Positions 1 to 64,000 of a stretch of DNA of 64,000 nucleotides are shown piece by piece. Source of the stretch: Podarcis erhardii (Eukaryota); NCBI GenBank assembly GCA_964252035.1, contig OZ176200.1; one strand, 5' to 3'. How positions within the stretch are numbered: the stretch's first letter is position 1; every line of letters begins with the position of its first letter. The notes beneath the pieces were generated by a model. The model saw nothing but the letters and a program-made list of their open reading frames with translations. It was not told the origin of the DNA and did not search any database. Both the position numbers and the translations under genes were made by a program.

Positions 1-913
1 TCTGGGAGGCTTCCAACAAAATATTAAAATACAGTAATGCATCAAACATTAAAAGCTTCCCTAAACAGGGCTGCCTTCAGATGTCTTCTAAAAGTCTGGT
101 AGTTGTTGTTCTCTTTGACATCTGGTGGGTGGGCATTCCACAGGGCGAGCGCCACTACCGAGAAGGCCCTCTGCCTGGTTCCCTGTAACTTGGCTTCTCA
201 CAGTGAGGGAACCGCCAGAAGGCCCTCAGTGCTGGACCTCAGTGTCTGGGTAGAACCATGGGGGTGGAGACGCTCCTTCAGATATATTGGACTGAGGCCG
301 TTTAGGGCTTTAAAGGTCAGCACCAACACTTTGAATTGTGCTCGGAAACGTACTGGGAGCCAATGTAGGTCTTTCAAGACTGGTGTTATGTGGTCTCGGA
401 GGCTACTCCCAGTCACCAGTCTAGCTGCCGCATTCTGGATTAGTTGTACTTTCTGGGTCACCTTCAAAGGTAGCCCCACATAGAGCGCATTGAAGTAGTC
501 CAAGCGAGAAATAACCAGAGCGTGCACCACTCTGGTGAGACAGTCTGCAGGCAGGTAGGGTCTCAGCCAGCGTACCAGATGGAGCTGATAAACACAGAAT
601 TGACCTGTGCCTCCATGGACAGCTGTGAGTCCAAAATGACTCCCAGGCTGCATACCTGGTCCTTCAGGGGCAGTTACCCCATTCAGGACCAGGGAGTCCT
701 CCACACCCGCCCTCCTCCTGTCCCCCAAAAACAGTACTTCTGTCTTGTCAGGATTCAACCTCAATCTGTTAGCCGCCATCCATCCTCCAACCGCCTCCAG
801 ACAGTCACACAGACCTTCACCACCTTCACTGGTCCTGATTTGAAAGAGAGGTGGAGCTGGGTATCATCTGCATATTGATGGACACCCAGCCCAAACCCAT
901 TGATGATCTCTCC
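1..913 (-). mobile_element. L2-clade LINE, 3' part of ORF2 (frameshifted)
   Basis: Minus-strand ORF 198-779 contains LNPDKTEV and SRLDYFNALYVGLP...QNAAARLVTG...HITPVLKDLHWLPV, typical of the L2 RT C-terminus; same family type as 42202-42699. Confidence 0.85.
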
Positions 914-914
914 T

Positions 915-1110
915 GGTATTCAGGTATTCAGAGGCTTCCTGGCTCTGACAGTGGAGGTAGAACATAGTCATTGTGATTGGAAGCCATGAATGGCCTCATC
1001 CACCATGAATCTGTCAAACCCTCTTTCAAAGCCACCAAGTTGTAGGAGCAAATTCCACAGTTTTACTGTGTGAATGAAGACTTTCTTTTGTCTTTCCCTA
1101 ATCTTCCAAT
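915..1110 (-). mobile_element. CR1 LINE 3' fragment
   Basis: Reads on the minus strand as a CR1 ORF2 end/3' UTR (VKLWNLL..GGFERGFDRFM); similar to 12160-12600 and 37545-37800. Confidence 0.6.
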
Positions 1111-1776
1111 ATTCAGCTTCATTCATACAATTTACAACATCTGCACAATTTATAATGCATACAATTTGGGGGACATTGCACATTTATTTTATTTTTTTCT
1201 TTATTTTCTTACATCTCACCTTTCTTCTGTTATGAAACCCAAGGCAAGTGTACACATGGCATCCAAGCACTGGCTTGACTCAGGTCTGCTTAGATTCAGC
1301 ACCCATGGTAGCCTTACACACCTTTATGCCATACCTTGGGACATCAGCAATGTGATTCATTAATGAAAAGTTAGCATTTCAACCTGTAGCATACATTGCT
1401 TATGGCCACATGGAATATTATGCAGTATAACAAAAGAGAATCATGTGCAAAGAAACCCTCAAACACGTCCCACCAGCACAAGGATTTCTGCTTATGCAAC
1501 AAGACATTCCTCCCTCTCCTTACACCGCACATACTCCTCACCTGCCCCAACTCTGCTCCAGAAGGTTGGGGGAACCCCTAGAATAGAATTAGGGGGTGCA
1601 ATGAAAAGGAAGGTGAGGAAAGTCTCATTGTTCAAATGGAAATCTTTGCACTGAGGGTACAGTACTTAACACTGCTTTGGATACAATCTGTTGGTTTCAA
1701 GTGTGAAATGTGGTATCTTTAGAACAGTACTTCAAAACATAATGCACATTAAAACAGTTTTCCCCTTTTTTCACAT

Positions 1777-2598
1777 TGTCAGAGCTGCCTCTAGGTCCCA
1801 GCTCACAGAGGACCAACGCCAGGCTGATGTTATGTACAAAAGTCTTTATTGAAGTTTAATTTCCATTTCAAAGCCAGAGCGTGCAGCCCTACGTCTAGAC
1901 TCTAGATCGGCGAAGGCCCGTCTGAGTCTCCGCCCCTTCCACACCAGTTTAAGATCCTAGCCCTGCTTCACCTCCTGCGCTGCTCTCTTCTCCTCTGGGT
2001 CCTCCTGCCCTCTGGGGCATTGCCCTTTCTGGACTCTTCCAACGCTGAGTCGCTTAGCTCCTCCCCCTGCCTCCGGCGTGCTTTAGGACCCGGTTCCCAA
2101 TCCTCACTCTCTGCTGTCCCGCGCTCCTGTACATTTGAACTTGCTTCTCGCGCCAACCCAGTGACCTTTCTCCTAACCGTTACACTACTTCTATCACTCC
2201 TTCCCTCTTCCGTGACACTGGCCGGATCTGACCTCCCTTCCGTTGTCCGACTCTCCGAGGGAGGCGTGGTAGACTCTCCCTCGTCTCCTCTCCCTGGTGG
2301 GGAAAGCACTGGCCCCGATGCCTGGGACTCTTCCCCCCCACTCTGCTCTGGTGGGGAAGCAGGTCCTGATTTCCAACTACTGCTCTGGGAGTCCCTGCTG
2401 CCCCCTTGCTCCTGGGGCGTTCCCCTTGGGACCCCCCTGCCCCTGGCCACTGGCGCTCCCTTCTGTGAATCTTCCGATTCGCTGGAGAGGCTCATGGAAT
2501 CCCTCGGACCACTGTCCCCTCCTACGCTCCCTTCGGATTCCTCCCCCTCGCTCTCCATCTCCCATCTTCCCTGTGCCTCAGCTCCTGAGCCCCTGACA
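1777..2598 (-). mobile_element. Solo LTR, copy 1 (822 bp), LTR retrotransposon/ERV
   Basis: Termini TGTCAG...CTGACA; 5-bp target-site duplication CACAT (1772-1776 and 2599-2603); minus-strand AATAAA at 1845-1850 and TTAAA TATA-like box near 1948-1953; about 99% identical to 31154-31975. Confidence 0.9.
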
Positions 2599-3221
2599 CA
2601 CATGAATACTTCGGAGCAGAATAAACATGGCCATAATGTGAACTTCTACCAGTTTACCAAACGGCTGCCTCTGACTTGATGACACTTCTTTCCACTGAGA
2701 AACAGAGATTCTCAGTTGTTGTTGCATTCTGAATTTTGCTCAGAGGGGAGCACAGAATGGAAAGATCCATCACTAGGTTTAGAATTAGGGAGTAAAGCAA
2801 GTGCAATTTGAAACCCCCTCCATTACAGTCCCAACTGTGGCATGCCAGACATCCAACTCATGAATTCTTGGGAATCTTTTTTCAGATTTGTGTGGTATGT
2901 TCAAACACAGGCAAGATCAGCGATAGGGGCAGGGTTAAAAGGGGAAATTGGGGAGGTGAATGTGGCAGTTAGAGAGGACAGACTCCCTTGACTGCCTTGC
3001 TAATAGGATCAAGAAAAAATGAAAAGGAACTCAAGAACAGGCCCCAACAAAGACAATAGCAATGTTTCCCTGGGGCATTGCAGAAAGTGTGCATATATAC
3101 CACTCCCCTGTTTCTTTGTTTTTACAATGTCAAACAATTAAAGTGTTTCAATTGATTGGTCCCCTACTTTTTCATGTGATCCATTAATTAATTCCATAGA
3201 ATCTATCTACAAATGATTCTA

Positions 3222-3422
3222 TGAATCATAGAAACATAGCTGTAGAGTTGGAAGGTACCCTCAGGGTCATCTAGTCCAACCCCTTGCAAGGCAGGAATCA
3301 CGGCTGAAGAATCCCTGACAGATGGCAATCCAACCTCTGTTTAAAAACCTCCAAGGATGGCAAGTCCATCACCTTGCAGGGTAGTCCTTTCCACTGTTGA
3401 AAGTCCTTCCTAATGTTTAGTC
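3222..3422 (-). mobile_element. CR1 LINE 3' end
   Basis: atcatagaa...gagttggaaggtaccctcagggtcatctagtccaacccc is the reverse complement of the CR1 3' terminus seen forward at 34700-34763. Confidence 0.75.
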
Positions 3423-3552
3423 ATTTAAATATATTTACATATTTTAACCCCCCTTTAATTATCAAGACAAACATGGCAACTTAGAATTTCATAAGCACAA
3501 CCGACCCCGCTTTGTTGGGAAGAAATGCAATTTTTCCTTTGATTTCCTATTA

Positions 3553-3794
3553 CAGTAGTACCTTGGGTTACATACATTTCAAGCTACAGATGCTTTAGGT
3601 TACAGACTCCGCTAACCCAGAAATATTACCTCAGGTTAAGAACTTTGCTTCAGGATGAGAACAGAAATCATGCAGTCGCGGTGCAGCGGCAGCAGGAGGC
3701 CCCATTAGCTAAAGTGGTGCTTCAGGTTAAGAACAGTTTCAGGTTAATAACAGACCTCCAGAACAAATTAAGTTCTTAACCCGAGGTACCACTG
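3553..3794. mobile_element. Tc1/mariner (Tigger-like) MITE
   Basis: TIRs cagtagtacctt(g)ggtta / taacccgaggtaccactg with TA duplications at both ends; a related copy lies in reverse at about 35110-35334. Confidence 0.8.
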
Positions 3795-5196
3795 TACACC
3801 TATTATAAGAACCAAACTACTGTCTGGGGGATACCCATCAGTGACTGTCCACAAATGGAAGGGAACCCTTGAGAAGAACCCTTCAGAGAGGCAATCTCCA
3901 GCAGTCCTCCTCTCCCCTGCAGTTTCCTGTGCTCTCTCTAAATCTGCTCCAGAAGCTCCCTCAAATCGCTGGAGCATATTTAGAGGGTTCTGCAGGGTTC
4001 TGCAAGGAGGGGGATTGCTGAAAATTGCATCCCCCCCCCCCCACAGAACGAAGAAGAGAAGTGATTTAATTAATGGTCCTGGAGTTGTAATCAGACCTGC
4101 TTCTCTGACTGAATTATACCTTTCTTAAAGTCAGCATCCATGCTGTATTTATATAGTGGGTTATCTGGAAAATCAGCTGTCACATAGATATTTAGATACA
4201 CAGGCATAATATATTTTGTCCTACTAGCAGTAGAATAATATCTTCCTAAGGGCTATATGGCTCTATTAAATTGATGAAAAAGTCATCCAGGCTGATTAGG
4301 GATAGGAAGAGTCTATTGCACATGATTTACATTCAATTTTGGACAGGTTTTCAAATATTTTGCAGAATGTGTAAATCACAATTTTGTAAATCACAAGTTT
4401 GCAAAGGAGGCACCATCTGGTACTTGGGATTTCCAGTTCCAAGAAAATGTCTATGTTAGGAACTGTTTCTGGTTTCTTCCTTTCTTCTTTCTCATTTCCT
4501 CCAAAACAGAAGCAAGTTCTGGCAAATGAAAGCTTGCAGAAGTGCTTGACTTAGAAGCAGGGCTTTGTGCTAAAGGTAAACTGCATTATACAATGGCATC
4601 ATGTGGAACTGCTCAGCTATTTTGAAAAGTTTTTTTATATATCCAACCCTCAAAACAAATTAACCATACGCTGCAGGATGAAGCAACTTGCTTCAGGCAA
4701 CACCTTAAGCCTGAAGCAAATGGCTACATTTTACAGCAAAGCTAGGTCGTCATTGACAGTAGCCTCACCCCAGGCCACTTACACAGCAGTGTCACCTTTT
4801 GCAGTCATTGGTTCCTTCAAGGTATCGGGGTTTCCAAGTGTGGCAATCTCTCCTCAGAGCTCTCTTGAGCTCATCAGAGTCTGGTGGTCTCCTCTGAGCT
4901 CAGGGAAGGAGAGAGGCTCTATTGCCCACAAAAGCGTCACAGGACAGATGACAGACTGGATCCATCTCCTCCTTGGAGCTGCTGGAGGAGCTTACCTGTG
5001 GGAGTCCTGGTTCTGGGGCATAATTGGCCCTGAGTTAGCTCCTTTTTTCACCTGCAGTATAGATTTTACATGACCATTTACAGTCTACAGAATTTACTCT
5101 GTCAGTCAATTACAAAACATTTCCATTATGAAAATCAATTGAGACATTTTTTGGTATATTTTTATTTATTTTCAAGAATAATAATGGGGTATAGAG

Positions 5197-5441
5197 CAGA
5201 GGTAGGCAAGCTAAGGATCTGGCCCTATCGCCTTCTAAATCCAGCCCGCAGACAGTCCGGGAATCAGCGTGTTTTTACATGAGTAGAATGTGTCCTTTTA
5301 TTTAAAATGCACATCTGGGTTATTTGTGGGGCATAGGAAATCATTCATTCCCCTCCTCCTGCCAAAAAATATAATCCAGCCCACCACATGGTCTGAGGGA
5401 CGGTGGACTGGCCCATGGCTGAAAAAGGTTGCTGACCCCTG
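5197..5441. mobile_element. hAT (Charlie-type) MITE
   Basis: TIRs cagaggtaggcaa / ttgctgacccctg; perfect 8-bp TSD GTATAGAG (5189-5196 and 5442-5449). Confidence 0.85.
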
Positions 5442-6192
5442 GTATAGAGCAAAAAAAATGACTTCGACAGTACAGATATTTGTCATTTTAAATTCTGTAA
5501 CAGTTATATTTCAACCTTTTAATAATGAATAATTTACAGCAAAAAGGGGGTGGGTGACAGCTGTGGGGAATACTCTACATCTTTTGAATGTCTTAAAGTT
5601 TTGTTGGCCTAACTAATAAAGTTTTACTTTGCAACTCATTTTTTTCTGTTCCTTCTCTGTCACTGTATTCTGGTGTTTAACAGACTAGTTACTAAATTAA
5701 AACTTCAAAGAAACTTTGCTTTCTTTTTCAAATAACACCTCTTATTCCTAACACCTAGTCACCCAGAAAGTCACCTAGAAAATCACATATTTTACACTTG
5801 TTCTGACTCCTCACCTCTAGGGAAATTCTCACAAACAACCCAGCCCACAATTTGGGAAGTGTTTTCCCCTGTTCTTCTATGTTAATAATATATAGCCAGC
5901 CTTTTGATATGTGAACTACTTCTAGGTCTGTGAATTAAATGGAAAAACTACTTTAAAAAAAAAGTAAAATGCTTCAACTCCATTAGCTTTATAAAGATCA
6001 GACACAATTCAAAACATCAGGGGCCTTGTCTACCTCTCTTAACCCCTAAAACCCGCCTGTTTTATAAAGAGAAGGGAAAACTTTAAGGTTAAAAATGAAA
6101 CTGGTCTGAACTTAAAAGACCATTTTTTTTACTCTCATTCTCCTTTCAGCTGTGTCACACTGTTTATTATCACTGTCATCAAAGGGGGTGTG

Positions 6193-6370
6193 TATATAAG
6201 AACCTGAAAAACCAAACAGACCTGTCTGGAGAGTGTTCCATATATCACAGAACCACAGGTGGCCTTCCTTCCAGTGTACAACTCGCAGAGCCGGAAAGCC
6301 TCTTGGCTTTGGAGACCTGCTTTTGGATCTAACAATTCCTTGAGAAGAGAATAAGCACTCCCAGCAGCAC
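6193..6370 (+). promoter_or_regulatory. ELF5: Candidate ELF5 core promoter and non-coding exon 1
   Basis: TATATAAG at 6193-6200, ETS-type GGAA/TTCC cores (gccggaaagc near 6290), splice donor CAC|GTAAGC at 6370/6371; 6.7 kb upstream of the first coding exon, whose acceptor requires an upstream exon. Inferred; no transcript data. Confidence 0.45.
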
Positions 6371-7366
6371 GTAAGCTCTGTTTATTTATTTAGCTGAAGG
6401 GTCTTAAAGGAGGTTCCTGCGCAGTGTGGTGTTAGCAGTGCAAATCAACTGAGCGGTGCAAATCACCTGTCACCGGTGTTTTCTGCCCTAACTGCCTCCC
6501 TTTCCAGGCTGGCAACATTAATCTGTTCAAGCTGAACTGCCATCTGATGCACTTTGTGCTCTTGTCATACAGCAAACACAACACAGGAGCACTTCTATTA
6601 TGGCACCCGGTCTAATTTTTGTGTTGAAGATCATTCAAAGAACATTAAGACTGCAATTCTATGCATCCTTTCTTGTGACTGGGAGCAGGTTCCATTGAAA
6701 ACAGTAAGACTTCCTTTTAAGAAAAGATGGCAAGGGCAAGGCTATAAATATTCATTAAAGAACTTTCCGCTCCTGCCACTGGTCTCCAGGAATGAATTTT
6801 GTTGTACATCAGGGAACACAGCACTGGGTAATGTTGAAATCTTCATCGTTCTAATGAATGGTGCCAAGGCCTGGTGTATAAAAATAATTAATCCTGCAAA
6901 TCAGATTACAAACAAATACATGCAAATGTGTGTTTTTATCTAGGATCGACACCATAAACCAATTTATCAATTTAGTGGGTGTGGAAGGCATTGCTGAGAT
7001 CTTCTGTAAATAAATGTTATCTTTTGTACTGCTGAGACCTCTGGTGGTGGTTGCTGGTAAGAAAGCTATCCTTAAGATACATGGTTTCAAGAGAAACACG
7101 CAAAGCTTAATCTAAAAACGCCAATGCTTGAATTTTCTAGGAGATGTATGTGGGTCTGAACAATAACAGTAATATAACTTTGAATATGTGTTTCCAACCA
7201 CAATACACTTTGACCATTTGCCAGTGGAAGCAAAGAAAGAACCAGAATCCTGATCCACCAGATGCTGAGGTGTCTGTAGTAAAAGATGATTCCAGAAGAA
7301 ATTTTATTCACTAGTATAATGGTATATTATTTTGGTAATGATCCATCCAATCTTTTTCACATTTTT

Positions 7367-7745
7367 GTTGGCATCCGTCTGCCTCAAGAGACAATGGAGT
7401 ATGTCTCTGGGGGTGAAGTCAAACCATGGGAGAATCACAGTGCCTTCTGTGGCTGCAGAGACTGGTAACTTGTAACTGCTGCTTCACACAATGTTTTTGC
7501 TGTGTTAGCAACACCAAAATGACCTCTCCCATCCTCAGTCCTGGGCAGTGAGTTTGCGATGCTCAGACAATGATCCCATCTCAGCCTCACTGATATGATC
7601 CAAAGCAGAGCATTAAATTTGGCACCAACCTGACTGCAAGAGTTTTCGGAAGGAGGCATAGAGTACGCCATCCAACCATCTTAGAAACTCCACTCCAAAT
7701 TTATGTAGTGTTTACTCCTTAGCCTTTTCTTCTCCCAAAGATGCC
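7367..7745 (-). mobile_element. RTE-related non-autonomous repeat, 5'-truncated
   Basis: Shares ttgttggcatc..gtct..gagacaatggag...ctgggggtgaagt and gtttactccttagccttttc blocks with 9109-9720 and (first block) 55905. Confidence 0.5.
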
Positions 7746-9108
7746 CGATGTTTAAATCCCTCTGGATTCAATGGAAAAGATTTAAAGCACGTGCTTAATT
7801 CTCTTTTTGAAACCAACAGTGCTAAAAACTTTGGATGGATATTGGCCAGCTTTTTCATAATAGAATATCTGGAATATACAGAATATATGGAATATTAGTG
7901 ATCATGTGATAAAGGAGACTTCATTAGTCTTGCAAAATTCTACTTATTAGAAACTAAAATGGTTTCAGAAGCCTCATTTTGATTTTATTTCTGAGTATTC
8001 CTTCAATTAACAGATATAATGCTGAAGTACATTGTTGGCAAAATTGTAAAATATATAAAATTAATTCTTCCTTCCTTTTTAGTCCTGTACATGCATACTT
8101 CAAACTGTCTAATTGTTTGTTGAGGTCCATGTAACTGTTTTTGAAGTGGTGCATTTAGATTCATATCGCAAATCTGATTTAAAAAGTAATTGCCAGGAAA
8201 CCATACGATTCCTGATTCTGCAATTATAACAATCACCTTGTTGTACTGTATTCCTTTTATTCCAAAAACTATATTGTTGTCACAGACTTTTTCCAATAAT
8301 TATTTTGTTAGAAATACAAATAAAGACATGGAAATAGAGCAGAAACCGTTTTTCTTAAGCTTATGGTAGTCAAGTCAAGATTCTAGGCTAAATTGGTTGT
8401 GGCTCACAGTGGCAATCGTCACCTTGTTTGGCAGCCTGCTTTGGTGTGTATCTTTTTTTTTTTCTGAAGTGGGGGAAGACAGATGGGGGAATGCAATTTA
8501 AGGCTAGGAACTTCCATTCAGTCTTGTTAAAATGTCATGCTGCTTCAGTTATCTTTGCTGCCTATTCTTCTAGGCTTGAAGTACACATTACCAGTCTTGT
8601 CATTGTCATAGACATAGACCAAGAATTTGAGGAGAGAGGACTATTTAATTTGGTTTGGGTCAAATTTGCTCTATTGAAGGCTATTTTATATATCACTGTT
8701 TATTTGTAACAATAGATATTACTATTACTAACAAAGTCCTCAGCACTTACAAAAACAAATATACAGTAATTGTGTATCTGAGTTTATGCTCTCTTAACTC
8801 ACTGCTTCCTTCATCCTCCAATATGAACTAACAACAGAGTGTCATTCAACATTATGTGAGCCCAAATTTCTCAGAAGTGAGCTTTGTGAACGTCCTCATA
8901 ATCTGAAAATTCCCCAGCCTGCTCACCCCTTTTGCCACCCACAAATAGTATGGGAAATTTGGGGAGGCAGGTTTTGCTCAGCTCTAATTGAAACTTCGTC
9001 TAGAAGGAAGTAAACAGTTTAAAAAAGGAGTAGGCAAGTAATTTACTATTGATTTGGCAACTAGTGTTTACCACATAAGAACATCAAATGTAGGATAAAG
9101 AAGTTGTT

Positions 9109-9720
9109 GTTGGCACCCATCTGTCTTGAGAGACAATGGACTGCGCCTCTGGGGGTGAAGTAAAACCACTGTGTTAGCAGCATCAAAGTGACCTTGCCTG
9201 GGCAGTGTATATGGAGGTCCTGGGCAGCCCAGACAACAAGACCACCCTCACGGCACCATCTTGGCTGCAGGAATTGCCGCAAGGAGGTGTACAAGGTGTC
9301 ATCCTGCCATTTTAGGGACTCCATTCTGGATCTGTGTAAGGTTTACTCCTTAGCCTTTTCACTTCCTGAAGATATCCTTCAGGGAAGTGAAGATTTAGGA
9401 TCAAAGTTTTCCTTCTCCTAAAAGGGCTACCTTCCCAGGTTGATGAGCCCCATTGGCCCCTCAGTTCCCTCTACAGCATGTGCAAAAACTATCTTCTTGA
9501 CCATTTGACCCACTATTGGTCTTGTCTGCTCAATCTGCTGCCTGTCTTTGCATGCAGGGAAAGTTCCTAGTTCATGGAGCGTTTGAGACCCATCGGCTAC
9601 CCTCACCTGGTTTAGCCAGCCAGGGTGTTACTGCTGTCACATGCTAACAGCTCCTAGGTGCCCCAGGTGAGAGCTGAGTGCAGGGTAGGGACCAAAAGTG
9701 GACAAACTACCCAGAAGGAC
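9109..9720 (-). mobile_element. RTE-derived non-autonomous element (5' UTR-like part joined to a (CAA)n-tailed 3' end)
   Basis: Minus strand contains ggaaggtagccc..taggagaaggaaaact, a motif recalled from RTE 5' UTRs, and ends in tgccaacaacaac; related partial copies at 7367 and 55905. Confidence 0.5.
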
Positions 9721-11249
9721 CACAATGTGCCCCCCTCCAGAATAGAATAGCAATAGAAAGGTTTAATAGCAGTAATAGAAAGGTTTAAAGTCAAATGTTT
9801 AAGGTCACTTTGCCTTTCAGTTATAGTTCTAGCATACAATATTATTAACTTTCATAAAGGTAGATAGAGCTTAGCTTCAGTTGCTGAACTAATTATGAAC
9901 TGCTATTTCCACCTTATAAAACACTAGCAGCCTCACACCTGGTTTTGGTTGGAAATGCTAATAATAATAAAAAGGCAAAATTTGAATCCACCAGTGAGGT
10001 TCAGCTAGTCATTTCTGGCAGATTTCTTTGAATGAAGGGTGTACTAGTAAATAATGAACTAACATCAAATGCATATATCTATGGCAACAGGAATCCTGAA
10101 ACCATTCAGATTCCTTAGAACAGCAGAAAGAGCAATTGCATTCATTAAATCTGAGAATAAGGGCTGTTTCAAACATTTAATTTGGGCTGCCAAAATAAAA
10201 AGTGAATTTGCCACCTCATTTTCACATGAAAATCCACTTGTATACAACTTTCATTGCAGGGAAGGAAGTTAGTATTCAGAGAAAATGTAAATTTGCAATC
10301 CCTCTTTGATGTCTTGCTTTTGTCAAACATCAGCTCTTATTTGATTAGCCACCTTATAGGATGACTCAGAATTCTTCCAGTGCAATTTTCTCTTTCCTCA
10401 GAAATGATTGTAATCTGAGATGGAACAGTCAATGGGCTGGATTTGTGTCAAAAGCCATAAGAAAGTTTCCTTCAAAATCTCAGTAAACAGCTTTTCTTTC
10501 TCAACGAAAGGTGTTAACTGATCTCCACGGGTTGTGGTGAGACAGGGCTAGAACTCAAATAGTTGTTCATTTCTTCCCATAGCTTGAATCATACTTGCTT
10601 AACTTCAGTATATTCCTTGACAAATAGTAAACACTGTGCACCTTGAGTGCTCTTGTCTTCTCTATGTAGCTAATTAAGATACAGGAAAATCTAGCAAGGG
10701 TGTCCTGCATATTAGTCCTGCCTCTACGCAAAAAAAGTCACTTCCTTCCTTCCTTCAGCCTATTTCACATCCCTCTTATTGTGTAAGTGAAATCAATTGA
10801 ACCAAACAATTCAATATCCAGTTCTTTACCAAGGGATTTTATAACAAAATACATTTCCTTACATTTTGTACTACCCCCTTTTATCTGTTTTACCCTGACA
10901 TTCACTATGCTTGACAATCTAAGAGATATGTCAGGCATCAAACCTACCAAAGAGCTGAAATTTTCTGAGTATGAAGATGTGCCACATAATCCTAAATGTG
11001 GTGGTTATGAAGAGGTCGGGCGAAAGCTGTCACTTTTTAAGCAGTAATTAAAGATACTTTGTTTTAACAAAAAGTTTGCTTATTTATTAACTTACTCTCA
11101 TTCTCAGTTGTCTTTATTTTTATTTATTAAATTTGTATGCCACCCATCACCCAAAGATCCCAGGGCAGTTCACAACATAAATCCCTGACTATGTAGAGTC
11201 GCAATATCAACCTGATTGGGTGGAATGTCAAAGTTTCTAATCCAGGAGC

Positions 11250-11507
11250 TGTTAAGTTGTGGGTGAACATATCAGACGACACAGCGATTCATCAAACAGC
11301 TCTAATTTATTCACGGGTCAGAACTGAACTGAACTGAAGGGTTCAGTCAGCCTGCTTATATAGAGCTCCACTAGAACGCAACAGTAACCATTTTCTGTAA
11401 CTATCCAATCACTGAACGTCACTTTTGATCCCTTATTTGCATATGTGGACCTGAACTATCTACAGTATCCCCTTGCTGGCTCAGGGTGAGAACTTCAGTA
11501 CATAACA
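11250..11507 (-). mobile_element. Solo LTR (258 bp) in the candidate ELF5 intron 1
   Basis: Termini TGTTAAGT...ACATAACA; 5-bp TSD GGAGC (11245-11249 and 11508-11512); minus-strand TATATAAG and AATAAA. Confidence 0.8.
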
Positions 11508-11559
11508 GGAGCGTCTTTGGTCATTCACTGAGTTGATGAGGCCCATTTCAGGACCCCTT

Positions 11560-11840
11560 TTGGAACACCTTGCCAACAGAGATTCAGTGGGCCCCTTCTG
11601 TGCCAACTTTCAAACACCCGCTGAAAACTTTTCTATTCTGCCGGGCCTATGAAGGAAATTAAGATTACATCCTCTAGAATGGTCTACAGGTGTTTGCTCT
11701 TAATTTATTTTTGTTTTTTGCTTGTTATTAGCTTTTTATGATGGTATTGTTTGGTTTTATGTTTTTAAATTGCTTGTTGTAAACTGCTGCAATACATTTT
11801 TATGATAAAGTGGTATATAAATATTTTTATAGATAAATAA
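11560..11840 (+). mobile_element. Degenerate L2 3' end
   Basis: ctgaaaacttttctattctgccgggcc...ttgtaaactgc...ggtatataaat, resembling the other L2 tails in the window. Confidence 0.45.
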
Positions 11841-12159
11841 ATTCTTTTGTTTGCCTAGGGAATGGATGAAATGGGGCAAAATGCTCTGGTTTCAAGGCAG
11901 CTGTAGCCAAAGGCAAGTTTTCATATATTATGCTTGCTTTTGACTACAAGAAATTCTTCCTTATTTTTAAAGCTCAGAGAAGTGTATATATACTTCCATG
12001 CAAACAAAATGCAGCATATTGCTGGATCAGACCAAACACCCAACTTTTCTGTTTCCAAGCACTGGCCAACCAAATTGCTATGGAAAGCCTACCAACAATT
12101 GAACTTTTGTTCCATAGCAACTGGTACATAGATGCACACTGCTGCTGATATTGGAGATA

Positions 12160-12600
12160 AACTATCACTATCATGATTAGCAGTCATTGGTAGCCTTGTC
12201 CTCCATTTGTTGTTGTTGTTTAGTCATTTAGTCGTGTCCGACTCTTCGTGACCCCATGGACCAGAGCACGCCAGGCACTCCTGTCTTCCACTGCCTCCCG
12301 CAGTTTGGTCAAACTCATGCTGGTAGCTTCGAGAACACTATCCAACCACCTCGTCCTCTGTCATCCCCTTCTCCTTGTGCCCTCCATCTTTCCCAACATC
12401 AGGGTCTTTTCCAGGGAGTCTTCTCTTCTCATGAGGTGGCCAAAGTATTGGAGTCTCAGAATGTATCTAATTTCCTTTTAAAAGCCATCCAAGTTGGTTA
12501 CTACATCTTATTACAAATTCCATTATGCAGTGTGTGAAGAAGTATTTTCTTTTGTCTGCCCTAAATCTTCCACTATTCAGATTTATGGGATGACCCCAGA
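12160..12600 (-). mobile_element. CR1 3' fragment with a nested BovB 3' end (BovB at about 12209-12468)
   Basis: BovB (CAA)n tail and RT C-terminal sequence match 23500-23791; the flanks ccttgtcctccat | aatgtatctaat rejoin into a CR1 segment like the one at about 37750. Confidence 0.75.
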
Positions 12601-13098
12601 GCACTAAAGTGGAAGGGAAGCTTCTCAGGATTCCGTGAATTTTCTCTGGCTGGTGTCCAAACACAGCTCTGACTTCATTCGTTGGCTAAAAACAAACAGA
12701 CAAAATCAGCCAGGCCGGTTCATTTCACAGAAATTGCTAGAGGGGCGCCTGCACATTTTGCTTCACAACTTTCTTTCTAAGGGGGAAAGAGACTGACCTT
12801 TCTTTAAAAATGAAAGCTCAGAATCTGTACCTCCTATCTGCGGCTGCCAATGAAGGCCTTCAGTGGTGCTGCGGCACCCGCGGGTGCCAGGTTGGCAACC
12901 CCTGCATTAAAACATTGTTTATAGTTTAATGTGACATGTTATTGCAAGTCTACTAAGAATATATATCAGTTCAAGGCATGAGTGGTCAAGCTTACTTGGT
13001 AGAGGATAGGGTTAGGGAACTATGCACTGCGGAACTATTGTTGTGGTGGTTGCATGTGTAGGAATTAACCATTGGGAATAATAACGTTATATTTCAGG

Positions 13099-13225
13099 AT
13101 GATGCTGGACTCAGTAAGCCACAATACCTTCTTGCCAAACACAATGCTATGTGAATCCCTGATGTCTTGGTCAGAACTGTTTGGAGCACCTGAAGAAAAC
13201 TACCCTCCATTTGATCACCTAACAG
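13099..13225 (+). CDS. ELF5: ELF5 coding exon 1 (exon starts at 13098)
   Basis: atttcag|G ATG ATG CTG GAC...ACA G|gtgggt; [28 protein letters not shown]. Confidence 0.95.
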
Positions 13226-16200
13226 GTGGGTACATTGGTGCTTCGTTAACAAGCACTCAACACAGTAACTGCCAGCTACTACTTTTACTTAATAATTTGA
13301 ATTGCACTGCAACCACAACAAAACATCCTCTACCCAAATAAATATGTCTTCCAGTGATGTAATATTCTGTGTCTGACCGTCTTTTCAGATACACTGCCCT
13401 TGTTCATTTATTGTGCAGAGACCTGGTTCACTGACAACTGTATCCATTTTTTATTCCAAATAAATATTTGTTGCTTTCATTCTTTACCTTTTTTAATTGT
13501 ATATGTAAGCCATTTCCGGTTCAGACCTTGAAAATAGGTTTATTTGCTTGACAGTCTGGTAGCTGAAAGGGCAGCTTACCATGTAAATCATGCAATCAAA
13601 GAGCTGAAAGGGAGATGATTATTATCTTGTTCAAGCCCGTTGCAAAGAAATACAAATCTATGCCTTAGAAATCCACAAGAGAAGCCTGACTAACCTTTTC
13701 TTGGAAACCTAGTGACCTAGTGAGTAGCTGATTCCACCATCACTTCTGGCATCTTAGAGCAGAACTAGAGGTTCTGCCTGACTAGACGCAGAACTACTGT
13801 CAGCTCATTTCTCTTTGTTTGCTTTCCCTTGTAAAATCTTACACAACACACTACTAGCTCAATTATTATTCTTGCACAGAGAGGAAAGAACTGATGTACT
13901 TAATGTGACCTGCCCCTGTCATTGCGCTGCTCATGCCAGTTGATCAAATGTTCTGCCGCAACTTCTCAGATGGAGAAGTTCAAGGATCTCAATGGCACAG
14001 GGAGCCTCCATGAGTAGAGAAGGCTCCCCACCGTGGAAGTTACAACTGAATTTCAGAGTAGCACAACAGTGGGGGCAGAGGAGAAAGCACAGCCTCTTAT
14101 CTGTCTCATGACTGAACAGAGTTTAATACGTGCTGTGCATCTCCCAATTTATACTCACATCATTGGCTGCTGAGAAGGGGGAGGCACACAGCATTGTAAC
14201 ATCTCATGCAGTGTGTTGTACAATATGCTATAAAAAAACATGAAAGCAAAAGGGAATTGGATGAACAATGGCACCTCCATGCCATAATATCCAGCTCCAT
14301 TCTTATTCCAAAAACTGAGCTGTTCCCAGAAGTATTTCCCTATGTTTCCACTAACTGTATGTTTCTTACTTTTGTGCTAAGTTGCTCTGCTTACTGAGGG
14401 GCAAACTAAATAATACATTTGCTTCATATCTGTGCCCTAAAATTCAGGGTTGTTGTTGGGGGGCTATAAAAATTGCTGGTGGGATCTGGATCAAGACCTT
14501 AGGCTGGGGAGTAGTGGGGCTAAACTCTTTACCATGTGCAATGTCCCTATGAAGTCCACATCAACAATTTGCATAGGGGAAAAGCTTCCTGTTCGCATAC
14601 TTCTTTTTGTTGGTTTCTTCTTTTATACTATTTCAAGCTTAACTTCATCGTCTTCTGACTTTTAAGCCTCTTGGTGTCCTTCCTCGCTTGTGTGTATCTT
14701 CATGGTTTCTCCTTTATTTTCCGTCTTGTTCTCTTAACACATCCTTTTATTTCATTAAAATGCCATTCCCTTATGCTCTCAGTGGCAGACCTTGGTTTCT
14801 AAAATTTTAGCAGCACCCTGTGTGCCAACATTCGGTGATCCTTCCATTCTACAGCATAGTTGTGGAGCCCCTGAGGCTCCCAGTGCAACCAAACTCGTGT
14901 TCCCCTAAATCTGCCTCTGGTGCTCTTCTCATCTTTGTGTTCCCTCTGCTTTTTGCATGACTCCTTACATGCAGTTCTTGCCTCTTGGCTATTTCACATA
15001 TATTTACTTCTCAGAAAATTATTTTTTTAAAATCTCATTTCCCGTCTCATGGTTTTGATCCTTTTTTATTCCTTAATCTTCATGTTAGCTACTGAACACA
15101 CACACACACAAAAATCCCATTCTCATTTTAACTTCACTAAGGTTTCTTCTGTAAACTTGTTTTTCCTTTTAGTTTCTGTTTAAATTATGAGCTCTGTGTA
15201 CAGCATATGTATAGTGCCACATAAACTTTAGGCCCCTTTTTACAAACATTAGGTTGTAATGCATCATTTGCAAATATGAAATGATGATGTCAGGAAACTA
15301 ATATTGACAACAGCCAATCCCTGTTGAGTTCGTCATGATAAACAAAATGGCCAGGTCAGAATTAAAGACTATGCACAAGTCCAGGAGCTGAGGATGAGAA
15401 TGTGCAAGTTTCTGTTCTTGTTTGCTTCAGCAGGGCCTTGTAGACAACTGGACTGCTTTTGCAAGAGAAGAGGGTGAAGTAAGTTCACTTCCTGTTTCTT
15501 CAGAAATCCTGATTGGCTGGAAGGAGCAGCCTGATGTTCTGTTCCCATGTGCAGCTAGACCAGCCAACGCCTTCACCTAACTCTCTCACCTAGCTCCCTG
15601 TTGCTTGGGAAAGGCTGTACAGAGCCAAGCTGCAATGACTAATGAAAAAGCAATATACAGTGGTACCTTGTTTTGAGTCCGGGATCAGTTCCGGAGCCCC
15701 GGATGCTCGATGAAAGGGACACTCGACAAAGCATGGCTCTGCGCACGCACATGAGCTGTTTTGCACTTCAGCGCATATGTGAGGCACAATATAGTGCTTC
15801 TGCGCATGCAGCAAACCCGGAAGTAACCTGTTCCGGTATTTCCGGGTTTGCCACGGACGTTCCACGAAATGGACACTAAACGGGCCGGACTAACAACAAG
15901 GTACTAGTGTACCAAGTGCAGTAGAAGTGTTCCTTATGCAATATTGACCTGGTGAATTGTTTGTGCTATATTTAGTTTTAGCTTCCTTCCAGATATCGTT
16001 TTTACTGCACAGTCATGATTTTTGAGCTCATGATGCTATCAGGGCAGTCACACACAATCCCACTTTCAATACTATTTGTGCCTGCAAAACCTTTTGGCAG
16101 CTATACTGCTTTATTTCCAGTCAGTGCATATTTTGTAACTTCCAGCTGCAATCCCCATACCCGCCAAGTGTCCCAGAAAAAACAGGACATCCCATATTTT

Positions 16201-19200
16201 TCTTGAGAGATCATGGTGGCCATTTTGGATGCTGCACTCTTTTGCCACGTTCACACCTTTTTTAAAAAAAAAAACACTTTTTCAGGGACACACACACCAA
16301 GAGCAATAATGGAGTAGCATTGGGAAAGCATCGCAGAACAACTAATGTAGTAGAATTAATCCAGAAATTAGATAAATAGCAGTCATCCATAAAAGAGCCG
16401 GCATCTTGTCACTTATTGCAGATATGAATTTGTTTTGTTCGGGCAATATTTGTCTATCCCATTGTTCTGTTGTAGGAGGATCCAGACTCTTATACTGGAG
16501 TGTTATTTATATTATTTATGCTACTAAAAGAAAGATAATCTATGACTTGTGCCCTGTGTCCTGAAGATCCTTTCTGAAAATACTTAATAGCACCATTTTA
16601 GCTGTAGGTATAAAATTACAATGCATAAATTTATTACTTTCACTAAATGCATTCAAAACTTGATAGTGGCTTTGAATTCCCACCAGATAATTTTTAAAAT
16701 CCAATTCAGTAATACAACAAGGTTCTTCATAAAGACCCATTCCCCAGTGGCAGAAATAGTAAATAAAACCTCAAGCAACAGCCCTCTTCTGCCATTGCTC
16801 TCATTCAGCATTTTACATTATTTTATCCTGGTATTCTACATTTTGTGTTGCATGCCCATGATTCTACACACGCTCTTGAAGTCACTATTGCTATCCATTC
16901 TTGCACAACTGCACAAGTTGGTGATATAGATTCTTCCCTCAAAAGTGTTAACGTACAATTTTTATTACTAGCAAAGCTGATATTTATCTCCATCAAGTCA
17001 ATCCATCAAGTTTTAGAAACAGTCACCAAAGCATTTCAAGGTTAATACATTTCAGCATCAGAAAAGCAGTTGACTTGGTCTCTTCAAGCTGTAGAGAACA
17101 GACACTGTAGAGAATATAGAGAGAAATGTATTTTATAAAGAGAGAAAAGTCCATTTCATAGCAATGAAATAGGAATCATGATTCATAACACATTTATCAT
17201 AAAAAAAAATCCTGTTAAAATCAATTTCCTGCTAAAGCTAGGTCCAAGTGGATTAATAAATATTGATAAGCATACATGTTGCCTGCCTTGATCAGACAAT
17301 CTAGTCTGATAGTTTGTCTCCAATACTGATTGGCTAGAGCTCTTTTCAGATGTTATAAAATGCCTGGATAAAGAATAATCAGTGAGTGAATAAGGGAGCT
17401 GGATTGTGAATTTCTGCATAAACTCTGTGCCTAAATTGTCATTTTTGTCTCAGTTTTGCCCTGTTCCATCCCACTGTCTTCCCATATCTATGCCCCATAA
17501 TACATTGTGCAACACTGCTCATGTAGCTATTGCAGTTCCCCCAAATGTTACCAGCTTAGGGACAGAAATTCTCCTGCTGCACAAGTGTAGGGTTGCCATA
17601 TTTCAAGAAGTAAAAATCCAGACACAGTTGCTCAGCTTTTGGGGGCGGTTGTTCAAAAAGTTGTTGAGCACTTCCAATGGGGAACAGACAAAGTCCTGGA
17701 TATTTACATTTATGATAATAGGACATTGCCACAGATTGTGATCCTTGCACAAAGATATTGAAACTAGCCCTAACCAATATTTGTTAACACAGTGTTTCCA
17801 TTTAAACTTTTGATGTCTAAAATAAACCATCCACAGTTTAAATGTATTGCTTTTTTTCCTTCATTGCACTGTGGCAGGTTCTGATTCTTCCTGGACATCT
17901 GTTTACCCCGAATACTGGACGAGAAACAACGTATGCGAGTGGCTACAATTTTGTTGTGATCAATACAAACTGGATGCCAACTGTATTTCATTTTCCCACT
18001 TTAACATCAATGGCCAACAACTGTGCGGCATGACCCAAGAGGAGTTTCTAAATGCTGCAGGCATTTGTGGTGAATACCTGTATTTCATCCTACAAAACAT
18101 CAAGGCTCATGGTCAGTGTGCCAAAGATATGAGTATGATTGTTTCATTCTGACTGTGACTGGTAATATTTGCACAAGGCAGTGAGCTGACATCCACAGAG
18201 ATTTATACGTTGCACTGAACCACACTTTGGTCTGGGCATGTATGTAAAGCAGTGTGGGGAAAACAAGAATAAAACAAGGTGGAAAGTGAATTTTACACAA
18301 GAATAAACCTTTTTACAAATTCATATCTTGTGCTGTAGGCAGGTAGACAAGATTGCGACAGGGGAACAAGGACGTGGAAATTAAAAAGGGAATATACAAG
18401 GGAAACTAGGTTTTTGATGAAGTGTAATGGAGGAGTCTGAAATGCTACAACCGTAGCACAGTATTGTAGTTTTAGGAGTCTGTTTTGGACCAGGGATTGG
18501 GTTTTTTTAATGCAGTGTATGTATCGAAAGTCTCAATACAGACATTTATTATTAAAAACGTTTCTGGTTTTCTCTATAGGTGTCTCCTTCTTTCACGACA
18601 ATGAAGATACAAAGTCATCTGAAAAAGATTGTAAGTAAACTTTTTTAAAGTGTGTGTTTTTCTAGATAAGTGAAAGCTCATAGCTAAAAGCCGTAACTGC
18701 AGCTTCAATATACAGCAGTCCACAGGGACCAGAACTCGCAGGGTGACCACTGGAGAGACAAACCTGGTCCCATGAAATTTAACATTTGGTGTTTGAAAGC
18801 TCAGTGCTCTTCCCAATGTTCTTTAGAATCTATGTGAATGAAACCACTGGGAATTTTGAAGTTGGGTGTGACCACTGTACTTATGACACCCAGCTCTATG
18901 TCTCATAAGCTGTGTTCAAATGGATTTGGACACATAGACTGAAACTGAATCCAGGAACGTTGGAGGTGATACTGTCCTGGAGGATGAAATATGGCAACAA
19001 TTGAAGAGCCTAGTTATTACTGTTTATTAAATTTCTATACCACTCTTCATCCGTGGTTCACAGATGCTTTACAATAAAAAACCCACAAAAATACATAACA
19101 AATGAAAACAATAATCCCACACACATATTGTTTAAAATACCATAGATTGATAAGCAAGTTTTGTGGTACATAGAACAACACTCTGGCAATTAAATCCTTT

Positions 19201-22200
19201 GTGCAGGAAAAAGGTAAAAAGTAAAGGACCACTGGATGGTTAATTCCAGTCAAAGGTGACTATGGGGTTGTGGCACTCATCTCGCTTTCAGGCCAAGGGA
19301 GCTAGCGTTTGTCCACATACAGCTTTCCAGGTCATGTGGCCAGCATGACTAAACCGCTTCTGGCACAACCGCTTCGGGCTGGCGGAAGTGGCCAAGGAGT
19401 GGGCCAGGGAATACCGTGATGGAAGCCAGAGCGCACGGAAACGTTATTTACCTTCCCGTCACAGCTATACCTATTTATCTACTTGCACTTGTGTGCTTTC
19501 AAACTGCTAGGTTGGCAGGAGCTGGGACAGAGCAATGGGAACTCACTCCATCATGGGGATTTGAACCTACGACCTTCTGATAGGATAGGAACTTTGCCCA
19601 CAATGACTGAAATTTCCAAGGTTGACTACTGTAATGTGTTTTATATGGGGCTTTTTTAAGACTAAAAAAGTATAAGTTGCTGCAAAATTGCTGCAGTCTG
19701 TCTCCTGTTAAATGTCCAGAGAAGGGAACATGTGCAGCCTTGGTTATGCCAACTGTACAGTTTACCGGAGCATTTATTCCAGGTCCAGCTCAAGTTGTTT
19801 GTTTATGCCTATGAAAGTTTACACAGTCTGGGATCCATGGTCTCATAGACCATGGGCCAAACTTAGATATGACATTAAAACACGTCTTTGTATTAACATA
19901 CACATTAAATGAAATTGCTCCTCCTGCAATTTCAAGAAAGAAGATCCAATGTATTTTTTTATCAGAAATGCAGCAAGGGAGGAAAGGGTTTTAAAAACCC
20001 ATAATACAATGCTGCTAATATCCCTATTTGTATGGCTGATGTTTGCTTTCCTCTTCCTCTTCCTCTTTCTCTTCCTCTTCCTCTTCCTCTCCTCCTCCTC
20101 CATCTTATGCCCACATAAAATGCAACAACAACAACAAAGAGCATTTATCACAATGGCTAGTTTGGTACTTGATCTTCCTGCCATCTTTGTTCATCAAATA
20201 AGCCCTGCATTAGTTTGCATATATTTGTGCTCTGTGAAATCTGACACTGGAAACAGAGCCCTTGCAGCATGGTCCTGAGGCTATGGAACAATTCTTTCTG
20301 GAACTGAGCAATGTTTGATACCCCTTTTGGTCAGGCTTTTGGGGATTTCTGCCTAGACCAATTTTTTGATTGCCTCAAGCATTTCTAGTTATTTTGTTCG
20401 GTTTTTATTTATTTTTGAAGTTTCCTCTTTTTCTTTGCTCTTTTTCTTTGTTGCAAGCCACTTTGGACAGATTTTGGAAATGCTATTAAGTAAATAAATG
20501 GGACATGACCAAAGACCTGTGTAAATATAGGATCATATTTTGTGGTTCTCGGTTGTGCAAGTCTCTTAGAAACCAGACCCATAGGTTTACACTGTGCTTT
20601 TCCAAGCATTTGCAAAAAACACCAGCACTTGCAAAAAAAAAGGAAAATCTGCATCAACACTAAATCTGCATCAACACTGCATCAACACTAAAGAGCAGCA
20701 CAGAGTTACCAATGTCCAATAATGAACTTTGACACTGCCTACAATACTCCATAACTATGGCCTTCAGATTATACTGTAGGTAGAAGCACTATTTACATAG
20801 AGATACAATCAGGACACACTGTGTTTCCAAATAACCATGTTTTCAGATAATTGAAATCTGGCCACTGGTATCTTATGTACTTCTCTCTCTTTTTCAGCTG
20901 CCAGTTTAGCTAACTGTCCAGCTTCTGGTTAATAATTCATTTTGCTTTATCTTTATGTTAAAGTTGGATTTTTATGTTAAGATAAATCACAGACTCATGT
21001 TGGTTTAGTATTGCATGGAATGTTATTAGGTGAACACTTTGACCTCTTTAAGTCACATTGTCACCCGACCCTGAAATTCATCCATATTTATTTATGTCCA
21101 TGCTTTTTTTAAAAAATCTTTTCCAGATATTGATAAGGCATGTTTGAGGACAGGTGGCATCAAGAGCCAAGAGTTTCAAAGTCACAGCAGAACAAGTAGG
21201 TATACCTCCGCCATCTATAGCCTTTGAAACATCATAGAAAATGTCACTGTTTGCAGTATATCTCCAAGTACCCTTGTAGTCTGTATGAACGGTGTTTGTT
21301 TTCATTTTAATGTTTATTCCAGTTCTCATATATAAGCAATAGTTACATACCTACTGCAATGGTCACATATCACACAGCCACCAGGTGGCACTCCTAATCC
21401 TAATCCTAATCCAAGAGACAAACACCTTTTCAGGTTGCTACTGGAGAATAAACTCAAAAAGCAGGTGTTGTAGGCCTTGAAGGCCCAAAGATGAAGAAGC
21501 AGCCGTGTCTAACTAGGCTTTTCCTGTTTTTTACTAGCAGTTTCGAGACACAACAGCTACAAAATCACTGCAGCCCAGTTGTGGGGAAAGCTCCATACGT
21601 TTACTTATTCCTGTCACAAGGGAATTCTCTCATACTCTTTTTTTTTAAAAAAAATGGCAACTCTACATTTAGTCAGGAGGAGAAAAGAAGCAGAGGAAGG
21701 GGTGGAGCAGCTGAGAAAGCACAAAGCCTGAGAATAAAGAAATAAAGAGAGTCAGAGGATGGTTTGGAAGAATGCTGAACAAACAAGAATGAATAAAGAC
21801 AGGATATGAAAAGCATCCAAAGGATCCGTGGAAGAATTGGTTTGGAAGCTATCAGCTGTGGCGTGTGTGGCAGGGTGGAACTGTGGAGCCACCCTCCTGG
21901 TGCTGGCATTGCTGCTGTTTACCTGGATGGGGCAGCAGCAAGGGTGGGGCCATCAGTGCACCTGCATGGCCCTGCCCCATCCTGGCAAGCAGCAGAGGCA
22001 GCAGTATCAGCAAAGCAGCTCCACAGCTCCACCCAACCACACCAGTTGCTACTAGTCAGTAGGAGTGGAGGCATTTGGTCATATGCATAAAAGATATGAA
22101 TAGCTCTAAAGTGGAAATGGTGATTATATCAGTTTTCTGTGTGCATGAATAGCATGCAAAGAAGGCTGTGCTGACTAGGGCAAATTCGCTCAGTAAGTTT

Positions 22201-25160
22201 CATAGTAGAGGGAGACGAGCTGCGTTCTCACAAGTCTGCCACAGGCATATATCCCTTTACTGCTTTTTTTAAAAAGATCTATTTATTTGAAATTGTTGAA
22301 TAAGCTGTAATGTGTGTGTGTGTGATTTTTTTTTAATAAAAAACCTAGCTCTTATTATTTGATCTGATTTTGCAATTTAGTTTCAAATATAGCAGAGCAA
22401 AACCTGAGTTTATTATGTACGCATACAGACTCTTCTTATTAAAATCTGAAGTGGGGCCATTGCATTTCAAGTTCGGATTTGGGGAATAGAAGAGGTTCAG
22501 CAGAAATTATCAGCATTAGCTTCCTGCAGCTGTAAACCTCCTTGAACTCAAGAGATGATGACTCAAGCACACTCATAGTTCATTCATTTCCTTAAATTGT
22601 TTGTTCTCCAGCTTCATGGGGATGGAGAGTTCAACAGTTAATTTCAATAGAAGTGTCAACACTCAAGCACAGCTGGGTATCAACCCATAAGCAATGAGAA
22701 TGCCATAATAATCATATTGTACATTGTATATACTGTATGTATGTACCGTATTTATGCAAATCTAATGTGCCATCGAATCTAATGCACACCTCAATTTTCA
22801 AAACCTTGAAAACAAAAAAGTATTTGCTGGCACCATCAAATCTAATGCACACCCTAATTTTTGTGAGGTCATTTGGCCAAAATGGTGCACATTCCATTCA
22901 AGTAAATATGGTATGTATAGTGATAGATAAATCAATATTAATACCAACAGTTGTGTTGCAAAAATGAGGGTACTGAGAAATGAAAATATTTAGGGGAAAA
23001 TATCTAAGGGGGTCTTTGTCCATGGAGTTTTCTTTGCAGGGATACTGGAGTGGCTTGCCAGTTCCTGCTCCAGGTGGATCATATTTGGTCAAAACTCTCC
23101 ACTATGACCTATCTGTCTCGGGTGGCCCTGCACAGCATAGCTCATAGCTCCTCTGAGTTATTCAAGCCCCTTTGCGATGACAAGGCAGTGGTCCATGAAG
23201 GATCATGGGCTCCATGAACATTGCAGATGGTGACAGCAGTCACGAAATTAAAAGACGCCTGCTTCTTGGGAGAAAAGCAATGACAAACCTAGACAGCATC
23301 TTAAAAAGCAGAGACATTACCTTGCCAACAAAGGTCCATATAGTTAAAGCTATGGTTTTCCCAGTAGTGATGTATGGAAATGAGAGCTGGACCATAAAGA
23401 AGGCTGATCGCCGACGAATTGATGCTTTTGAATTATGGTGCTGGAGGAGACTCTTGAGAGTGCCATGGACTGCAAGAAGATCAAACCTATCCATTCTCAA
23501 AGAAATCAGCCCTGAGTGCTCACTGGAAGTTCAGATCGTGAAGCTGAGGCTCCAATACTTTGGCCACCTCATGAGAAGAGAAGACTCCCTGGAAAAGACC
23601 CTGATGTTGGGAAAGATTGAGGGCACAAGGAGAAGGGGACAACAGAGGATGAGATAGTTGGACAGTGTTCTCGAAGCTACCAGCATGAGTTTGACCAAAC
23701 TACAGGAGGCAGTGGAAGACAGGAGTGCCTGGCGTGCTTTGGTCCATGAGGTCACGAAGAGTTGGACATGACCAAATGACTAAACAACAACATCTAAGGG
23801 GGTAAAAATATTCAGAAATAGCCCAGTGATGACTGAGAATGCCCAGAGGCCATGGAATTCTGAATGTCCATATGTGGGGGGCAGGGTTTGCAGGAGAAAA
23901 TATTGCAAAAACTAAGAGGAAACAAAGTGAATGTATTATCCTGAAAGTATGATTGATGGCTGGAACACTAAGCAGAAGCACTCCACATTTGTTACAGGTC
24001 CCAGTTGTCACTGCTGATATTTGAGAACCGATTGTGGCTTCTACACAGTAGTGAGGAAACAGCATTTTGCATGTGCTCAGTGGCATTATTACCATTTAGT
24101 CTTCACAAGTCCCTAGGGTGACACCTAAAGGGGTCTAGTCAAATGCTGTTTAGCACTATCTCCAACCAAGCATGGTTATTTTTGTAATGGCCCATGTCAG
24201 TTTGCTCTACAGATTTGCAGTGTAGTGTGCCACTCCCCTTCCCTGCATCATAGTCCTCCTACCCAAAGGGAATTCTCAAAACCCTTGCTTCTGAAATGAG
24301 TTTTTACTAGTAAAAACTATGTGCTGCTTTTAATTCTTGTAGGTCTACAGAGCTCTCACTTGTGGGAATTTGTAAGAGACCTCCTCCTGTCTCCTGAGGA
24401 GAACAGTGGTATTCTGGAATGGGAAGACAGAGACCAAGGCATCTTTCGAGTTGTTAAATCAGATGCTCTAGCAAAGATGTGGGGGCAAAGAAAGAAAAAC
24501 GATAGAATGACCTATGAAAAACTAAGCAGAGCACTCAGGTAAGCTATTTATTTAATCGGTATTATATAAGACAGCTGATTTCACAGTTTAACTCGTTCCA
24601 AATATTTATTTTTGTTATGCTGTATAATGCAAAGGTCATGAGACACAGCTATGGCTCTTTTGATTAAAGATAGGATCATGTTGCCAAATCTGTGAGTAGA
24701 ATAAATGAGGATAATGAGACATTAGTCAACAGATCATTTGCCAACCTACCTAATGAATATGCCGCTTAATACTATAACCTTACCATTTCCCTTGGCAACA
24801 ATCCTAGAATTTGACTCTGAACTGTTTTCTTAGGAAAACAAATGTAATGCACAGTGTTTCAAAAGGAGGGAGTTGAAAAGAGTCTGGGAAAGTGTTGAAC
24901 TCTGAGCAGTTTAACTGTGCTGTATGTGTGCAAGTTCCCCTTTGCCAGAAGACTAGAGTGGTCTCTCAAAAAGAATGTCTTATTGACTAGCATAGTAAAA
25001 CATTTAACATGGTACTGTATGTTAAAGCTGTTTCTAAGTCCAACTTCAATTTTGTTGTTGCAGATACTATTATAAAACTGGTATTTTGGAACGAGTGGAC
25101 AGGAGGTTAGTGTACAAGTTTGGAAAGAACGCACATGGATGGCAAGAGAGCAAGCTATGA
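13099..25160 (+). CDS. ELF5: ETS-related transcription factor ELF5, complete CDS in 6 exons (774 nt, 257 aa; 256 aa from the second ATG at 13102)
   Basis: Spliced product [14 protein letters not shown]...HPEY-like [21 protein letters not shown] (PNT) ... [20 protein letters not shown]...[38 protein letters not shown]. All introns are GT-AG and phases join in frame. Confidence 0.97.
15658..15909. mobile_element. Tc1/mariner (Tigger-like) MITE in an ELF5 intron
   Basis: TIRs cagtggtacctt / aaggtactagtg flanked by TA. Confidence 0.75.
17878..18111 (+). CDS. ELF5: ELF5 coding exon 2 (PNT/SAM domain, 234 nt)
   Basis: ggcag|GT TCT GAT...CAT G|gtcagt; [35 protein letters not shown]. Confidence 0.97.
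18580..18630 (+). CDS. ELF5: ELF5 coding exon 3 (51 nt)
   Basis: ctatag|GT GTC TCC TTC TTT CAC GAC...GAT T|gtaagt; [16 protein letters not shown]. Confidence 0.92.
19209..19581 (-). mobile_element. Sauria (Squam1) SINE, older variant with an internal insertion
   Basis: (ACCTTT)-type tail, core gtcatgtggccagcatgactaa and tRNA-like head; about 40 extra nt compared with the other copies. Confidence 0.85.
20049..20101. repeat. (CTCTTC)n pyrimidine microsatellite
   Basis: Direct inspection; the source of the RKRKRK, FLFLFL and GRGRG ORFs. Confidence 0.9.
21127..21195 (+). CDS. ELF5: ELF5 coding exon 4 (69 nt)
   Basis: ttccag|AT ATT GAT AAG GCA TGT...ACA A|gtaggt; (Y)[22 protein letters not shown], matching human CLKTSGIKSQD..SHSRT. 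Confidence 0.93.
21862..22045. repeat. Imperfect long inverted repeat (probable decayed MITE)
   Basis: Arms gggtggaactgtggagc...ctggatggggcag and ctgccccatcctgg...gctccacagctccaccc. Confidence 0.6.
22745..22870. mobile_element. Probable Tc1/pogo-type non-autonomous fragment
   Basis: Starts taccgtattt and has repeated aatctaatgcacacc subterminal motifs. Confidence 0.4.
23014..23791 (+). mobile_element. BovB (RTE) LINE insertion with an inverted 5' segment
   Basis: 23205-23657 encodes the BovB RT C-terminus ([28 protein letters not shown]...[16 protein letters not shown]) and runs to a (CAA)n tail; 23014-23204 is BovB 5' sequence in reverse; 12-bp TSD ATCTAAGGGGGT (23002-23013 and 23792-23803). 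Confidence 0.9.
24343..24538 (+). CDS. ELF5: ELF5 coding exon 5 (ETS domain, 196 nt)
   Basis: ttgtag|GT CTA CAG AGC...CTC AG|gtaagc; [28 protein letters not shown]...[10 protein letters not shown]. Confidence 0.98.
25064..25160 (+). CDS. ELF5: ELF5 last coding exon (97 nt to TGA)
   Basis: ttgcag|A TAC TAT TAT AAA ACT GGT...AAG CTA TGA; [31 protein letters not shown]. Confidence 0.97.
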
Positions 25161-26118
25161 AATACCCTTTTGCTTCAGACTCACTGTCAAATATGCAACA
25201 TGAAGTCACCAAGGGAAGCTCTTTGCAGGACCTCTCTAGATTCATAACTGGATAAAATAGCAACAATAGACTTTGAGGATTGTATTGGGGAATTCACTGT
25301 TCTCCATATTTTTTGGACTAGCATCATCAAATGCTTGACACATCAAAATAATACCCAAAAACTGTTCTGTAGACTTATACCATAGTCTGGGGCTATATAG
25401 GTAGCATTGTTCCCAATGCCAAGAAGAGCAGCAGTTTGCCAGTCAGGGCTCCCCAGAGCATCTTCTAAACTGTGCAGGAATTTGTAACTCAAACTTTATG
25501 TGGTGAGATCAATGAGGCAGCAAGAAAGTAGAAAGCCTGCGGCAAATGCAGTTACACCAGAAAATGTGAAGAAGGGACACCATATTTCCAACCTATCCAA
25601 GTCAATAAGAAAGTACGATGAACTTAGCTATATATCAGATTCCCTAACTGAATCCACAGTTCTGTCACTTTAAAAAAGCCAAACCCATAGATTTCAAAAG
25701 AACACATGCTTGAAAACTAATTTCAAAATGAGCCCATATATTTATCAATTTTTATCAACTCCCCCCCCCCCCCCGTTTCTGGTGCTTCCATCACTGTATG
25801 CACTTTAGTGCAAATAGTTATCACTTATTCATACTCTGTTAGTGGGCTGGTTGGTTATAGTAAGTCAAATACTATCTGACTGCATATTGTCCTACATTCG
25901 TTTTTATGGAGTGGAGTATATTGAGCATGGGGATGGCAGAATATAAATATTTTAAATAAATTAAATAAAAAAATAAAATGAGAGTCTATTTTACACACGG
26001 AGAGACAGACAGACACACTGGAATTTGTGAAAGCAAAATACTGTGGTTCTGGTCAAAGAATATGAAAAATAAGTTTGTGGGAACACTGCTGTAATCTAGT
26101 AGAATAGTGCTGAATCAT

Positions 26119-26221
26119 GTTGTTGTTTAGCCATTTAGTCGTGTCCGACTCTTCATGACCCCATAGACCAGAGCATGCCAGGCACTCCTGTCTTCCACTG
26201 CCTCCCACAGTTTGGTCAAAC
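26119..26221 (-). mobile_element. Short BovB 3' end
   Basis: (CAA)n tail on the minus strand; 10-bp TSD GCTGAATCAT (26109-26118 and 26222-26231). Confidence 0.85.
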
Positions 26222-29200
26222 GCTGAATCATAATCACTATTAAACTCAGAGGACATACGTGCATCAGTTTATACATTTTTCTGCCACTCATATTCTTATG
26301 TAACTAGCATGTCTTTTCCACTCCTGCCTTCAGTGAGGCTCAGAAGCTTATGGCATTTCTATATCAGGCACTTAAAACTGTGATATCCCCCCTCTCCACT
26401 TCCTAAAGAGCCTAGAAGGTTTTTGGGTTTTTTAGGGCAATGAAGTTTCATTATTTGTATTCCTAAATCCCTCCACAACATTTCATCATCAGTCAGTTTG
26501 TACAATTAAACAGATTTGAAACATTTAAAAATATTGCACAGCCATGCACTTAAGACTATGCAGGTACAAGAATTCAGGCTATATAAATCCTTCTGAACAT
26601 ATATAACAGATTATGAATAGAGTGGTTATTTTTAAAGTAGTGTATTTGTACTATAACCTAATAGCAATTACGTATGCCTTTTAGGTTCAGGATTCTACCT
26701 CAGGTGGTGCTTGACCAGTTTAACTGTGGGTTTTTGTTCATCTTTAAAGCAGCAGGGCTTCTGCAAACTAACATAGGCCTCTCCTACCCTGTCAGTTTTA
26801 GAATTCGCTTTAATTCTTTTATCCTTTAATGATGGGCACATCCTAAGCACATTATGCGGAACTGAGTTACTCACAAGGAGCCAGCAGTGATAATAAATCC
26901 CTTTTGGCAAGTGGATATTTTATCAGGACTCAAACCCACCCAGGCCTGGGACATGAGAGCCATCCTGCTATGGCCAGAGAAAGGAACTGTGGGGATTTCA
27001 TCCAGACCAATGTGGAAGACTTGTAAGAACAATAGATCAAAGCTGGTTAAAGTGTACTCCCTGATCCTTAACAGATTTTAAGTCAAGTTTGTTCACTGAT
27101 CTGAGCAATTTAGGGATTTTTATGCAGGTGCTGGTTTCCAATTGAATGTTGACCTTGTATCTTTTCTTTTGGCTCACTTCATCCCTGCCTTACCACCTGA
27201 TTGTAGCTAGGACAAAATGCTTCGATGAAGCATTTAGTTTGGTGATGTCTGCCCTCTGTGTTAATTCTCCCAACCTGTTGTCCTTTTCATGTCATAGGAT
27301 GAGAAATCTGGCGTGCCTCATTTATGTACTGTAATTTTGCCCAGTGTACCAAACCTTCCACCCCATCACCTTTTTAGTTATCTAAACTAAACACTGCGCA
27401 TATTTTCAATGAAGTCACAGTGGTACACACCTGACAACTGCACTTTATATGGGGGAAAATGCCCAGTTTATTGCACAACACACAGCACCAAGACTGAGCC
27501 ACAACATATATTATGTGCATATATTAAGTGAGAAACAGAAATTCTGTTTCTCAAGAATTTTTACACTTCTCCCTGGAAGTCTTGCTTTTAAAGTTACTGA
27601 ACTAGATTCAATTTTGATTTCAAGAGTGGAATTTTTGTGGTGCTGGGTAAGGGGACACAGAGAATACGTCACATTTATGATTTTCCTTTTTAAAAGAAAG
27701 ATCAACAGAGAAGGCTTATCAATAATATAGTTTACCACATCTCTGAGATGCCAGTTCACAGGCCTCGCACTGCTTTTTCTATGAGCATGTGCCCTTCTAG
27801 TCACTGCCAAATTACAAGTGAATTCTGCATTATATAATAATGGGCTAAATCCTGTGCCAAAAAAGCTGCATCTTAATTCATGTGAGTTTTCCCCACACCT
27901 TGTTAGTGGGTGCTTGTGACTCTGCTTTGTAAAGCTTTGTTTTATTTATTAATATGACGGTTCCCAGCAAAGGACAATTGTGAGGCTGCACTGCCATTCA
28001 CAGGATCTGGTTTTGACATGTTATTGCAAACATTTAAAAGACAACATGTGTTGTGGCTGAGATCTAAATGAAGTGTACAGTGATTTCTGCACACCATCAG
28101 AGAAAAGGCCCGGCGCTGTATATATAGGACTTTCAGCTATGTTTGCCATAGTTATTTGCAGGTCAAAACCCTATTCACCTAGCAGGGCATCTGTCTTATA
28201 AAATAATAATAACAACCAGCACATAATTAAACCTTCCTTTATCCCTACATTACAAGTGAGGCTTTCAAAAATAGTTTGTCCCACAGCATACTGGGGTTGT
28301 GTGAGGAGCTGCAATTCAAAGAAAATTGCATCTAAAGAAGCTCCTGCATTCTGGTCCCCAAATATTTCGTTACTTGTGGGCAGTGCTGGGGTGCTGGTGT
28401 GCTATGTTCAGGCCTGCTGGTGTTTTAAAAAGCATTCAACCATCTTGGAGTTGGCTAAAATTGCACTAGAATTTTTTTCAGGTAGCACAGAATACTTTCT
28501 TGGTGAGCAACACCTTGCCACATGAGGCAAAGGCAGTTTAAGGGGGCAAAACCCAGTGTGGAATTCTACATTCCTTTCAAAGCAGCAGTAGAAGTCGCAT
28601 TCCATATAAATTTATGATGTAGAATGAAGCATGGGTGTGAAGTGTGTGTGTAAGAATATTAAATCCTGTACAATAATTTTGGATTTGTGTATTTTCCAAA
28701 CCACTGTAGTTTGTAAAGTGTGCATAAAAAAATTAATTGTAACCTGTGTCATTTATGTTGGATGTTATTTTACAATTCATTGTATTTATTTATTGAATTT
28801 ATATACCATCCTATACCTGGAGGCCTCACAGCGGTTCACAGAACAGCATTCATGTCAACTTTTTTCCTCAGCCCGCCCCAGATTTGGAAAGCCTGTGTCA
28901 TTCCCAGTGATGTCACCTCCGATTACCTCAGCATTAACTCCATGCACCCTCCAACCTTAAAATACCGCTCCATTATCCTTCCTTTTCCCTAAATGTACCT
29001 CTGGGTGGAGCAGCAGTGGCCAAGTGGGTATTGCCTTTCTCCTTTGGACTTTCTATTCTCCCTCTAGTGCCTGAATGCTGCAACAACAGCATCACCAGAG
29101 TGTGCTGCTGACATTAGGAAACATAGTTCTCATCTAGACCAGTGCTCCCCCCCCCCCGAGGGTACTCAATGGTATGCAGTACCGGCATCCCAAGTGTGAC

Positions 29201-29564
29201 ACTTACTGTAACAACTTCATGGTGTGTATTGGCACCTTTAAAAAGCACTGAGCATGGCTGTGTCCGTTGCAGGGACCCCACTACGCAGATTTGGGGAAAT
29301 GAAGGGGTTCTTCCGTGCTTCAAATTACAATGCAATCCAGAAAAGAACTTTCAGGACCGTAACCCCTGCCTCAATTCAAGTGAAGCATCATGAGCTGTCA
29401 GGGGCATTTGTATTATGAGCCTCTAAGTTAAAGACTTTGTTAATTTCAGCTAGCGTTTTATAAGAGGCTCATAAGTGCAATTCTGACCGAAGAAGGATAG
29501 TTGTCATGTAGAAGTACACCTCAGTGTCATGTGCAGAGTTATTGTCTGAAATTATCCCGGTGTA

Positions 29565-29800
29565 CAGTCATACCTTGGGATCCTGAATGCCCTGGAACCT
29601 GGACATTTTGGCTCCTGAACACCGCAAACCCGGAAGTGATTGTTCCTGTTTGCAAACGTTCTTTTGGAACCCGAACGTCCAATGGGGCTTCCGTGGCTTC
29701 TGATTGGCTGCAGGAACTGCAGGAACTTTCTGGTTTTTGAACATCTTGAAGTTAAATGGACTTCCAGAACAGATTCTGTTCAACTTCCAAGGTACAACTG
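29565..29800. mobile_element. Tc1/mariner MITE
   Basis: TIRs cagtcataccttgg / ccaaggtacaactg with TA duplications. Confidence 0.75.
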
Positions 29801-30424
29801 TAAATACTGTGGGATATGACATCTCAGGGGGTATAGTAAAATGCGCTTCTCTCTGATATAGTAACACTTCTCCAACTGCAAATTTGGGCCAGCTCAGAGG
29901 TTAACTGAGTTTGTTTGTACTGTTTTGAATATATGAAAAAACAATAAAAAATATTATGAGGTGGGGAGTTGATTGTGAACCTTCTACATGTCATGGGTCT
30001 TCTTGGCCTCACACATGCACACACACACTCCCACCACCACATGCAATAGAATTTATATGCTCAACCTAAGTTCTGCCCACATGGTCTGTCTTCCTCATTT
30101 TGTTACAGAATGATCAAACATACAATTGCTTCATACGCACACTAAATTCTACTTAAATGCATGCCAGGTCATACATGATGCCTTCCGTCCAATGGCGAAG
30201 GTGAACATGTAAGCCAAGACACAGTTCTTTGCCATGTGTGCTGGGCTACAACATGGACCAATCCTAAAATAGCATAACCAAATCTTTAAATTATGCTACT
30301 TTTAATATTATACTAAGCCAGCTCTATATTTGATGTGGTGACACATAAGTGGGCCTGAGCAACAGATGCTTCCAAAGCAGTCAACCTCACTCTGTTGTGC
30401 CACTGGTTCGAATTTCTTATTCTT

Positions 30425-30887
30425 CAACATCAACTTTGTTGGACTGGTCATGTTGTGCAGATGCCTGATGATCGACTTCAAAAGCAACTACTCTATTCCA
30501 AACTTAAAAATGGAAAGTGTAATGCTGGTGGTCAACAAAAGAGGTTTAAAGACTGTCTCAAGGCAAATCTTTAAAAATGTAGTATAAACACTGACAACTG
30601 GGAAACACTGGCCTGCGAGTGCTCCAGTTGGCGAACAGCCTTTACCAAAGGTGTCATGGGCTTTAAAGACACTTGAACTCAGGACGAAAGGGAGAAACGT
30701 GCTAGGAGGAAAGCACGTTTGGCAAATCCACACCGTGATCAACTCCCACCTGGAAACCAATGTCCCCACTGTGGAAGGACGTGTGGGTCCAGAATTGGCC
30801 TCCACAGTCACTTACAGACTCACTGTTAAGAATGTGTTCATGGAAGACAATCTTACTCGGCTATGAGTGATCGCCAAAGAAGAAGAA
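30425..30887 (+). mobile_element. RTE-clade LINE 3' end (non-BovB), with stop codons
   Basis: Translates to WTGHVVQMPDDRLQKQLLYSKLKNGK...QQKRFKDCLKANL and a C2H2 finger CPHCGRTCGSRIGLHSHLQTH; (GAA)n tail. Confidence 0.85.
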
Positions 30888-31153
30888 CAACAACAGAGTT
30901 TTGTTGTTTTGATGTCATTGGCAGTGGGGAGCCAATTTTGTAAAGTCTTATAGTGCTTGGGTATCACCAGTAAATCACAGCCTGGAATGTCTATACCGCT
31001 TGCCACATGAAACATGATGAAACACAGCATGCTGCCATTCTTGTGAATATTTCACCAGTGCTGCTGGGCTGGCAACTTTTTGGGCTTCTGCTTTGTAGGC
31101 GGGGGAAGCGCACATTATATGATGAATGCACAGCTACACATAAAGTGTACACC

Positions 31154-31975
31154 TGTCAGAGCTGCCTCTAGGTCCCAGCTCACAGAGGACCAACGCCAGG
31201 CTGATGTTATGTACAAAAGTCTTTATTGAAGTTTAATTTCCATTTCAAAGCCAGAGCATGCAGCCCTACGTCTAGACTCTAGATCGGCGAAGTCCCGTCT
31301 GAGTCTCCGCCCCTTCCACACCAGTTTAAGATCCTAGCCCTGCTCCACCTCCTGCGCTGCTCTCTTCTCCTCTGGGTCCTCCTGCCCTCTGGGGCATTGC
31401 CCTTTCTGGACTCTTCCGACGCTGAGTCGCTTAGCTCCTCCCCCTGCCTCCGGCGTGCTTTAGGACCCGGTTCCCAATCCTCACTCTCTGCTGTCCCGTG
31501 CTCCTGTACATTTGAACTTGCTTCTCGCGCCAACCCAGTGACCTTTCTCCTAACCGTTACACTACTTCTATCACTCCTTCCCTCTTCCGTGACACTGGCC
31601 GGATCTGACCTCCCTTCCGTTGTCCGACTCTCCGAGGGAGGCGTGGTAGACTCTGCCTCGTCTCCTCTCCCTGGTGGGGAAAGCACTGGCCCCGATGCCT
31701 GGGACTCTTCCCCCCCACTCTGCTCTGGTGGGGAAGCTGGTCCTGATTTCCAACTACTGCTCTGGGAGTCCCTGCTGCCCCCTTGCTCCTGGGGCGTTCC
31801 CCTTGGGACCCCCCTGCCCCTGGCCACTGGCGCTCCCTTCTGTGAATCTTCCGATTCGCTGGAGAGGCTCATGGAATCCCTCGGACCACTGTCCCCTCCT
31901 ACGCTCCCTTCGGATTCCTCCCCCTCGCTCTCCATCTCCCATCTTCCCTGTGCCTCAGCTCCTGAGCCCCTGACA
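31154..31975 (-). mobile_element. Solo LTR, copy 2 (822 bp)
   Basis: TGTCAG...CTGACA with its own 5-bp TSD ACACC (31149-31153 and 31976-31980); about 7 substitutions versus 1777-2598. Confidence 0.9.
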
Positions 31976-33814
31976 ACACCCATTAGGATGCCACAACCAG
32001 TTATGTTTAGGACATGTGACAATGTAAAGACCTTTTCCTATATGGAAGTGAAAGCCAATTAGGACAATTATCATGTCTAGAACAACCTTCAGAATAACGG
32101 TGCTAAGTAAGAAAATTGACACAAAATGTACAGCCATCCTTCTGTCATAGAATTGCTCAGGATTAGCAAAGTCCTGTGAAGACAGGCAGGGCAATTGGTT
32201 GAAAATCCAGAGCTTTCTCCAGTGTTTTCAATTATTGAAGAATCACATCAAACAGTATGGAGAAAGGAGAGATTTCACTGCCGGGAGCCTGGACAATACC
32301 CAATGAATTTGATTATTATACATCAGCAAGGAATGGCTTGGTGACTTTAGACATGCATTCATTTTGCACGGTAAATTTACTGACAGAGAGTATATTGTAA
32401 GCAGTCTGAGAAAAGTTGCGGCTCCTTTCACAGAGTGAATCAGCATCTTGCTAGATATGTTAAAAGGTTTCATACAGTAGTTAAATTCTTCGTACTGCTA
32501 TAACAAGTGTGTCAAAGTCCCATGATAGTCATGCAAAAGTTCAAATGACTGGCAGGGACCCAAAAACCTACTTCAGATGTACACAGCAGCTTACATGCCC
32601 ACAATGGATTTTTTTTTGCACTTTTTAATTCAAATAGCAGGGTACATCAAACTCCCCAAAGTTTGAACAACATGTGGAACCGGAAGGGTTTACTTTGAGA
32701 AACATAAATTCCTCAACTCCAATGAGGAACTATTGGCATAGTTCTTTACATCAAGGATGATTGCTGCACACAAACAGTTTAAAATATTTTTTAAAAAAAT
32801 TCAAACTCTGGATGGATTTTATCAAATTCATCATACCTGCCTTTAAGTGAAACTTGGTAATTAAAAATAGGAACCCAGGAAGCAATATAGAATTGGTTTC
32901 CTGCACTTCCCAAGTAATTCAAAAGAGCAAATATTCACATTTTCTCCTTAAAAGAAGCTGATATTTCCTTGGATTTTGATCTTTCTCTTTCATCAACACA
33001 GTGGCATGATTCAGACATAATACCAAACTGGTTCAGTATTATCTGAAAATAGAATCATAACATGCAGGCTTCCTCCCCCAGGTTCCTCTTCTTCCTGTGT
33101 GTCACGATTTCTTAACTTACTTTTGTATTCTCAACAAACCCTAGAGCTCATCCAAACTTTCTTTTGTGTGAGTTTCTCAGGCATAGGTCCATGCTTTCCA
33201 GGTCCAGATCTGAGCGGTTGTTGATTGGAAGAAATGGCAATCAGGTTTCCCACAGGTTTATTTTTGTTCCAGTTCAGCAGTAAACAGCAGGTTCTCCCAG
33301 GGAAAGTGATGGGGGGGGGGAACCAAACCCTTGGATATGGACCTGCAAAGTGTAGACCTGTGCCTGCAAAGCTCAGCACGGATGGAAGTCTGAATAAGCC
33401 CACACCTTGGCATTTTGATCAAACCTGAGCTTTCTTCAAGCATTACAACATGAAGGGACACCCTGGGAGGTTAAGGTTCTTAATGGCATGAGCCACCTCT
33501 GCATGTAAAAAGAGACTCCCAGCTGTCAATGTTACAAGTGAAGATGGTGAAACTGGTATGAAGTGTAAAACAATGAGGACAGGACTAAAGGAACATCTCT
33601 ATCCTTAAACACCAGAACCTCTTATTACAAAGATATGCTTACCTATGAATTTGTTCTTTTTGTGCTGCCTTGGCTTGTTCCTAATGTTCAAAATTAAGTG
33701 TGCTGAAATATTTAACTGTATATGTGCCTTTTGACATGTTCCGCTTTCACAGCTGAATATGCGAATTTGTCATCCATCTTTGTTTGTCTTCACTGGGGTG
33801 CTTACATGCTGTCA

Positions 33815-34763
33815 CCAGCAGATGGAACCAGATAATTGAAAATGAAAGAGAGAGTGGAGGAAAAGCTGCTATTCTAGGCTGCATCAACAGAAGTATAATG
33901 TCCAGATCAAGGGAAATATTCTGCCTTGGTCAGACTACACCTGGAATATTATGTCCAGTTCTGGGCACCACAATTTAAGAAGGATATTGGTGCTGGGGGT
34001 TAAGCCACAGAGCCTAGGACTTGCCGATCAGAAGGTTGGAGGTTTGAATCCCCGCGACGGGGTGAGCTTCCGTTGCTCGGTCCCTGCTCCTGCCAACCTA
34101 GCAGTTCGAAAGCACGTCAGAGTGCAAGTAGATCAATAGGTACCACTCCGGCGGGAAGGTAAACGGCGTTTCCGTGCGCTGCTCTGGTTCACCAGAAGTG
34201 GCTTAGTCATGCTGGCCACATGACCTGGAAGCTCCCAGGCTCCCTCAGCCAATAAAGCAAGATGAGATCCGCAACCCCAGAGTTGGCCATGACTGAACCA
34301 AATGGTCAGGGGTCCCTTTACCTTTACTTTAATGTGTGCAGAAGAGGATGATCAAGGGTCTGGAAACCCAGCCTTTTGCGGAAGGGTTGTGGGAAATGGG
34401 TATCTTTTGCCTAGTAAAGAGGAGATTGAGAGGAGACATGATAGACATCTTCAAATATCTAAAGTGCTGTCACATGGAAGATATAGCAACTTTGTTTTCT
34501 CCTGCTCTGGAGACTAGAACCTGAACCAATGGATCAAGTTACAAGAAAGGCTATTCCAAGTAAACATGAGGAAGAATTTTCTGACCATAAGAGCTGTTCA
34601 GCCGTGGAACAGACTCCCATGAGAGGTGGTGTACCTTCCTTCGAGGTTTTTTAGCATTTTAATACCTCTGTCATATACAATCTAGTTGAGATTTCTACAT
34701 TACAGGTGGTGGGACTAGATGACCCTCAGGAACCCTTCCAATGCTACAATTCTATGATTCTAT
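33815..34763 (+). mobile_element. CR1 LINE 3' end interrupted by a Sauria SINE
   Basis: CR1 ORF2 end (ILGCINRSI; RRLRGDMIDIFKYLK) and ATTCTATG tail; SINE nested at about 33992-34328. Confidence 0.85.
33992..34328 (+). mobile_element. Sauria (Squam1) SINE, slightly 5'-truncated
   Basis: Colinear with 39699-40054; ends ccctttacctttac. Confidence 0.9.
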
Positions 34764-35109
34764 CTTCCCTCCTTTGTTCTAGATGTCGATCTTTATTCCC
34801 CATCAGCACACACCATATTTCCTGACGTAGATCTTAACCACCCCACCTCACCCTTCTTCCCTGGTTGGGGTAGGGATACTATTGCCAGTTTACCTTACTT
34901 GCCCAAATGTCTTGGGCCAACATGGGTGAATACGTAATAGTTTTATCATATGGTGACTGCTTGTTATCATATTGAAAAGCTCAGGTTGAAAAAATTTTTC
35001 TTCTAGGTCTTCAGTATTTTTAAGCAAAAAAGCCCCCCCCCCCCAAAAGCAGCTTTTTAAAAAGCAAAAAAAAAAAAAATGCAAAAATTACTACAGGCAT
35101 ACCTTGGTG

Positions 35110-35334
35110 ATATAGTGGTACCTAGGGTTAATAACTTAACTTGTTCCGGAGGTCCGTTCTTAACCTGAAACTGTTCTTAATCTGAAGCACCACTTTAGCT
35201 AACGTGGGGGCCTCCTGCTGCCACTGAGCCGCCACCGTGCGATTTCTGTTCTCATCCTGAAGCAAAGTTCTTAACCCAAGGTACTATTTCTGGGTTAGCG
35301 GAGTCTGTAACCTGAAGCGTCTGTAACCCGAGGT
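35110..35334. mobile_element. Tc1/mariner MITE, same family as 3553-3794
   Basis: Reverse-complement match to 3553-3794 (ttcaggttaagaac, ctccgctaacccagaaata). Confidence 0.75.
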
Positions 35335-37401
35335 TTGGTTCTCAAAAGCAATTCTAGGATTGCCATATTTCAAAAAGTGAAAGGGTTTTTTTTTAGTTTT
35401 GTCCAAAATTGTTCAGCTTCTTTTGCAAAATCATTTTTTTAAAAATGTTTTTGAGCTATTCTTAAGGAAATTCACCAAAATCTACACTTCCCGACATTTC
35501 CCCCTGGATATTTCAGCAAATTCCGCCCAGTTCTATCCCGAAGCAAGTCACACAATCTTTTTGGTTTCCCAGTGCGCATAGTATTCACATTTGCATTATA
35601 ATGCCGTCTATTAAGCCAGACCACACTGCCTACACAGACAGGAGGGGGGGGGGAACCCAGCTGCAGCCCTAGAGGGACTGGGCTGCCTTTATTAATCAGT
35701 AAATCAATTTTATTGTTTGTAGCCAATGGCCTGCCTGTAGTTGCACCCGTGTCCTCGTAAGGCACAGTATCTGCGAAGCATGATAAAATGAAGTGCATAA
35801 AATGAGGAATGCTTGCACTTTTAAAGAGCAATGCCTAGTACAAAGGTTGCAAGTTGCAACTCCCAGCCGTGTGAGAACTTTAACCTTTTTCATTCCATGT
35901 TTTTAATCATGCTAACTCTGGCTTTATGTTGCATTTGTGACATCTACCACGGTTTTTAATATTTCACTCTTGAAGAGTGGGCAATAAAACTTCTTTTTAA
36001 AAAGTACTTTCAAATCAGACTCCAGTTGCATTAAAATAATTATTATTTTGTTATAATTTGTTATAATTTTGTTACTTAGGGCACAAGCCTACTGTGCCTG
36101 GGAGAACATCTCAGGGGTTGTCAGAAAAAGACCGCTTTCCTGCTCCAGTCATGGAGAAAAAGAGACAGGCAACAACCAATTTAGGTGATGAAACATGATT
36201 CCGCATATGTGCACAGCACTGAATCTGGAAGAAACCCCAAAACCTCATAAAGACATGAAAATGGGCAGAACAGGGAGGAATGGAGACAGGCAGAAGGAGC
36301 TTATGCTTGCTCTGCTGATGCACATGGAGGTCCAGAACCGAATGGTGTTTATTTTCAGTGCCAATATTACAGATACAACACAAACGTCCCAGGAGGAGAA
36401 CAAATTCAAATGGAATCCAGGACTCTGACAGACTCAGGAAATGAAAAGGGCTGAGGGGGGAAAGCAGCTCTGCAGTGGAGTCTTGAGATGAGTCTTTCTG
36501 CAGGCAAATGGTGCCCCCCTTTCCATCTTTAAGCAACACACATTTCCTTTCTACTCACCTACCACAGCTGACAGCCAAGGATCAGACAAGAGGAGTTCCA
36601 AGATTTGGGGTGGGGGCACGCTGAAGAGCGACTTGCTGGAGGGAGCAGCCAGTCTCGTCCATCATGATGCTTTCTGAGAGGGAGGCACTGGCCAAAGAGG
36701 GCTTGGGAGGTCCAGAACGTAACTCCTGCGCAAAATGAGGATTGCCTGTAGTCTCTCATATTCCCATGCCTCCCCACTGCAAACATGGAACCCTCCACAA
36801 TCTTTGAATAGTGGTAATGGCAAAACGGGAAGTTTTCAGGGCCAGATCAGGAGTGGCCTGGGTCCACCAGATCCACAGCCCTCCCAAGCCTCTGGAAGGT
36901 GAGGGGAAAGTATCCAAGCTCTGGAAATGCTGTGTTTAGCAGGAGGAATCTTGGTCAACTTTAAGGAGACTTGAAGCTTTCAAACTCTAGCATCCAGTCT
37001 GGGACAGGGAGGATGGGGGAGGTACACAGAAGGAGAAGGCAGCTTCCAGGACTTTGGAAGCTATTTTTACTATGAGTTGTAGGAGTGGAATTCATGGCAG
37101 GCCTGGTCCACCTAGTTACTTTAAACAGTAAGTAAAAGGGTGAAACCTGATTGCCTAGTGGGTTTTTATCTTGATTTATTCCAAATTCATACGGAGGGGG
37201 CAGCATGCTTACCATAAATATGTGAATGTTTTTAATTATAACTGTTGTTTCTAGAGTACACTATAATAGAAACATAAGTTAGGAATTCCACTTCCCTTCA
37301 GCTGCCCTGCTGGGACTCTTCACCTTTCCCAGCAATCCTGTTATAATCCTCTTTCTTTTTTCTTTTCCTTTCTCCTCCTGCAATGAGGTTTCAATATTTT
37401 A

Positions 37402-37536
37402 ATGTTGTATTTTAATTTTGTTTTTAAGTTGTATTCATTCAATTTGTTTTTATTATTGCTTGTTAGCCGCCCTGAGCCCGGCCTTGGCTGGGGAGGGCGG
37501 GGTATAAATTAAAATTATTATCATTATTATTATTAT
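37402..37536 (+). mobile_element. L2 3' terminus with (ATT)n tail
   Basis: gttagccgccctgagcccggccttggctggggagggcggggtataaat; near-identical to 49884-49997 and the end of 42175-42907. Confidence 0.8.
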
Positions 37537-37544
37537 AAAAACTC

Positions 37545-38290
37545 AGGATGAGCCTGATGTATCAAGCCAGTGGCCTATCTAGTCCAGCATCCTGTTCTCA
37601 CAGTGGCCAATCAGATACGCCTGTGGGAAGCCTGCAAGCTGGACATGAGCACAACAGCACTCTGCCAACCTGCAATTCCCAGCAACTGAAATTGAGAAGC
37701 ATATTGCCTCTGACAGAAGATGAGGGAGGTAGCCATTGTGGCTAGTAGTAGCCATGGATAGCCTTGTCCTCTATGAATTAGTGCTTCATAATCTCTTTTT
37801 GTTTTAACAACCCTGAACAATTTGGTAAACTTGGCCACAGCACTGCACACCCCTAACTCCAGATGCTTTATGAACAAGTTAAAATGCACAGGTCCTAATA
37901 CTGAACCTTGGGAGACTCTGCTTTGTACATCCCCGCACTTCTAGAACTGTCCCTTTATTCAGACTCTCTGCTCCCTGCGACCTAGCCAATTCCTGATCCA
38001 CAAGAGGGCCTCTCCTCTTAGTCCATAACTGCTAAATTTACTCAGAAATCTTTGGTGAGGCACCCAGTTGAAAGCTTTTTGAAAGTCCAGATCCACTTTG
38101 ACAACTAGTGCTTGTTGACACTTGTTGACACTCTCAAATAATTCTAATAGGTTTATAAGAAAAGATTTGTCCTTGGACAAGCCATGCTGGTTCTGTTTCA
38201 GCAAGGCTTGTTCTTCTATATCCTTTGTTATTTTATCCTTAACAATACTTTCCACCAGTTTTCTAACTGGTCTGTCATTTCCAAGCATAT
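37545..38290 (-). mobile_element. CR1 LINE, internally deleted (RT fragment plus 3' end)
   Basis: ORF 37959-38288: LLKQNQHG...DLDFQKAFNWVPHQRFLSKFSSYGLRGEALLWIRNWL (CR1 RT motif 3). Confidence 0.85.
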
Positions 38291-38447
38291 AATTTCAAAC
38301 CTTCTGAGCCCCTTTTAGCTGAATATCTGGTTTTAGAGTTACTTGAAGAAGAGAACTGGGCTGTGCTTTCTGCTTTCAAAGCAGGCACTGGCATCAACCT
38401 CGTCAGCGAACTACATGAGACAAACACTTCACATTTTGCTGGCAAAA

Positions 38448-38531
38448 ACCATCCCAGATAGAAGGAGTGTACCGTTCTTCGGTCAAGGGTATACGATAGC
38501 TGTGCTCTCCTGCTAGAACCTCCAAAGAAAG
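38448..38531 (+). pseudogene. Internal fragment of 7SK snRNA (RN7SK pseudogene fragment)
   Basis: accatcccagatagaaggagtgtaccgttcttcggtcaagggtatacgatagctgtgctctcctgctagaacctccaaagaaag aligns to the middle of vertebrate 7SK (ACCATCCCCGATAGAGGAGGACCGGTCTTCGGTCAAGGGTATACGAGTAGCTGCGCTCCCCTGCTAGAACCTCCAAACAAG). Confidence 0.88.
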
Positions 38532-38793
38532 TAAAAGTGCACCTTTTTCAATGGCACTGAACAATCAAGTTGAAAATCAAACAAAATTACAGAAATCTTG
38601 GAAGCTGCATTCATTAATAAACTGTTTATATGACCAAGTCCAATTGATTAATGCCATCTTTGTCACAGGAAATACACAGGACTGTATCACAAGCAGATGA
38701 AACAAAAGGCAAGTTGCTCACTACCCTACTTTTTAGCAGCTAAACTTTGCTCTCCAACAAGCATCAGTTCAGCAGTTCAGCTGCAGTCTAAAC

Positions 38794-38930
38794 CAGTGTT
38801 TCCCAACCTTGGGTCTCCAGCTGGTTTTGGACTACAACTCCCATCATCCCTAGCTAGCAATACCATTGGTCAGGGATGATGGGAATTGTAGTCCAAAAAC
38901 AGCTGGGGACCCAAGGTTGGGAACACACTG
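38794..38930. mobile_element. Palindromic hAT MITE
   Basis: TIRs cagtgtttcccaacctt / aaggttgggaacacactg; 8-bp TSD GTCTAAAC on both sides. Confidence 0.88.
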
Positions 38931-39698
38931 GTCTAAACAGCTGTAGTGGCAAGCAAGATGCACTATATGCCAAATGGCCCGGAGTTTGTTGATACAAATT
39001 GCTTACAGCTATTTTCCATACTAGCTGCATGTGGTGCATATTCTACTCATCTTCTCTCGGGTTATTTTGGAGACTCACTTGTGTATGTCTGTGGCTAGGC
39101 TGCAAAAATATTTGAATTGTTGACGATTCTGCTCCTTCTTCCTGGAGCTACCTCCTAGTTTGCAGTAATGAACAATAAATATGAAAGATGCTGAAGAATC
39201 TTTTGTACAGAGGGATGAAGAAAGAGTAAGTGAATATGCTTTGACTACTCTCTTGAAGGTGCGGCTGTTTCTCATCACAGCCAAACCCTTTGCACTGCTT
39301 GCAGATCTGACCTACATTCTGCAGAGAAGCTTCACGTGAGGCGTTATAAAATCATTGTAATCATACATAATAGCTATATAACCACAACTGTTTTGCTGGA
39401 TTAGATATATTGATAAAGAGCAAGCATGTGCATGCTTTTAAAAAAATTTAAATGGAAAAATAGAATGACTCTGTTTCCATTTTCTTAATGTCCCTAAAAT
39501 GAGGGTTTCTCAGTCCTGAGAGGTCACAGCAGAACTGAAAGTGATGAAAGGGTGGATATTTCAAGACAGGCTTCTAAATGCAAAACAGTATGATGTTGCT
39601 CAATGGCCTTTTAGTAAACAGGGAGAATATTGACTCCAATCAGAAGTGGGGAGAACAGCCCATATTCCCTTTTTATACAGCTGCTAAATAGTACAAGA

Positions 39699-40054
39699 GG
39701 GATGCAGGTGGCGCTGTGGGTTAAACCACAGAGCCGAGGACTTGCCAATCAGAAGGTCGGCGGTTCGAATCCCCGCGACGGGGTGAGCTCCGGTTGCTCA
39801 GTCCCTGCTCCTGCCAATCTAGCAGTTCGAAAGCACGTCAAAGTGCAAGTAGATAAATAGGTACCACTCTGGCAGGAAGGTAAACGGCGTTTCCGTGCGC
39901 TGCTCTGGTTCGCCAGAAGCGGCTTAGTCATGCTGGCCACATGACCCGGAAGCTGTACGCCAGCTCCCTCGGCCAATAAAGCGAGATGAGCACCACAACC
40001 CCAGAGTCGGTCACGACTGGACCTAACCATCTGGGGTCCCTTTACCTTTACCTT
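39699..40054 (+). mobile_element. Sauria (Squam1) SINE, full length
   Basis: A box ggtggcgctgtgggttaaa, B box ggttcgaatccc, ACCTTT tail; 14-bp TSD taaa(t/c)agtacaaga with one mismatch. Confidence 0.92.
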
Positions 40055-40319
40055 TAAACAGTACAAGAAGTCTGTCCTCTGCATCTGGACATCCTAGTGT
40101 ACCTTTTCCCAACAGTATGGCTAGCTCCCCTACACAGAGTTAGCCTCCTCTTAGGGATACACTTTCACCATTTATTACATGAGAACTGGATACTGCATTC
40201 CAAGTAATATTTAAAATGGAATGAAAATGATTTTATGTGGGAAATATTTCAGGATAATCCACTAAACAGCTCAGTATTTAAAATACCTGTGGCACTCTAG
40301 TTATCAATGCTGGGCTTGC

Positions 40320-40770
40320 CACAGTCACCTGGTTGGCCAGGATGCTGGATTACATGAACCATCAGCCTGATCCAGCAGGCTCTCCTATGTTCTTCTGCTA
40401 CCACACTAGCTGATTAGAGAACTTACCGTGATAACAATCAATAACTCATCTAGGTGTGGATATTTCTTTTGTAACAGTCTCTAACACAGTCATATAAGTA
40501 CCTGGAACTGGGACACATGAGAAACTTGTGTCTTCTCCATTAGTGAAGAGCTGATTTGTTTATGAACAATACCAGTCCTTGAGAAACTCAGCTTTTTACA
40601 TCCTTCCATTCTGATAACTGCTCTTTGCTTCCTGTAACTTAACCAGTTCCTGATCCACAGAAGGACCTCTCCACTTATTCCATTACCACTAAGCTTGCTT
40701 AGTAGTCGTTGGCGAGCTACATTGTTGAAAGCTTTTTGAAAATTCAAGTATACTATGTTTTTCATGTCTT
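40320..40770. mobile_element. CR1 fragments (3' tail on +, RT fragment on -)
   Basis: Minus ORF VYLNFQKAFNNVARQRLLSKLSGNGISGEVLLWIRNWL; plus-strand gatgctggatta...gcctgatccagcaggctc tail. Confidence 0.65.
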
Positions 40771-42174
40771 TTAAGCATTGGGCATTGTGTACCTCATCTA
40801 AACACCAGCATTGGTGTAACTCATGTCACATCCACACCACACATTTAAAGCACATGCCTTTAAAGAATTTGGGGAAATGTAGTTAAGGGTCCTGGGAATT
40901 GTAGCTCTGTGAGGAGTAGACAAACAGCTTGAACAAGAACTAATTCATTCAAAATTCAAAACAGGTTATTATCTACTTCCACAGATATTGACATTTTCTA
41001 TTGCACAAATTAGCTACAATGAGTCTTCTGCCAACTAAAGGCCCACTGAACCCTCTAAAATGCCCCTCCTGGGGGTTATGGAACCATCCCAAGTTGTAGG
41101 GCCAGTGCAGGTTGCAGCAGGGCTACAGAATCGGCAGACTCGAGGTGAAGCATGCCTTTTCACTTGTGAAAGGCATCTTAAGGTCCAAACTATAAACTGT
41201 TATGGGTGGTAGGGGCAGAACCCCCCCCCCCTAATCTCTATATTAAGAGATGGGGTGGAATTTGAGCGAACTCATAAATTTGTAAATTTAGCAAGGGCTG
41301 GAACTAATACTGGCTAGCTTCCTCATGAGGCCAGTCTGGCAAGGATAGGTCATTGAAGAAAGAAAAGACTGGTTTGTTTGATAACAGTAAGACATCAGCA
41401 AAACATAAGACCCTCTGCCCAGTAGCTTTTGGGGTAGGATTGCCGTTGGTCTGGTGTCAGCAGCTGGACAAAATACCTTTCGCAATGGACTTGGGAAATG
41501 GAGGCTGCCAGGGTGGCTGCGAGGGGGGTGCTCAAAGTGGAAGGAGAAGGGTTGTTTTCTGCAAGTAGAGCTGGGAAGGAGAAGGAGGAGGTGAGCAAAA
41601 CTCCATGGAGGGGCTGAAGGGCAATAGCCATGCTGGGTAGCTGGAGCAGGCCATTACAGAGAGACACAGGGACAGTGCTTAGAAGCCCTCTGAATGCTAG
41701 GAAGATAAGCCCCTTTTGCTTGTCCTCTGTGCTGTGAACGCCATAAAACTCAGGTGTAAATATATGTGAATAAACCATATTTCTTAAAGACACTACAGTT
41801 GCCACCATGTTTCACTGCAAAAGAACACAACCCCTGGTTAAGTGCCAAAGCCCCTGGATTCTTGCTACTGCTCAGCAGAGATTGGGGTGGCTTGCAACAA
41901 TACAATAGCAAAATGATTTGGATAGACCTAAGCAGTAAGCTTCCAATGGGTGTATATTATTCATAATATTACTTATGCCAGTGTATTACATATACAAGCC
42001 ACAGAAGCATAAATTTGTTTTAATATAGATTTCAAACATTACATGTGCCTTTACTGCATCCACATAGCATTGATATTGGAAAGTATTTTCCAACTGTAAG
42101 AACAACCGAGCCATGGAATAAGTTGCATCATAAATGTTATTCACCTTCCCCCTGTCCTGTTAAGTTCTGTCTAA

Positions 42175-42907
42175 AATAGTTCTCTCCCTGACCTAGCCAC
42201 TGTGATCCATGCGATGGTCACCTCCAGACTGGATTATTGTAACTCGCTCTACGTGGGGCTGCCCTTGAGACTGACCCAGAAACTCCAGCGGGTGCAGAAT
42301 GCCGCGGCGAGACTCCTTATGGGGTCTTCGCTGCGAGATCACATTCATCCGGTACTATACCAGCTGCACTGGCTCCCGGTGGAGTACAGGATCAGGTTTA
42401 AGGTGCTGGTTTTAACCTTTAAAGCCCAATACGGCCTAGGACCCTCGTACCTACGGGACCGCCTCTCCTGGTATGCCCCACAGAGAAACCTACGGTCTGC
42501 AAATAATAACATCCTCAAAGTCCCAGGCCTCAGAGAGGTTAGGCAGGCCTCAGCTAGAGCCAGGGCCTTCTCGGCTGCGGCTCCAATCTGGTGGAACGCT
42601 CTGTCACAAGAGACTAGGGCCCTGCGGGACCTGACATCCTTCCGCAGGGCCTGCAAGACAGAGCTGTTCCACCAGGCCTTTGGTCAGGGCGCAGCCTGAC
42701 TCCCTCCTCTGGCAACCTGCACAGAATCTTGCTTAATCGGTTGCCATTAATTTGATTTTAATTAATTTTTATAATGAAATATTTTTAGAGTGTGATTATT
42801 TGATTGTTTGATTATTTGATTATTGTTAGCCACCCTGAGCCCGGCTTCGGCTGGGGAGGGCGGGATATAAATAAAATTAATTATTATTATTATTATTATT
42901 ATTATTA
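42175..42907 (+). mobile_element. L2-clade LINE 3' end, relatively young
   Basis: Uninterrupted 165-aa ORF (TSRLDYCNSLYVGLP...LHWLPVEYRIRFK...KTELFHQAF), 3' UTR and (ATT)n tail. Confidence 0.9.
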
Positions 42908-43609
42908 TGCCTAGAACATCTTGCAAGTGTGCATTTTGATTTTGAACTAGACAGCCCTAAAGGTAAATTATCCAATCAAATGTCACATGGACAGGATCCA
43001 AATAAATGTGTCATTAGTTTTGTATAGTCAAGGTAGTGTCTTTCCCTCCCAACAGCAGCCCAAGGCAAAACACTTCAAAACTACTTAATACTGTAGTGTG
43101 GAAGCCAACCAAATATAATAAAGATCAGGGGCTGGATAAGACCACTGGGGTTCCCATGTAAGCTGATTAAAATACAATAATCAACCAGATACAGGGAGTA
43201 TCAAAAGATAATATGGCTTTAGGAAGAGCAATTATGTGGGTGGGGTAGGGTGGGGTGGGGTAGGAGAAAAATAATCTCACAGTGCAGTGTGTCTCTAAAG
43301 TAGCTACTAATATTCTCCTAAAGAAGCAAAACTGGCAGAACCTATTTATTATAATGAATTGAGAAAAAAAAAACTGTTTTTTAATCAATGTCAGAATGAC
43401 AATATACATATATTTATGAAAGTATTACAGATGAGAGGGAGTTGTATTATTGTCGGCTAAGTGCAAAGGGGTCCAATGCCAAAGGAAAATAATTTTTAGG
43501 GATGCCTCAGAGGTTAATTTTGTTGATGAACCAGTCACCTTAATGATTATCAGTTTTCATTTTAATTGTGCTTTATGATTTAATTTTGTACATTGTCCTG
43601 ATACTTTAT

Positions 43610-43700
43610 TATCACAGAATTGGAAGGGATCCTGAGGGTCATCTAGTCCAACACCCTGCAATGTAGGAATCTCAACCAAATCACCTATGACAGATAATCC
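43610..43700 (-). mobile_element. CR1 3' terminus
   Basis: cacagaattggaagggatcctgagggtcatctagtccaac, as at 3222. Confidence 0.65.
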
Positions 43701-44142
43701 TCAACAGAGGCAACCTTGTGCAGCTACCTTTCAGCAGAAAGCCAGGCTTTCTAACCCATAGACAGAATCATGGGGTGGGGTGGGTGGTTGAGAGCTGGGA
43801 AAACAAATATTTTTTTTTCAAAAGGAAAGGAAATAATAGCAGAACTCTGTTTTAGCCCCCATGATATTTCCTAGTTGCTAATAACTGTTAGTTCCTTCCC
43901 ACGGGTCATTTTGCCCCTCCGGATTAAGGATGATAAATTGGCAAATCACGGGTCAGGTCTTGTCTGCAAAGTAGCTTTCTCTCTTCCCAAACGTATACTC
44001 AACAAGGTATGATAACGTTGACTTTCACTAAAGTTGCAACCCTAATCCCACTTAACTACTATGTCATAAAATAGTACATTGTTTAGTGTGGGTTTGGTAA
44101 TGAAGTCAAATGAGTAATAATAAAAGCTTACTGTCAAAGTTA

Positions 44143-44460
44143 GGGACGCGGATGGCGCTGTGGGTTAAACCACAGAGCCTAGGACTTGCAACGGGGGGAG
44201 CTCCCATTGCTCAGTCCCTGCTCTTGCCAACCTAGCAGTTTGAAAGCACGTCAAAGTGCAAGTAGATCAATAGGTACCACTCCAGCAGGAAGGTAAACGG
44301 CGTTCCCGTGCGCTGCTCTGGTTCGCCAGAAGCGGCTTAGTCATGCTGGCCACATAACCGGGAAGCTATATGCCAGCTCCCTCAGCCAATAAAGCGAGAT
44401 GAGCGCCGCAACCCCAGAGTCGGCCACAACTGGACCTAATGGTCAGGGGTCCCTTTACCT
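44143..44460 (+). mobile_element. Sauria SINE lacking the B-box segment
   Basis: Perfect 15-bp TSD TTACTGTCAAAGTTA (44128-44142 and 44461-44475); about 30 nt including ggttcgaatcc are missing. Confidence 0.9.
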
Positions 44461-45376
44461 TTACTGTCAAAGTTACTGTCAATGTTAAGATGAAGCAGAT
44501 GCAGATTTGTGCTAGCTGCCCCTTCTGAGATGCAGCAGCTACTACCACCCAATGAGAAGACCTAGAGGGGGTGTTTGCGCCTACTTGTGTGGGTCAAACC
44601 ACTTGCTCTGTGCCACAGTGCTGCATGCATACTCTCCCTCTGCCACCCAAGCTTAGAGGGGATATGGCACAGAGAAGGGCATATGTGCACATGAGTGAGG
44701 AGGCAGCAGCTGCTCTTACAAGGAAAAGAAAACTGCTGCTTAAGGTAGCAACCAATAAGCAGCAGCAACTGCAATTGTCTTTCTCACTTGCCACCTTGGG
44801 TTGATGCAATGGAGACAACCGGACCTGATGAACCCTCCACTCAAAAAAAATTATGTCCAGAGAAAATGGGCAACTGTATGCAGAGGTGGCACCTACTTTG
44901 ACAAGCATTTGTTCTTATATGCGGAAGGGCTATAGCTTGGTGGCTGAACATTTGATAGCATGCAAAAGGTCTCAGCTTCAATTCTCAGCAGTTCCTTGCA
45001 AGACTGGAAATATCACCTGCCAACACCTTGCAGAGTTGCTGTCAATCAATGTAAACAATACACAGGCAGATGGATCAATGGTCTCACCTCTGTATAAGTC
45101 AGCTTCCTGTGTTCCTATGCTCACATGAACATTATCATGTTTTGCCTTTCGTAGAGAAAGATAATAAACAATGGGAACCAACATACAAACTTGGAAAGTC
45201 ACCACTGAGGTATCCATACTTTTGCATGCCACCCCAATCTCTGAGTGGTGTGAGATTCCAGGGGTGCCAGCTGTTTACCCAAGTTTCGGTGCCCTTGGAA
45301 TGAGGAACAGCAGAGACTGTGGTGTCTTTATTATATGTGGTTTGTTTAAACATATATACAACCTGAGCCTATGATG

Positions 45377-45728
45377 GAGGACGTGGGTGGCGCTGTGGGT
45401 TAAACCACAGAGGCTAGGACTTGCCAATCAGAAGGTCGATGGTTCGAATCCCTGCAACGGGGTGAGCTCCCGTTGCTTGGTCCCTGCTCCTGCTAACCTA
45501 GCAGTTCGAAAGCACGTCAAAGTGCAAATAGATAAATAGGTACCGCTCCAGTGGGAAGGTAAACGGCATTTCCGTGCGCTGCTCTGGTTCGCCAGAAGTG
45601 GCTTAGTCATGCTGGCCACATGACCTGGAAGCTGTACGCCAGCTCCCTCGGCCAATAAAGCGAGATGAGCACCACAACCCCAGAGTCGGCCACGACTGGA
45701 CCTAATGGTCAGGGGTCCCTTTACCTTT
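45377..45728 (+). mobile_element. Sauria (Squam1) SINE, full length
   Basis: Colinear with 39699-40054. Confidence 0.92.
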
Positions 45729-45974
45729 TTAAGGTTTTGTTTCTCCAACAGCAACAGTCTTGGATTCAAACCAAAATCAAGCTTGGCTCTTCCCTTATGC
45801 TTCTGCCTGCCACCTGCTTCTAGTGGAACTATCACACACAACTCTAGTTTTTGCCCTTCTAACGAACAGCTAGTTGAGGGAGTATAGGCAGTAGGGACCA
45901 CTCATTTGTTGTCTAGAACAGAGCTACTTTCTTTGTTACCTTAATGAATCATACTCAGGTCATTTCCAAGAAGC

Positions 45975-47560
45975 TGACCTGGTTATTCCAACAATTGAAT
46001 TCATCATTATTATTTTTTACGGTTTTCAGTTATATACATTTCAGTAGTTTTACAGTTATTTTAACATTTCAAGACTTGACTTCCTTCCCCCTCTTTCTAC
46101 AGTTCATTAAATTTATTTTTATCATCTCCTGCATATTCTAAATTGACTTAACTGCATTAACTTAACTGCATATTCTAACTTAACTCAACTTAACTTATTA
46201 TTCATCTACTTTAATTATATACTCTTATGAAACTGCAGGTTATTGCAATGATCCTGCCAATGTCCTTATCTGTTTACAATTTGTTTGTAAATATTCAATA
46301 AACCATTTCCATTCTTTTATAAAAAAGTTTGTTATCTTGATTTCTTATTTTTCCAGTAAGTTTTGCCATTTCTGCATAGTCCATAAGTTTTTGTATCCAT
46401 TCTTCTTTCATTGGGACTTCTTTCCATTTTTGGGCAAAAAACATTCTTGTTGCTGTAGTCGCATACATGAATAAATTTATATACTGTTTAGGTAGTTCTA
46501 TCCCTATAATTCCCAAAAGGAAAGCTTCTGGGTTATTGTTTTTTAAGAAATGTTATTTTAAACATCTTTTTCAATTCAATATATATCATTTCCCAGTAAG
46601 CTTTAAACTTACTATAAGGCCACCACATATGATAGAAAGTGCTATCTTTCTCTTTGCATTTCCAACACTTATTCAATTCTGATTTATACATTTTTGCCAA
46701 TTTACTCGGTGTTAGATACCATCTATATAACATTTTTATGTAATTTTCTCTTAAACCATAGCACGCTGTAAATTTTATATCTGTATTCCACAATTGTTCC
46801 CACGCTTCCATATCTATATTATAACCAATATATCATTGAAGATTTTAGTTGCTCATCCTTTGTCTCCCATTCCAGTAATATCTTATACATTTTCGACAGC
46901 ACTTTAACATTACATTCCAACAGATCTCTCTAATTGTGATATTTGTTCCCCAAACCCTCGTATCCTATCTTTCTTAAATACTTCATTCAAATGATCACAT
47001 TGTATCCATGTTTCCTGATAAATCCTTAAATTCTTTTAATTGTTTTAATAAATTTCTATAAGCTGTCCAACCTTTTATCATATTCCTTTTCTTTAGTGCT
47101 ATGGCTTCCAATGGTGAGAGCCAAAGTGGTGTTTTTGCCCCAAATAAAGTTCTCTATTTATCCCATACTCTATACATTTTTTCCCTAATTATGTGACTTG
47201 TAAATCCTTTCTGTACTTTCACCTTTTCATACCACAAATAGATGTGCCAACCCAAAATATTATCATGACCTTCTAAATCTAAGATATGTGGATTCTCCAG
47301 TGTCATCCATTCTTTCAACCAACAAAGACAAGATGCTTCATAATATCATATCATATCTGGCAAGAAGAATCCTCCTCTCTATTTTGCATCTATCAATATT
47401 TTATATTTTATTCTCGGTTTTTCTCCCTTGCCAGATATATTTAGAAATATCTTTTTGCCAAACATTGAAACAATGTATTGAAAAACAATTGTCTGTCATC
47501 TGAAGAGGAAAAAAAGGCATTGGGTAGCTTCCCTTCTTTTGTATTACTTTTCCTTATAGT
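45975..47560 (-). mobile_element. L1-clade LINE, 3' about 1.6 kb of ORF2 (degenerate)
   Basis: Minus ORFs: KMLYRWYLTPSKLAKMYK..NKCWKCKEKDSTFYHMWW (L1 C-terminal CCHC knuckle) and TATRMFFAQKWK...EEWIQKLMDYAEMAKLT. Confidence 0.85.
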
Positions 47561-48239
47561 CCTGTCCAATTCCTGGTTTCTCTTCAGTTAGTATAACTCT
47601 TTCGCCTTTTACCAACAATTGAATTCCTGCAGGATTCAGCAATTAGAAGGGACTCAGACATACAGCCTAACACACACCACAAACTTGCAACACTGCTATA
47701 CAGGTAAGTACCGTACATTTTCATCACAACATTTCATTTATTTATTCATAAAAAATATTTATACACCACATATAGATCTTTATCACAGAAGGTTACAACA
47801 ATATAAAAACATAAAACCAAAAATAAAAAATTAAACAAGTTTAAAAGGCAAAAGGAAATAAATAAAAAATATTGATAGACTGTGTGTGTGTGTGTACCAA
47901 TCAGGAAGTCTGTGTTACTTCTTTTCTGGTTATCTTTAATTTTTACGAGAATTAAAGCTAAGGCTGCAATTCCAGACACGTTTGTTCCCTATTCCGCCTC
48001 ACCGACCACACTGGAGGTTGGGAAGAGATTCCTCTCGGCAGCAGCTGAAGAGCTCTTGACTATGGTTAGATATTTAGCTCTCTGCACATAGCGATTGCCC
48101 ATTGATGAAAACATGTGTTGCAAGAGGGACCGATGTTATGCAAAGGGAGATAACGATCATTATACTTAATTGGTGTTCAGAGCAAAGAAAGAAAAGCTCC
48201 ACTTAGCTGAGCAAGTAAGTCCAAATAGAAAAGGTGTGA

Positions 48240-48560
48240 ATTTTACTACTTACCAATAGCCGTTGGGGAAGGAGCTCTGGCCAATCAGGAACGAGAAGGG
48301 GCGGGGCTTGGGGCTGCTTACCTTTCCTTGCTCTCGCATCCTGCGCCTCCTCAGCGCCGGGCAAGAGGACGAGGTGAGCGCGGAGTGCGCTGCGCGCCAA
48401 GCGGGAGTCGCTCCGCAGAAGTCATTCGCCTCTTTCCCAAGAAGCTCGTCGCTGCCAAAAGTCATCCTCGCGGCCATCTCGAGAAATGGCCGAGAGCCGG
48501 GACCCTGCTAGCGAGCAGCTGAAGCGCTGGCAAGAACTGCGGGGCTCGCAGGTACAGAAG
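48240..48560 (+). promoter_or_regulatory. CAT: CpG-rich TATA-less catalase promoter and 5' UTR
   Basis: CCAAT boxes at 48253-48257 and 48281-48285, perfect Sp1 box GGGGCGGGGC at 48298-48307, dense CpG (continuing to about 48900), strong Kozak context gagaaATGG. Confidence 0.8.
48486..48551 (+). CDS. CAT: Catalase exon 1
   Basis: [22 protein letters not shown]|gtacag (human [22 protein letters not shown]). Confidence 0.93.
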
Positions 48561-51500
48561 AAAGCCCCCCCCCCCCTAAAAAAAATCCATTGGCACGTTC
48601 CACGCAGCGCGCGCGCTAAGTATTTGGTCTGCATTCAGTGGGCTAAGTAGCTGCATCAGGAGGCAGTTAGGCGGGCGCGACCACCACCTGAGAGGCGGCG
48701 GGGGTGGAGTTGGATGGTGACGGTTGGTAAGGACCATAGGAGTGGTGCTTCCCTCGACTTAGAGTGGAGAGTTACAATCCACTGTCAATCTCGGGTGCTG
48801 TTAACGGGAAAGAAGGAACCAAGTGTCCAGTGCTCTTTGGGGTGGGCGGGCCCAAGTGCCCACGAGGGCCAGGTGAGCCCCTTGGGGAGACCTTATAGCT
48901 ATAGAAGGGAATAGGGCTTCCGTGTCCTTAATAGCTAGGCAGCAGAGGTGAGCATAGTCTTTTTGGAAGATAAGCTGCAAAGAGGTTCTTTAAACGTGGG
49001 CCAAATGCAATTTAAAAATGTTCAAAGCCTGGGATTTCTGTTGGCATCAACTTTAGGCTGCAATCTTAGAAGCCCGATTGAAAAAGATGGAATGTGCTTC
49101 TGAGTAGATATGTTCAGTATTATCCCCACCCCCCACCCCTTAAATTTATCACCCACTTTTCCTTTGTCATAAGTGCAAAGCAAGATATTTAGTTCTTTTT
49201 TTTACAAAATTTATTAAAGTTTTCAAAAAATAATACAATGTAAAATAAAAAGAAAAAATAACAAAAATACAAAAATACAAAAATAATTAAAAACACATAG
49301 AATTTCCATTACCCGGTACTTATTTTCTTTTAACTTATTTTCCAGACCTCCTCATACCTCCCTTTCTTGTATTCCAATTCAAATTGTTAGTTAGGCAAAT
49401 CCTCACCATTAGTTTTTAGTTACAGGTAGGTAGCCGTGTTGGTCTGCCATAGTCAAAACAAAATAAAAAAATTCCTTCGAGTAGCACCTTAAAGACCAAC
49501 TAAGTTAGTTCATTAGTTTTTACTTATTTCTAAACCTTTTTTTCATATCTCTTAAGCATTACAGCTGGAGACCACTTAATTTCTGTCCAACATCTTGGTC
49601 AGCCATCCAGTCACTAACTTCACACAGACCTGCTTAACTTCAGCTAAGGAACTTCATGACCCTTTGGACCAAACCCTGGGGCCGTTTGATGCTCTAAGCT
49701 GGCTTACTGGTGCCAGGGGCGGACTTTGGTAATATGGTGACCTGAGCGAGGACAAAATTTGGTGCTCCCCCCCAAAAAAAAGTTCTAATTTTCACAATAA
49801 TTACTTTGATACAATTGGTTCTAATGATTGAATACCACTTTCTGAGTTGCGCCTTGTGATGTGCTGTGCCAAGACCTGCTTAATCTTGTTTTTAAGTTGT
49901 ATTCATTCAATTTGTTTTTATTATTGCTTGTTAGCCGCCCTGAGCCAGGCCTTGGTTGGGGAGGGTGGGGTATAAATAAAAATTATTATTATTATTGAAG
50001 TGCCTCGCCTCTGTGCCTTGTGCCGTCAACCGCACCACCCTAAATCTGGCGCTGTTGCTGCACATCAGCACATGCAAATGTTAAATGTTGGGGTTGTGTG
50101 TTTCAGACTATTCTTGTTGCCTATTTTTAAGGTGATGTAACGAAGCCAAACGGCATTTAAAGATGGGCTTACCTTTGTGTGAGTGATGCTACCTGTGTTC
50201 TAAATTGAAATGTATGTTGCATATCCTTCTTAAAAAGGCACCTATTCTCTAGTGGTAGCCTTTGAAGAATTTCTTCCTAGTTTGTGGGAAGGCTCGTATC
50301 TGACCTGTTGTGACACTATTTGAATTCTACTTCAGCAACTTATTTCATTTTGCAGGGGAAAGTCTCTCAGAAATGGACCCTGGAAATGGCTGTGCATACC
50401 CTTGTTGTTTACTGATACAGTTCCATACATTGGCATTGTAACTGAAAGATTAGCCAGTTTATTTGCTATAAGAGAGAAGCTTCAATGTATTATTCTTTAG
50501 TTTGTTGATAATCCTAACAAAATACATGAAAACAGACCACAAAATAATACCAAGTACATTAGCTATCAGATTCTAGTGCCCAAGTGAATCTTTATTGCCT
50601 TGGTAAATGTAGCAAATTTTAATACAGTTTGAATGATTCTACTGAAATAATTTTAACCACTACGGTAGCAGAAATACAGTAAAGAATGTGCTATATTTCT
50701 GTTTGCACTCACTTGTATAACAGCAGAACCTCTGTGATAGATACGTTTTTATCATATACCTCCTAGACTTTAATGCAATCAAAGTGTAGGAAGTATATGA
50801 TTAAAGCATAGTTATGCAGAAGTACTGATTTTATGCAAGTTAAGATTATCCCACTGCCTGAGGAGGGGGTGAAAATATTTAGTTTACTACTATGAACTAA
50901 GGAATATTTAATATGTCAGTTTACAGATTTAATAGAGCATAGAGTAATTTAATAGAGCATTTATTTAAGGAATTTATATCCAACCTTTCAAAAAGTTCCC
51001 ATGATAGCTTACAAAATTTTCTAATTGCAATACCAGAATTTTAAAATATGGATAATTTCATGACTTAATTATACTTGTTGACCAGAGGGGTGTATAAGCA
51101 TATGAGAAAATGTGTCTTCCCAGAAGAATCCACTTCTCAGTTACACCCTTCAATTACAGAAGTCCATACCTTGCTCTTTGAGAAACGTTGGCATATAGGA
51201 TCAGGGCTTTTAAATTTTACTTGTAAAAGGGAGACAAAGGCAGGGATTCTTATTTTCTGAAAAGCTTTTGATCAGCGTATATTTTGGAATATATTTACAG
51301 ACTGAATATATGTTGTACTATTTCCAAAATTGGGGTGGTTGTATGAAGGCATGTGTATGTGCTTTTTACATCATTTAAATATATATATATATAATTTTAA
51401 AAACAATGACCTTAAGTTTTTTTTAAAAAAATCATCAAAATGAAACATGTACCTACAGTATTTTACAAGCAAATGTGTTTAAGTCTTGACATCCAAATCT

Positions 51501-54500
51501 TTTAAAATTGAATTCATGACTGTCAAAGGGATTGGATTAAAGCATACCCCAAATAAAGCAAATTAAAGCTTTGATTGAATTATGGGAGAAATGACTTTTG
51601 AAGTCAAGTATTTTCATTATGTCACTATTTTGTATTTTTGTGACAAATTGTGAATATTTGTTACCACTGACCTCCTAACATGAACACTTATTTTCTTCTA
51701 ATGAAAGAGACTAGTGATTGTTTCTGGAAAGTCTGAGCACTTTTGTCAAGCTCTTAAGAGCTTTCTAGGCTCATCCAAAAGGCTTGCACTATCCCAAAGG
51801 CGTTTTGACTTTGCATTGAACAAATGACTTCATATCCCTTGGGCTCATTGAACTAGTTTCATGGCCCTTTTGTTTACTTGAAGACTACTAGCCAATTTTG
51901 ATTGGTATCTTTGCATGTGTATGGAATGAACAAGCAGATTAAAATTATGTAGTGCAAAGGGTGTATGTTCCATAACAAAATTTTTGGAACATGCTCCTTA
52001 GTTGTAAAGCTGTGTTCTCTTTGTTGTAGTAAAGAAATAATATATGCATTCAAATGGAGAGCTTGATTTAAATTAGTTAGCTAAACTTTATCTTGTATTT
52101 AAATCACTAAATTGAATCGCACTGATTTAAATTGGTCCACTGTGGTCTGAATACTTTTTTACAAGGTGACTGCAAACTCATATTGTGATGGAAAACCATT
52201 GAATTTTGTTGAGATTCATTGCAATGCAAATGAGAAAACAGACTACGGCTACACCATTGTTGAAGTGATAAAATCGGAGCCTGAAGTATGGAGATGGAGT
52301 GGTTCCTCTCTGTCACCATGTTCTTAATAGCACCTGTGAAAGTACAGGTAACATAAATTGTTATGGATAGACAAAGGAATGGGTGGAGAGAGATGAAAGA
52401 TGCAGTTCATTTGTGTGCCATCCTAAAGGCATTTTGCAATCCTCTGTACTGTATTGGACACAACTGCATCAATTCATACAAACAGAGAGACAGGATATCA
52501 TTAAACATTGTGTAAGCAGAATTCCCCCTTTCCTCTGCAACCCCCTGCTGCAAAATCTGCTCTGAGGGTCCCCCAACCCTCTGGAGCAAATAATGGGGGG
52601 TTCATGGGGGGCCACAGGGTGAGGAAAGGGAAATCCTGTTGCACCAGTGGAAATCTGGTCTGCTTTTAGATGAGACCACTGGATATAACCCATATTATTA
52701 ACCTTCTGCAATAGTATTGTGGTTAATGGATATAGCAGGGCATGCTATAAGAAGAACCTGCCAGATAAGATCAGTGGCCCATGTAGTCCAGTATCCTGTT
52801 GCGTGGTCCAGTATCCTGTTACGAGGCCCTGGACCCCTAGCTCTTCCAAAATAAATACACCAACACGAGTATATTGGGTTAATGGGATAAATAAGGCCAT
52901 AACTTTATTGGTTACAGATGTGAGTGGTTTGGCTTGGGCAATTGGGTGAAGCAAGACTATATCTTGACTCCTGCCGGACTGCAGGAAGTCTCTTAAGGGT
53001 CAACCACCGGAAGGGGGAGCCCTATAATGTACATCAGTTGAGCACCCCCAGGGTCACCGTTGGGGTCGTGGCATGGCCCTAGCCCACGCCCAAGCTTCGG
53101 ACAGGAACCACACCCCCGGATCCCTTTAACAGGATACCCTTAATGTGGAGGGGCAGGTGGAGGAACAACATCCTCTCCCATAATAAGGCTTAAAAAGGTA
53201 AAGGTAAAGGGACCCCTGACCATTAGGTCCAGTTGTGACCGACTCTGGGGTTGCGGCGCTCATCTCGCTTTATTGGCCAAGGGAGCTGGCGTACAGCTTC
53301 CGGGTCATGTGGCTAGCATGACTAAGCCATTTCTGGTGAACCAGAGCAGCGCACGGAAACGCCATTTACCTTGCCGCCGAAGCGGTACCTATTTATCTAC
53401 TTGCACTTTGATGTGCTTTTGAACTGCTAGGTTGGCAGGAGCAAGGACCGAGCAACAGGAGCTCACCCCATCGCGGGGATTCAAACTGCTGACCTTCTGA
53501 TCAGCAAGTCCTCGGCTCTGGTTTTACCCACAGCGCCACCAATAAGGCTTACCCAATGCCTAACCTTACAAAGTTGTGACGATTGCTACTAGGTAGGCGA
53601 AAACCAAATGGCTAGTGCCAATTATGCCAAGTGGAAAAGGTCTTACCCAGCCCCGACAACCAGGCAACGACGTAAGTCATAGCAAGGCAGTAGTCAATCC
53701 GCGCAAGAAAAAAGGGTGGGTGGGCTGGGAGATCCCATGAATGGAGGAAAAAAAGGAGGCTGCTTCCCTGGCCACGCCGCGATTTAAACAGGCATAGCCA
53801 AAGCCATTGGCTGGCTGGGGGCATGACACTGCTGGGGATACTGATGATGTAGGCGGCGTTCCTCCGCCCACTCCACGGTTGCTGCGAGGACCCAGATTCC
53901 CACCCACAAAGCAGCCAGCTCACAATGCATCCTTTGCAATAAAAGAAACCTATCCATGAAATAAGTTAAAATATGGTAAAAAGAACCTCAAAATGCCAAA
54001 CAGCTAAAGTTCGTGTTGCTATAACCATGCCTGGCTATCCACTGTTTCCTGAAACCATTAGCAAGTTTAAATTTGCGGAGCTCTTTGCTAGCCTTGCATA
54101 TCTCAGACATTTTTATTAGATTATGTTGGAAAGTCTAAATAATTTTTTCAACTCCAGCACATGGAAAACATGTTTATATACATTTTGAGATGCATTTCAT
54201 CCTTCTGAATACCTGTTTCCCCAAATAAATTGTGGGAAATTGATGCATTTCAAGAGGTGTGAAGATGCAAAGCATAGCTGTCATTTGACTCAGTGATAAT
54301 TATTTTAATTTTCAAAGTGTGTTTTGCAAGTCAAATGCCTCTCTACCAACTTTGCCACAGCTAATTTAGAACTCATGTATGAACTGATTACGAGTCTCTG
54401 TCCAACAAGCAATATTGCCTTTCTAAATCTTGTGACATGTTTAAGTGGTTTTCTTTTAAATATCCAACACCCAGGGGCTTAATATGGTTTATTACAAAAC

Positions 54501-57500
54501 TCCTTTGAAATAACAGTGGTCATAATGATATGGGGATGATAAATTCTCATAAACTGTCCTTTTAATCTCAGGCAAATAGTCTTCATTGCCAGGAACTCTT
54601 CAACAACCGCTTACAGTAACTTCCCTGTTTAGGGAAGCTTTTAATATTTGATAAATTATTGTATATTAATATTTTGCTGGAAGCCACCCAGAGTGGCTGG
54701 GGAAACCCAGTCATGGGTGGGGTATAAACAATAAATAATAATAATAATAATTGAGGAATGTCACTGTACTATTAAGAGTGTCTCTAATGACCATTCTGTT
54801 CCTGTTGAGTCCTTTATTTCCATGCTGGTGGGAATGCATGCCAACTTTCAGGGTTTATTTCCTACTATTTAATTTTATTTTTCCATGCATATTAGTATTT
54901 TTCGGTGGCCATCTTGCAAGGTAACTCCTTGCAGATTCATCCCCCCCCTTGCTTTGTTTCCCCCATTCCTTTTTGTCTTAGCTCTGTTTTGTTTATTTTA
55001 AAACATTTTTGTACTGCTTCTAGTGGGATAAATCAGCCTCATATAATCAACATGCCTAATTCTAATTAATACACAAAGAGGTTAAGACCATAAAGTAAGC
55101 TAACCTGCCACATCACTCCCCCTCACTTTGGGACGAAGGGTTACCAAACCCTTTGATCTCTCACTCCCACCACACGATTCCTGCTGGTAAGAAAGTCTAA
55201 GCTGGATGCTCCAAACTTAGGCCACATGACTTAAGCAAGCAGTCTTTGTACAAATAGCTTAGAAGCTCTCACCATTTTGGAACCTAAGTTATACTTCCTG
55301 TCTTTTTTCTTTTTTTTTTGCTGCTGTATGGAAAAGCATATGAATCTGAGTAGTTTATAACTTAACTTACCAAATTTTTAATATATTTAGTATATTATTA
55401 TATATAATAGTATATTTTTAACTTACCAAACATGTGGTTTCTTTCTATACTATGGGAAGTGGGAAACTTTGGAAGCAACTTAGATGGGGATATTTTAAAA
55501 GTCTAACAACCTATATTTCCACCCTTTGCTTTACTGTATGTTTTGTGATTTTAAATCTGTGCTGGGGTTTTCTCACCAAATTGCACCTGCCCCAAACCTG
55601 GATCTAGGCATCCATGGAATTCTCCTTTTATTTTACTGTATCTGGTTCCCCCACCCGCAGCCACATTAAACCAACACTTCTCTATATTAATTTCTGTATC
55701 AATTTCAAAAGTGAGTCAGAAATGAAAAAAGCAAGAAAGAAACCTCCATGGCACAAACTTTTGCAGGCACCTTGTCTGCATCTTCATGTCTTTTGCTGTT
55801 ACAGTCTGTCTTCCCTCCACCTCCTCCACTTGGAAACCATAGTAAGTGACACAAAGAAATCTGCTAAAGGAATCCACAATTCTTTGGTGGCGGTGGTTGT
55901 CATTGTTGGCATCCAACTGTCTCAGGAGAAAATGGAGGAGTGCACCTTTGGGGGTAAAGTCAAATCACTGGTGAGTTTCTTGGTCACGTACACAGAATGG
56001 AAGGAGGCAGGCTCGCTAAGGATCTCTACGAGAAGCTGGCTTCAGGCACTAAGCATGCTGGCAGACCAACTCTGTGTTATGAAGATGTCTGCAAATGTGA
56101 CATGATGACTGGCAACATTAACCCCGCTGTGTGGTCTAAACCACTGAGTCTCTTGGGCTTGCCGATCAGAAGGTCGGTGGTTCAAATCCCTGCAACAGGG
56201 TGGGCTCCCATTTGCTCGGTCTCAGCTTCTGCCAACCTAGCAGTTCAAAAGCACGCCCAAAAGTGCAAGTAGATAAATAGGGAGTTTCGTGCCAATAGAA
56301 AATTTCCTTCTAATGCAAATGGAAGTGTCTACACCCCGCAACCACCCCCTCATTGAAGAATAAAAACACACAAGGACACAGATATTAGGTTAATGTTATT
56401 GGGCAAATTTTGGCCACAACTTTATTGATTACAGAAAGTGAGCGGTAATTGGCTTAGACATTGAATGGACCTGACTATATCTGACTCCTGCCCGCTGCAC
56501 AGGCAGTCCAGTAAGGGTAAACCACCAGAAGGGGGAGCCCCGTCGATGCAGACCAATTCGAGCTCTCCGGGGGTTTCCGACAGGGTCATGTCATGGCCCT
56601 AGCCCTGCCCCGGGCTTTGGACAAGATCCACACTCCCGGATTCCTTTAACGGAACACTCTTAAGCTTGGAGGGGCAGGCGATGGCCACACCTCCCCTCCT
56701 TCATCATAAGGTCAAACAATGCCTAACCGCCACAAGAGCCTAAAGGCTCGCCGCCAAATACCCTCACACCTGTAACCAATGCCTCACGCCTTCTGCAATA
56801 TCGGCTAACCAGATATCATTCCCCCAATCGGAAAGGTGTATGCCATCATCACGAAATAGGGCCATCTTGCTGTAAACTATGGTGGGGTGCTCTCTTAACT
56901 TTCCTTTGTGATAGAAAATAAAATATTCATTAAAAGTTTCTTCATGTTTTACAATCACCCCATACCAAGGACAGTGTGTGCTATTATGTTTGGCTGTCTT
57001 CCCCCACTGCCCCACCTCCATTCTCATCTTCGAATATCTAGCAATAAAATAAGAATTCTTTCTTTTCCTCTTTTTACTTTTGTAAATTAACGTGTGCGGT
57101 TATTATATAGAACAGAAGGTTTATTGGCAGAGAGACTTAAATCTGTTGAGTTCATTTGTTGTCTGTGATCAAGAATCTAGGTGTAGTCCTTAATGCATGA
57201 TTAAAGCAGACATAGAAGATGCAATATCCTTTTAAATCATCTGTAAAGGAGCGAAGGCACCTTTTATCCTCTGAATGGGTGGTGCCAGGGTGATATAACT
57301 CCCCTGTGTAGTTATTCCAGAAGACTCATGTGCTCAAGCGGGTGGAGCTGTATGTGCTGTAGGAGACACTTAAAAATTAATGCAAGATTTCTTTTGCTAA
57401 TTTAATCTGCAGAGGTTGATATTAGACATCTGAATTTCAGGATTGTGTTATGGCTTGTTATCTTCCTTGTGTCTGGCTTCCAGTTATGTTGACTACCATT

Positions 57501-60500
57501 CAAAAGCTCTGTCGGTCTCTCTGCTAGCTATGAATAACCTGCAACTATGAATGTTAATGTAGGCATAACCTGCAGTTTTCTACAGTGAAATTTGGCCTGC
57601 ATCCATATTTCCATTGGTTAGTTTTAGCGCAGTAGATAGTTGTTTATTAAACAAATTGAATATTGGTTTGTATGTAGCTGAAGCTTGGTTGGCTGAGCTG
57701 TGCCCCCAAAGCAACTCACAGCAAATATTCAAAGCACCAAAATACAGAGCTTTGGAAATACAAGTATACAAAACATAGAACGTGTCAGTAAATTCAAAAC
57801 TGACAAAAATCAATGATTTGGCAAACGGAAAAAATTCAGTGTCACCAAAAAAAACCTCACCAACCTAAGCTTAAGTACATAAATACAAAGCAAAATAAGA
57901 AATAACCAACAGCAAAGTTTCTGTTCTGTTCTGGCTGTACTCCAAGGAGCCAGAAGGAGAGCGGTAGATAGCAAACAGCTAGCTCCCACATCATTCTCCC
58001 GAAAGGCAAATGTTGGTAGGGCAATGATGGTAAGCCTCTGGGAAGTACCAAATGTTGGTGCAGGTATTGCTACACTTATGGTGCCTTAGAAGCCATAATT
58101 GGGCATTTTATTTGTTTTCAGTGTTCTTTAAAAAAAAGTATTTATTGAACACATATTTACAGTAAAGGCAAGCCCTGATAAATAGTTGCTGCCTGTATTA
58201 AACAACCCAAAATATCCGAGTCTTATATTACACAAACAGAATTTGCTATGGAAATATTATAAAAAGATACATTTAGCCTTTAGTAATAGACCATGTGTAA
58301 TATCCATGACGTAGGCTGGAAATTCAATTGCTTTTCATGCCTCAGGCTTTAAATTATTAACTTTTCATAATTTGCTGGAAAACCAAGCAGTCTATTCTGT
58401 TAAGCTTATTTTGAAAGCTTAAAGGTAAAGCATAAACACAATTAAGTACTTAATTACTATGCGCTTCAAAATCTGGTGACATTCAAGTTTGGAGGTGCAG
58501 CAGGATGTTACTTATTCAACTATTTCTGCCTCAACATTAATTTAATAATGAGAACTCTTTGAAATGGTTTTCCTTTTTTCACATTTCTATTGGTTCTATT
58601 GCTTTTTTAACATCTAGATTCTAATTACATGCAAACCTAACCTCTCCTAATAATTCCTATTATAAAATGATTGAGTTTAATGCTGGGAGTAATTTTCCCT
58701 GTAGTGTAAGAAAGCATATTACATCATATGTCTGTCAAATTAACCTATAAGCACATTCACTAAACGACAAAAAAAGTAAAAAGCCAAGTGTACTTTTCCT
58801 TGTTCTAGTCTTGATGTTTTTTTCCCTTTTGTAATTAGAAACCAGATAACGTGACCACAGGAGCTGGTATCCCAGTGGCAGACAGTTTAAATCTCTTGAC
58901 CGTGGGTCCACGAGGCCCTCTTTTGGTTCAGGATGTGGTTTTCACAGATATGGTGGCAAACTTTGACCGAGAGAGGATTCCAGACAGAGTTGTACATGCC
59001 AAAGGAGCAGGTTAGTGTTAGAAGTTGCTTGTTGTTTTATAAAATGAAAAGATGGAGAATTAAATATTATGAACTGGTTTTGTGTACAGAGGGAACAAGA
59101 AAGCAAAGAAGTTCCCAGAATGTGTTTCACTCAGTTTTGTAGTTCTGGACTTACGTTGTTATACCAAGAACGTGACTCCTGCTGTGGGCCTCAGACAAGC
59201 TCTGCACGGGCCTGCTTCAGACACAATTCTCAGCCAAATAATGGCCCAGCACCCAGCAGAGTAGCAAAAGCAGGAGTAGTGAAACAACCGTATTCTCCCA
59301 TCTCTCTTTGGTGTACCAGCACACTGCATGTTCAACTTTAAACTATAGTTAAGCTGAACTATGATTTAAAGTGGTGAGCAAACCAAGGCATTGTGTGAGA
59401 GAGTGAAAAAGAAGAGTTGCTTCTGCAAGCATCTATACGTAAAGTGTCCTTTTCCTTCATCTGAGGGAGAAAATAGGCCAAAACATTAGCAACGATACAC
59501 CCAAGAAAAGCAGAGATCTTCCCCCAACTGTCTTGGTCTGTGTATCAATGCTTGGCAACTGATAGTTGTTCGAACTTTGCCTGCATTCTGATTGATCTCT
59601 ACAGTTATCTCCTGAATAGTTTCCCCTTATTAAAAATTAGTTCTCTGTTAATTATGAATCCAACAAAATTTTGGCCAGTTGTTGTACCTTGTCCTTTATT
59701 TGCAGCCTGGAATCAGATAATTTTACTGAAGTACATGGTGTTTAGACTGCTTGTTTTTGCTTATATTCAGTTTTTAATAAAAAGCAACCATTTTAAACAT
59801 TTTAGGAGCTTTTGGCTATTTTGAAGTGACTCATGACATCACCATGTATTGCAAAGCAAAGGTATTTGAGCATATTGGCAAAAGAACTCCAATCGCTATG
59901 CGATTCTCTACTGTTGGTAAGTCTTTAAAAAACACCTCTTTGTGTGTCCATTTTATTTGTGTCATGTGTACACATGCATTCATTAAATGGGTACTCAGAG
60001 GAGCTAATTTTGTTAGACTTTCTTCGTGCATTATTTAGGAGCTATTGGCTATTTTATAGTGACTCATTGCCAGCTCTCAGCAAACCAAACTAGGAAATGA
60101 TTGTGCAATGAACTCTTCCCATTCCGTTCTTCTTAAAAACTATAAATGGCAACATATAGGTGCAATCATCAGCATAATCCTTTGAATTGGTGCTTTATGA
60201 ATGAATGAATTAATGAATGAATGAAACTTTATTCGTGTCACCCATTGGCCATAGCAACACAAGAACATTACAATATACACAAAACAAAGTTGATTATATA
60301 AAACACAGTTTAGGGTTCTGAGTCAGCGGTCAAATAGTGGACCTTATTCTGATTGCCCCAGCTAAAAACCTTGCAACCTTTGTTGCCATCTGCTCCTCTT
60401 GATCTGCCAGGATCAAGATCATGCCTGGTGCTTTATAACATTCATTAGGTGAAGGCTAGGAGGGCAGTTTACACGTGATGGCCCTGGTATGTGCAGTTCA

Positions 60501-63500
60501 TGCTTTTCATAGCTGCGTCCTCGAAGCAGCTATGTGAGCCCTTTGCATGACTGGCTTTGAACTTAAATGTTTCGTACTAAATTCCCAGTATTAGAATGGA
60601 TGCCAGTCTCCAGGGTTGAAGGAAAACTGTGTGCAGTTCTCAGTGTGCTCACGTTTATAAACCTTCCTTTTCTAGCTGGAGAATCGGGGTCAGCCGATAC
60701 AGTCCGTGACCCTCGAGGCTTTGCAATGAAATTCTATACAGAAGATGGTAACTGGGACCTTGTGGGGAACAACACCCCCATCTTCTTTGTCAGAGATGCA
60801 ATGCTGGTAGGTCAACTCATGACATGTTTATTTGGGCACCCAAAATAAGTTAATGGGTGGTGAACAAAATACAGTACCTGAATCTGTTTCTTCTGTGGGG
60901 CTTATTTTTAAAAATCAAATTACTGTTCCTGTCACCCAGAGGAATCATCTGCTAACATAAAGCACCTTTCTGTTAGCTTCTGAATGGTCATAATTATTGT
61001 TTTTGTCCAGATGTGTATTCTCTGTAATTTGAGCATTGAGGTTGCCTTTCAGTGTTTCAGTTCAGATTTTTTAATTAAGGTGAGCACATTCAAGTGATGC
61101 TCTGAAAAATGAGCTGCTTGCTCAAATGTTTGCAAGCAATATGGATTGCAGTATGAATTGCCTGAGAGGGATCGTTGAATCAGCCAGACTGCCCTGGAGA
61201 GCAAGTTCCAAAGAACATTCTAAAAAAATTAGAAACCTTTATCTCTGAGCACATTCACCTTTGAAAATCATTGGGTGCTTGTGGACTGAAATGGGAGGTG
61301 TTCCCTTCTATACACTGGGTTCGGACCATTTAAATCTTTAAAGATTAACGCCAGCACTTCAGATTGTGTCAAGAAAAGCAATGGAAGCCATACAGTTGCT
61401 TTAGTGCTGGTGTAATTTTCTCCTCCACTCATTTTGTTAATTAAAGTGACGGTTGCATTTTCACTAGTTGAAGTCTTCTCGTAAAATCTTCAAAGCCAGG
61501 CTGCTGGGTGTTGCAACATACATTTTGGAGCAGCTGTAACCAGTATATTGACCAAACCTATCTGAGAATCCAGAAAGCATAATGGACTCAACACTGCTCC
61601 CCAAATTACAAACCTGTTCCTTCAAGAGGGGCAGGGAGGGCATAAGTTCCATTGTTCATTTATCCTCTCCCTATGAACATCTCTGTCTTGTCAGGGCCGA
61701 GTTTCAGTTTTTTGTTTTTGTGAACAAATGTAGTTTCTCATGAGTTTTGTCAAAGTTTAACAAAATAGGAATAAGCAGGAGGATATAATATTGCAGTTTT
61801 CAGGATCTCTTGATGATTGTCCCAAACAATCACTGCTCTCTTGATTGTTTTTAAGATTTATCATTGCTCAAAGTTCAGATATATTGAACTTGCTTCACAG
61901 ATAAAAGACAACTTAGAATAAGGGATGTACACAGTAATGTATTTTTCATTTGTATTTTGATTGTATTAGTTCATGTCCTTTATCCACACTCAAAAGAGAA
62001 ATCCTCAAACTCATCTGAAAGACCCAAACATGGCATGGGACTTCTGGAGTCTTCGCCCTGAGTCTCTGCACCAGGTAGGATTTACTCTTTCTATCCCGTT
62101 TTTTCTTTGCCTCACTGAGAGCCAGTGTAGTGTAGTGGTTAAGAGCGGTAGTCTCGCAATCTGGTGAACCGGGTTCGAGTCCTCTCCCCCACATGCAGCT
62201 GCTGGGTGACCTTGGGCCAGTCACACTTCTTTGAAGTCTCTCAGCTGTACTCACCTCACAGAGTGTTTGTTGTGGGGGAGGAAGGGAAAGGAGAATGTTA
62301 GCTGCTTTGAGACTCCTTCGGGTAGTGATAAAGCGGGATATCAAATCCAAACTCTCTTCTTCTTCGCAGACTGAGACAACTTTGTTTCCTCCGTGTATCC
62401 TGTGTGCACCTTGGGACATAATTTTCTGGCTCTCTCAGATGGATTATGTGGAAACGAGATATTGCACTATTGATGTAGGGCAAAGGCTTCAGGAGTGAGG
62501 GCAGAATATTATGCTGAAAATTAATTATGGCTGGAGCATTCTTCAGTGCAGAGAAGTCCAAAAGTGTACTTGGTTTTAGTTATGTGAGTTTCACTGAGGA
62601 TAGCCGAGATAGATTTGTTAGTTTCTTGGTAGTGTCGCCCTCCCTGTGGAACACCTCCCTTCAGATGGCAAGCAGCTAAAGAATTACACAACTTTTAGAA
62701 AACATCTGAAGGCAGGTATTGGGAGGCTTTTAATGTTTTATGGTTTTTTATTATGTTTTTAGATATGCTGTAAGCTGCCCAGACTGGCTGGGAAAACCCA
62801 GCCAGATGGGCGAGGTATAAATAATAAAATTATTATGATGATTTGTTGCTTTATTTTTAGGTGTCGTTCCTGTTCAGTGATCGCGGCATTCCAGATGGAT
62901 TTCGTCACATGCATGGCTTTGGATCTAATACTTTTAAGCTGGTAAATGCTGGAGGAAATGCCATATACTGCAAATTTCATTTTAAGGTAATAATTTCAGT
63001 TTTCCTGTTCAGCACTTGTTAATAAACATTTCCTACTTCTAAATCAGTATTACTGGAATATTAACATGTTGTTTACTTTACATGGTTTTGAAAATGTAGT
63101 TTTGCATTCCTAGTCTTATAAGATTTTCATATGATGCTTCAGTTTCTACATACAGACTGGTCTCCTTAATAATTTTAATATTTTTTCTTTCATTGTTACT
63201 AGTATGCAATTCTTAAGCAAAAAAAAAAAAATTTAATGGAAATTTCTAAGTGATGTTATTTTGATTTTTACAGACTGATCAGGGAATCAAAAACCTTACT
63301 GTTGAAGAAGCAGGAAGACTGGCCTCTGAAGATCCCGACTATGCTCTGCGTGATCTTTACAACGCTATTGCTAATGCAAACTATCCTTCATGGAGTTTCT
63401 ATATCCAGGTTATGACATTTGAACAAGCTGAGGCATTTCCATTCAATCCTTTTGATGTAACTAAGGTAAGCATAATTCCCATTCCTTTATCCTACATATT

Positions 63501-63739
63501 GGATATAAGGAATACAAGTTCTGCATTTCTATGGAAATATTTACGTGGAAACTATCTGTAATAAATTGTATTATTGCATTTTATAGGTTTGGCCTCACAA
63601 AGACTACCCTCTTATCCCAGTGGGGAAGGTTGTCTTAAACAGAAACCCTGTCAATTATTTTGCTGAGGTAGAACAAATTGCCTTTGCTCCAAGCAACATG
63701 CCTCCAGGAATTGAACCTAGCCCTGATAAAATGTTACAG
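48486..63739 (+). CDS. CAT: Catalase (CAT or a diverged CAT-like paralogue), coding exons 1-8, partial; continues beyond the window
   Basis: Eight GT-AG exons of 66, 172, 111, 131, 105, 126, 192 and 153 nt, the same sizes as human CAT; 352 codons without stops; catalytic H75, S114, D128 and N148 (human numbering) retained. Confidence 0.95.
49190..49560 (-). mobile_element. L1 3' UTR fragment with a nested Penelope-like piece (49419-49510)
   Basis: A-rich L1 tail like 47740-47880; insert ttacaggtaggtagccgtgttggtctgccatagtcaaaac...agtagcaccttaaagaccaac flanked by duplicated CATTAGTTTTTA (49407-49418 and 49511-49522). Confidence 0.6.
49597..49643 (-). mobile_element. Degenerate 5S rRNA-derived segment (SINE3-type relic)
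   Basis: Minus strand ctgaagttaagcaggtctgtgtgaagttagtgactggatggctgacc resembles the 5S internal control region gaagctaagcagggtcgggcctggttagtacttggatgggagacc (about 70%). Confidence 0.4.
49714..50054. mobile_element. Probable non-autonomous DNA element with a nested L2 tail (49884-49997)
   Basis: Imperfect TIRs caggggcggacttt / taaatctggcgctg; no clear TSD. Confidence 0.35.
52817..53926 (-). mobile_element. LTR-like / Ngaro-DIRS-type terminal repeat region interrupted by a SINE
   Basis: About 330 nt is roughly 70% identical to 56400-56740; the 53600-53926 part has minus-strand CCAAT and TTTAAA promoter-like motifs; no TSD found. Confidence 0.5.
53193..53540 (-). mobile_element. Sauria SINE nested in the repeat above
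   Basis: 11-bp TSD AATAAGGCTTA (53182-53192 and 53541-53551). Confidence 0.9.
54660..54752 (+). mobile_element. L2-type 3' terminus
   Basis: gccacccagagtggctggggaaacccag...ggtataaac with (AAT)n tail; same family as 62745-62843. Confidence 0.7.
55905..56135. mobile_element. RTE fragments in opposite orientations
   Basis: 55905-55965 matches the tailed end of 9109-9720 (minus); 55975-56135 encodes [38 protein letters not shown] (RTE ORF C-terminus, plus). Confidence 0.6.
56135..56283 (+). mobile_element. Sauria SINE 5' half
   Basis: ttgccgatcagaaggtcggtggttcaaatccc...gtgcaagtagataaatagg. Confidence 0.8.
56330..56900 (-). mobile_element. Tyrosine-recombinase retrotransposon-like (Ngaro/DIRS) 3' remnant with the end of an SGNH-hydrolase ORF
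   Basis: Minus ORF ends [41 protein letters not shown] (SGNH block V DxxH), followed by the repeat shared with 52890-53600. Confidence 0.6.
58839..59010 (+). CDS. CAT: Catalase exon 2 (172 nt; distal His75)
   Basis: [57 protein letters not shown]; aattag|...G|gttagt. Confidence 0.96.
59806..59916 (+). CDS. CAT: Catalase exon 3 (111 nt)
   Basis: (G)[36 protein letters not shown]. Confidence 0.96.
60197..60420 (-). mobile_element. LINE 3' end with a (TTCA)n-type tail
   Basis: Minus frame [26 protein letters not shown], typical of a non-LTR ORF2 terminus; (TGAA)n at 60197-60225. Confidence 0.45.
60676..60806 (+). CDS. CAT: Catalase exon 4 (131 nt; Asp128, Asn148)
   Basis: (A)[43 protein letters not shown]. 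Confidence 0.97.
61970..62074 (+). CDS. CAT: Catalase exon 5 (105 nt)
   Basis: [35 protein letters not shown]|gtagga. Confidence 0.96.
62117..62365 (+). mobile_element. tRNA-derived squamate SINE (Squam3-like)
   Basis: A box gtgtagtggttaagagc, B box gggttcgagtcc, body ctgggtgaccttgggccagtcac, (TTC)n tail. Confidence 0.8.
62745..62843 (+). mobile_element. L2-type 3' terminus abutting the catalase exon 6 acceptor
   Basis: gctgcccagactggctgggaaaacccagccagatgggcgaggtataaataataaaattattat; same family as 54660. Confidence 0.7.
62861..62986 (+). CDS. CAT: Catalase exon 6 (126 nt; NADPH-site and charge-relay region)
   Basis: [42 protein letters not shown]|gtaata. Confidence 0.96.
63274..63465 (+). 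CDS. CAT: Catalase exon 7 (192 nt)
   Basis: [64 protein letters not shown]. Confidence 0.96.
63587..63739 (+). CDS. CAT: Catalase exon 8 (153 nt)
   Basis: [51 protein letters not shown]|gtaagg. Confidence 0.96.
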
Positions 63740-64000
63740 GTAAGGAGTATAGTATTTTTATATTTATTTCATAGTCAAAAGCCTTACTGAAATCAATATG
63801 CATTATGTCCACGGCACACCCTGATCCACCAAGCCTGTAACTCTATCAACAAAAGAAATCAGATTTGTTTAATATGACTTGTTTTCAGGAAAACTGTGCT
63901 GGGTCTTAGTAATCACAGCATCCTTTTTAAAGTGCTCAACTATTTAATTATCTGTTCTAGAACCTTTCCTGGTATCGACGTCAAGCTGACTAATCAGTAG

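Follow-up and report, generated by a model that had tools for sequence, protein, structure and literature searches.

An extra catalase gene in inverted orientation next to ELF5 in a lacertid lizard and its probable origin by segmental duplication

Introduction

The stretch of Podarcis erhardii DNA analysed here (64,000 nucleotides of contig OZ176200.1, hereafter the window) carries ELF5 followed by a catalase gene, both on the + strand and separated by 23,325 bases (ELF5 stop codon to catalase ATG). The arrangement is read straight from the sequence and is not a statistical pattern, and it bears out the initial annotation, which had placed the two genes head-to-tail about 23 kb apart. The orientation is not that of the human locus, where CAT(+) is followed by ELF5(-), as in the gecko. 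The locus therefore raises the question of whether the catalase gene was turned round locally or whether the window holds an extra, inverted duplicate lying between ELF5 and a canonical gene further on, the latter being the reading that the initial annotation had favoured.

Content of the window

The features of the window are collected in Table 1. The first gene combines a PNT domain with a C-terminal ETS domain closest to that of ELF5: among solved structures, the ETS exon is most similar to human ELF5 (1wwx, 1.4e-35, 122.7 bits), with ELF3 (88 bits) and EHF (87 bits), both at about 1e-24, well behind. The last exons of this gene and of a gecko gene coding for a 258-aa protein with PNT and Ets domains share 96.8% identity.

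Table 1 Features of the window, with positions counted from its first nucleotide.
Feature	Position	Strand	Evidence
ELF5 PNT-domain exon	inside ORF 17847-18152	+	Pfam SAM_PNT 9.6e-27
ELF5 ETS-domain exon (first part of the ETS domain)	24357-24539, inside ORF 24321-24542	+	Pfam Ets 3.8e-22
ELF5 last coding exon	25065-25160 (stop codon 25158-25160)	+	Translation ends in GWQESKL and stop
ELF5-side part of the putative ancestral ELF5-CAT intergenic region	25200-26723		Blocks conserved with gecko
Repeat-rich spacer	26724-48249		No gene detected
Core promoter and 5'UTR of the duplicate (proximal end of the copied segment)	48250-48485	+	Alignment with the P. muralis canonical upstream region
Catalase-like exon 1 (ATG at 48486; 22 codons)	48486-48551	+	tblastn with P. 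muralis P0237 residues 1-22; GT donor
Catalase-like exon 2	58839-59012	+	100% identity to P0237 residues 23-80; Pfam Catalase 1.2e-16
Catalase-like exon 3 (boundaries approximate)	59805-59918	+	Pfam Catalase; GT donor; P0237 comparison
Catalase-like exon 4 (GNNTPIFF)	60676-60806	+	Pfam Catalase 1.1e-23
Catalase-like exon 5	61977-62077	+	GT donor; P0237 comparison
Catalase-like exon 6	62862-62986	+	Pfam Catalase 1.5e-14
Catalase-like exon 7	63274-63465	+	GT donor
Catalase-like exon 8	63587-63739	+	Pfam Catalase 2.5e-18; gene runs on past the window end (64000)

Close behind ELF5, three collinear blocks (ending at approximately 25205, 25995 and 26723) are common to the window and the gecko CAT-ELF5 spacer. 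The remainder of the interval is rich in repeats, with four copies of a SINE-like family of about 350 nt (D1/D2, at 33979, 39700, 44113 and 45379), a fragment on the - strand matching the Pfam reverse transcriptase RVT_1 (37959-38288) and an AT-rich block at 46-48 kb (GC 0.31). From 38.9 kb onward, the spacer is collinear with P. muralis at 92-94% identity. The kilobase 48001-49000, which holds catalase-like exon 1, is the only one in the window resembling a CpG island, and a CCAAT box (48281-48285) with an adjoining GC box is common to the promoters of the duplicate and of canonical CAT.

Searches of the catalase gene were run exon by exon, and codon counts were summed over exons. Five of the exons match Pfam Catalase (PF00199, 1e-8 to 1e-24) in the order of the profile, and exon 4 also matches the bovine and human catalase chains at 1e-24. 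Exons 2-8 (58839-63739) each have a GT donor and contain no stop codon. The catalytic residues of catalases are the distal His in VVHAKG and the distal Asn in GNNTP; in the window, exon 2 contains RVVHAKGAG and exon 4 contains VGNNTPIFF. The proximal Tyr haem ligand belongs to the motif RLFSYPD; the P. muralis orthologue P0237 keeps GRLFSYP, and exon 9 of the window's gene lies past 64000.

The window's catalase is of the lacertid 508-aa "catalase-like" type and not of the canonical 527-aa type: exons 1-8 are 97.7% identical to P. muralis P0237 and 96.9% to the L. agilis copy, compared with 88.9% to the P. muralis canonical protein. The region from 38.9 to 63.8 kb is likewise collinear with the P. 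muralis catalase-like locus (93.4% DNA identity, up to 63839) and with L. agilis (90.4%). A 508-aa gene is annotated in P. muralis, P. lilfordi, P. raffonei, Zootoca and L. agilis. Canonical CAT is placed head-to-head with ABTB2 and tail-to-tail with ELF5; the window's gene instead lies head-to-tail behind ELF5.

Gene order in lacertids and other sauropsids

In P. muralis, the 508-aa gene (+) is followed 4.1 kb further on by a 527-aa catalase (-). Read in the direction of the canonical gene, this gives ABTB2(-), CAT(+) and 508-aa gene(-), with CAT head-to-head with ABTB2. The same tail-to-tail pair of a catalase-like and a 527-aa canonical gene, 3.3-4.3 kb apart, is found in three genera (P. 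muralis, L. agilis and Zootoca vivipara). The gecko has ABTB2(-), CAT(+) and, 9.4 kb on, the 258-aa PNT and Ets gene(-), and no catalase exons were found between its CAT and ELF5. No second catalase was found within 10 kb of CAT in gecko, Elgaria or Thamnophis, nor was an ELF5 exon or gene found in the 10 kb downstream of CAT in the turtle, bird, Elgaria and Thamnophis loci. The gecko locus seen here, together with the human order, shows what would be the ancestral order, ABTB2(-), CAT(+), ELF5(-).

Since canonical CAT of P. muralis keeps this order with ABTB2, the canonical gene was never turned round. In the orientation of the window, the lacertid order would be ELF5(+), catalase-like(+), canonical CAT(-) and ABTB2(+), with canonical CAT(-) and ABTB2(+) placed from the relatives; the P. 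muralis locus that was fetched reaches 10 kb upstream of the catalase-like gene, and ELF5 upstream of the copy is seen in the window alone. Judging by collinearity with the three other lacertid assemblies, canonical CAT probably lies just past the window end in P. erhardii too. The favoured reading of the initial annotation is thus upheld by the tail-to-tail 527-aa gene of three lacertid genera, by ABTB2 beside the P. muralis canonical gene and by the gecko locus, which has no extra copy. The initial annotation had also considered that the orientation might be general in sauropsids, with this gene the sole catalase, and such a general difference is excluded by the gecko locus and the lacertid gene pairs.

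Extent of the copied segment and the new 3' end

When the copy is compared with the canonical gene in P. muralis, collinear similarity extends from 9924-35468 of the catalase-like locus (L001) to 30608-52614 of the canonical locus (L007). The alignment between copies covers 8.9 kb at 79.5% identity, much more than the coding sequence (1.5 kb) could account for; the duplication thus took in the introns. The two genes are opposite in orientation in all three lacertid genera, which together with the retained introns marks an inverted duplication at the DNA level. On the promoter side, similarity begins at approximately 48.28 kb (at the CCAAT box, by alignment) or at 48409 (by BLAST). The initial annotation had proposed the transposon-dense block at 42-47.6 kb as a breakpoint zone, which was close but not exact, the similarity starting at the 3' edge of this transposon-rich and AT-rich block. 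A weak, non-collinear match of window positions 48051-48205 to the canonical upstream region (67% identity, E = 1.6e-7) was set aside as uncertain.

The copied segment includes the core promoter (CCAAT about 200 bp before the ATG) through exon 12, and homology ends in intron 12, approximately 70 bp from its start. The copy therefore lacks the last exon, which encodes the peroxisome-targeting tail: in the canonical gene, exon 12 stops at L007 52542, and the copied segment does not reach exon 13 (53134-53193). In its place there is a new terminal exon, CAG|GGATGA (Gly-stop), which is conserved in Podarcis and Lacerta. The orthologues P0237 and P0238 end in DRYNAKGSKKG and have no -SNL/-ANL targeting tail, canonical sauropsid catalases ending in -ERSNL; the 3' end of the window's own gene lies past 64000.

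Age and selection

A codon tree built from the annotated genes of public loci, leaving out the window's gene model, groups the canonical gene with two catalase-like genes (100/99 support, and 100/100 with third positions alone). Synonymous distances (dS) are 0.25-0.27 between paralogs and 0.09-0.14 between lacertid orthologues, and they rise to 0.51-0.71 for Elgaria, gecko and Thamnophis (0.51 for the anguid lizard). The dN/dS ratio among orthologous copies is 0.12-0.14, and the copy is therefore under purifying selection. In the protein tree, the catalase-like genes form a clade (100/100; stem length 0.14) nested in Squamata (99/96). Its place within the squamates is a polytomy in that tree and is resolved by the codon and third-position trees. 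The similarity between copies is uneven, with 90-94% around exons 7-8 and exon 12 compared to 67-84% elsewhere. This patchiness suggests gene conversion, and the duplication would then be older than it seems. The age is only bracketed by the species compared, Lacertini on the one side and Elgaria, Thamnophis and gecko on the other.

Proposed origin and alternatives

The extra lacertid catalase very probably arose by an inverted segmental duplication of canonical CAT which landed in the ancestral ELF5-CAT intergenic region. The segment from the CCAAT-box core promoter to about 70 bp into intron 12 would have been copied in inverted orientation, so that the copy came with a promoter of its own, with exons 1-12 and with introns, but without exon 13 and its -SNL peroxisome-targeting tail. 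A new terminal exon, lying in the spacer between the copies, adds Gly and a stop codon, giving 508 residues ending in -GSKKG. The origin would fall on the branch leading to lacertids, once anguimorph lizards, snakes and geckos had split off, and the protein of the copy would have changed fast early on and later come under purifying selection. Probably one event, a fold-back or a template switch, produced the inverted duplication and its spacer of about 7 kb. The same end state could have been reached in two steps, if CAT was first duplicated in direct tandem and the distal copy was then inverted. This is the less likely route, although it retains some plausibility, as the data show the end state only and direct tandem catalase arrays exist in Anolis. 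It would however need more breakpoints than a one-step event, and no direct-tandem intermediate was seen in P. muralis, L. agilis or Zootoca. The mirror layout (arm, unique spacer of about 7.4 kb, inverted arm) is moreover the expected product of a single fold-back or template switch, and the spacer holds the original exon 13 and 3' end.

The window alone, holding one catalase on the same strand as ELF5, would also fit a simple inversion of a sole gene, the other reading put forward in the initial annotation. This is refuted by the two-gene lacertid loci and the gecko order, and its probability is negligible: the 508-aa and 527-aa genes stand tail-to-tail in three lacertid assemblies, ABTB2 still lies head-to-head with the 527-aa gene in P. 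muralis, and the window's gene is far closer to the former type than to the latter. An assembly error at the junction (a misoriented contig, or a collapsed or expanded repeat) might be suspected in a region this rich in repeats, inverted repeats being hard to assemble, but it is equally hard to credit. P. muralis, L. agilis and Z. vivipara, each with an independent chromosome-level assembly, have the same structure; the window contains no runs of N and is collinear with these assemblies across the promoter junction, and the copies cannot be assembly duplicates because they differ by about 20% in introns and 11% in protein. It is also improbable, if a little less remotely so, that the copy is an old paralogue common to other squamates or to the amphibian "catalase-like" genes, which gene conversion with the canonical neighbour has made to look lacertid-specific. 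Amphibian catalases of 503-512 aa without -SNL do form a well-supported clade, Anolis has several catalases, the sea turtle has catalase-like exon fragments downstream of CAT, and the patches of 90-94% identity hint at conversion. Nevertheless, similarity at third positions and in introns favours the lacertid canonical gene over the whole length and not in patches alone, and the copy nests in Sauropsida and Squamata (99-100 support), apart from the amphibian genes. In Anolis the architecture is a different one, the copies standing in direct tandem and retaining exon-13-like tails, and the loci of gecko, Elgaria and Thamnophis, as described above, also speak against an old paralogue.

Relation to known systems and implications

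Compared with canonical vertebrate CAT (the ABTB2-CAT-ELF5-EHF locus), the copy inferred here to be an inverted duplicate shares the Pfam Catalase core, the His and Asn motifs, the layout of exons 1-12 and a related CCAAT/GC-box promoter. It differs in lying on the opposite strand relative to ELF5, in ending in -GSKKG through a new terminal exon instead of carrying exon 13 and the -SNL/-ANL tail, and in a protein divergence which includes normally constant positions (DMVANF for DEMAHF). Its product is predicted to be an active catalase located in the cytosol and not in peroxisomes.

Inverted duplications with a unique spacer, formed by fold-back or template switching, are known from human structural variation and from yeast. 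The lacertid locus resembles them in having two mirrored arms, one of them still within its ancestral flanks, on either side of a unique spacer; unlike pathogenic or somatic fold-back rearrangements, the lacertid event is old, fixed in the lineage and under selection. The duplication junctions are too diverged for microhomology to be read. A comparable case is found in C. elegans, where PMC7213980 (citing Petriv and Rachubinski 2004) describes ctl-1 and ctl-3 as cytosolic and ctl-2 as peroxisomal, so that there too local duplication of a peroxisomal catalase gave neighbouring copies described as cytosolic. The ctl genes are however in tandem, whereas the lizard copy is inverted and tail-to-tail, with a cytosolic site that is predicted, and its targeting signal was lost through a duplication breakpoint within the gene itself. 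The amphibian 503-512-aa genes and the Anolis tandem catalases are further extra paralogues of ectothermic tetrapods with C-termini lacking -SNL. The amphibian genes form their own clade (100 support) and represent a separate event, and the Anolis genes are likewise separate in clade and event from the lacertid copy, which groups with the lacertid canonical gene.

No published description of a lacertid catalase duplication was found in the literature searched. The apparent break in synteny is settled by the extra copy: lacertids retain an intact ABTB2-CAT-ELF5 block, and the gene with the odd orientation is an additional, lineage-specific one. The presence of two catalase genes matters for synteny, orthology calls and work on catalase expression in lizards. 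The NCBI labels for the lacertid pair are inconsistent ("catalase", "catalase-like", or both), and reads and antibodies may not separate the two. The locus provides a clean natural case of a duplication breakpoint removing an organelle-targeting signal from an enzyme that is still under purifying selection, and a testable case of compartment change following duplication. The enzyme concerned, an antioxidant one, is frequently measured in studies of lizard ecophysiology. We tentatively propose that lacertids gained a predicted non-peroxisomal, probably cytosolic catalase through a breakpoint that removed the targeting exon, and kept it under selection; taken together with the amphibian and anole paralogues lacking -SNL, ectothermic tetrapods may have repeatedly evolved extra-peroxisomal catalases.

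ELF5 and catalase in the window

The exons of the window were searched singly; the features found are listed in the table. Of the solved domains, that of ELF5 (1wwx) matches the ETS exon best, at 1.4e-35, far ahead of ELF3 and EHF (both about 1e-24), and the gene is therefore ELF5 rather than a neighbouring member of the family. In a profile search, successive exons of the second gene match successive parts of the Pfam Catalase profile, and this gene continues beyond the end of the window after exon 8. Its exons preserve the motifs with the catalytic His and Asn, and its 508-aa orthologue described below preserves the haem-ligand motif. The initial annotation had placed the two genes on the same strand about 23 kb apart, which was confirmed by a measured distance of 23,325 bases from the ELF5 stop to the catalase ATG, in a window containing no runs of N.

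Coordinates of features in the window and in the P. muralis loci with the 508-aa gene (L001) and canonical CAT (L007)
Feature	Sequence	Position	Strand	Basis or remark
ELF5 PNT-domain exon	window	inside ORF 17847-18152	+	Pfam SAM_PNT, 9.6e-27
ELF5 ETS exon	window	inside 24321-24542	+	Pfam Ets, 3.8e-22
ELF5 last exon, ends '...GWQESKL*'	window	stop 25158-25160	+	translation
CCAAT box	window	48281-48285		multiple alignment
Start of similarity to canonical gene	window	48409		BLAST
Catalase exon 1	window	ATG 48486 to 48551	+	within the window's sole CpG-island-like kilobase
Catalase exons 2-8	window	between 58839 and 63739	+	GT donor on each; no stop codons
SINE-like family (~350 nt)	window	33979-34328, 39700-40052, 44113-44465, 45379-45731, 53194-53540
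Near-identical repeat pair	window	1968-2603		either side of ELF5
	window	31279-32022	-
End of collinearity between copies	L001 / L007	35468 / 52614		begins just 5' of ATG exon
Canonical exon 13	L007	53134-53193		outside copied segment
Patches of 90-94% identity	L001	26374-26969, 35055-35468		flanking intron included
	L007	45122-46335, 52198-52614		flanking intron included

Two kinds of catalase in lacertids

Exon 7 by itself, submitted to a representative search, led to a full-length fish catalase; this protein, and then the Podarcis match, served as queries for collecting a list of vertebrate catalases. Two kinds occur in lacertids, namely a canonical 527-aa protein ending in -ERSNL and a 508-aa protein ending in -GSKKG. 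The latter is annotated as "catalase-like" or "catalase" in Podarcis muralis, P. lilfordi, P. raffonei, Zootoca vivipara and Lacerta agilis. In a per-residue comparison of exons 1-8, the window gene is 97.7% and 96.9% identical to the 508-aa proteins of P. muralis and L. agilis, respectively, versus 88.9% to the P. muralis 527-aa protein. The corresponding loci of P. muralis and L. agilis are collinear with the window over 38.9-63.8 kb, with DNA identities of 93.4% and 90.4%, which places the window closer to Podarcis than to Lacerta, although it is distinct from each of the species compared.

Gene order

In P. muralis, the 527-aa gene lies 4.1 kb past the 508-aa gene (+) and on the opposite strand; with the 527-aa gene taken as +, the locus reads ABTB2(-), CAT(+), 508-aa gene(-). 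The same tail-to-tail pair is found in L. agilis and Z. vivipara. The gecko Eublepharis has ABTB2(-), CAT(+) and, 9.4 kb further on the minus strand, a 258-aa gene with PNT and Ets domains, the last exon of which is 96.8% identical to that of the window ELF5. Catalase exons were looked for in the interval between these last two genes, and none were found. This ABTB2-CAT-ELF5 order is also the human one. ABTB2 is head-to-head with CAT in bird, Elgaria and Thamnophis as well, with no second catalase within 10 kb of CAT in these three.

Combining the window, the source for ELF5 beside the copy, with the loci of its relatives, the source for canonical CAT and ABTB2, the lacertid order, in the orientation of the window, would be ELF5(+), catalase-like(+), CAT(-), ABTB2(+). 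The initial annotation had favoured an extra inverted duplicate over a local inversion of CAT. The synteny comparison that it proposed supports this choice: canonical CAT has stayed in place, in P. muralis still adjoining ABTB2, and the additional 508-aa copy lies inverted between canonical CAT and ELF5. A literature search found no description of a lacertid catalase duplication or of its orientation.

Extent and origin of the duplication

In P. muralis, the collinearity between the two copies ends about 70 bp beyond canonical exon 12. The CCAAT box and a GC box are common to both genes, so the core promoter was part of the duplicated segment. The annotated P. muralis CAT begins 20.7 kb 5' of the ATG exon (L007 10001-30701), adjoining ABTB2, which implies either that a non-coding first exon lies far from the ATG or that the annotated start is an artefact; of this 5' part, only what lies close to the ATG exon was included in the duplicate. 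Coding sequence amounts to only 1.5 kb, yet about 8.9 kb of the copy aligns to the canonical gene at 79.5% identity, so the introns were copied too, ruling out a retrocopy. In the copy, exon 12 is followed by a GT donor, and the annotated coding sequence closes in a new exon (CAG|GGA TGA), whose acceptor is conserved in Lacerta. This explains both the 508-aa length and the absence of the -SNL tail. From the locus coordinates, the unique spacer between the two arms is about 7.4 kb and holds canonical exon 13 and the 3' end.

An inverted, 3'-truncated copy with promoter and introns is fixed across Lacertini genera. It would have arisen most simply in one step, by fold-back or template switching that left an inverted duplicate and a spacer; a two-step route, in which the gene was first duplicated directly and then inverted, would also yield this arrangement, and we consider it unlikely.

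On the ELF5 side, conserved blocks in common with the gecko spacer mark the stretch from about 25.2 to 26.7 kb as ancestral and intergenic. The following 26.7-48.2 kb are repeat-rich, with four SINE-like copies, a Pfam reverse transcriptase fragment and an AT-rich block. The block at 42-47.6 kb, previously proposed as a breakpoint zone, does adjoin the proximal boundary of the duplication, but the boundary is not inside it.

The SINE-like family has many copies, occurs in both the ELF5-to-catalase spacer and intron 1 of the copy, and is abundant in the P. muralis locus too. The repeat pair flanking ELF5 carries a long low-complexity ORF ('SGAEAQGRWEMESEGEESEG...').

Divergence and selection

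In the protein tree, the five 508-aa proteins form one clade (100/100) with a long stem (0.14) within squamates (99/96), where it is part of a polytomy. In the codon tree, built from annotated genes, P. muralis canonical CAT and the 508-aa genes form one group (100/99; 100/100 for third positions alone), with Elgaria, Thamnophis and gecko outside the lacertid group. Synonymous divergence agrees with this tree: dS is 0.09-0.14 between lacertid orthologues of the copy, 0.25-0.27 between the two paralogues, and 0.51-0.71 between lacertids and Elgaria, gecko or Thamnophis. The dN/dS ratio is 0.25-0.29 between paralogues and 0.12-0.14 between orthologous copies, the latter indicating that the copy is under purifying selection. 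Identity between the arms is uneven, reaching 90-94% near exons 7-8 and exon 12 and 67-84% elsewhere, which suggests that the more similar patches are gene-conversion tracts. Since some gene conversion between the arms is likely, the estimated age is to be read as a minimum.

Other possible catalase duplications

Anolis sagrei has a direct tandem array of three or more catalase genes (523, 523 and 512 aa), all on one strand (CM073870.1:268541060-268585469); proteins of the 523-aa type end in '...SKTGKN', without -SNL, and have a long branch. The array appears to be an independent expansion. In the sea turtle CAT locus (L002, OZ222813.1), fragments with 61-68% identity to exons 2 and 3 of catalase (58255-59268) lie 8.4-9.4 kb 3' of canonical CAT on the same strand, in a feature extending past the locus, and may represent either a pseudogene or a second copy that has diverged. 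Among the amphibian "catalase-like" proteins (P0265, P0257, P0275, P0277, P0278, P0281), a frog clade of 503-512-aa catalases without the -SNL tail (support 100) exists beside the normal 528-aa catalase and looks like an older, independent paralogue. The tail is absent from the caecilian and salamander proteins too.

Predicted product of the copy

With the His and Asn motifs intact in the window and the haem-ligand motif intact in the orthologue, the product of the copy, judged from its sequence, would most likely be an active catalase without peroxisome import by a C-terminal signal. The nearest functional parallel to the lacertid pair is the C. elegans catalase cluster, in which duplicated cytosolic catalases adjoin a peroxisomal one (PMC7213980). 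As an event, a lineage-specific inverted gene duplication is ordinary; its notable consequence is that the targeting exon was lost while selection persisted.

Follow-up and report, generated by a model that had tools for sequence, protein, structure and literature searches.

The catalase gene that runs past the end of the window (the whole 64,000-nucleotide stretch of Podarcis erhardii DNA analysed here) is catL, the 508-aa "catalase-like" paralogue of lacertid lizards, and not an ordinary CAT orthologue. In the best explanation, which we consider probable, catL would be a lacertid-specific, intact, inverted copy of CAT without a targeting signal, functional, probably cytosolic and altered in its redox handling.

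Exon 2 reads as the first-pass annotation had given it: the translation agrees, the frame is open, and the ag/gt borders are canonical. Exon 1 and exons 3-8 were also located, all of them open and with canonical splice sites (Table 1). Exons 1-8 sum to 352 aa, numbered exactly as in the 527-aa catalases; exons 9-13 lie beyond the window. Each of exons 2-8 matches the Pfam profile PF00199 collinearly (profile positions 1-325, E 1e-11 to 1e-23), and the orthologue P0161 matches both PF00199 (E 2e-193) and PF06628. The start codon has a purine at -3 and G at +4. It is surrounded by a CpG-rich region that is likely the catL promoter; paralogous similarity to the CAT 5' region begins only ~80 bp upstream of the catL ATG. 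An ELF5-type ETS exon is found upstream of catL inside the window.

Table 1. Features of catL in the window (residue numbering as in 527-aa catalases)
Feature	Position	Strand	Observations
CpG-rich 5' region around exon 1	48001..49000		GC 0.55, CpG o/e 0.71 (window maximum)
Exon 1 (codons 1-22)	48486..48551	+	motif scan; ATG, gt donor; starts [11 protein letters not shown]
Exon 2 (codons 23-80)	58839..59010	+	S38, M60, V61, N63, D71; R72, V74, H75 retained
Exon 3 (codons 80-117)	59806..59916	+	R112, S114 retained; M93 unique to window genome
Exon 4 (codons 117-160)	60676..60806	+	D128, N148, F153, F154 retained; I155V
Exon 5 (codons 161-195)	61970..62074	+	P162M, D180N; H194 retained
Exon 6 (codons 196-237)	62861..62986	+	H209F, N213H, Y215F, H218N, K228N, A236F; S201, R203, K237 retained
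Exon 7 (codons 238-301)	63274..63465	+	zero fixed changes on catL stem; with flanking intron, 92% identity to CAT paralogue
Exon 8 (codons 302-352)	63587..63739	+	W303, H305, D348 retained; D335A

Over the 352 aa, the window protein differs at 2-12 positions from the 508-aa lacertid proteins and is 88.6% identical to lacertid CAT. The same gene is represented by the 508-aa models of Podarcis muralis, P. raffonei, P. lilfordi, Zootoca vivipara and Lacerta agilis, from which the window copy is set apart by the private changes K93M and V230I. The copy had been annotated as a possibly undescribed paralogue. That it is a paralogue is borne out by the canonical 527-aa CAT, with all the ancestral residues, that adjoins catL in lacertid genomes; "undescribed" holds only in part. 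RefSeq and Ensembl already have models for it, named "catalase-like" or "catalase" (XP_028584112.2, XP_053244117.1, XP_034977129.2, XP_033005793.1); these entries carry an automatic name and no description of function, and literature searches turned up no paper on catalase paralogues of lacertids or anoles, catL included. In all five genomes fetched (P. muralis, P. lilfordi, P. raffonei, Zootoca and L. agilis) catL is arranged tail-to-tail with the 527-aa CAT, in the order ABTB2(-) CAT(+) catL(-) ELF5(-), and ABTB2 was found beyond CAT wherever that flank was fetched. The ancestral position on the ABTB2 side is occupied by the 527-aa gene in P. muralis and P. lilfordi, with catL as the inverted copy towards ELF5. 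There is thus practically no chance that the window gene is the ordinary single-copy CAT of reptiles, its odd residues being lineage variation common to orthologues. Ile33 and Ala/Gly36 do vary in this way among vertebrate CATs, but K38, E60, M61, H63 and E71 are retained in the CATs of squamates, birds, turtles, mammals, amphibians and fish as well as in the 527-aa neighbour of catL in the five lacertid genomes, and genomes that carry the two genes side by side refute it. The paralogues are inseparable in a 50%-identity representative library, from which exon 2 as query recovered only fragments and distant catalases (best identity 83%). Single-exon MAFFT alignments against one full-length catalase misplaced the fragments, and another alignment was used.

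Seven substitutions had been listed in exon 2, and bovine and human catalases in the PDB differ from the window at exactly those positions. Five of them, K38S, E60M, M61V, H63N and E71D, are distinctive; N33I and G36A are not, Ile33 being common among sauropsids and position 36 variable. The sites of K38S, E60M, H63N and E71D are invariant in 35 canonical vertebrate and six invertebrate catalases, and M61 is 94% conserved in the same set. The PS00438-type active-site pattern, which requires [EQ] at position 71, is broken by Asp71 as had been claimed: the sampled catalases have Glu in 336 cases and Asp in 11, every one of the latter a lacertid catL. Val74 and His75 are retained, also as described. 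The same changes recur in five other lacertid assemblies and are therefore not sequencing errors. The clustering of changes in exon 2 proved modest by count and strong by rate: eight of the 34 stem changes fall there where 3.9 would be expected (P=0.035, without correction for 12 exons), and exon 2 dN is 0.116 between catL and CAT versus 0.008 between lacertid CAT and Elgaria CAT. Stem changes are weakly enriched in the N-terminal arm plus the wrapping loop (P=0.025), a result that is not relied on; the CAT stem has 5 of its 13 changes there.

The largest difference lies beyond the window and was overlooked in the first-pass annotation, namely loss of the peroxisomal targeting signal. As read from the orthologues, catL has counterparts of CAT exons 1-12 but exon 13, which encodes the C-terminal -SNL/-ANL signal of CAT, is absent. 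In the orthologues the terminal exon codes for a single Gly before the stop codon, with AATAAA downstream, giving a protein of 508 residues that ends in -KKG. Four species share this exon (ag/GGATGA plus AATAAA), which fails to align with exon 13 of CAT; the copy does without exon 13 and its signal, a new Gly-stop exon being used instead. KANL is a PTS1, and active catalase tetramer has been found in the cytosol (PMC7498260). From the missing C-terminal signal, catL is probably cytosolic, with import by piggy-backing on CAT as a possible route into the peroxisome. A signal-less isoform made generally by squamate CATs through an alternative 3' exon was considered and rejected; the 512-aa snake and skink isoforms retain the C-terminal signal.

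Nucleotide comparisons indicate that catL is an inverted duplicate of CAT that arose in the lacertid lineage. A dS of 0.24-0.25 separates catL from lacertid CAT, whereas that to Elgaria is 0.46-0.49, and the introns of catL and lacertid CAT are collinear over 7.2-7.6 kb at 76-78%, compared with 2.3 kb at 71% between lacertid CAT and Elgaria CAT. Protein phylogeny failed to place catL, and DNA, third-position and intron comparisons were needed. DNA trees from all positions and from third positions give 100/100 both to the lacertid (CAT, catL) clade and to the anole clade, and the AU test on DNA rejects a joint clade of catL and the anole paralogues (p ~1e-37 to 1e-41). An older duplication common to anoles and perhaps other squamates, with the lacertid copies later homogenised by gene conversion, would make the residues shared with anoles inherited and not convergent; we consider this unlikely. 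It draws on the protein tree, which gives only 69/40 to catL with lacertid CAT and does not reject catL with the anole signal-less genes (p-AU 0.315), on an exon 6 motif identical to that of the A. sagrei 523-aa protein at F209, H213, F215, N218 and N228, and on hints that conversion has acted locally, the region of exons 7-8 being 90-92% identical and residue 364 differing between the CAT genes of P. muralis and P. lilfordi. Concerted evolution of the whole gene could also make an older duplication look young. In addition to the DNA trees and AU test, however, several features count against the older origin: i) the intron similarity is collinear across the whole gene, including beside exons 5-6; ii) the lacertid genes form an inverted pair and the anole genes a head-to-tail array; iii) PTS1 was lost with exon 13 in lacertids and by an early stop inside exon 13 in the anole; iv) the codon backgrounds at 215 and 228 are lineage-specific; and v) the 10 kb downstream of CAT in Elgaria showed no further catalase gene.

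The earlier claim of a functional copy holds in evolutionary terms. Six lacertid copies compared in pairs give omega of 0.05-0.19 at inter-species dS of 0.05-0.15, and all 13 exons, including those downstream of the window, are intact in four mapped orthologues. A shift after duplication, as had been proposed, is also seen: omega is ~0.70 on the catL stem, a value that fits relaxed constraint as well as adaptation, versus ~0.17 on the CAT stem and catL crown (Fisher tests, P=0.005 and 0.0001). The nonsynonymous to synonymous counts are 40:16 on the catL stem, 11:18 on the CAT stem and 31:52 on the catL crown. Of the 34 replacements fixed on the catL stem, 11 are at sites invariant in the 35 canonical catalases, and most of these sites are also constant in the six invertebrate catalases. 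A burst of amino-acid change followed the duplication and gave way to purifying selection. The high stem omega and the lost PTS1 exon could be expected of a decaying duplicate or relaxed pseudogene, and K93M and V230I, private to the window genome, of assembly errors; a search with orthologue residues 1-200 recovered no transcript-derived fragments above 89% identity. Such decay or error is nonetheless very improbable, given eight open exons in the window and all 13 in the mapped orthologues, the low omega between species, derived residues fixed across genera, and conservation of the new terminal exon with its poly(A) signal.

Because the catalytic, haem-arginine, channel and Arg203/His305 residues are kept, catL is read as a working haem catalase that probably stays in the cytosol. 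The window translation contains the distal His75 and Asn148, Ser114 and Val74, and the channel residues Asp128, Phe153, Phe154 and Phe161. The orthologues P0161, P0323 and P0324 have Arg354, Tyr358 and Arg365 and match the PS00437-type haem-ligand pattern. All three haem-propionate arginines are retained, Arg72 and Arg112 in the window and Arg365 in the orthologues. Arg203 together with His/Gln305 is the rule for NADPH binding (PMC9687031), and catL has R203 and H305 as well as H194, S201, K237 and W303; NADPH-pocket residues 213, 215 and 236 are altered. The proximal charge relay, Arg354-His218-Asp348 (PMC4696219), is not intact, with Asn218 in the window and Asp348 retained. Tyr369 of BLC is a radical site (PMC12403174); catL has Y370F and F409Y relative to canonical CAT. 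In L. agilis catL, V74I lies beside the catalytic His. Either H218N or, in L. agilis, V74I could reduce or change catalatic activity. Catalase has a threading arm (5-70) and a wrapping loop (380-438), and the arm covers the haem of the other dimer (PMC6885225).

These changes leave room for catL being no true catalase, but mainly a peroxidatic or oxidase haem protein, or a partner subunit that alters CAT import or stability in mixed tetramers. We regard this as rather unlikely. The broken proximal relay, the candidate electron- or radical-path replacements Y215F, A236F and Y370F, the altered arm over the neighbouring haem, and V74I all speak for it, whereas His75, Asn148, Ser114, Tyr358, Arg354, the three arginines, Asp128 and the channel phenylalanines are retained and the full-length purifying selection fits an enzyme. 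For a working catalase, off-pathway redox handling would probably be altered through H218N, N213H/Y215F/A236F in the NADPH pocket and Y370F at the radical site. K38S, E60M, M61V, H63N and E71D in the subunit-interlocking arm could alter how subunits contact one another in the tetramer or how the neighbouring haem is covered, and might restrict the mixing of catL with canonical CAT.

Compared with canonical CAT (human and bovine, clade 3; PDB 1DGF, 7CAT), catL belongs to the same PF00199 plus PF06628 fold family, has the same structure in exons 1-12 and is 83-89% identical over residues 1-352. Both have His75/Asn148, Tyr358/Arg354, the haem arginines, the channel residues and Arg203/His305. Unlike canonical CAT, catL is without exon 13 and PTS1 and has, besides the five arm changes, P162M, D180N, N213H, Y215F, H218N, A236F, Y370F and F409Y. 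The closest parallel is in Anolis, where extra CAT copies without PTS1 (a 523-aa "catalase-like" protein in A. sagrei and a 512-aa protein in A. carolinensis) share D180N, H209F, N213H, Y215F, H218N and K228N, or a subset of these, with catL, and also replace K38, M61 and P162. These paralogues differ from catL in their independent origin, in forming a head-to-tail array of three extra genes, and in retaining E60, H63 and E71; the A. sagrei 523-aa gene lost PTS1 through an early stop in a homologous exon 13. A tentative reading is that an untargeted, cytosolic catalase evolved at least twice in lizards (lacertids and anoles), selection having perhaps driven the same D180N, N213H, Y215F and H218N together with hits at K38, M61 and P162, rewiring the proximal charge relay and the NADPH-to-haem electron path. 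If true, this would be a new functional class of vertebrate catalase, with compound I/II handling or peroxidatic activity unlike that of CAT.

About 230 catalase residues are invariant across the 35 canonical vertebrate catalases sampled, and catL replaces some that enzymologists have singled out: His218 of the relay, Tyr215 and Tyr370 as candidate radical or electron-path sites, residues of the threading arm close to the neighbouring haem, and the peroxisomal signal. Selection on the protein persisted throughout these replacements, and their partial repetition in an independent anole duplicate yields a short list of substitutions to test. The list bears on the roles of bound NADPH and the proximal relay, and on the division of H2O2 removal between cytosol and peroxisome. 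Mammals have a single catalase gene; yeast CTT1 and C. elegans ctl-1 are cytosolic catalases beside a peroxisomal paralogue, in principle the same division into targeted and untargeted enzymes (PMC7498260). Their duplications are unrelated to that of catL, whose localisation is deduced from its sequence. Amphibians also have a second catalase, the "catalase-like" paralogues of 503-512 aa, and the tails of those of Xenopus laevis and Ambystoma are without a KANL-type signal. Unlike catL, these form separate clades in a quick tree and have almost none of the lacertid replacements; one clade with catL was not recovered, and catL nests within the squamate CATs. The Xenopus laevis sequence (P0299) is presumably of the Xenbase cat.2 type.

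The catalase exon 2 read in the first-pass annotation is one of eight exons of a single gene in the window (see table). It has ag/gt borders, the remaining two frames are closed, and its peptide contains [11 protein letters not shown] and [22 protein letters not shown]; the substitutions listed from it are the sole conserved-block mismatches to bovine and human catalases (phmmer against solved structures, E ~1e-24). The open frame and canonical splice sites claimed for it hold throughout: exons 1-8 splice to 352 stop-free residues with every junction canonical, and each of exons 2-8 matches Pfam PF00199, in collinear order. The window contains zero N. The 352 residues give a gap-free alignment with positions 1-352 of 527-aa catalases, and human numbering can therefore be used directly. 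The window ends at 64000 inside the gene; exons 9-13 lie outside and their residues were read from orthologues.

Coordinates of features in the window
Feature	Position	Strand	Remarks
catL exon 1	48486-48551	+	~10 kb upstream of exon 2, within the most CpG-rich kilobase
catL exon 2	58839-59010	+
catL exon 3	59806-59916	+
catL exon 4	60676-60806	+
catL exon 5	61970-62074	+
catL exon 6	62861-62986	+
catL exon 7	63274-63465	+
catL exon 8	63587-63739	+
Exons 7-8 and flanks	63171-63769		aligned to L005:45123-46329
ETS-domain exon	24348-24539	+	Pfam Ets PF00178, E 2e-22
GC-rich element, two copies	1968-2679; 31279-32062		~0.7 kb
Open frame	198-779	-
Open frame	23205-23657	+
Open frame	42202-42699	+

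A database search seeded with the window exons returned two lacertid catalase types: a 527-aa protein (CAT, the canonical form with the peroxisomal targeting signal) and a 508-aa protein named "catalase-like" or "catalase" (catL), present in Podarcis muralis, P. raffonei, P. lilfordi, Zootoca vivipara and Lacerta agilis. Over 352 aa the window differs from the 508-aa proteins at 2 (P. raffonei), 3 (P. lilfordi), 7 (P. muralis) or 11-12 positions (Zootoca, Lacerta), whereas identity to the 527-aa lacertid protein is only 88.6%; the gene is therefore catL of a Podarcis-like lacertid. Two replacements, K93M (AAG to ATG, exon 3) and V230I (exon 6), are private to this genome's catL. That it is a paralogue, as first proposed, is confirmed by the presence of catL beside CAT in 5/5 lacertid genomes fetched, tail-to-tail in each, with coding ends ~3-5 kb apart. 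In the two genomes for which the far side of CAT was fetched, P. muralis and P. lilfordi, it adjoins ABTB2, its usual neighbor in vertebrates. The gene order is ABTB2(-) CAT(+) catL(-) ELF5(-). The ETS-domain exon upstream of catL on the same strand is, from its position, consistent with ELF5; a catalase appears head-to-tail behind ELF5 because ELF5's neighbor is the inverted copy. The suggestion that the paralogue is undescribed holds in part: full-text searches found no paper, but RefSeq and Ensembl already contain automatically named catL models.

CAT exons 1-12 have counterparts in catL, and collinear similarity in the window begins ~80 bp upstream of the ATG. A counterpart of exon 13 is absent from catL. 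The transcript model ends instead in a new terminal exon, ag/GGATGA, followed ~120 nt later by AATAAA (four species); CAT exon 13 does not align with this exon, which is conserved across species. The catL C-terminus is -KKG, those of squamate CATs -SNL, -ANL, -SHL or -SQL. An inverted partial duplication took away the targeting exon.

Protein trees gave no placement of catL within squamates. In DNA trees the lacertid pair (CAT, catL) has 100/100 support, with all codon positions and with third positions alone. catL and lacertid CAT differ by dS 0.24-0.25, with a collinear intron alignment of 7.2-7.6 kb at 76-78%; either against Elgaria CAT gives 0.46-0.51 and 2.2-2.3 kb at ~71%, and catL, lacertid CAT or Elgaria CAT against the Anolis 512-aa gene gives 0.51-0.68 and <0.2 kb. 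Between lacertid genera, catL dS is ~0.09-0.11 over the full length (18.7 kb at 90.6%, P. muralis vs L. agilis). The most economical interpretation is that CAT duplicated on the lacertid line, later than its split from Toxicofera and earlier than the Podarcis/Zootoca/Lacerta radiation. Concerted evolution of the whole gene is an improbable alternative. On a smaller scale, catL/CAT identity is 90-92% across exons 7-8 and their flanks and 72-80% elsewhere, and catL exon 7 has zero fixed stem changes; this region may be a short gene-conversion tract.

Pairwise omega (dN/dS) among six catL copies is 0.05-0.19; the window and P. raffonei differ by dN 0.0024 and dS 0.0535. Parsimony counts of nonsynonymous to synonymous changes, with two lacertid CATs and Elgaria CAT as references, gave 40:16 on the stem leading to catL (omega ~0.70), against 11:18 on the CAT stem (~0.17; P=0.0047, Fisher's exact test) and 31:52 in the catL crown (~0.17; P=0.00012). 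Exon 2 is normally under extreme constraint (dN 0.008 at dS 0.46, lacertid CAT vs Elgaria CAT), and between catL and CAT it shows dN 0.116 at dS 0.18. The pattern is a post-duplication burst followed by renewed constraint, which excludes a pseudogene. It also fits the functional shift implied by the proposed neofunctionalization, but does not prove adaptation.

Distinctiveness was judged against 35 canonical vertebrate and six invertebrate catalases. Among the residues first listed, K38, E60, H63 and E71 do not vary and M61 reaches 94% conservation, but Ile33 is common and position 36 variable; lacertid CAT retains all five ancestral residues. The catL proteins compared carry replacements at 16 positions whose conservation is 90% or higher, 13 of them in the window (L27V, K38S, E60M, M61V, H63N, E71D, I155V, P162M, D180N, N213H, Y215F, H218N and D335A) and two, Y370F and F409Y, in exons beyond it. 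The last, H364Y, is not catL-specific: P. muralis CAT (P0325) also has Tyr364, and P. lilfordi CAT (P0178) the usual His, so that paralogue exchange or polymorphism could be involved. E71D breaks the active-site pattern as claimed; the [EQ] position, residue 71 in a PS00438-type pattern, is Glu in 336 sampled catalases and Asp in 11, all lacertid catL. Several codons changed at two or three nucleotides (K38S, AAG to AGT; E60M, GAG to ATG; P162M, CCA to ATG; H209F; A236F). The derived codons are identical in four other lacertid genomes and are therefore not sequencing errors. L. agilis catL (P0324/L006) retains Met61 and Gly36, has Ile162 where other copies have Met, and carries V74I, next to catalytic His75; all other catalases compared are invariant at position 74.

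The catalytic machinery is retained. The window translation keeps His75 and Val74, as first reported, with Arg72, Arg112, Ser114, Asn148 and Asp348 at the heme; Val116, Asp128, Pro129, Phe153, Phe154, Phe161, Phe164, Ile165, Gln168 and Trp186 in the channel; and His194, Ser201, Arg203, Lys237, Trp303 and His305 at the NADPH site. Orthologues retain Arg354, Tyr358 and Arg365. The same residue checks upheld a separate note on exon 5-6 changes. Exon 6 carries N213H, Y215F and A236F, which probably fall within or close to the NADPH pocket and its route to the heme, judging by bovine and human structures and, reportedly, by Proteus F194/F215 mutagenesis. NADPH binding is still predicted from the residues present, by the rule of Arg203 plus His/Gln305 (PMC9687031). 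His218, a member of the Arg354-His218-Asp348 charge relay located behind the proximal Tyr (PMC4696219), is replaced by Asn. P162M and D180N flank the segment with main-channel Phe161, Phe164, Ile165, Gln168 and Trp186. Tyr370, presumably bovine Tyr369 given the usual one-residue offset, is Phe in orthologues (exon beyond the window). A radical has been reported at bovine Tyr369 (PMC12403174). The threading arm (residues 5-70), which hooks through the partner subunit's wrapping loop and covers the other dimer's heme (PMC6885225), has eight fixed stem replacements, in addition to M61V (absent in L. agilis) and E71D at its end.

Many replacements at constant sites were fixed in catL and have been conserved since. 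In mammalian catalase the C-terminal KANL targets the protein, and the active tetramer forms in the cytosol (PMC7498260). The catL product would be a putative heme catalase that stays in the cytosol, with proximal relay, NADPH-side residues and arm possibly retuned; retuning might suit cytosolic conditions, alter avoidance of inactive intermediates, or limit co-assembly with CAT. catL represents a variant within a familiar enzyme family rather than a separate kind of system.

Anolis sagrei has a head-to-tail array of CAT (ending -ANL and adjoining ABTB2), two 523-aa genes and a 512-aa gene. The peroxisomal signal is absent from the 523-aa and 512-aa proteins read (A. sagrei loci L009 and L010, A. 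carolinensis locus L008); in the 523-aa gene an early stop within the homologous exon 13 removes it. The anole duplicates show dS 0.33 to anole CAT vs 0.58-0.77 to lacertid genes, the anole clade has 100/100 support in DNA trees, and a joint anole and catL clade is rejected (AU test, p ~1e-37 to 1e-41); judged from sequence, these are duplicates independent of catL. The A. sagrei 523-aa protein nevertheless shares D180N, H209F, N213H, Y215F, H218N and K228N with catL and, like it, has K38, M61 and P162 replaced. Among 313 sites that are ancestral in squamate CATs and reach at least 90% conservation across canonical CATs, 7/16 catL-replaced sites are also replaced in the anole protein vs 1.9 expected (hypergeometric P=0.0011), and 4 vs 1.0 at invariant sites (P=0.011), values that are indicative only because the test ignores rate variation among "conserved" sites. 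Codon backgrounds are lineage-specific (TTC vs TTT at 215, AAT vs AAC at 228), and E60M, H63N and E71D in exon 2 are found in lacertids only, unmatched in the anole. Signal-less catalase paralogues seem to have arisen repeatedly in tetrapods. Second catalases (503-534 aa), which sit on long stem branches, also occur in frogs, salamanders and caecilians (P0224, P0299, P0286-P0288, P0302, P0305, P0306, P0311); the two tails read, from Ambystoma and Xenopus laevis, lack a KANL-type end.

Elsewhere in the window, both copies of the GC-rich element, probably an interspersed repeat, contain on each strand long Ser/Glu/Gly-rich open frames that are almost identical. The three further open frames in the table resemble what we take to be C-terminal LINE reverse transcriptase parts (BovB/RTE and CR1/L2 types), which fits a squamate genome.
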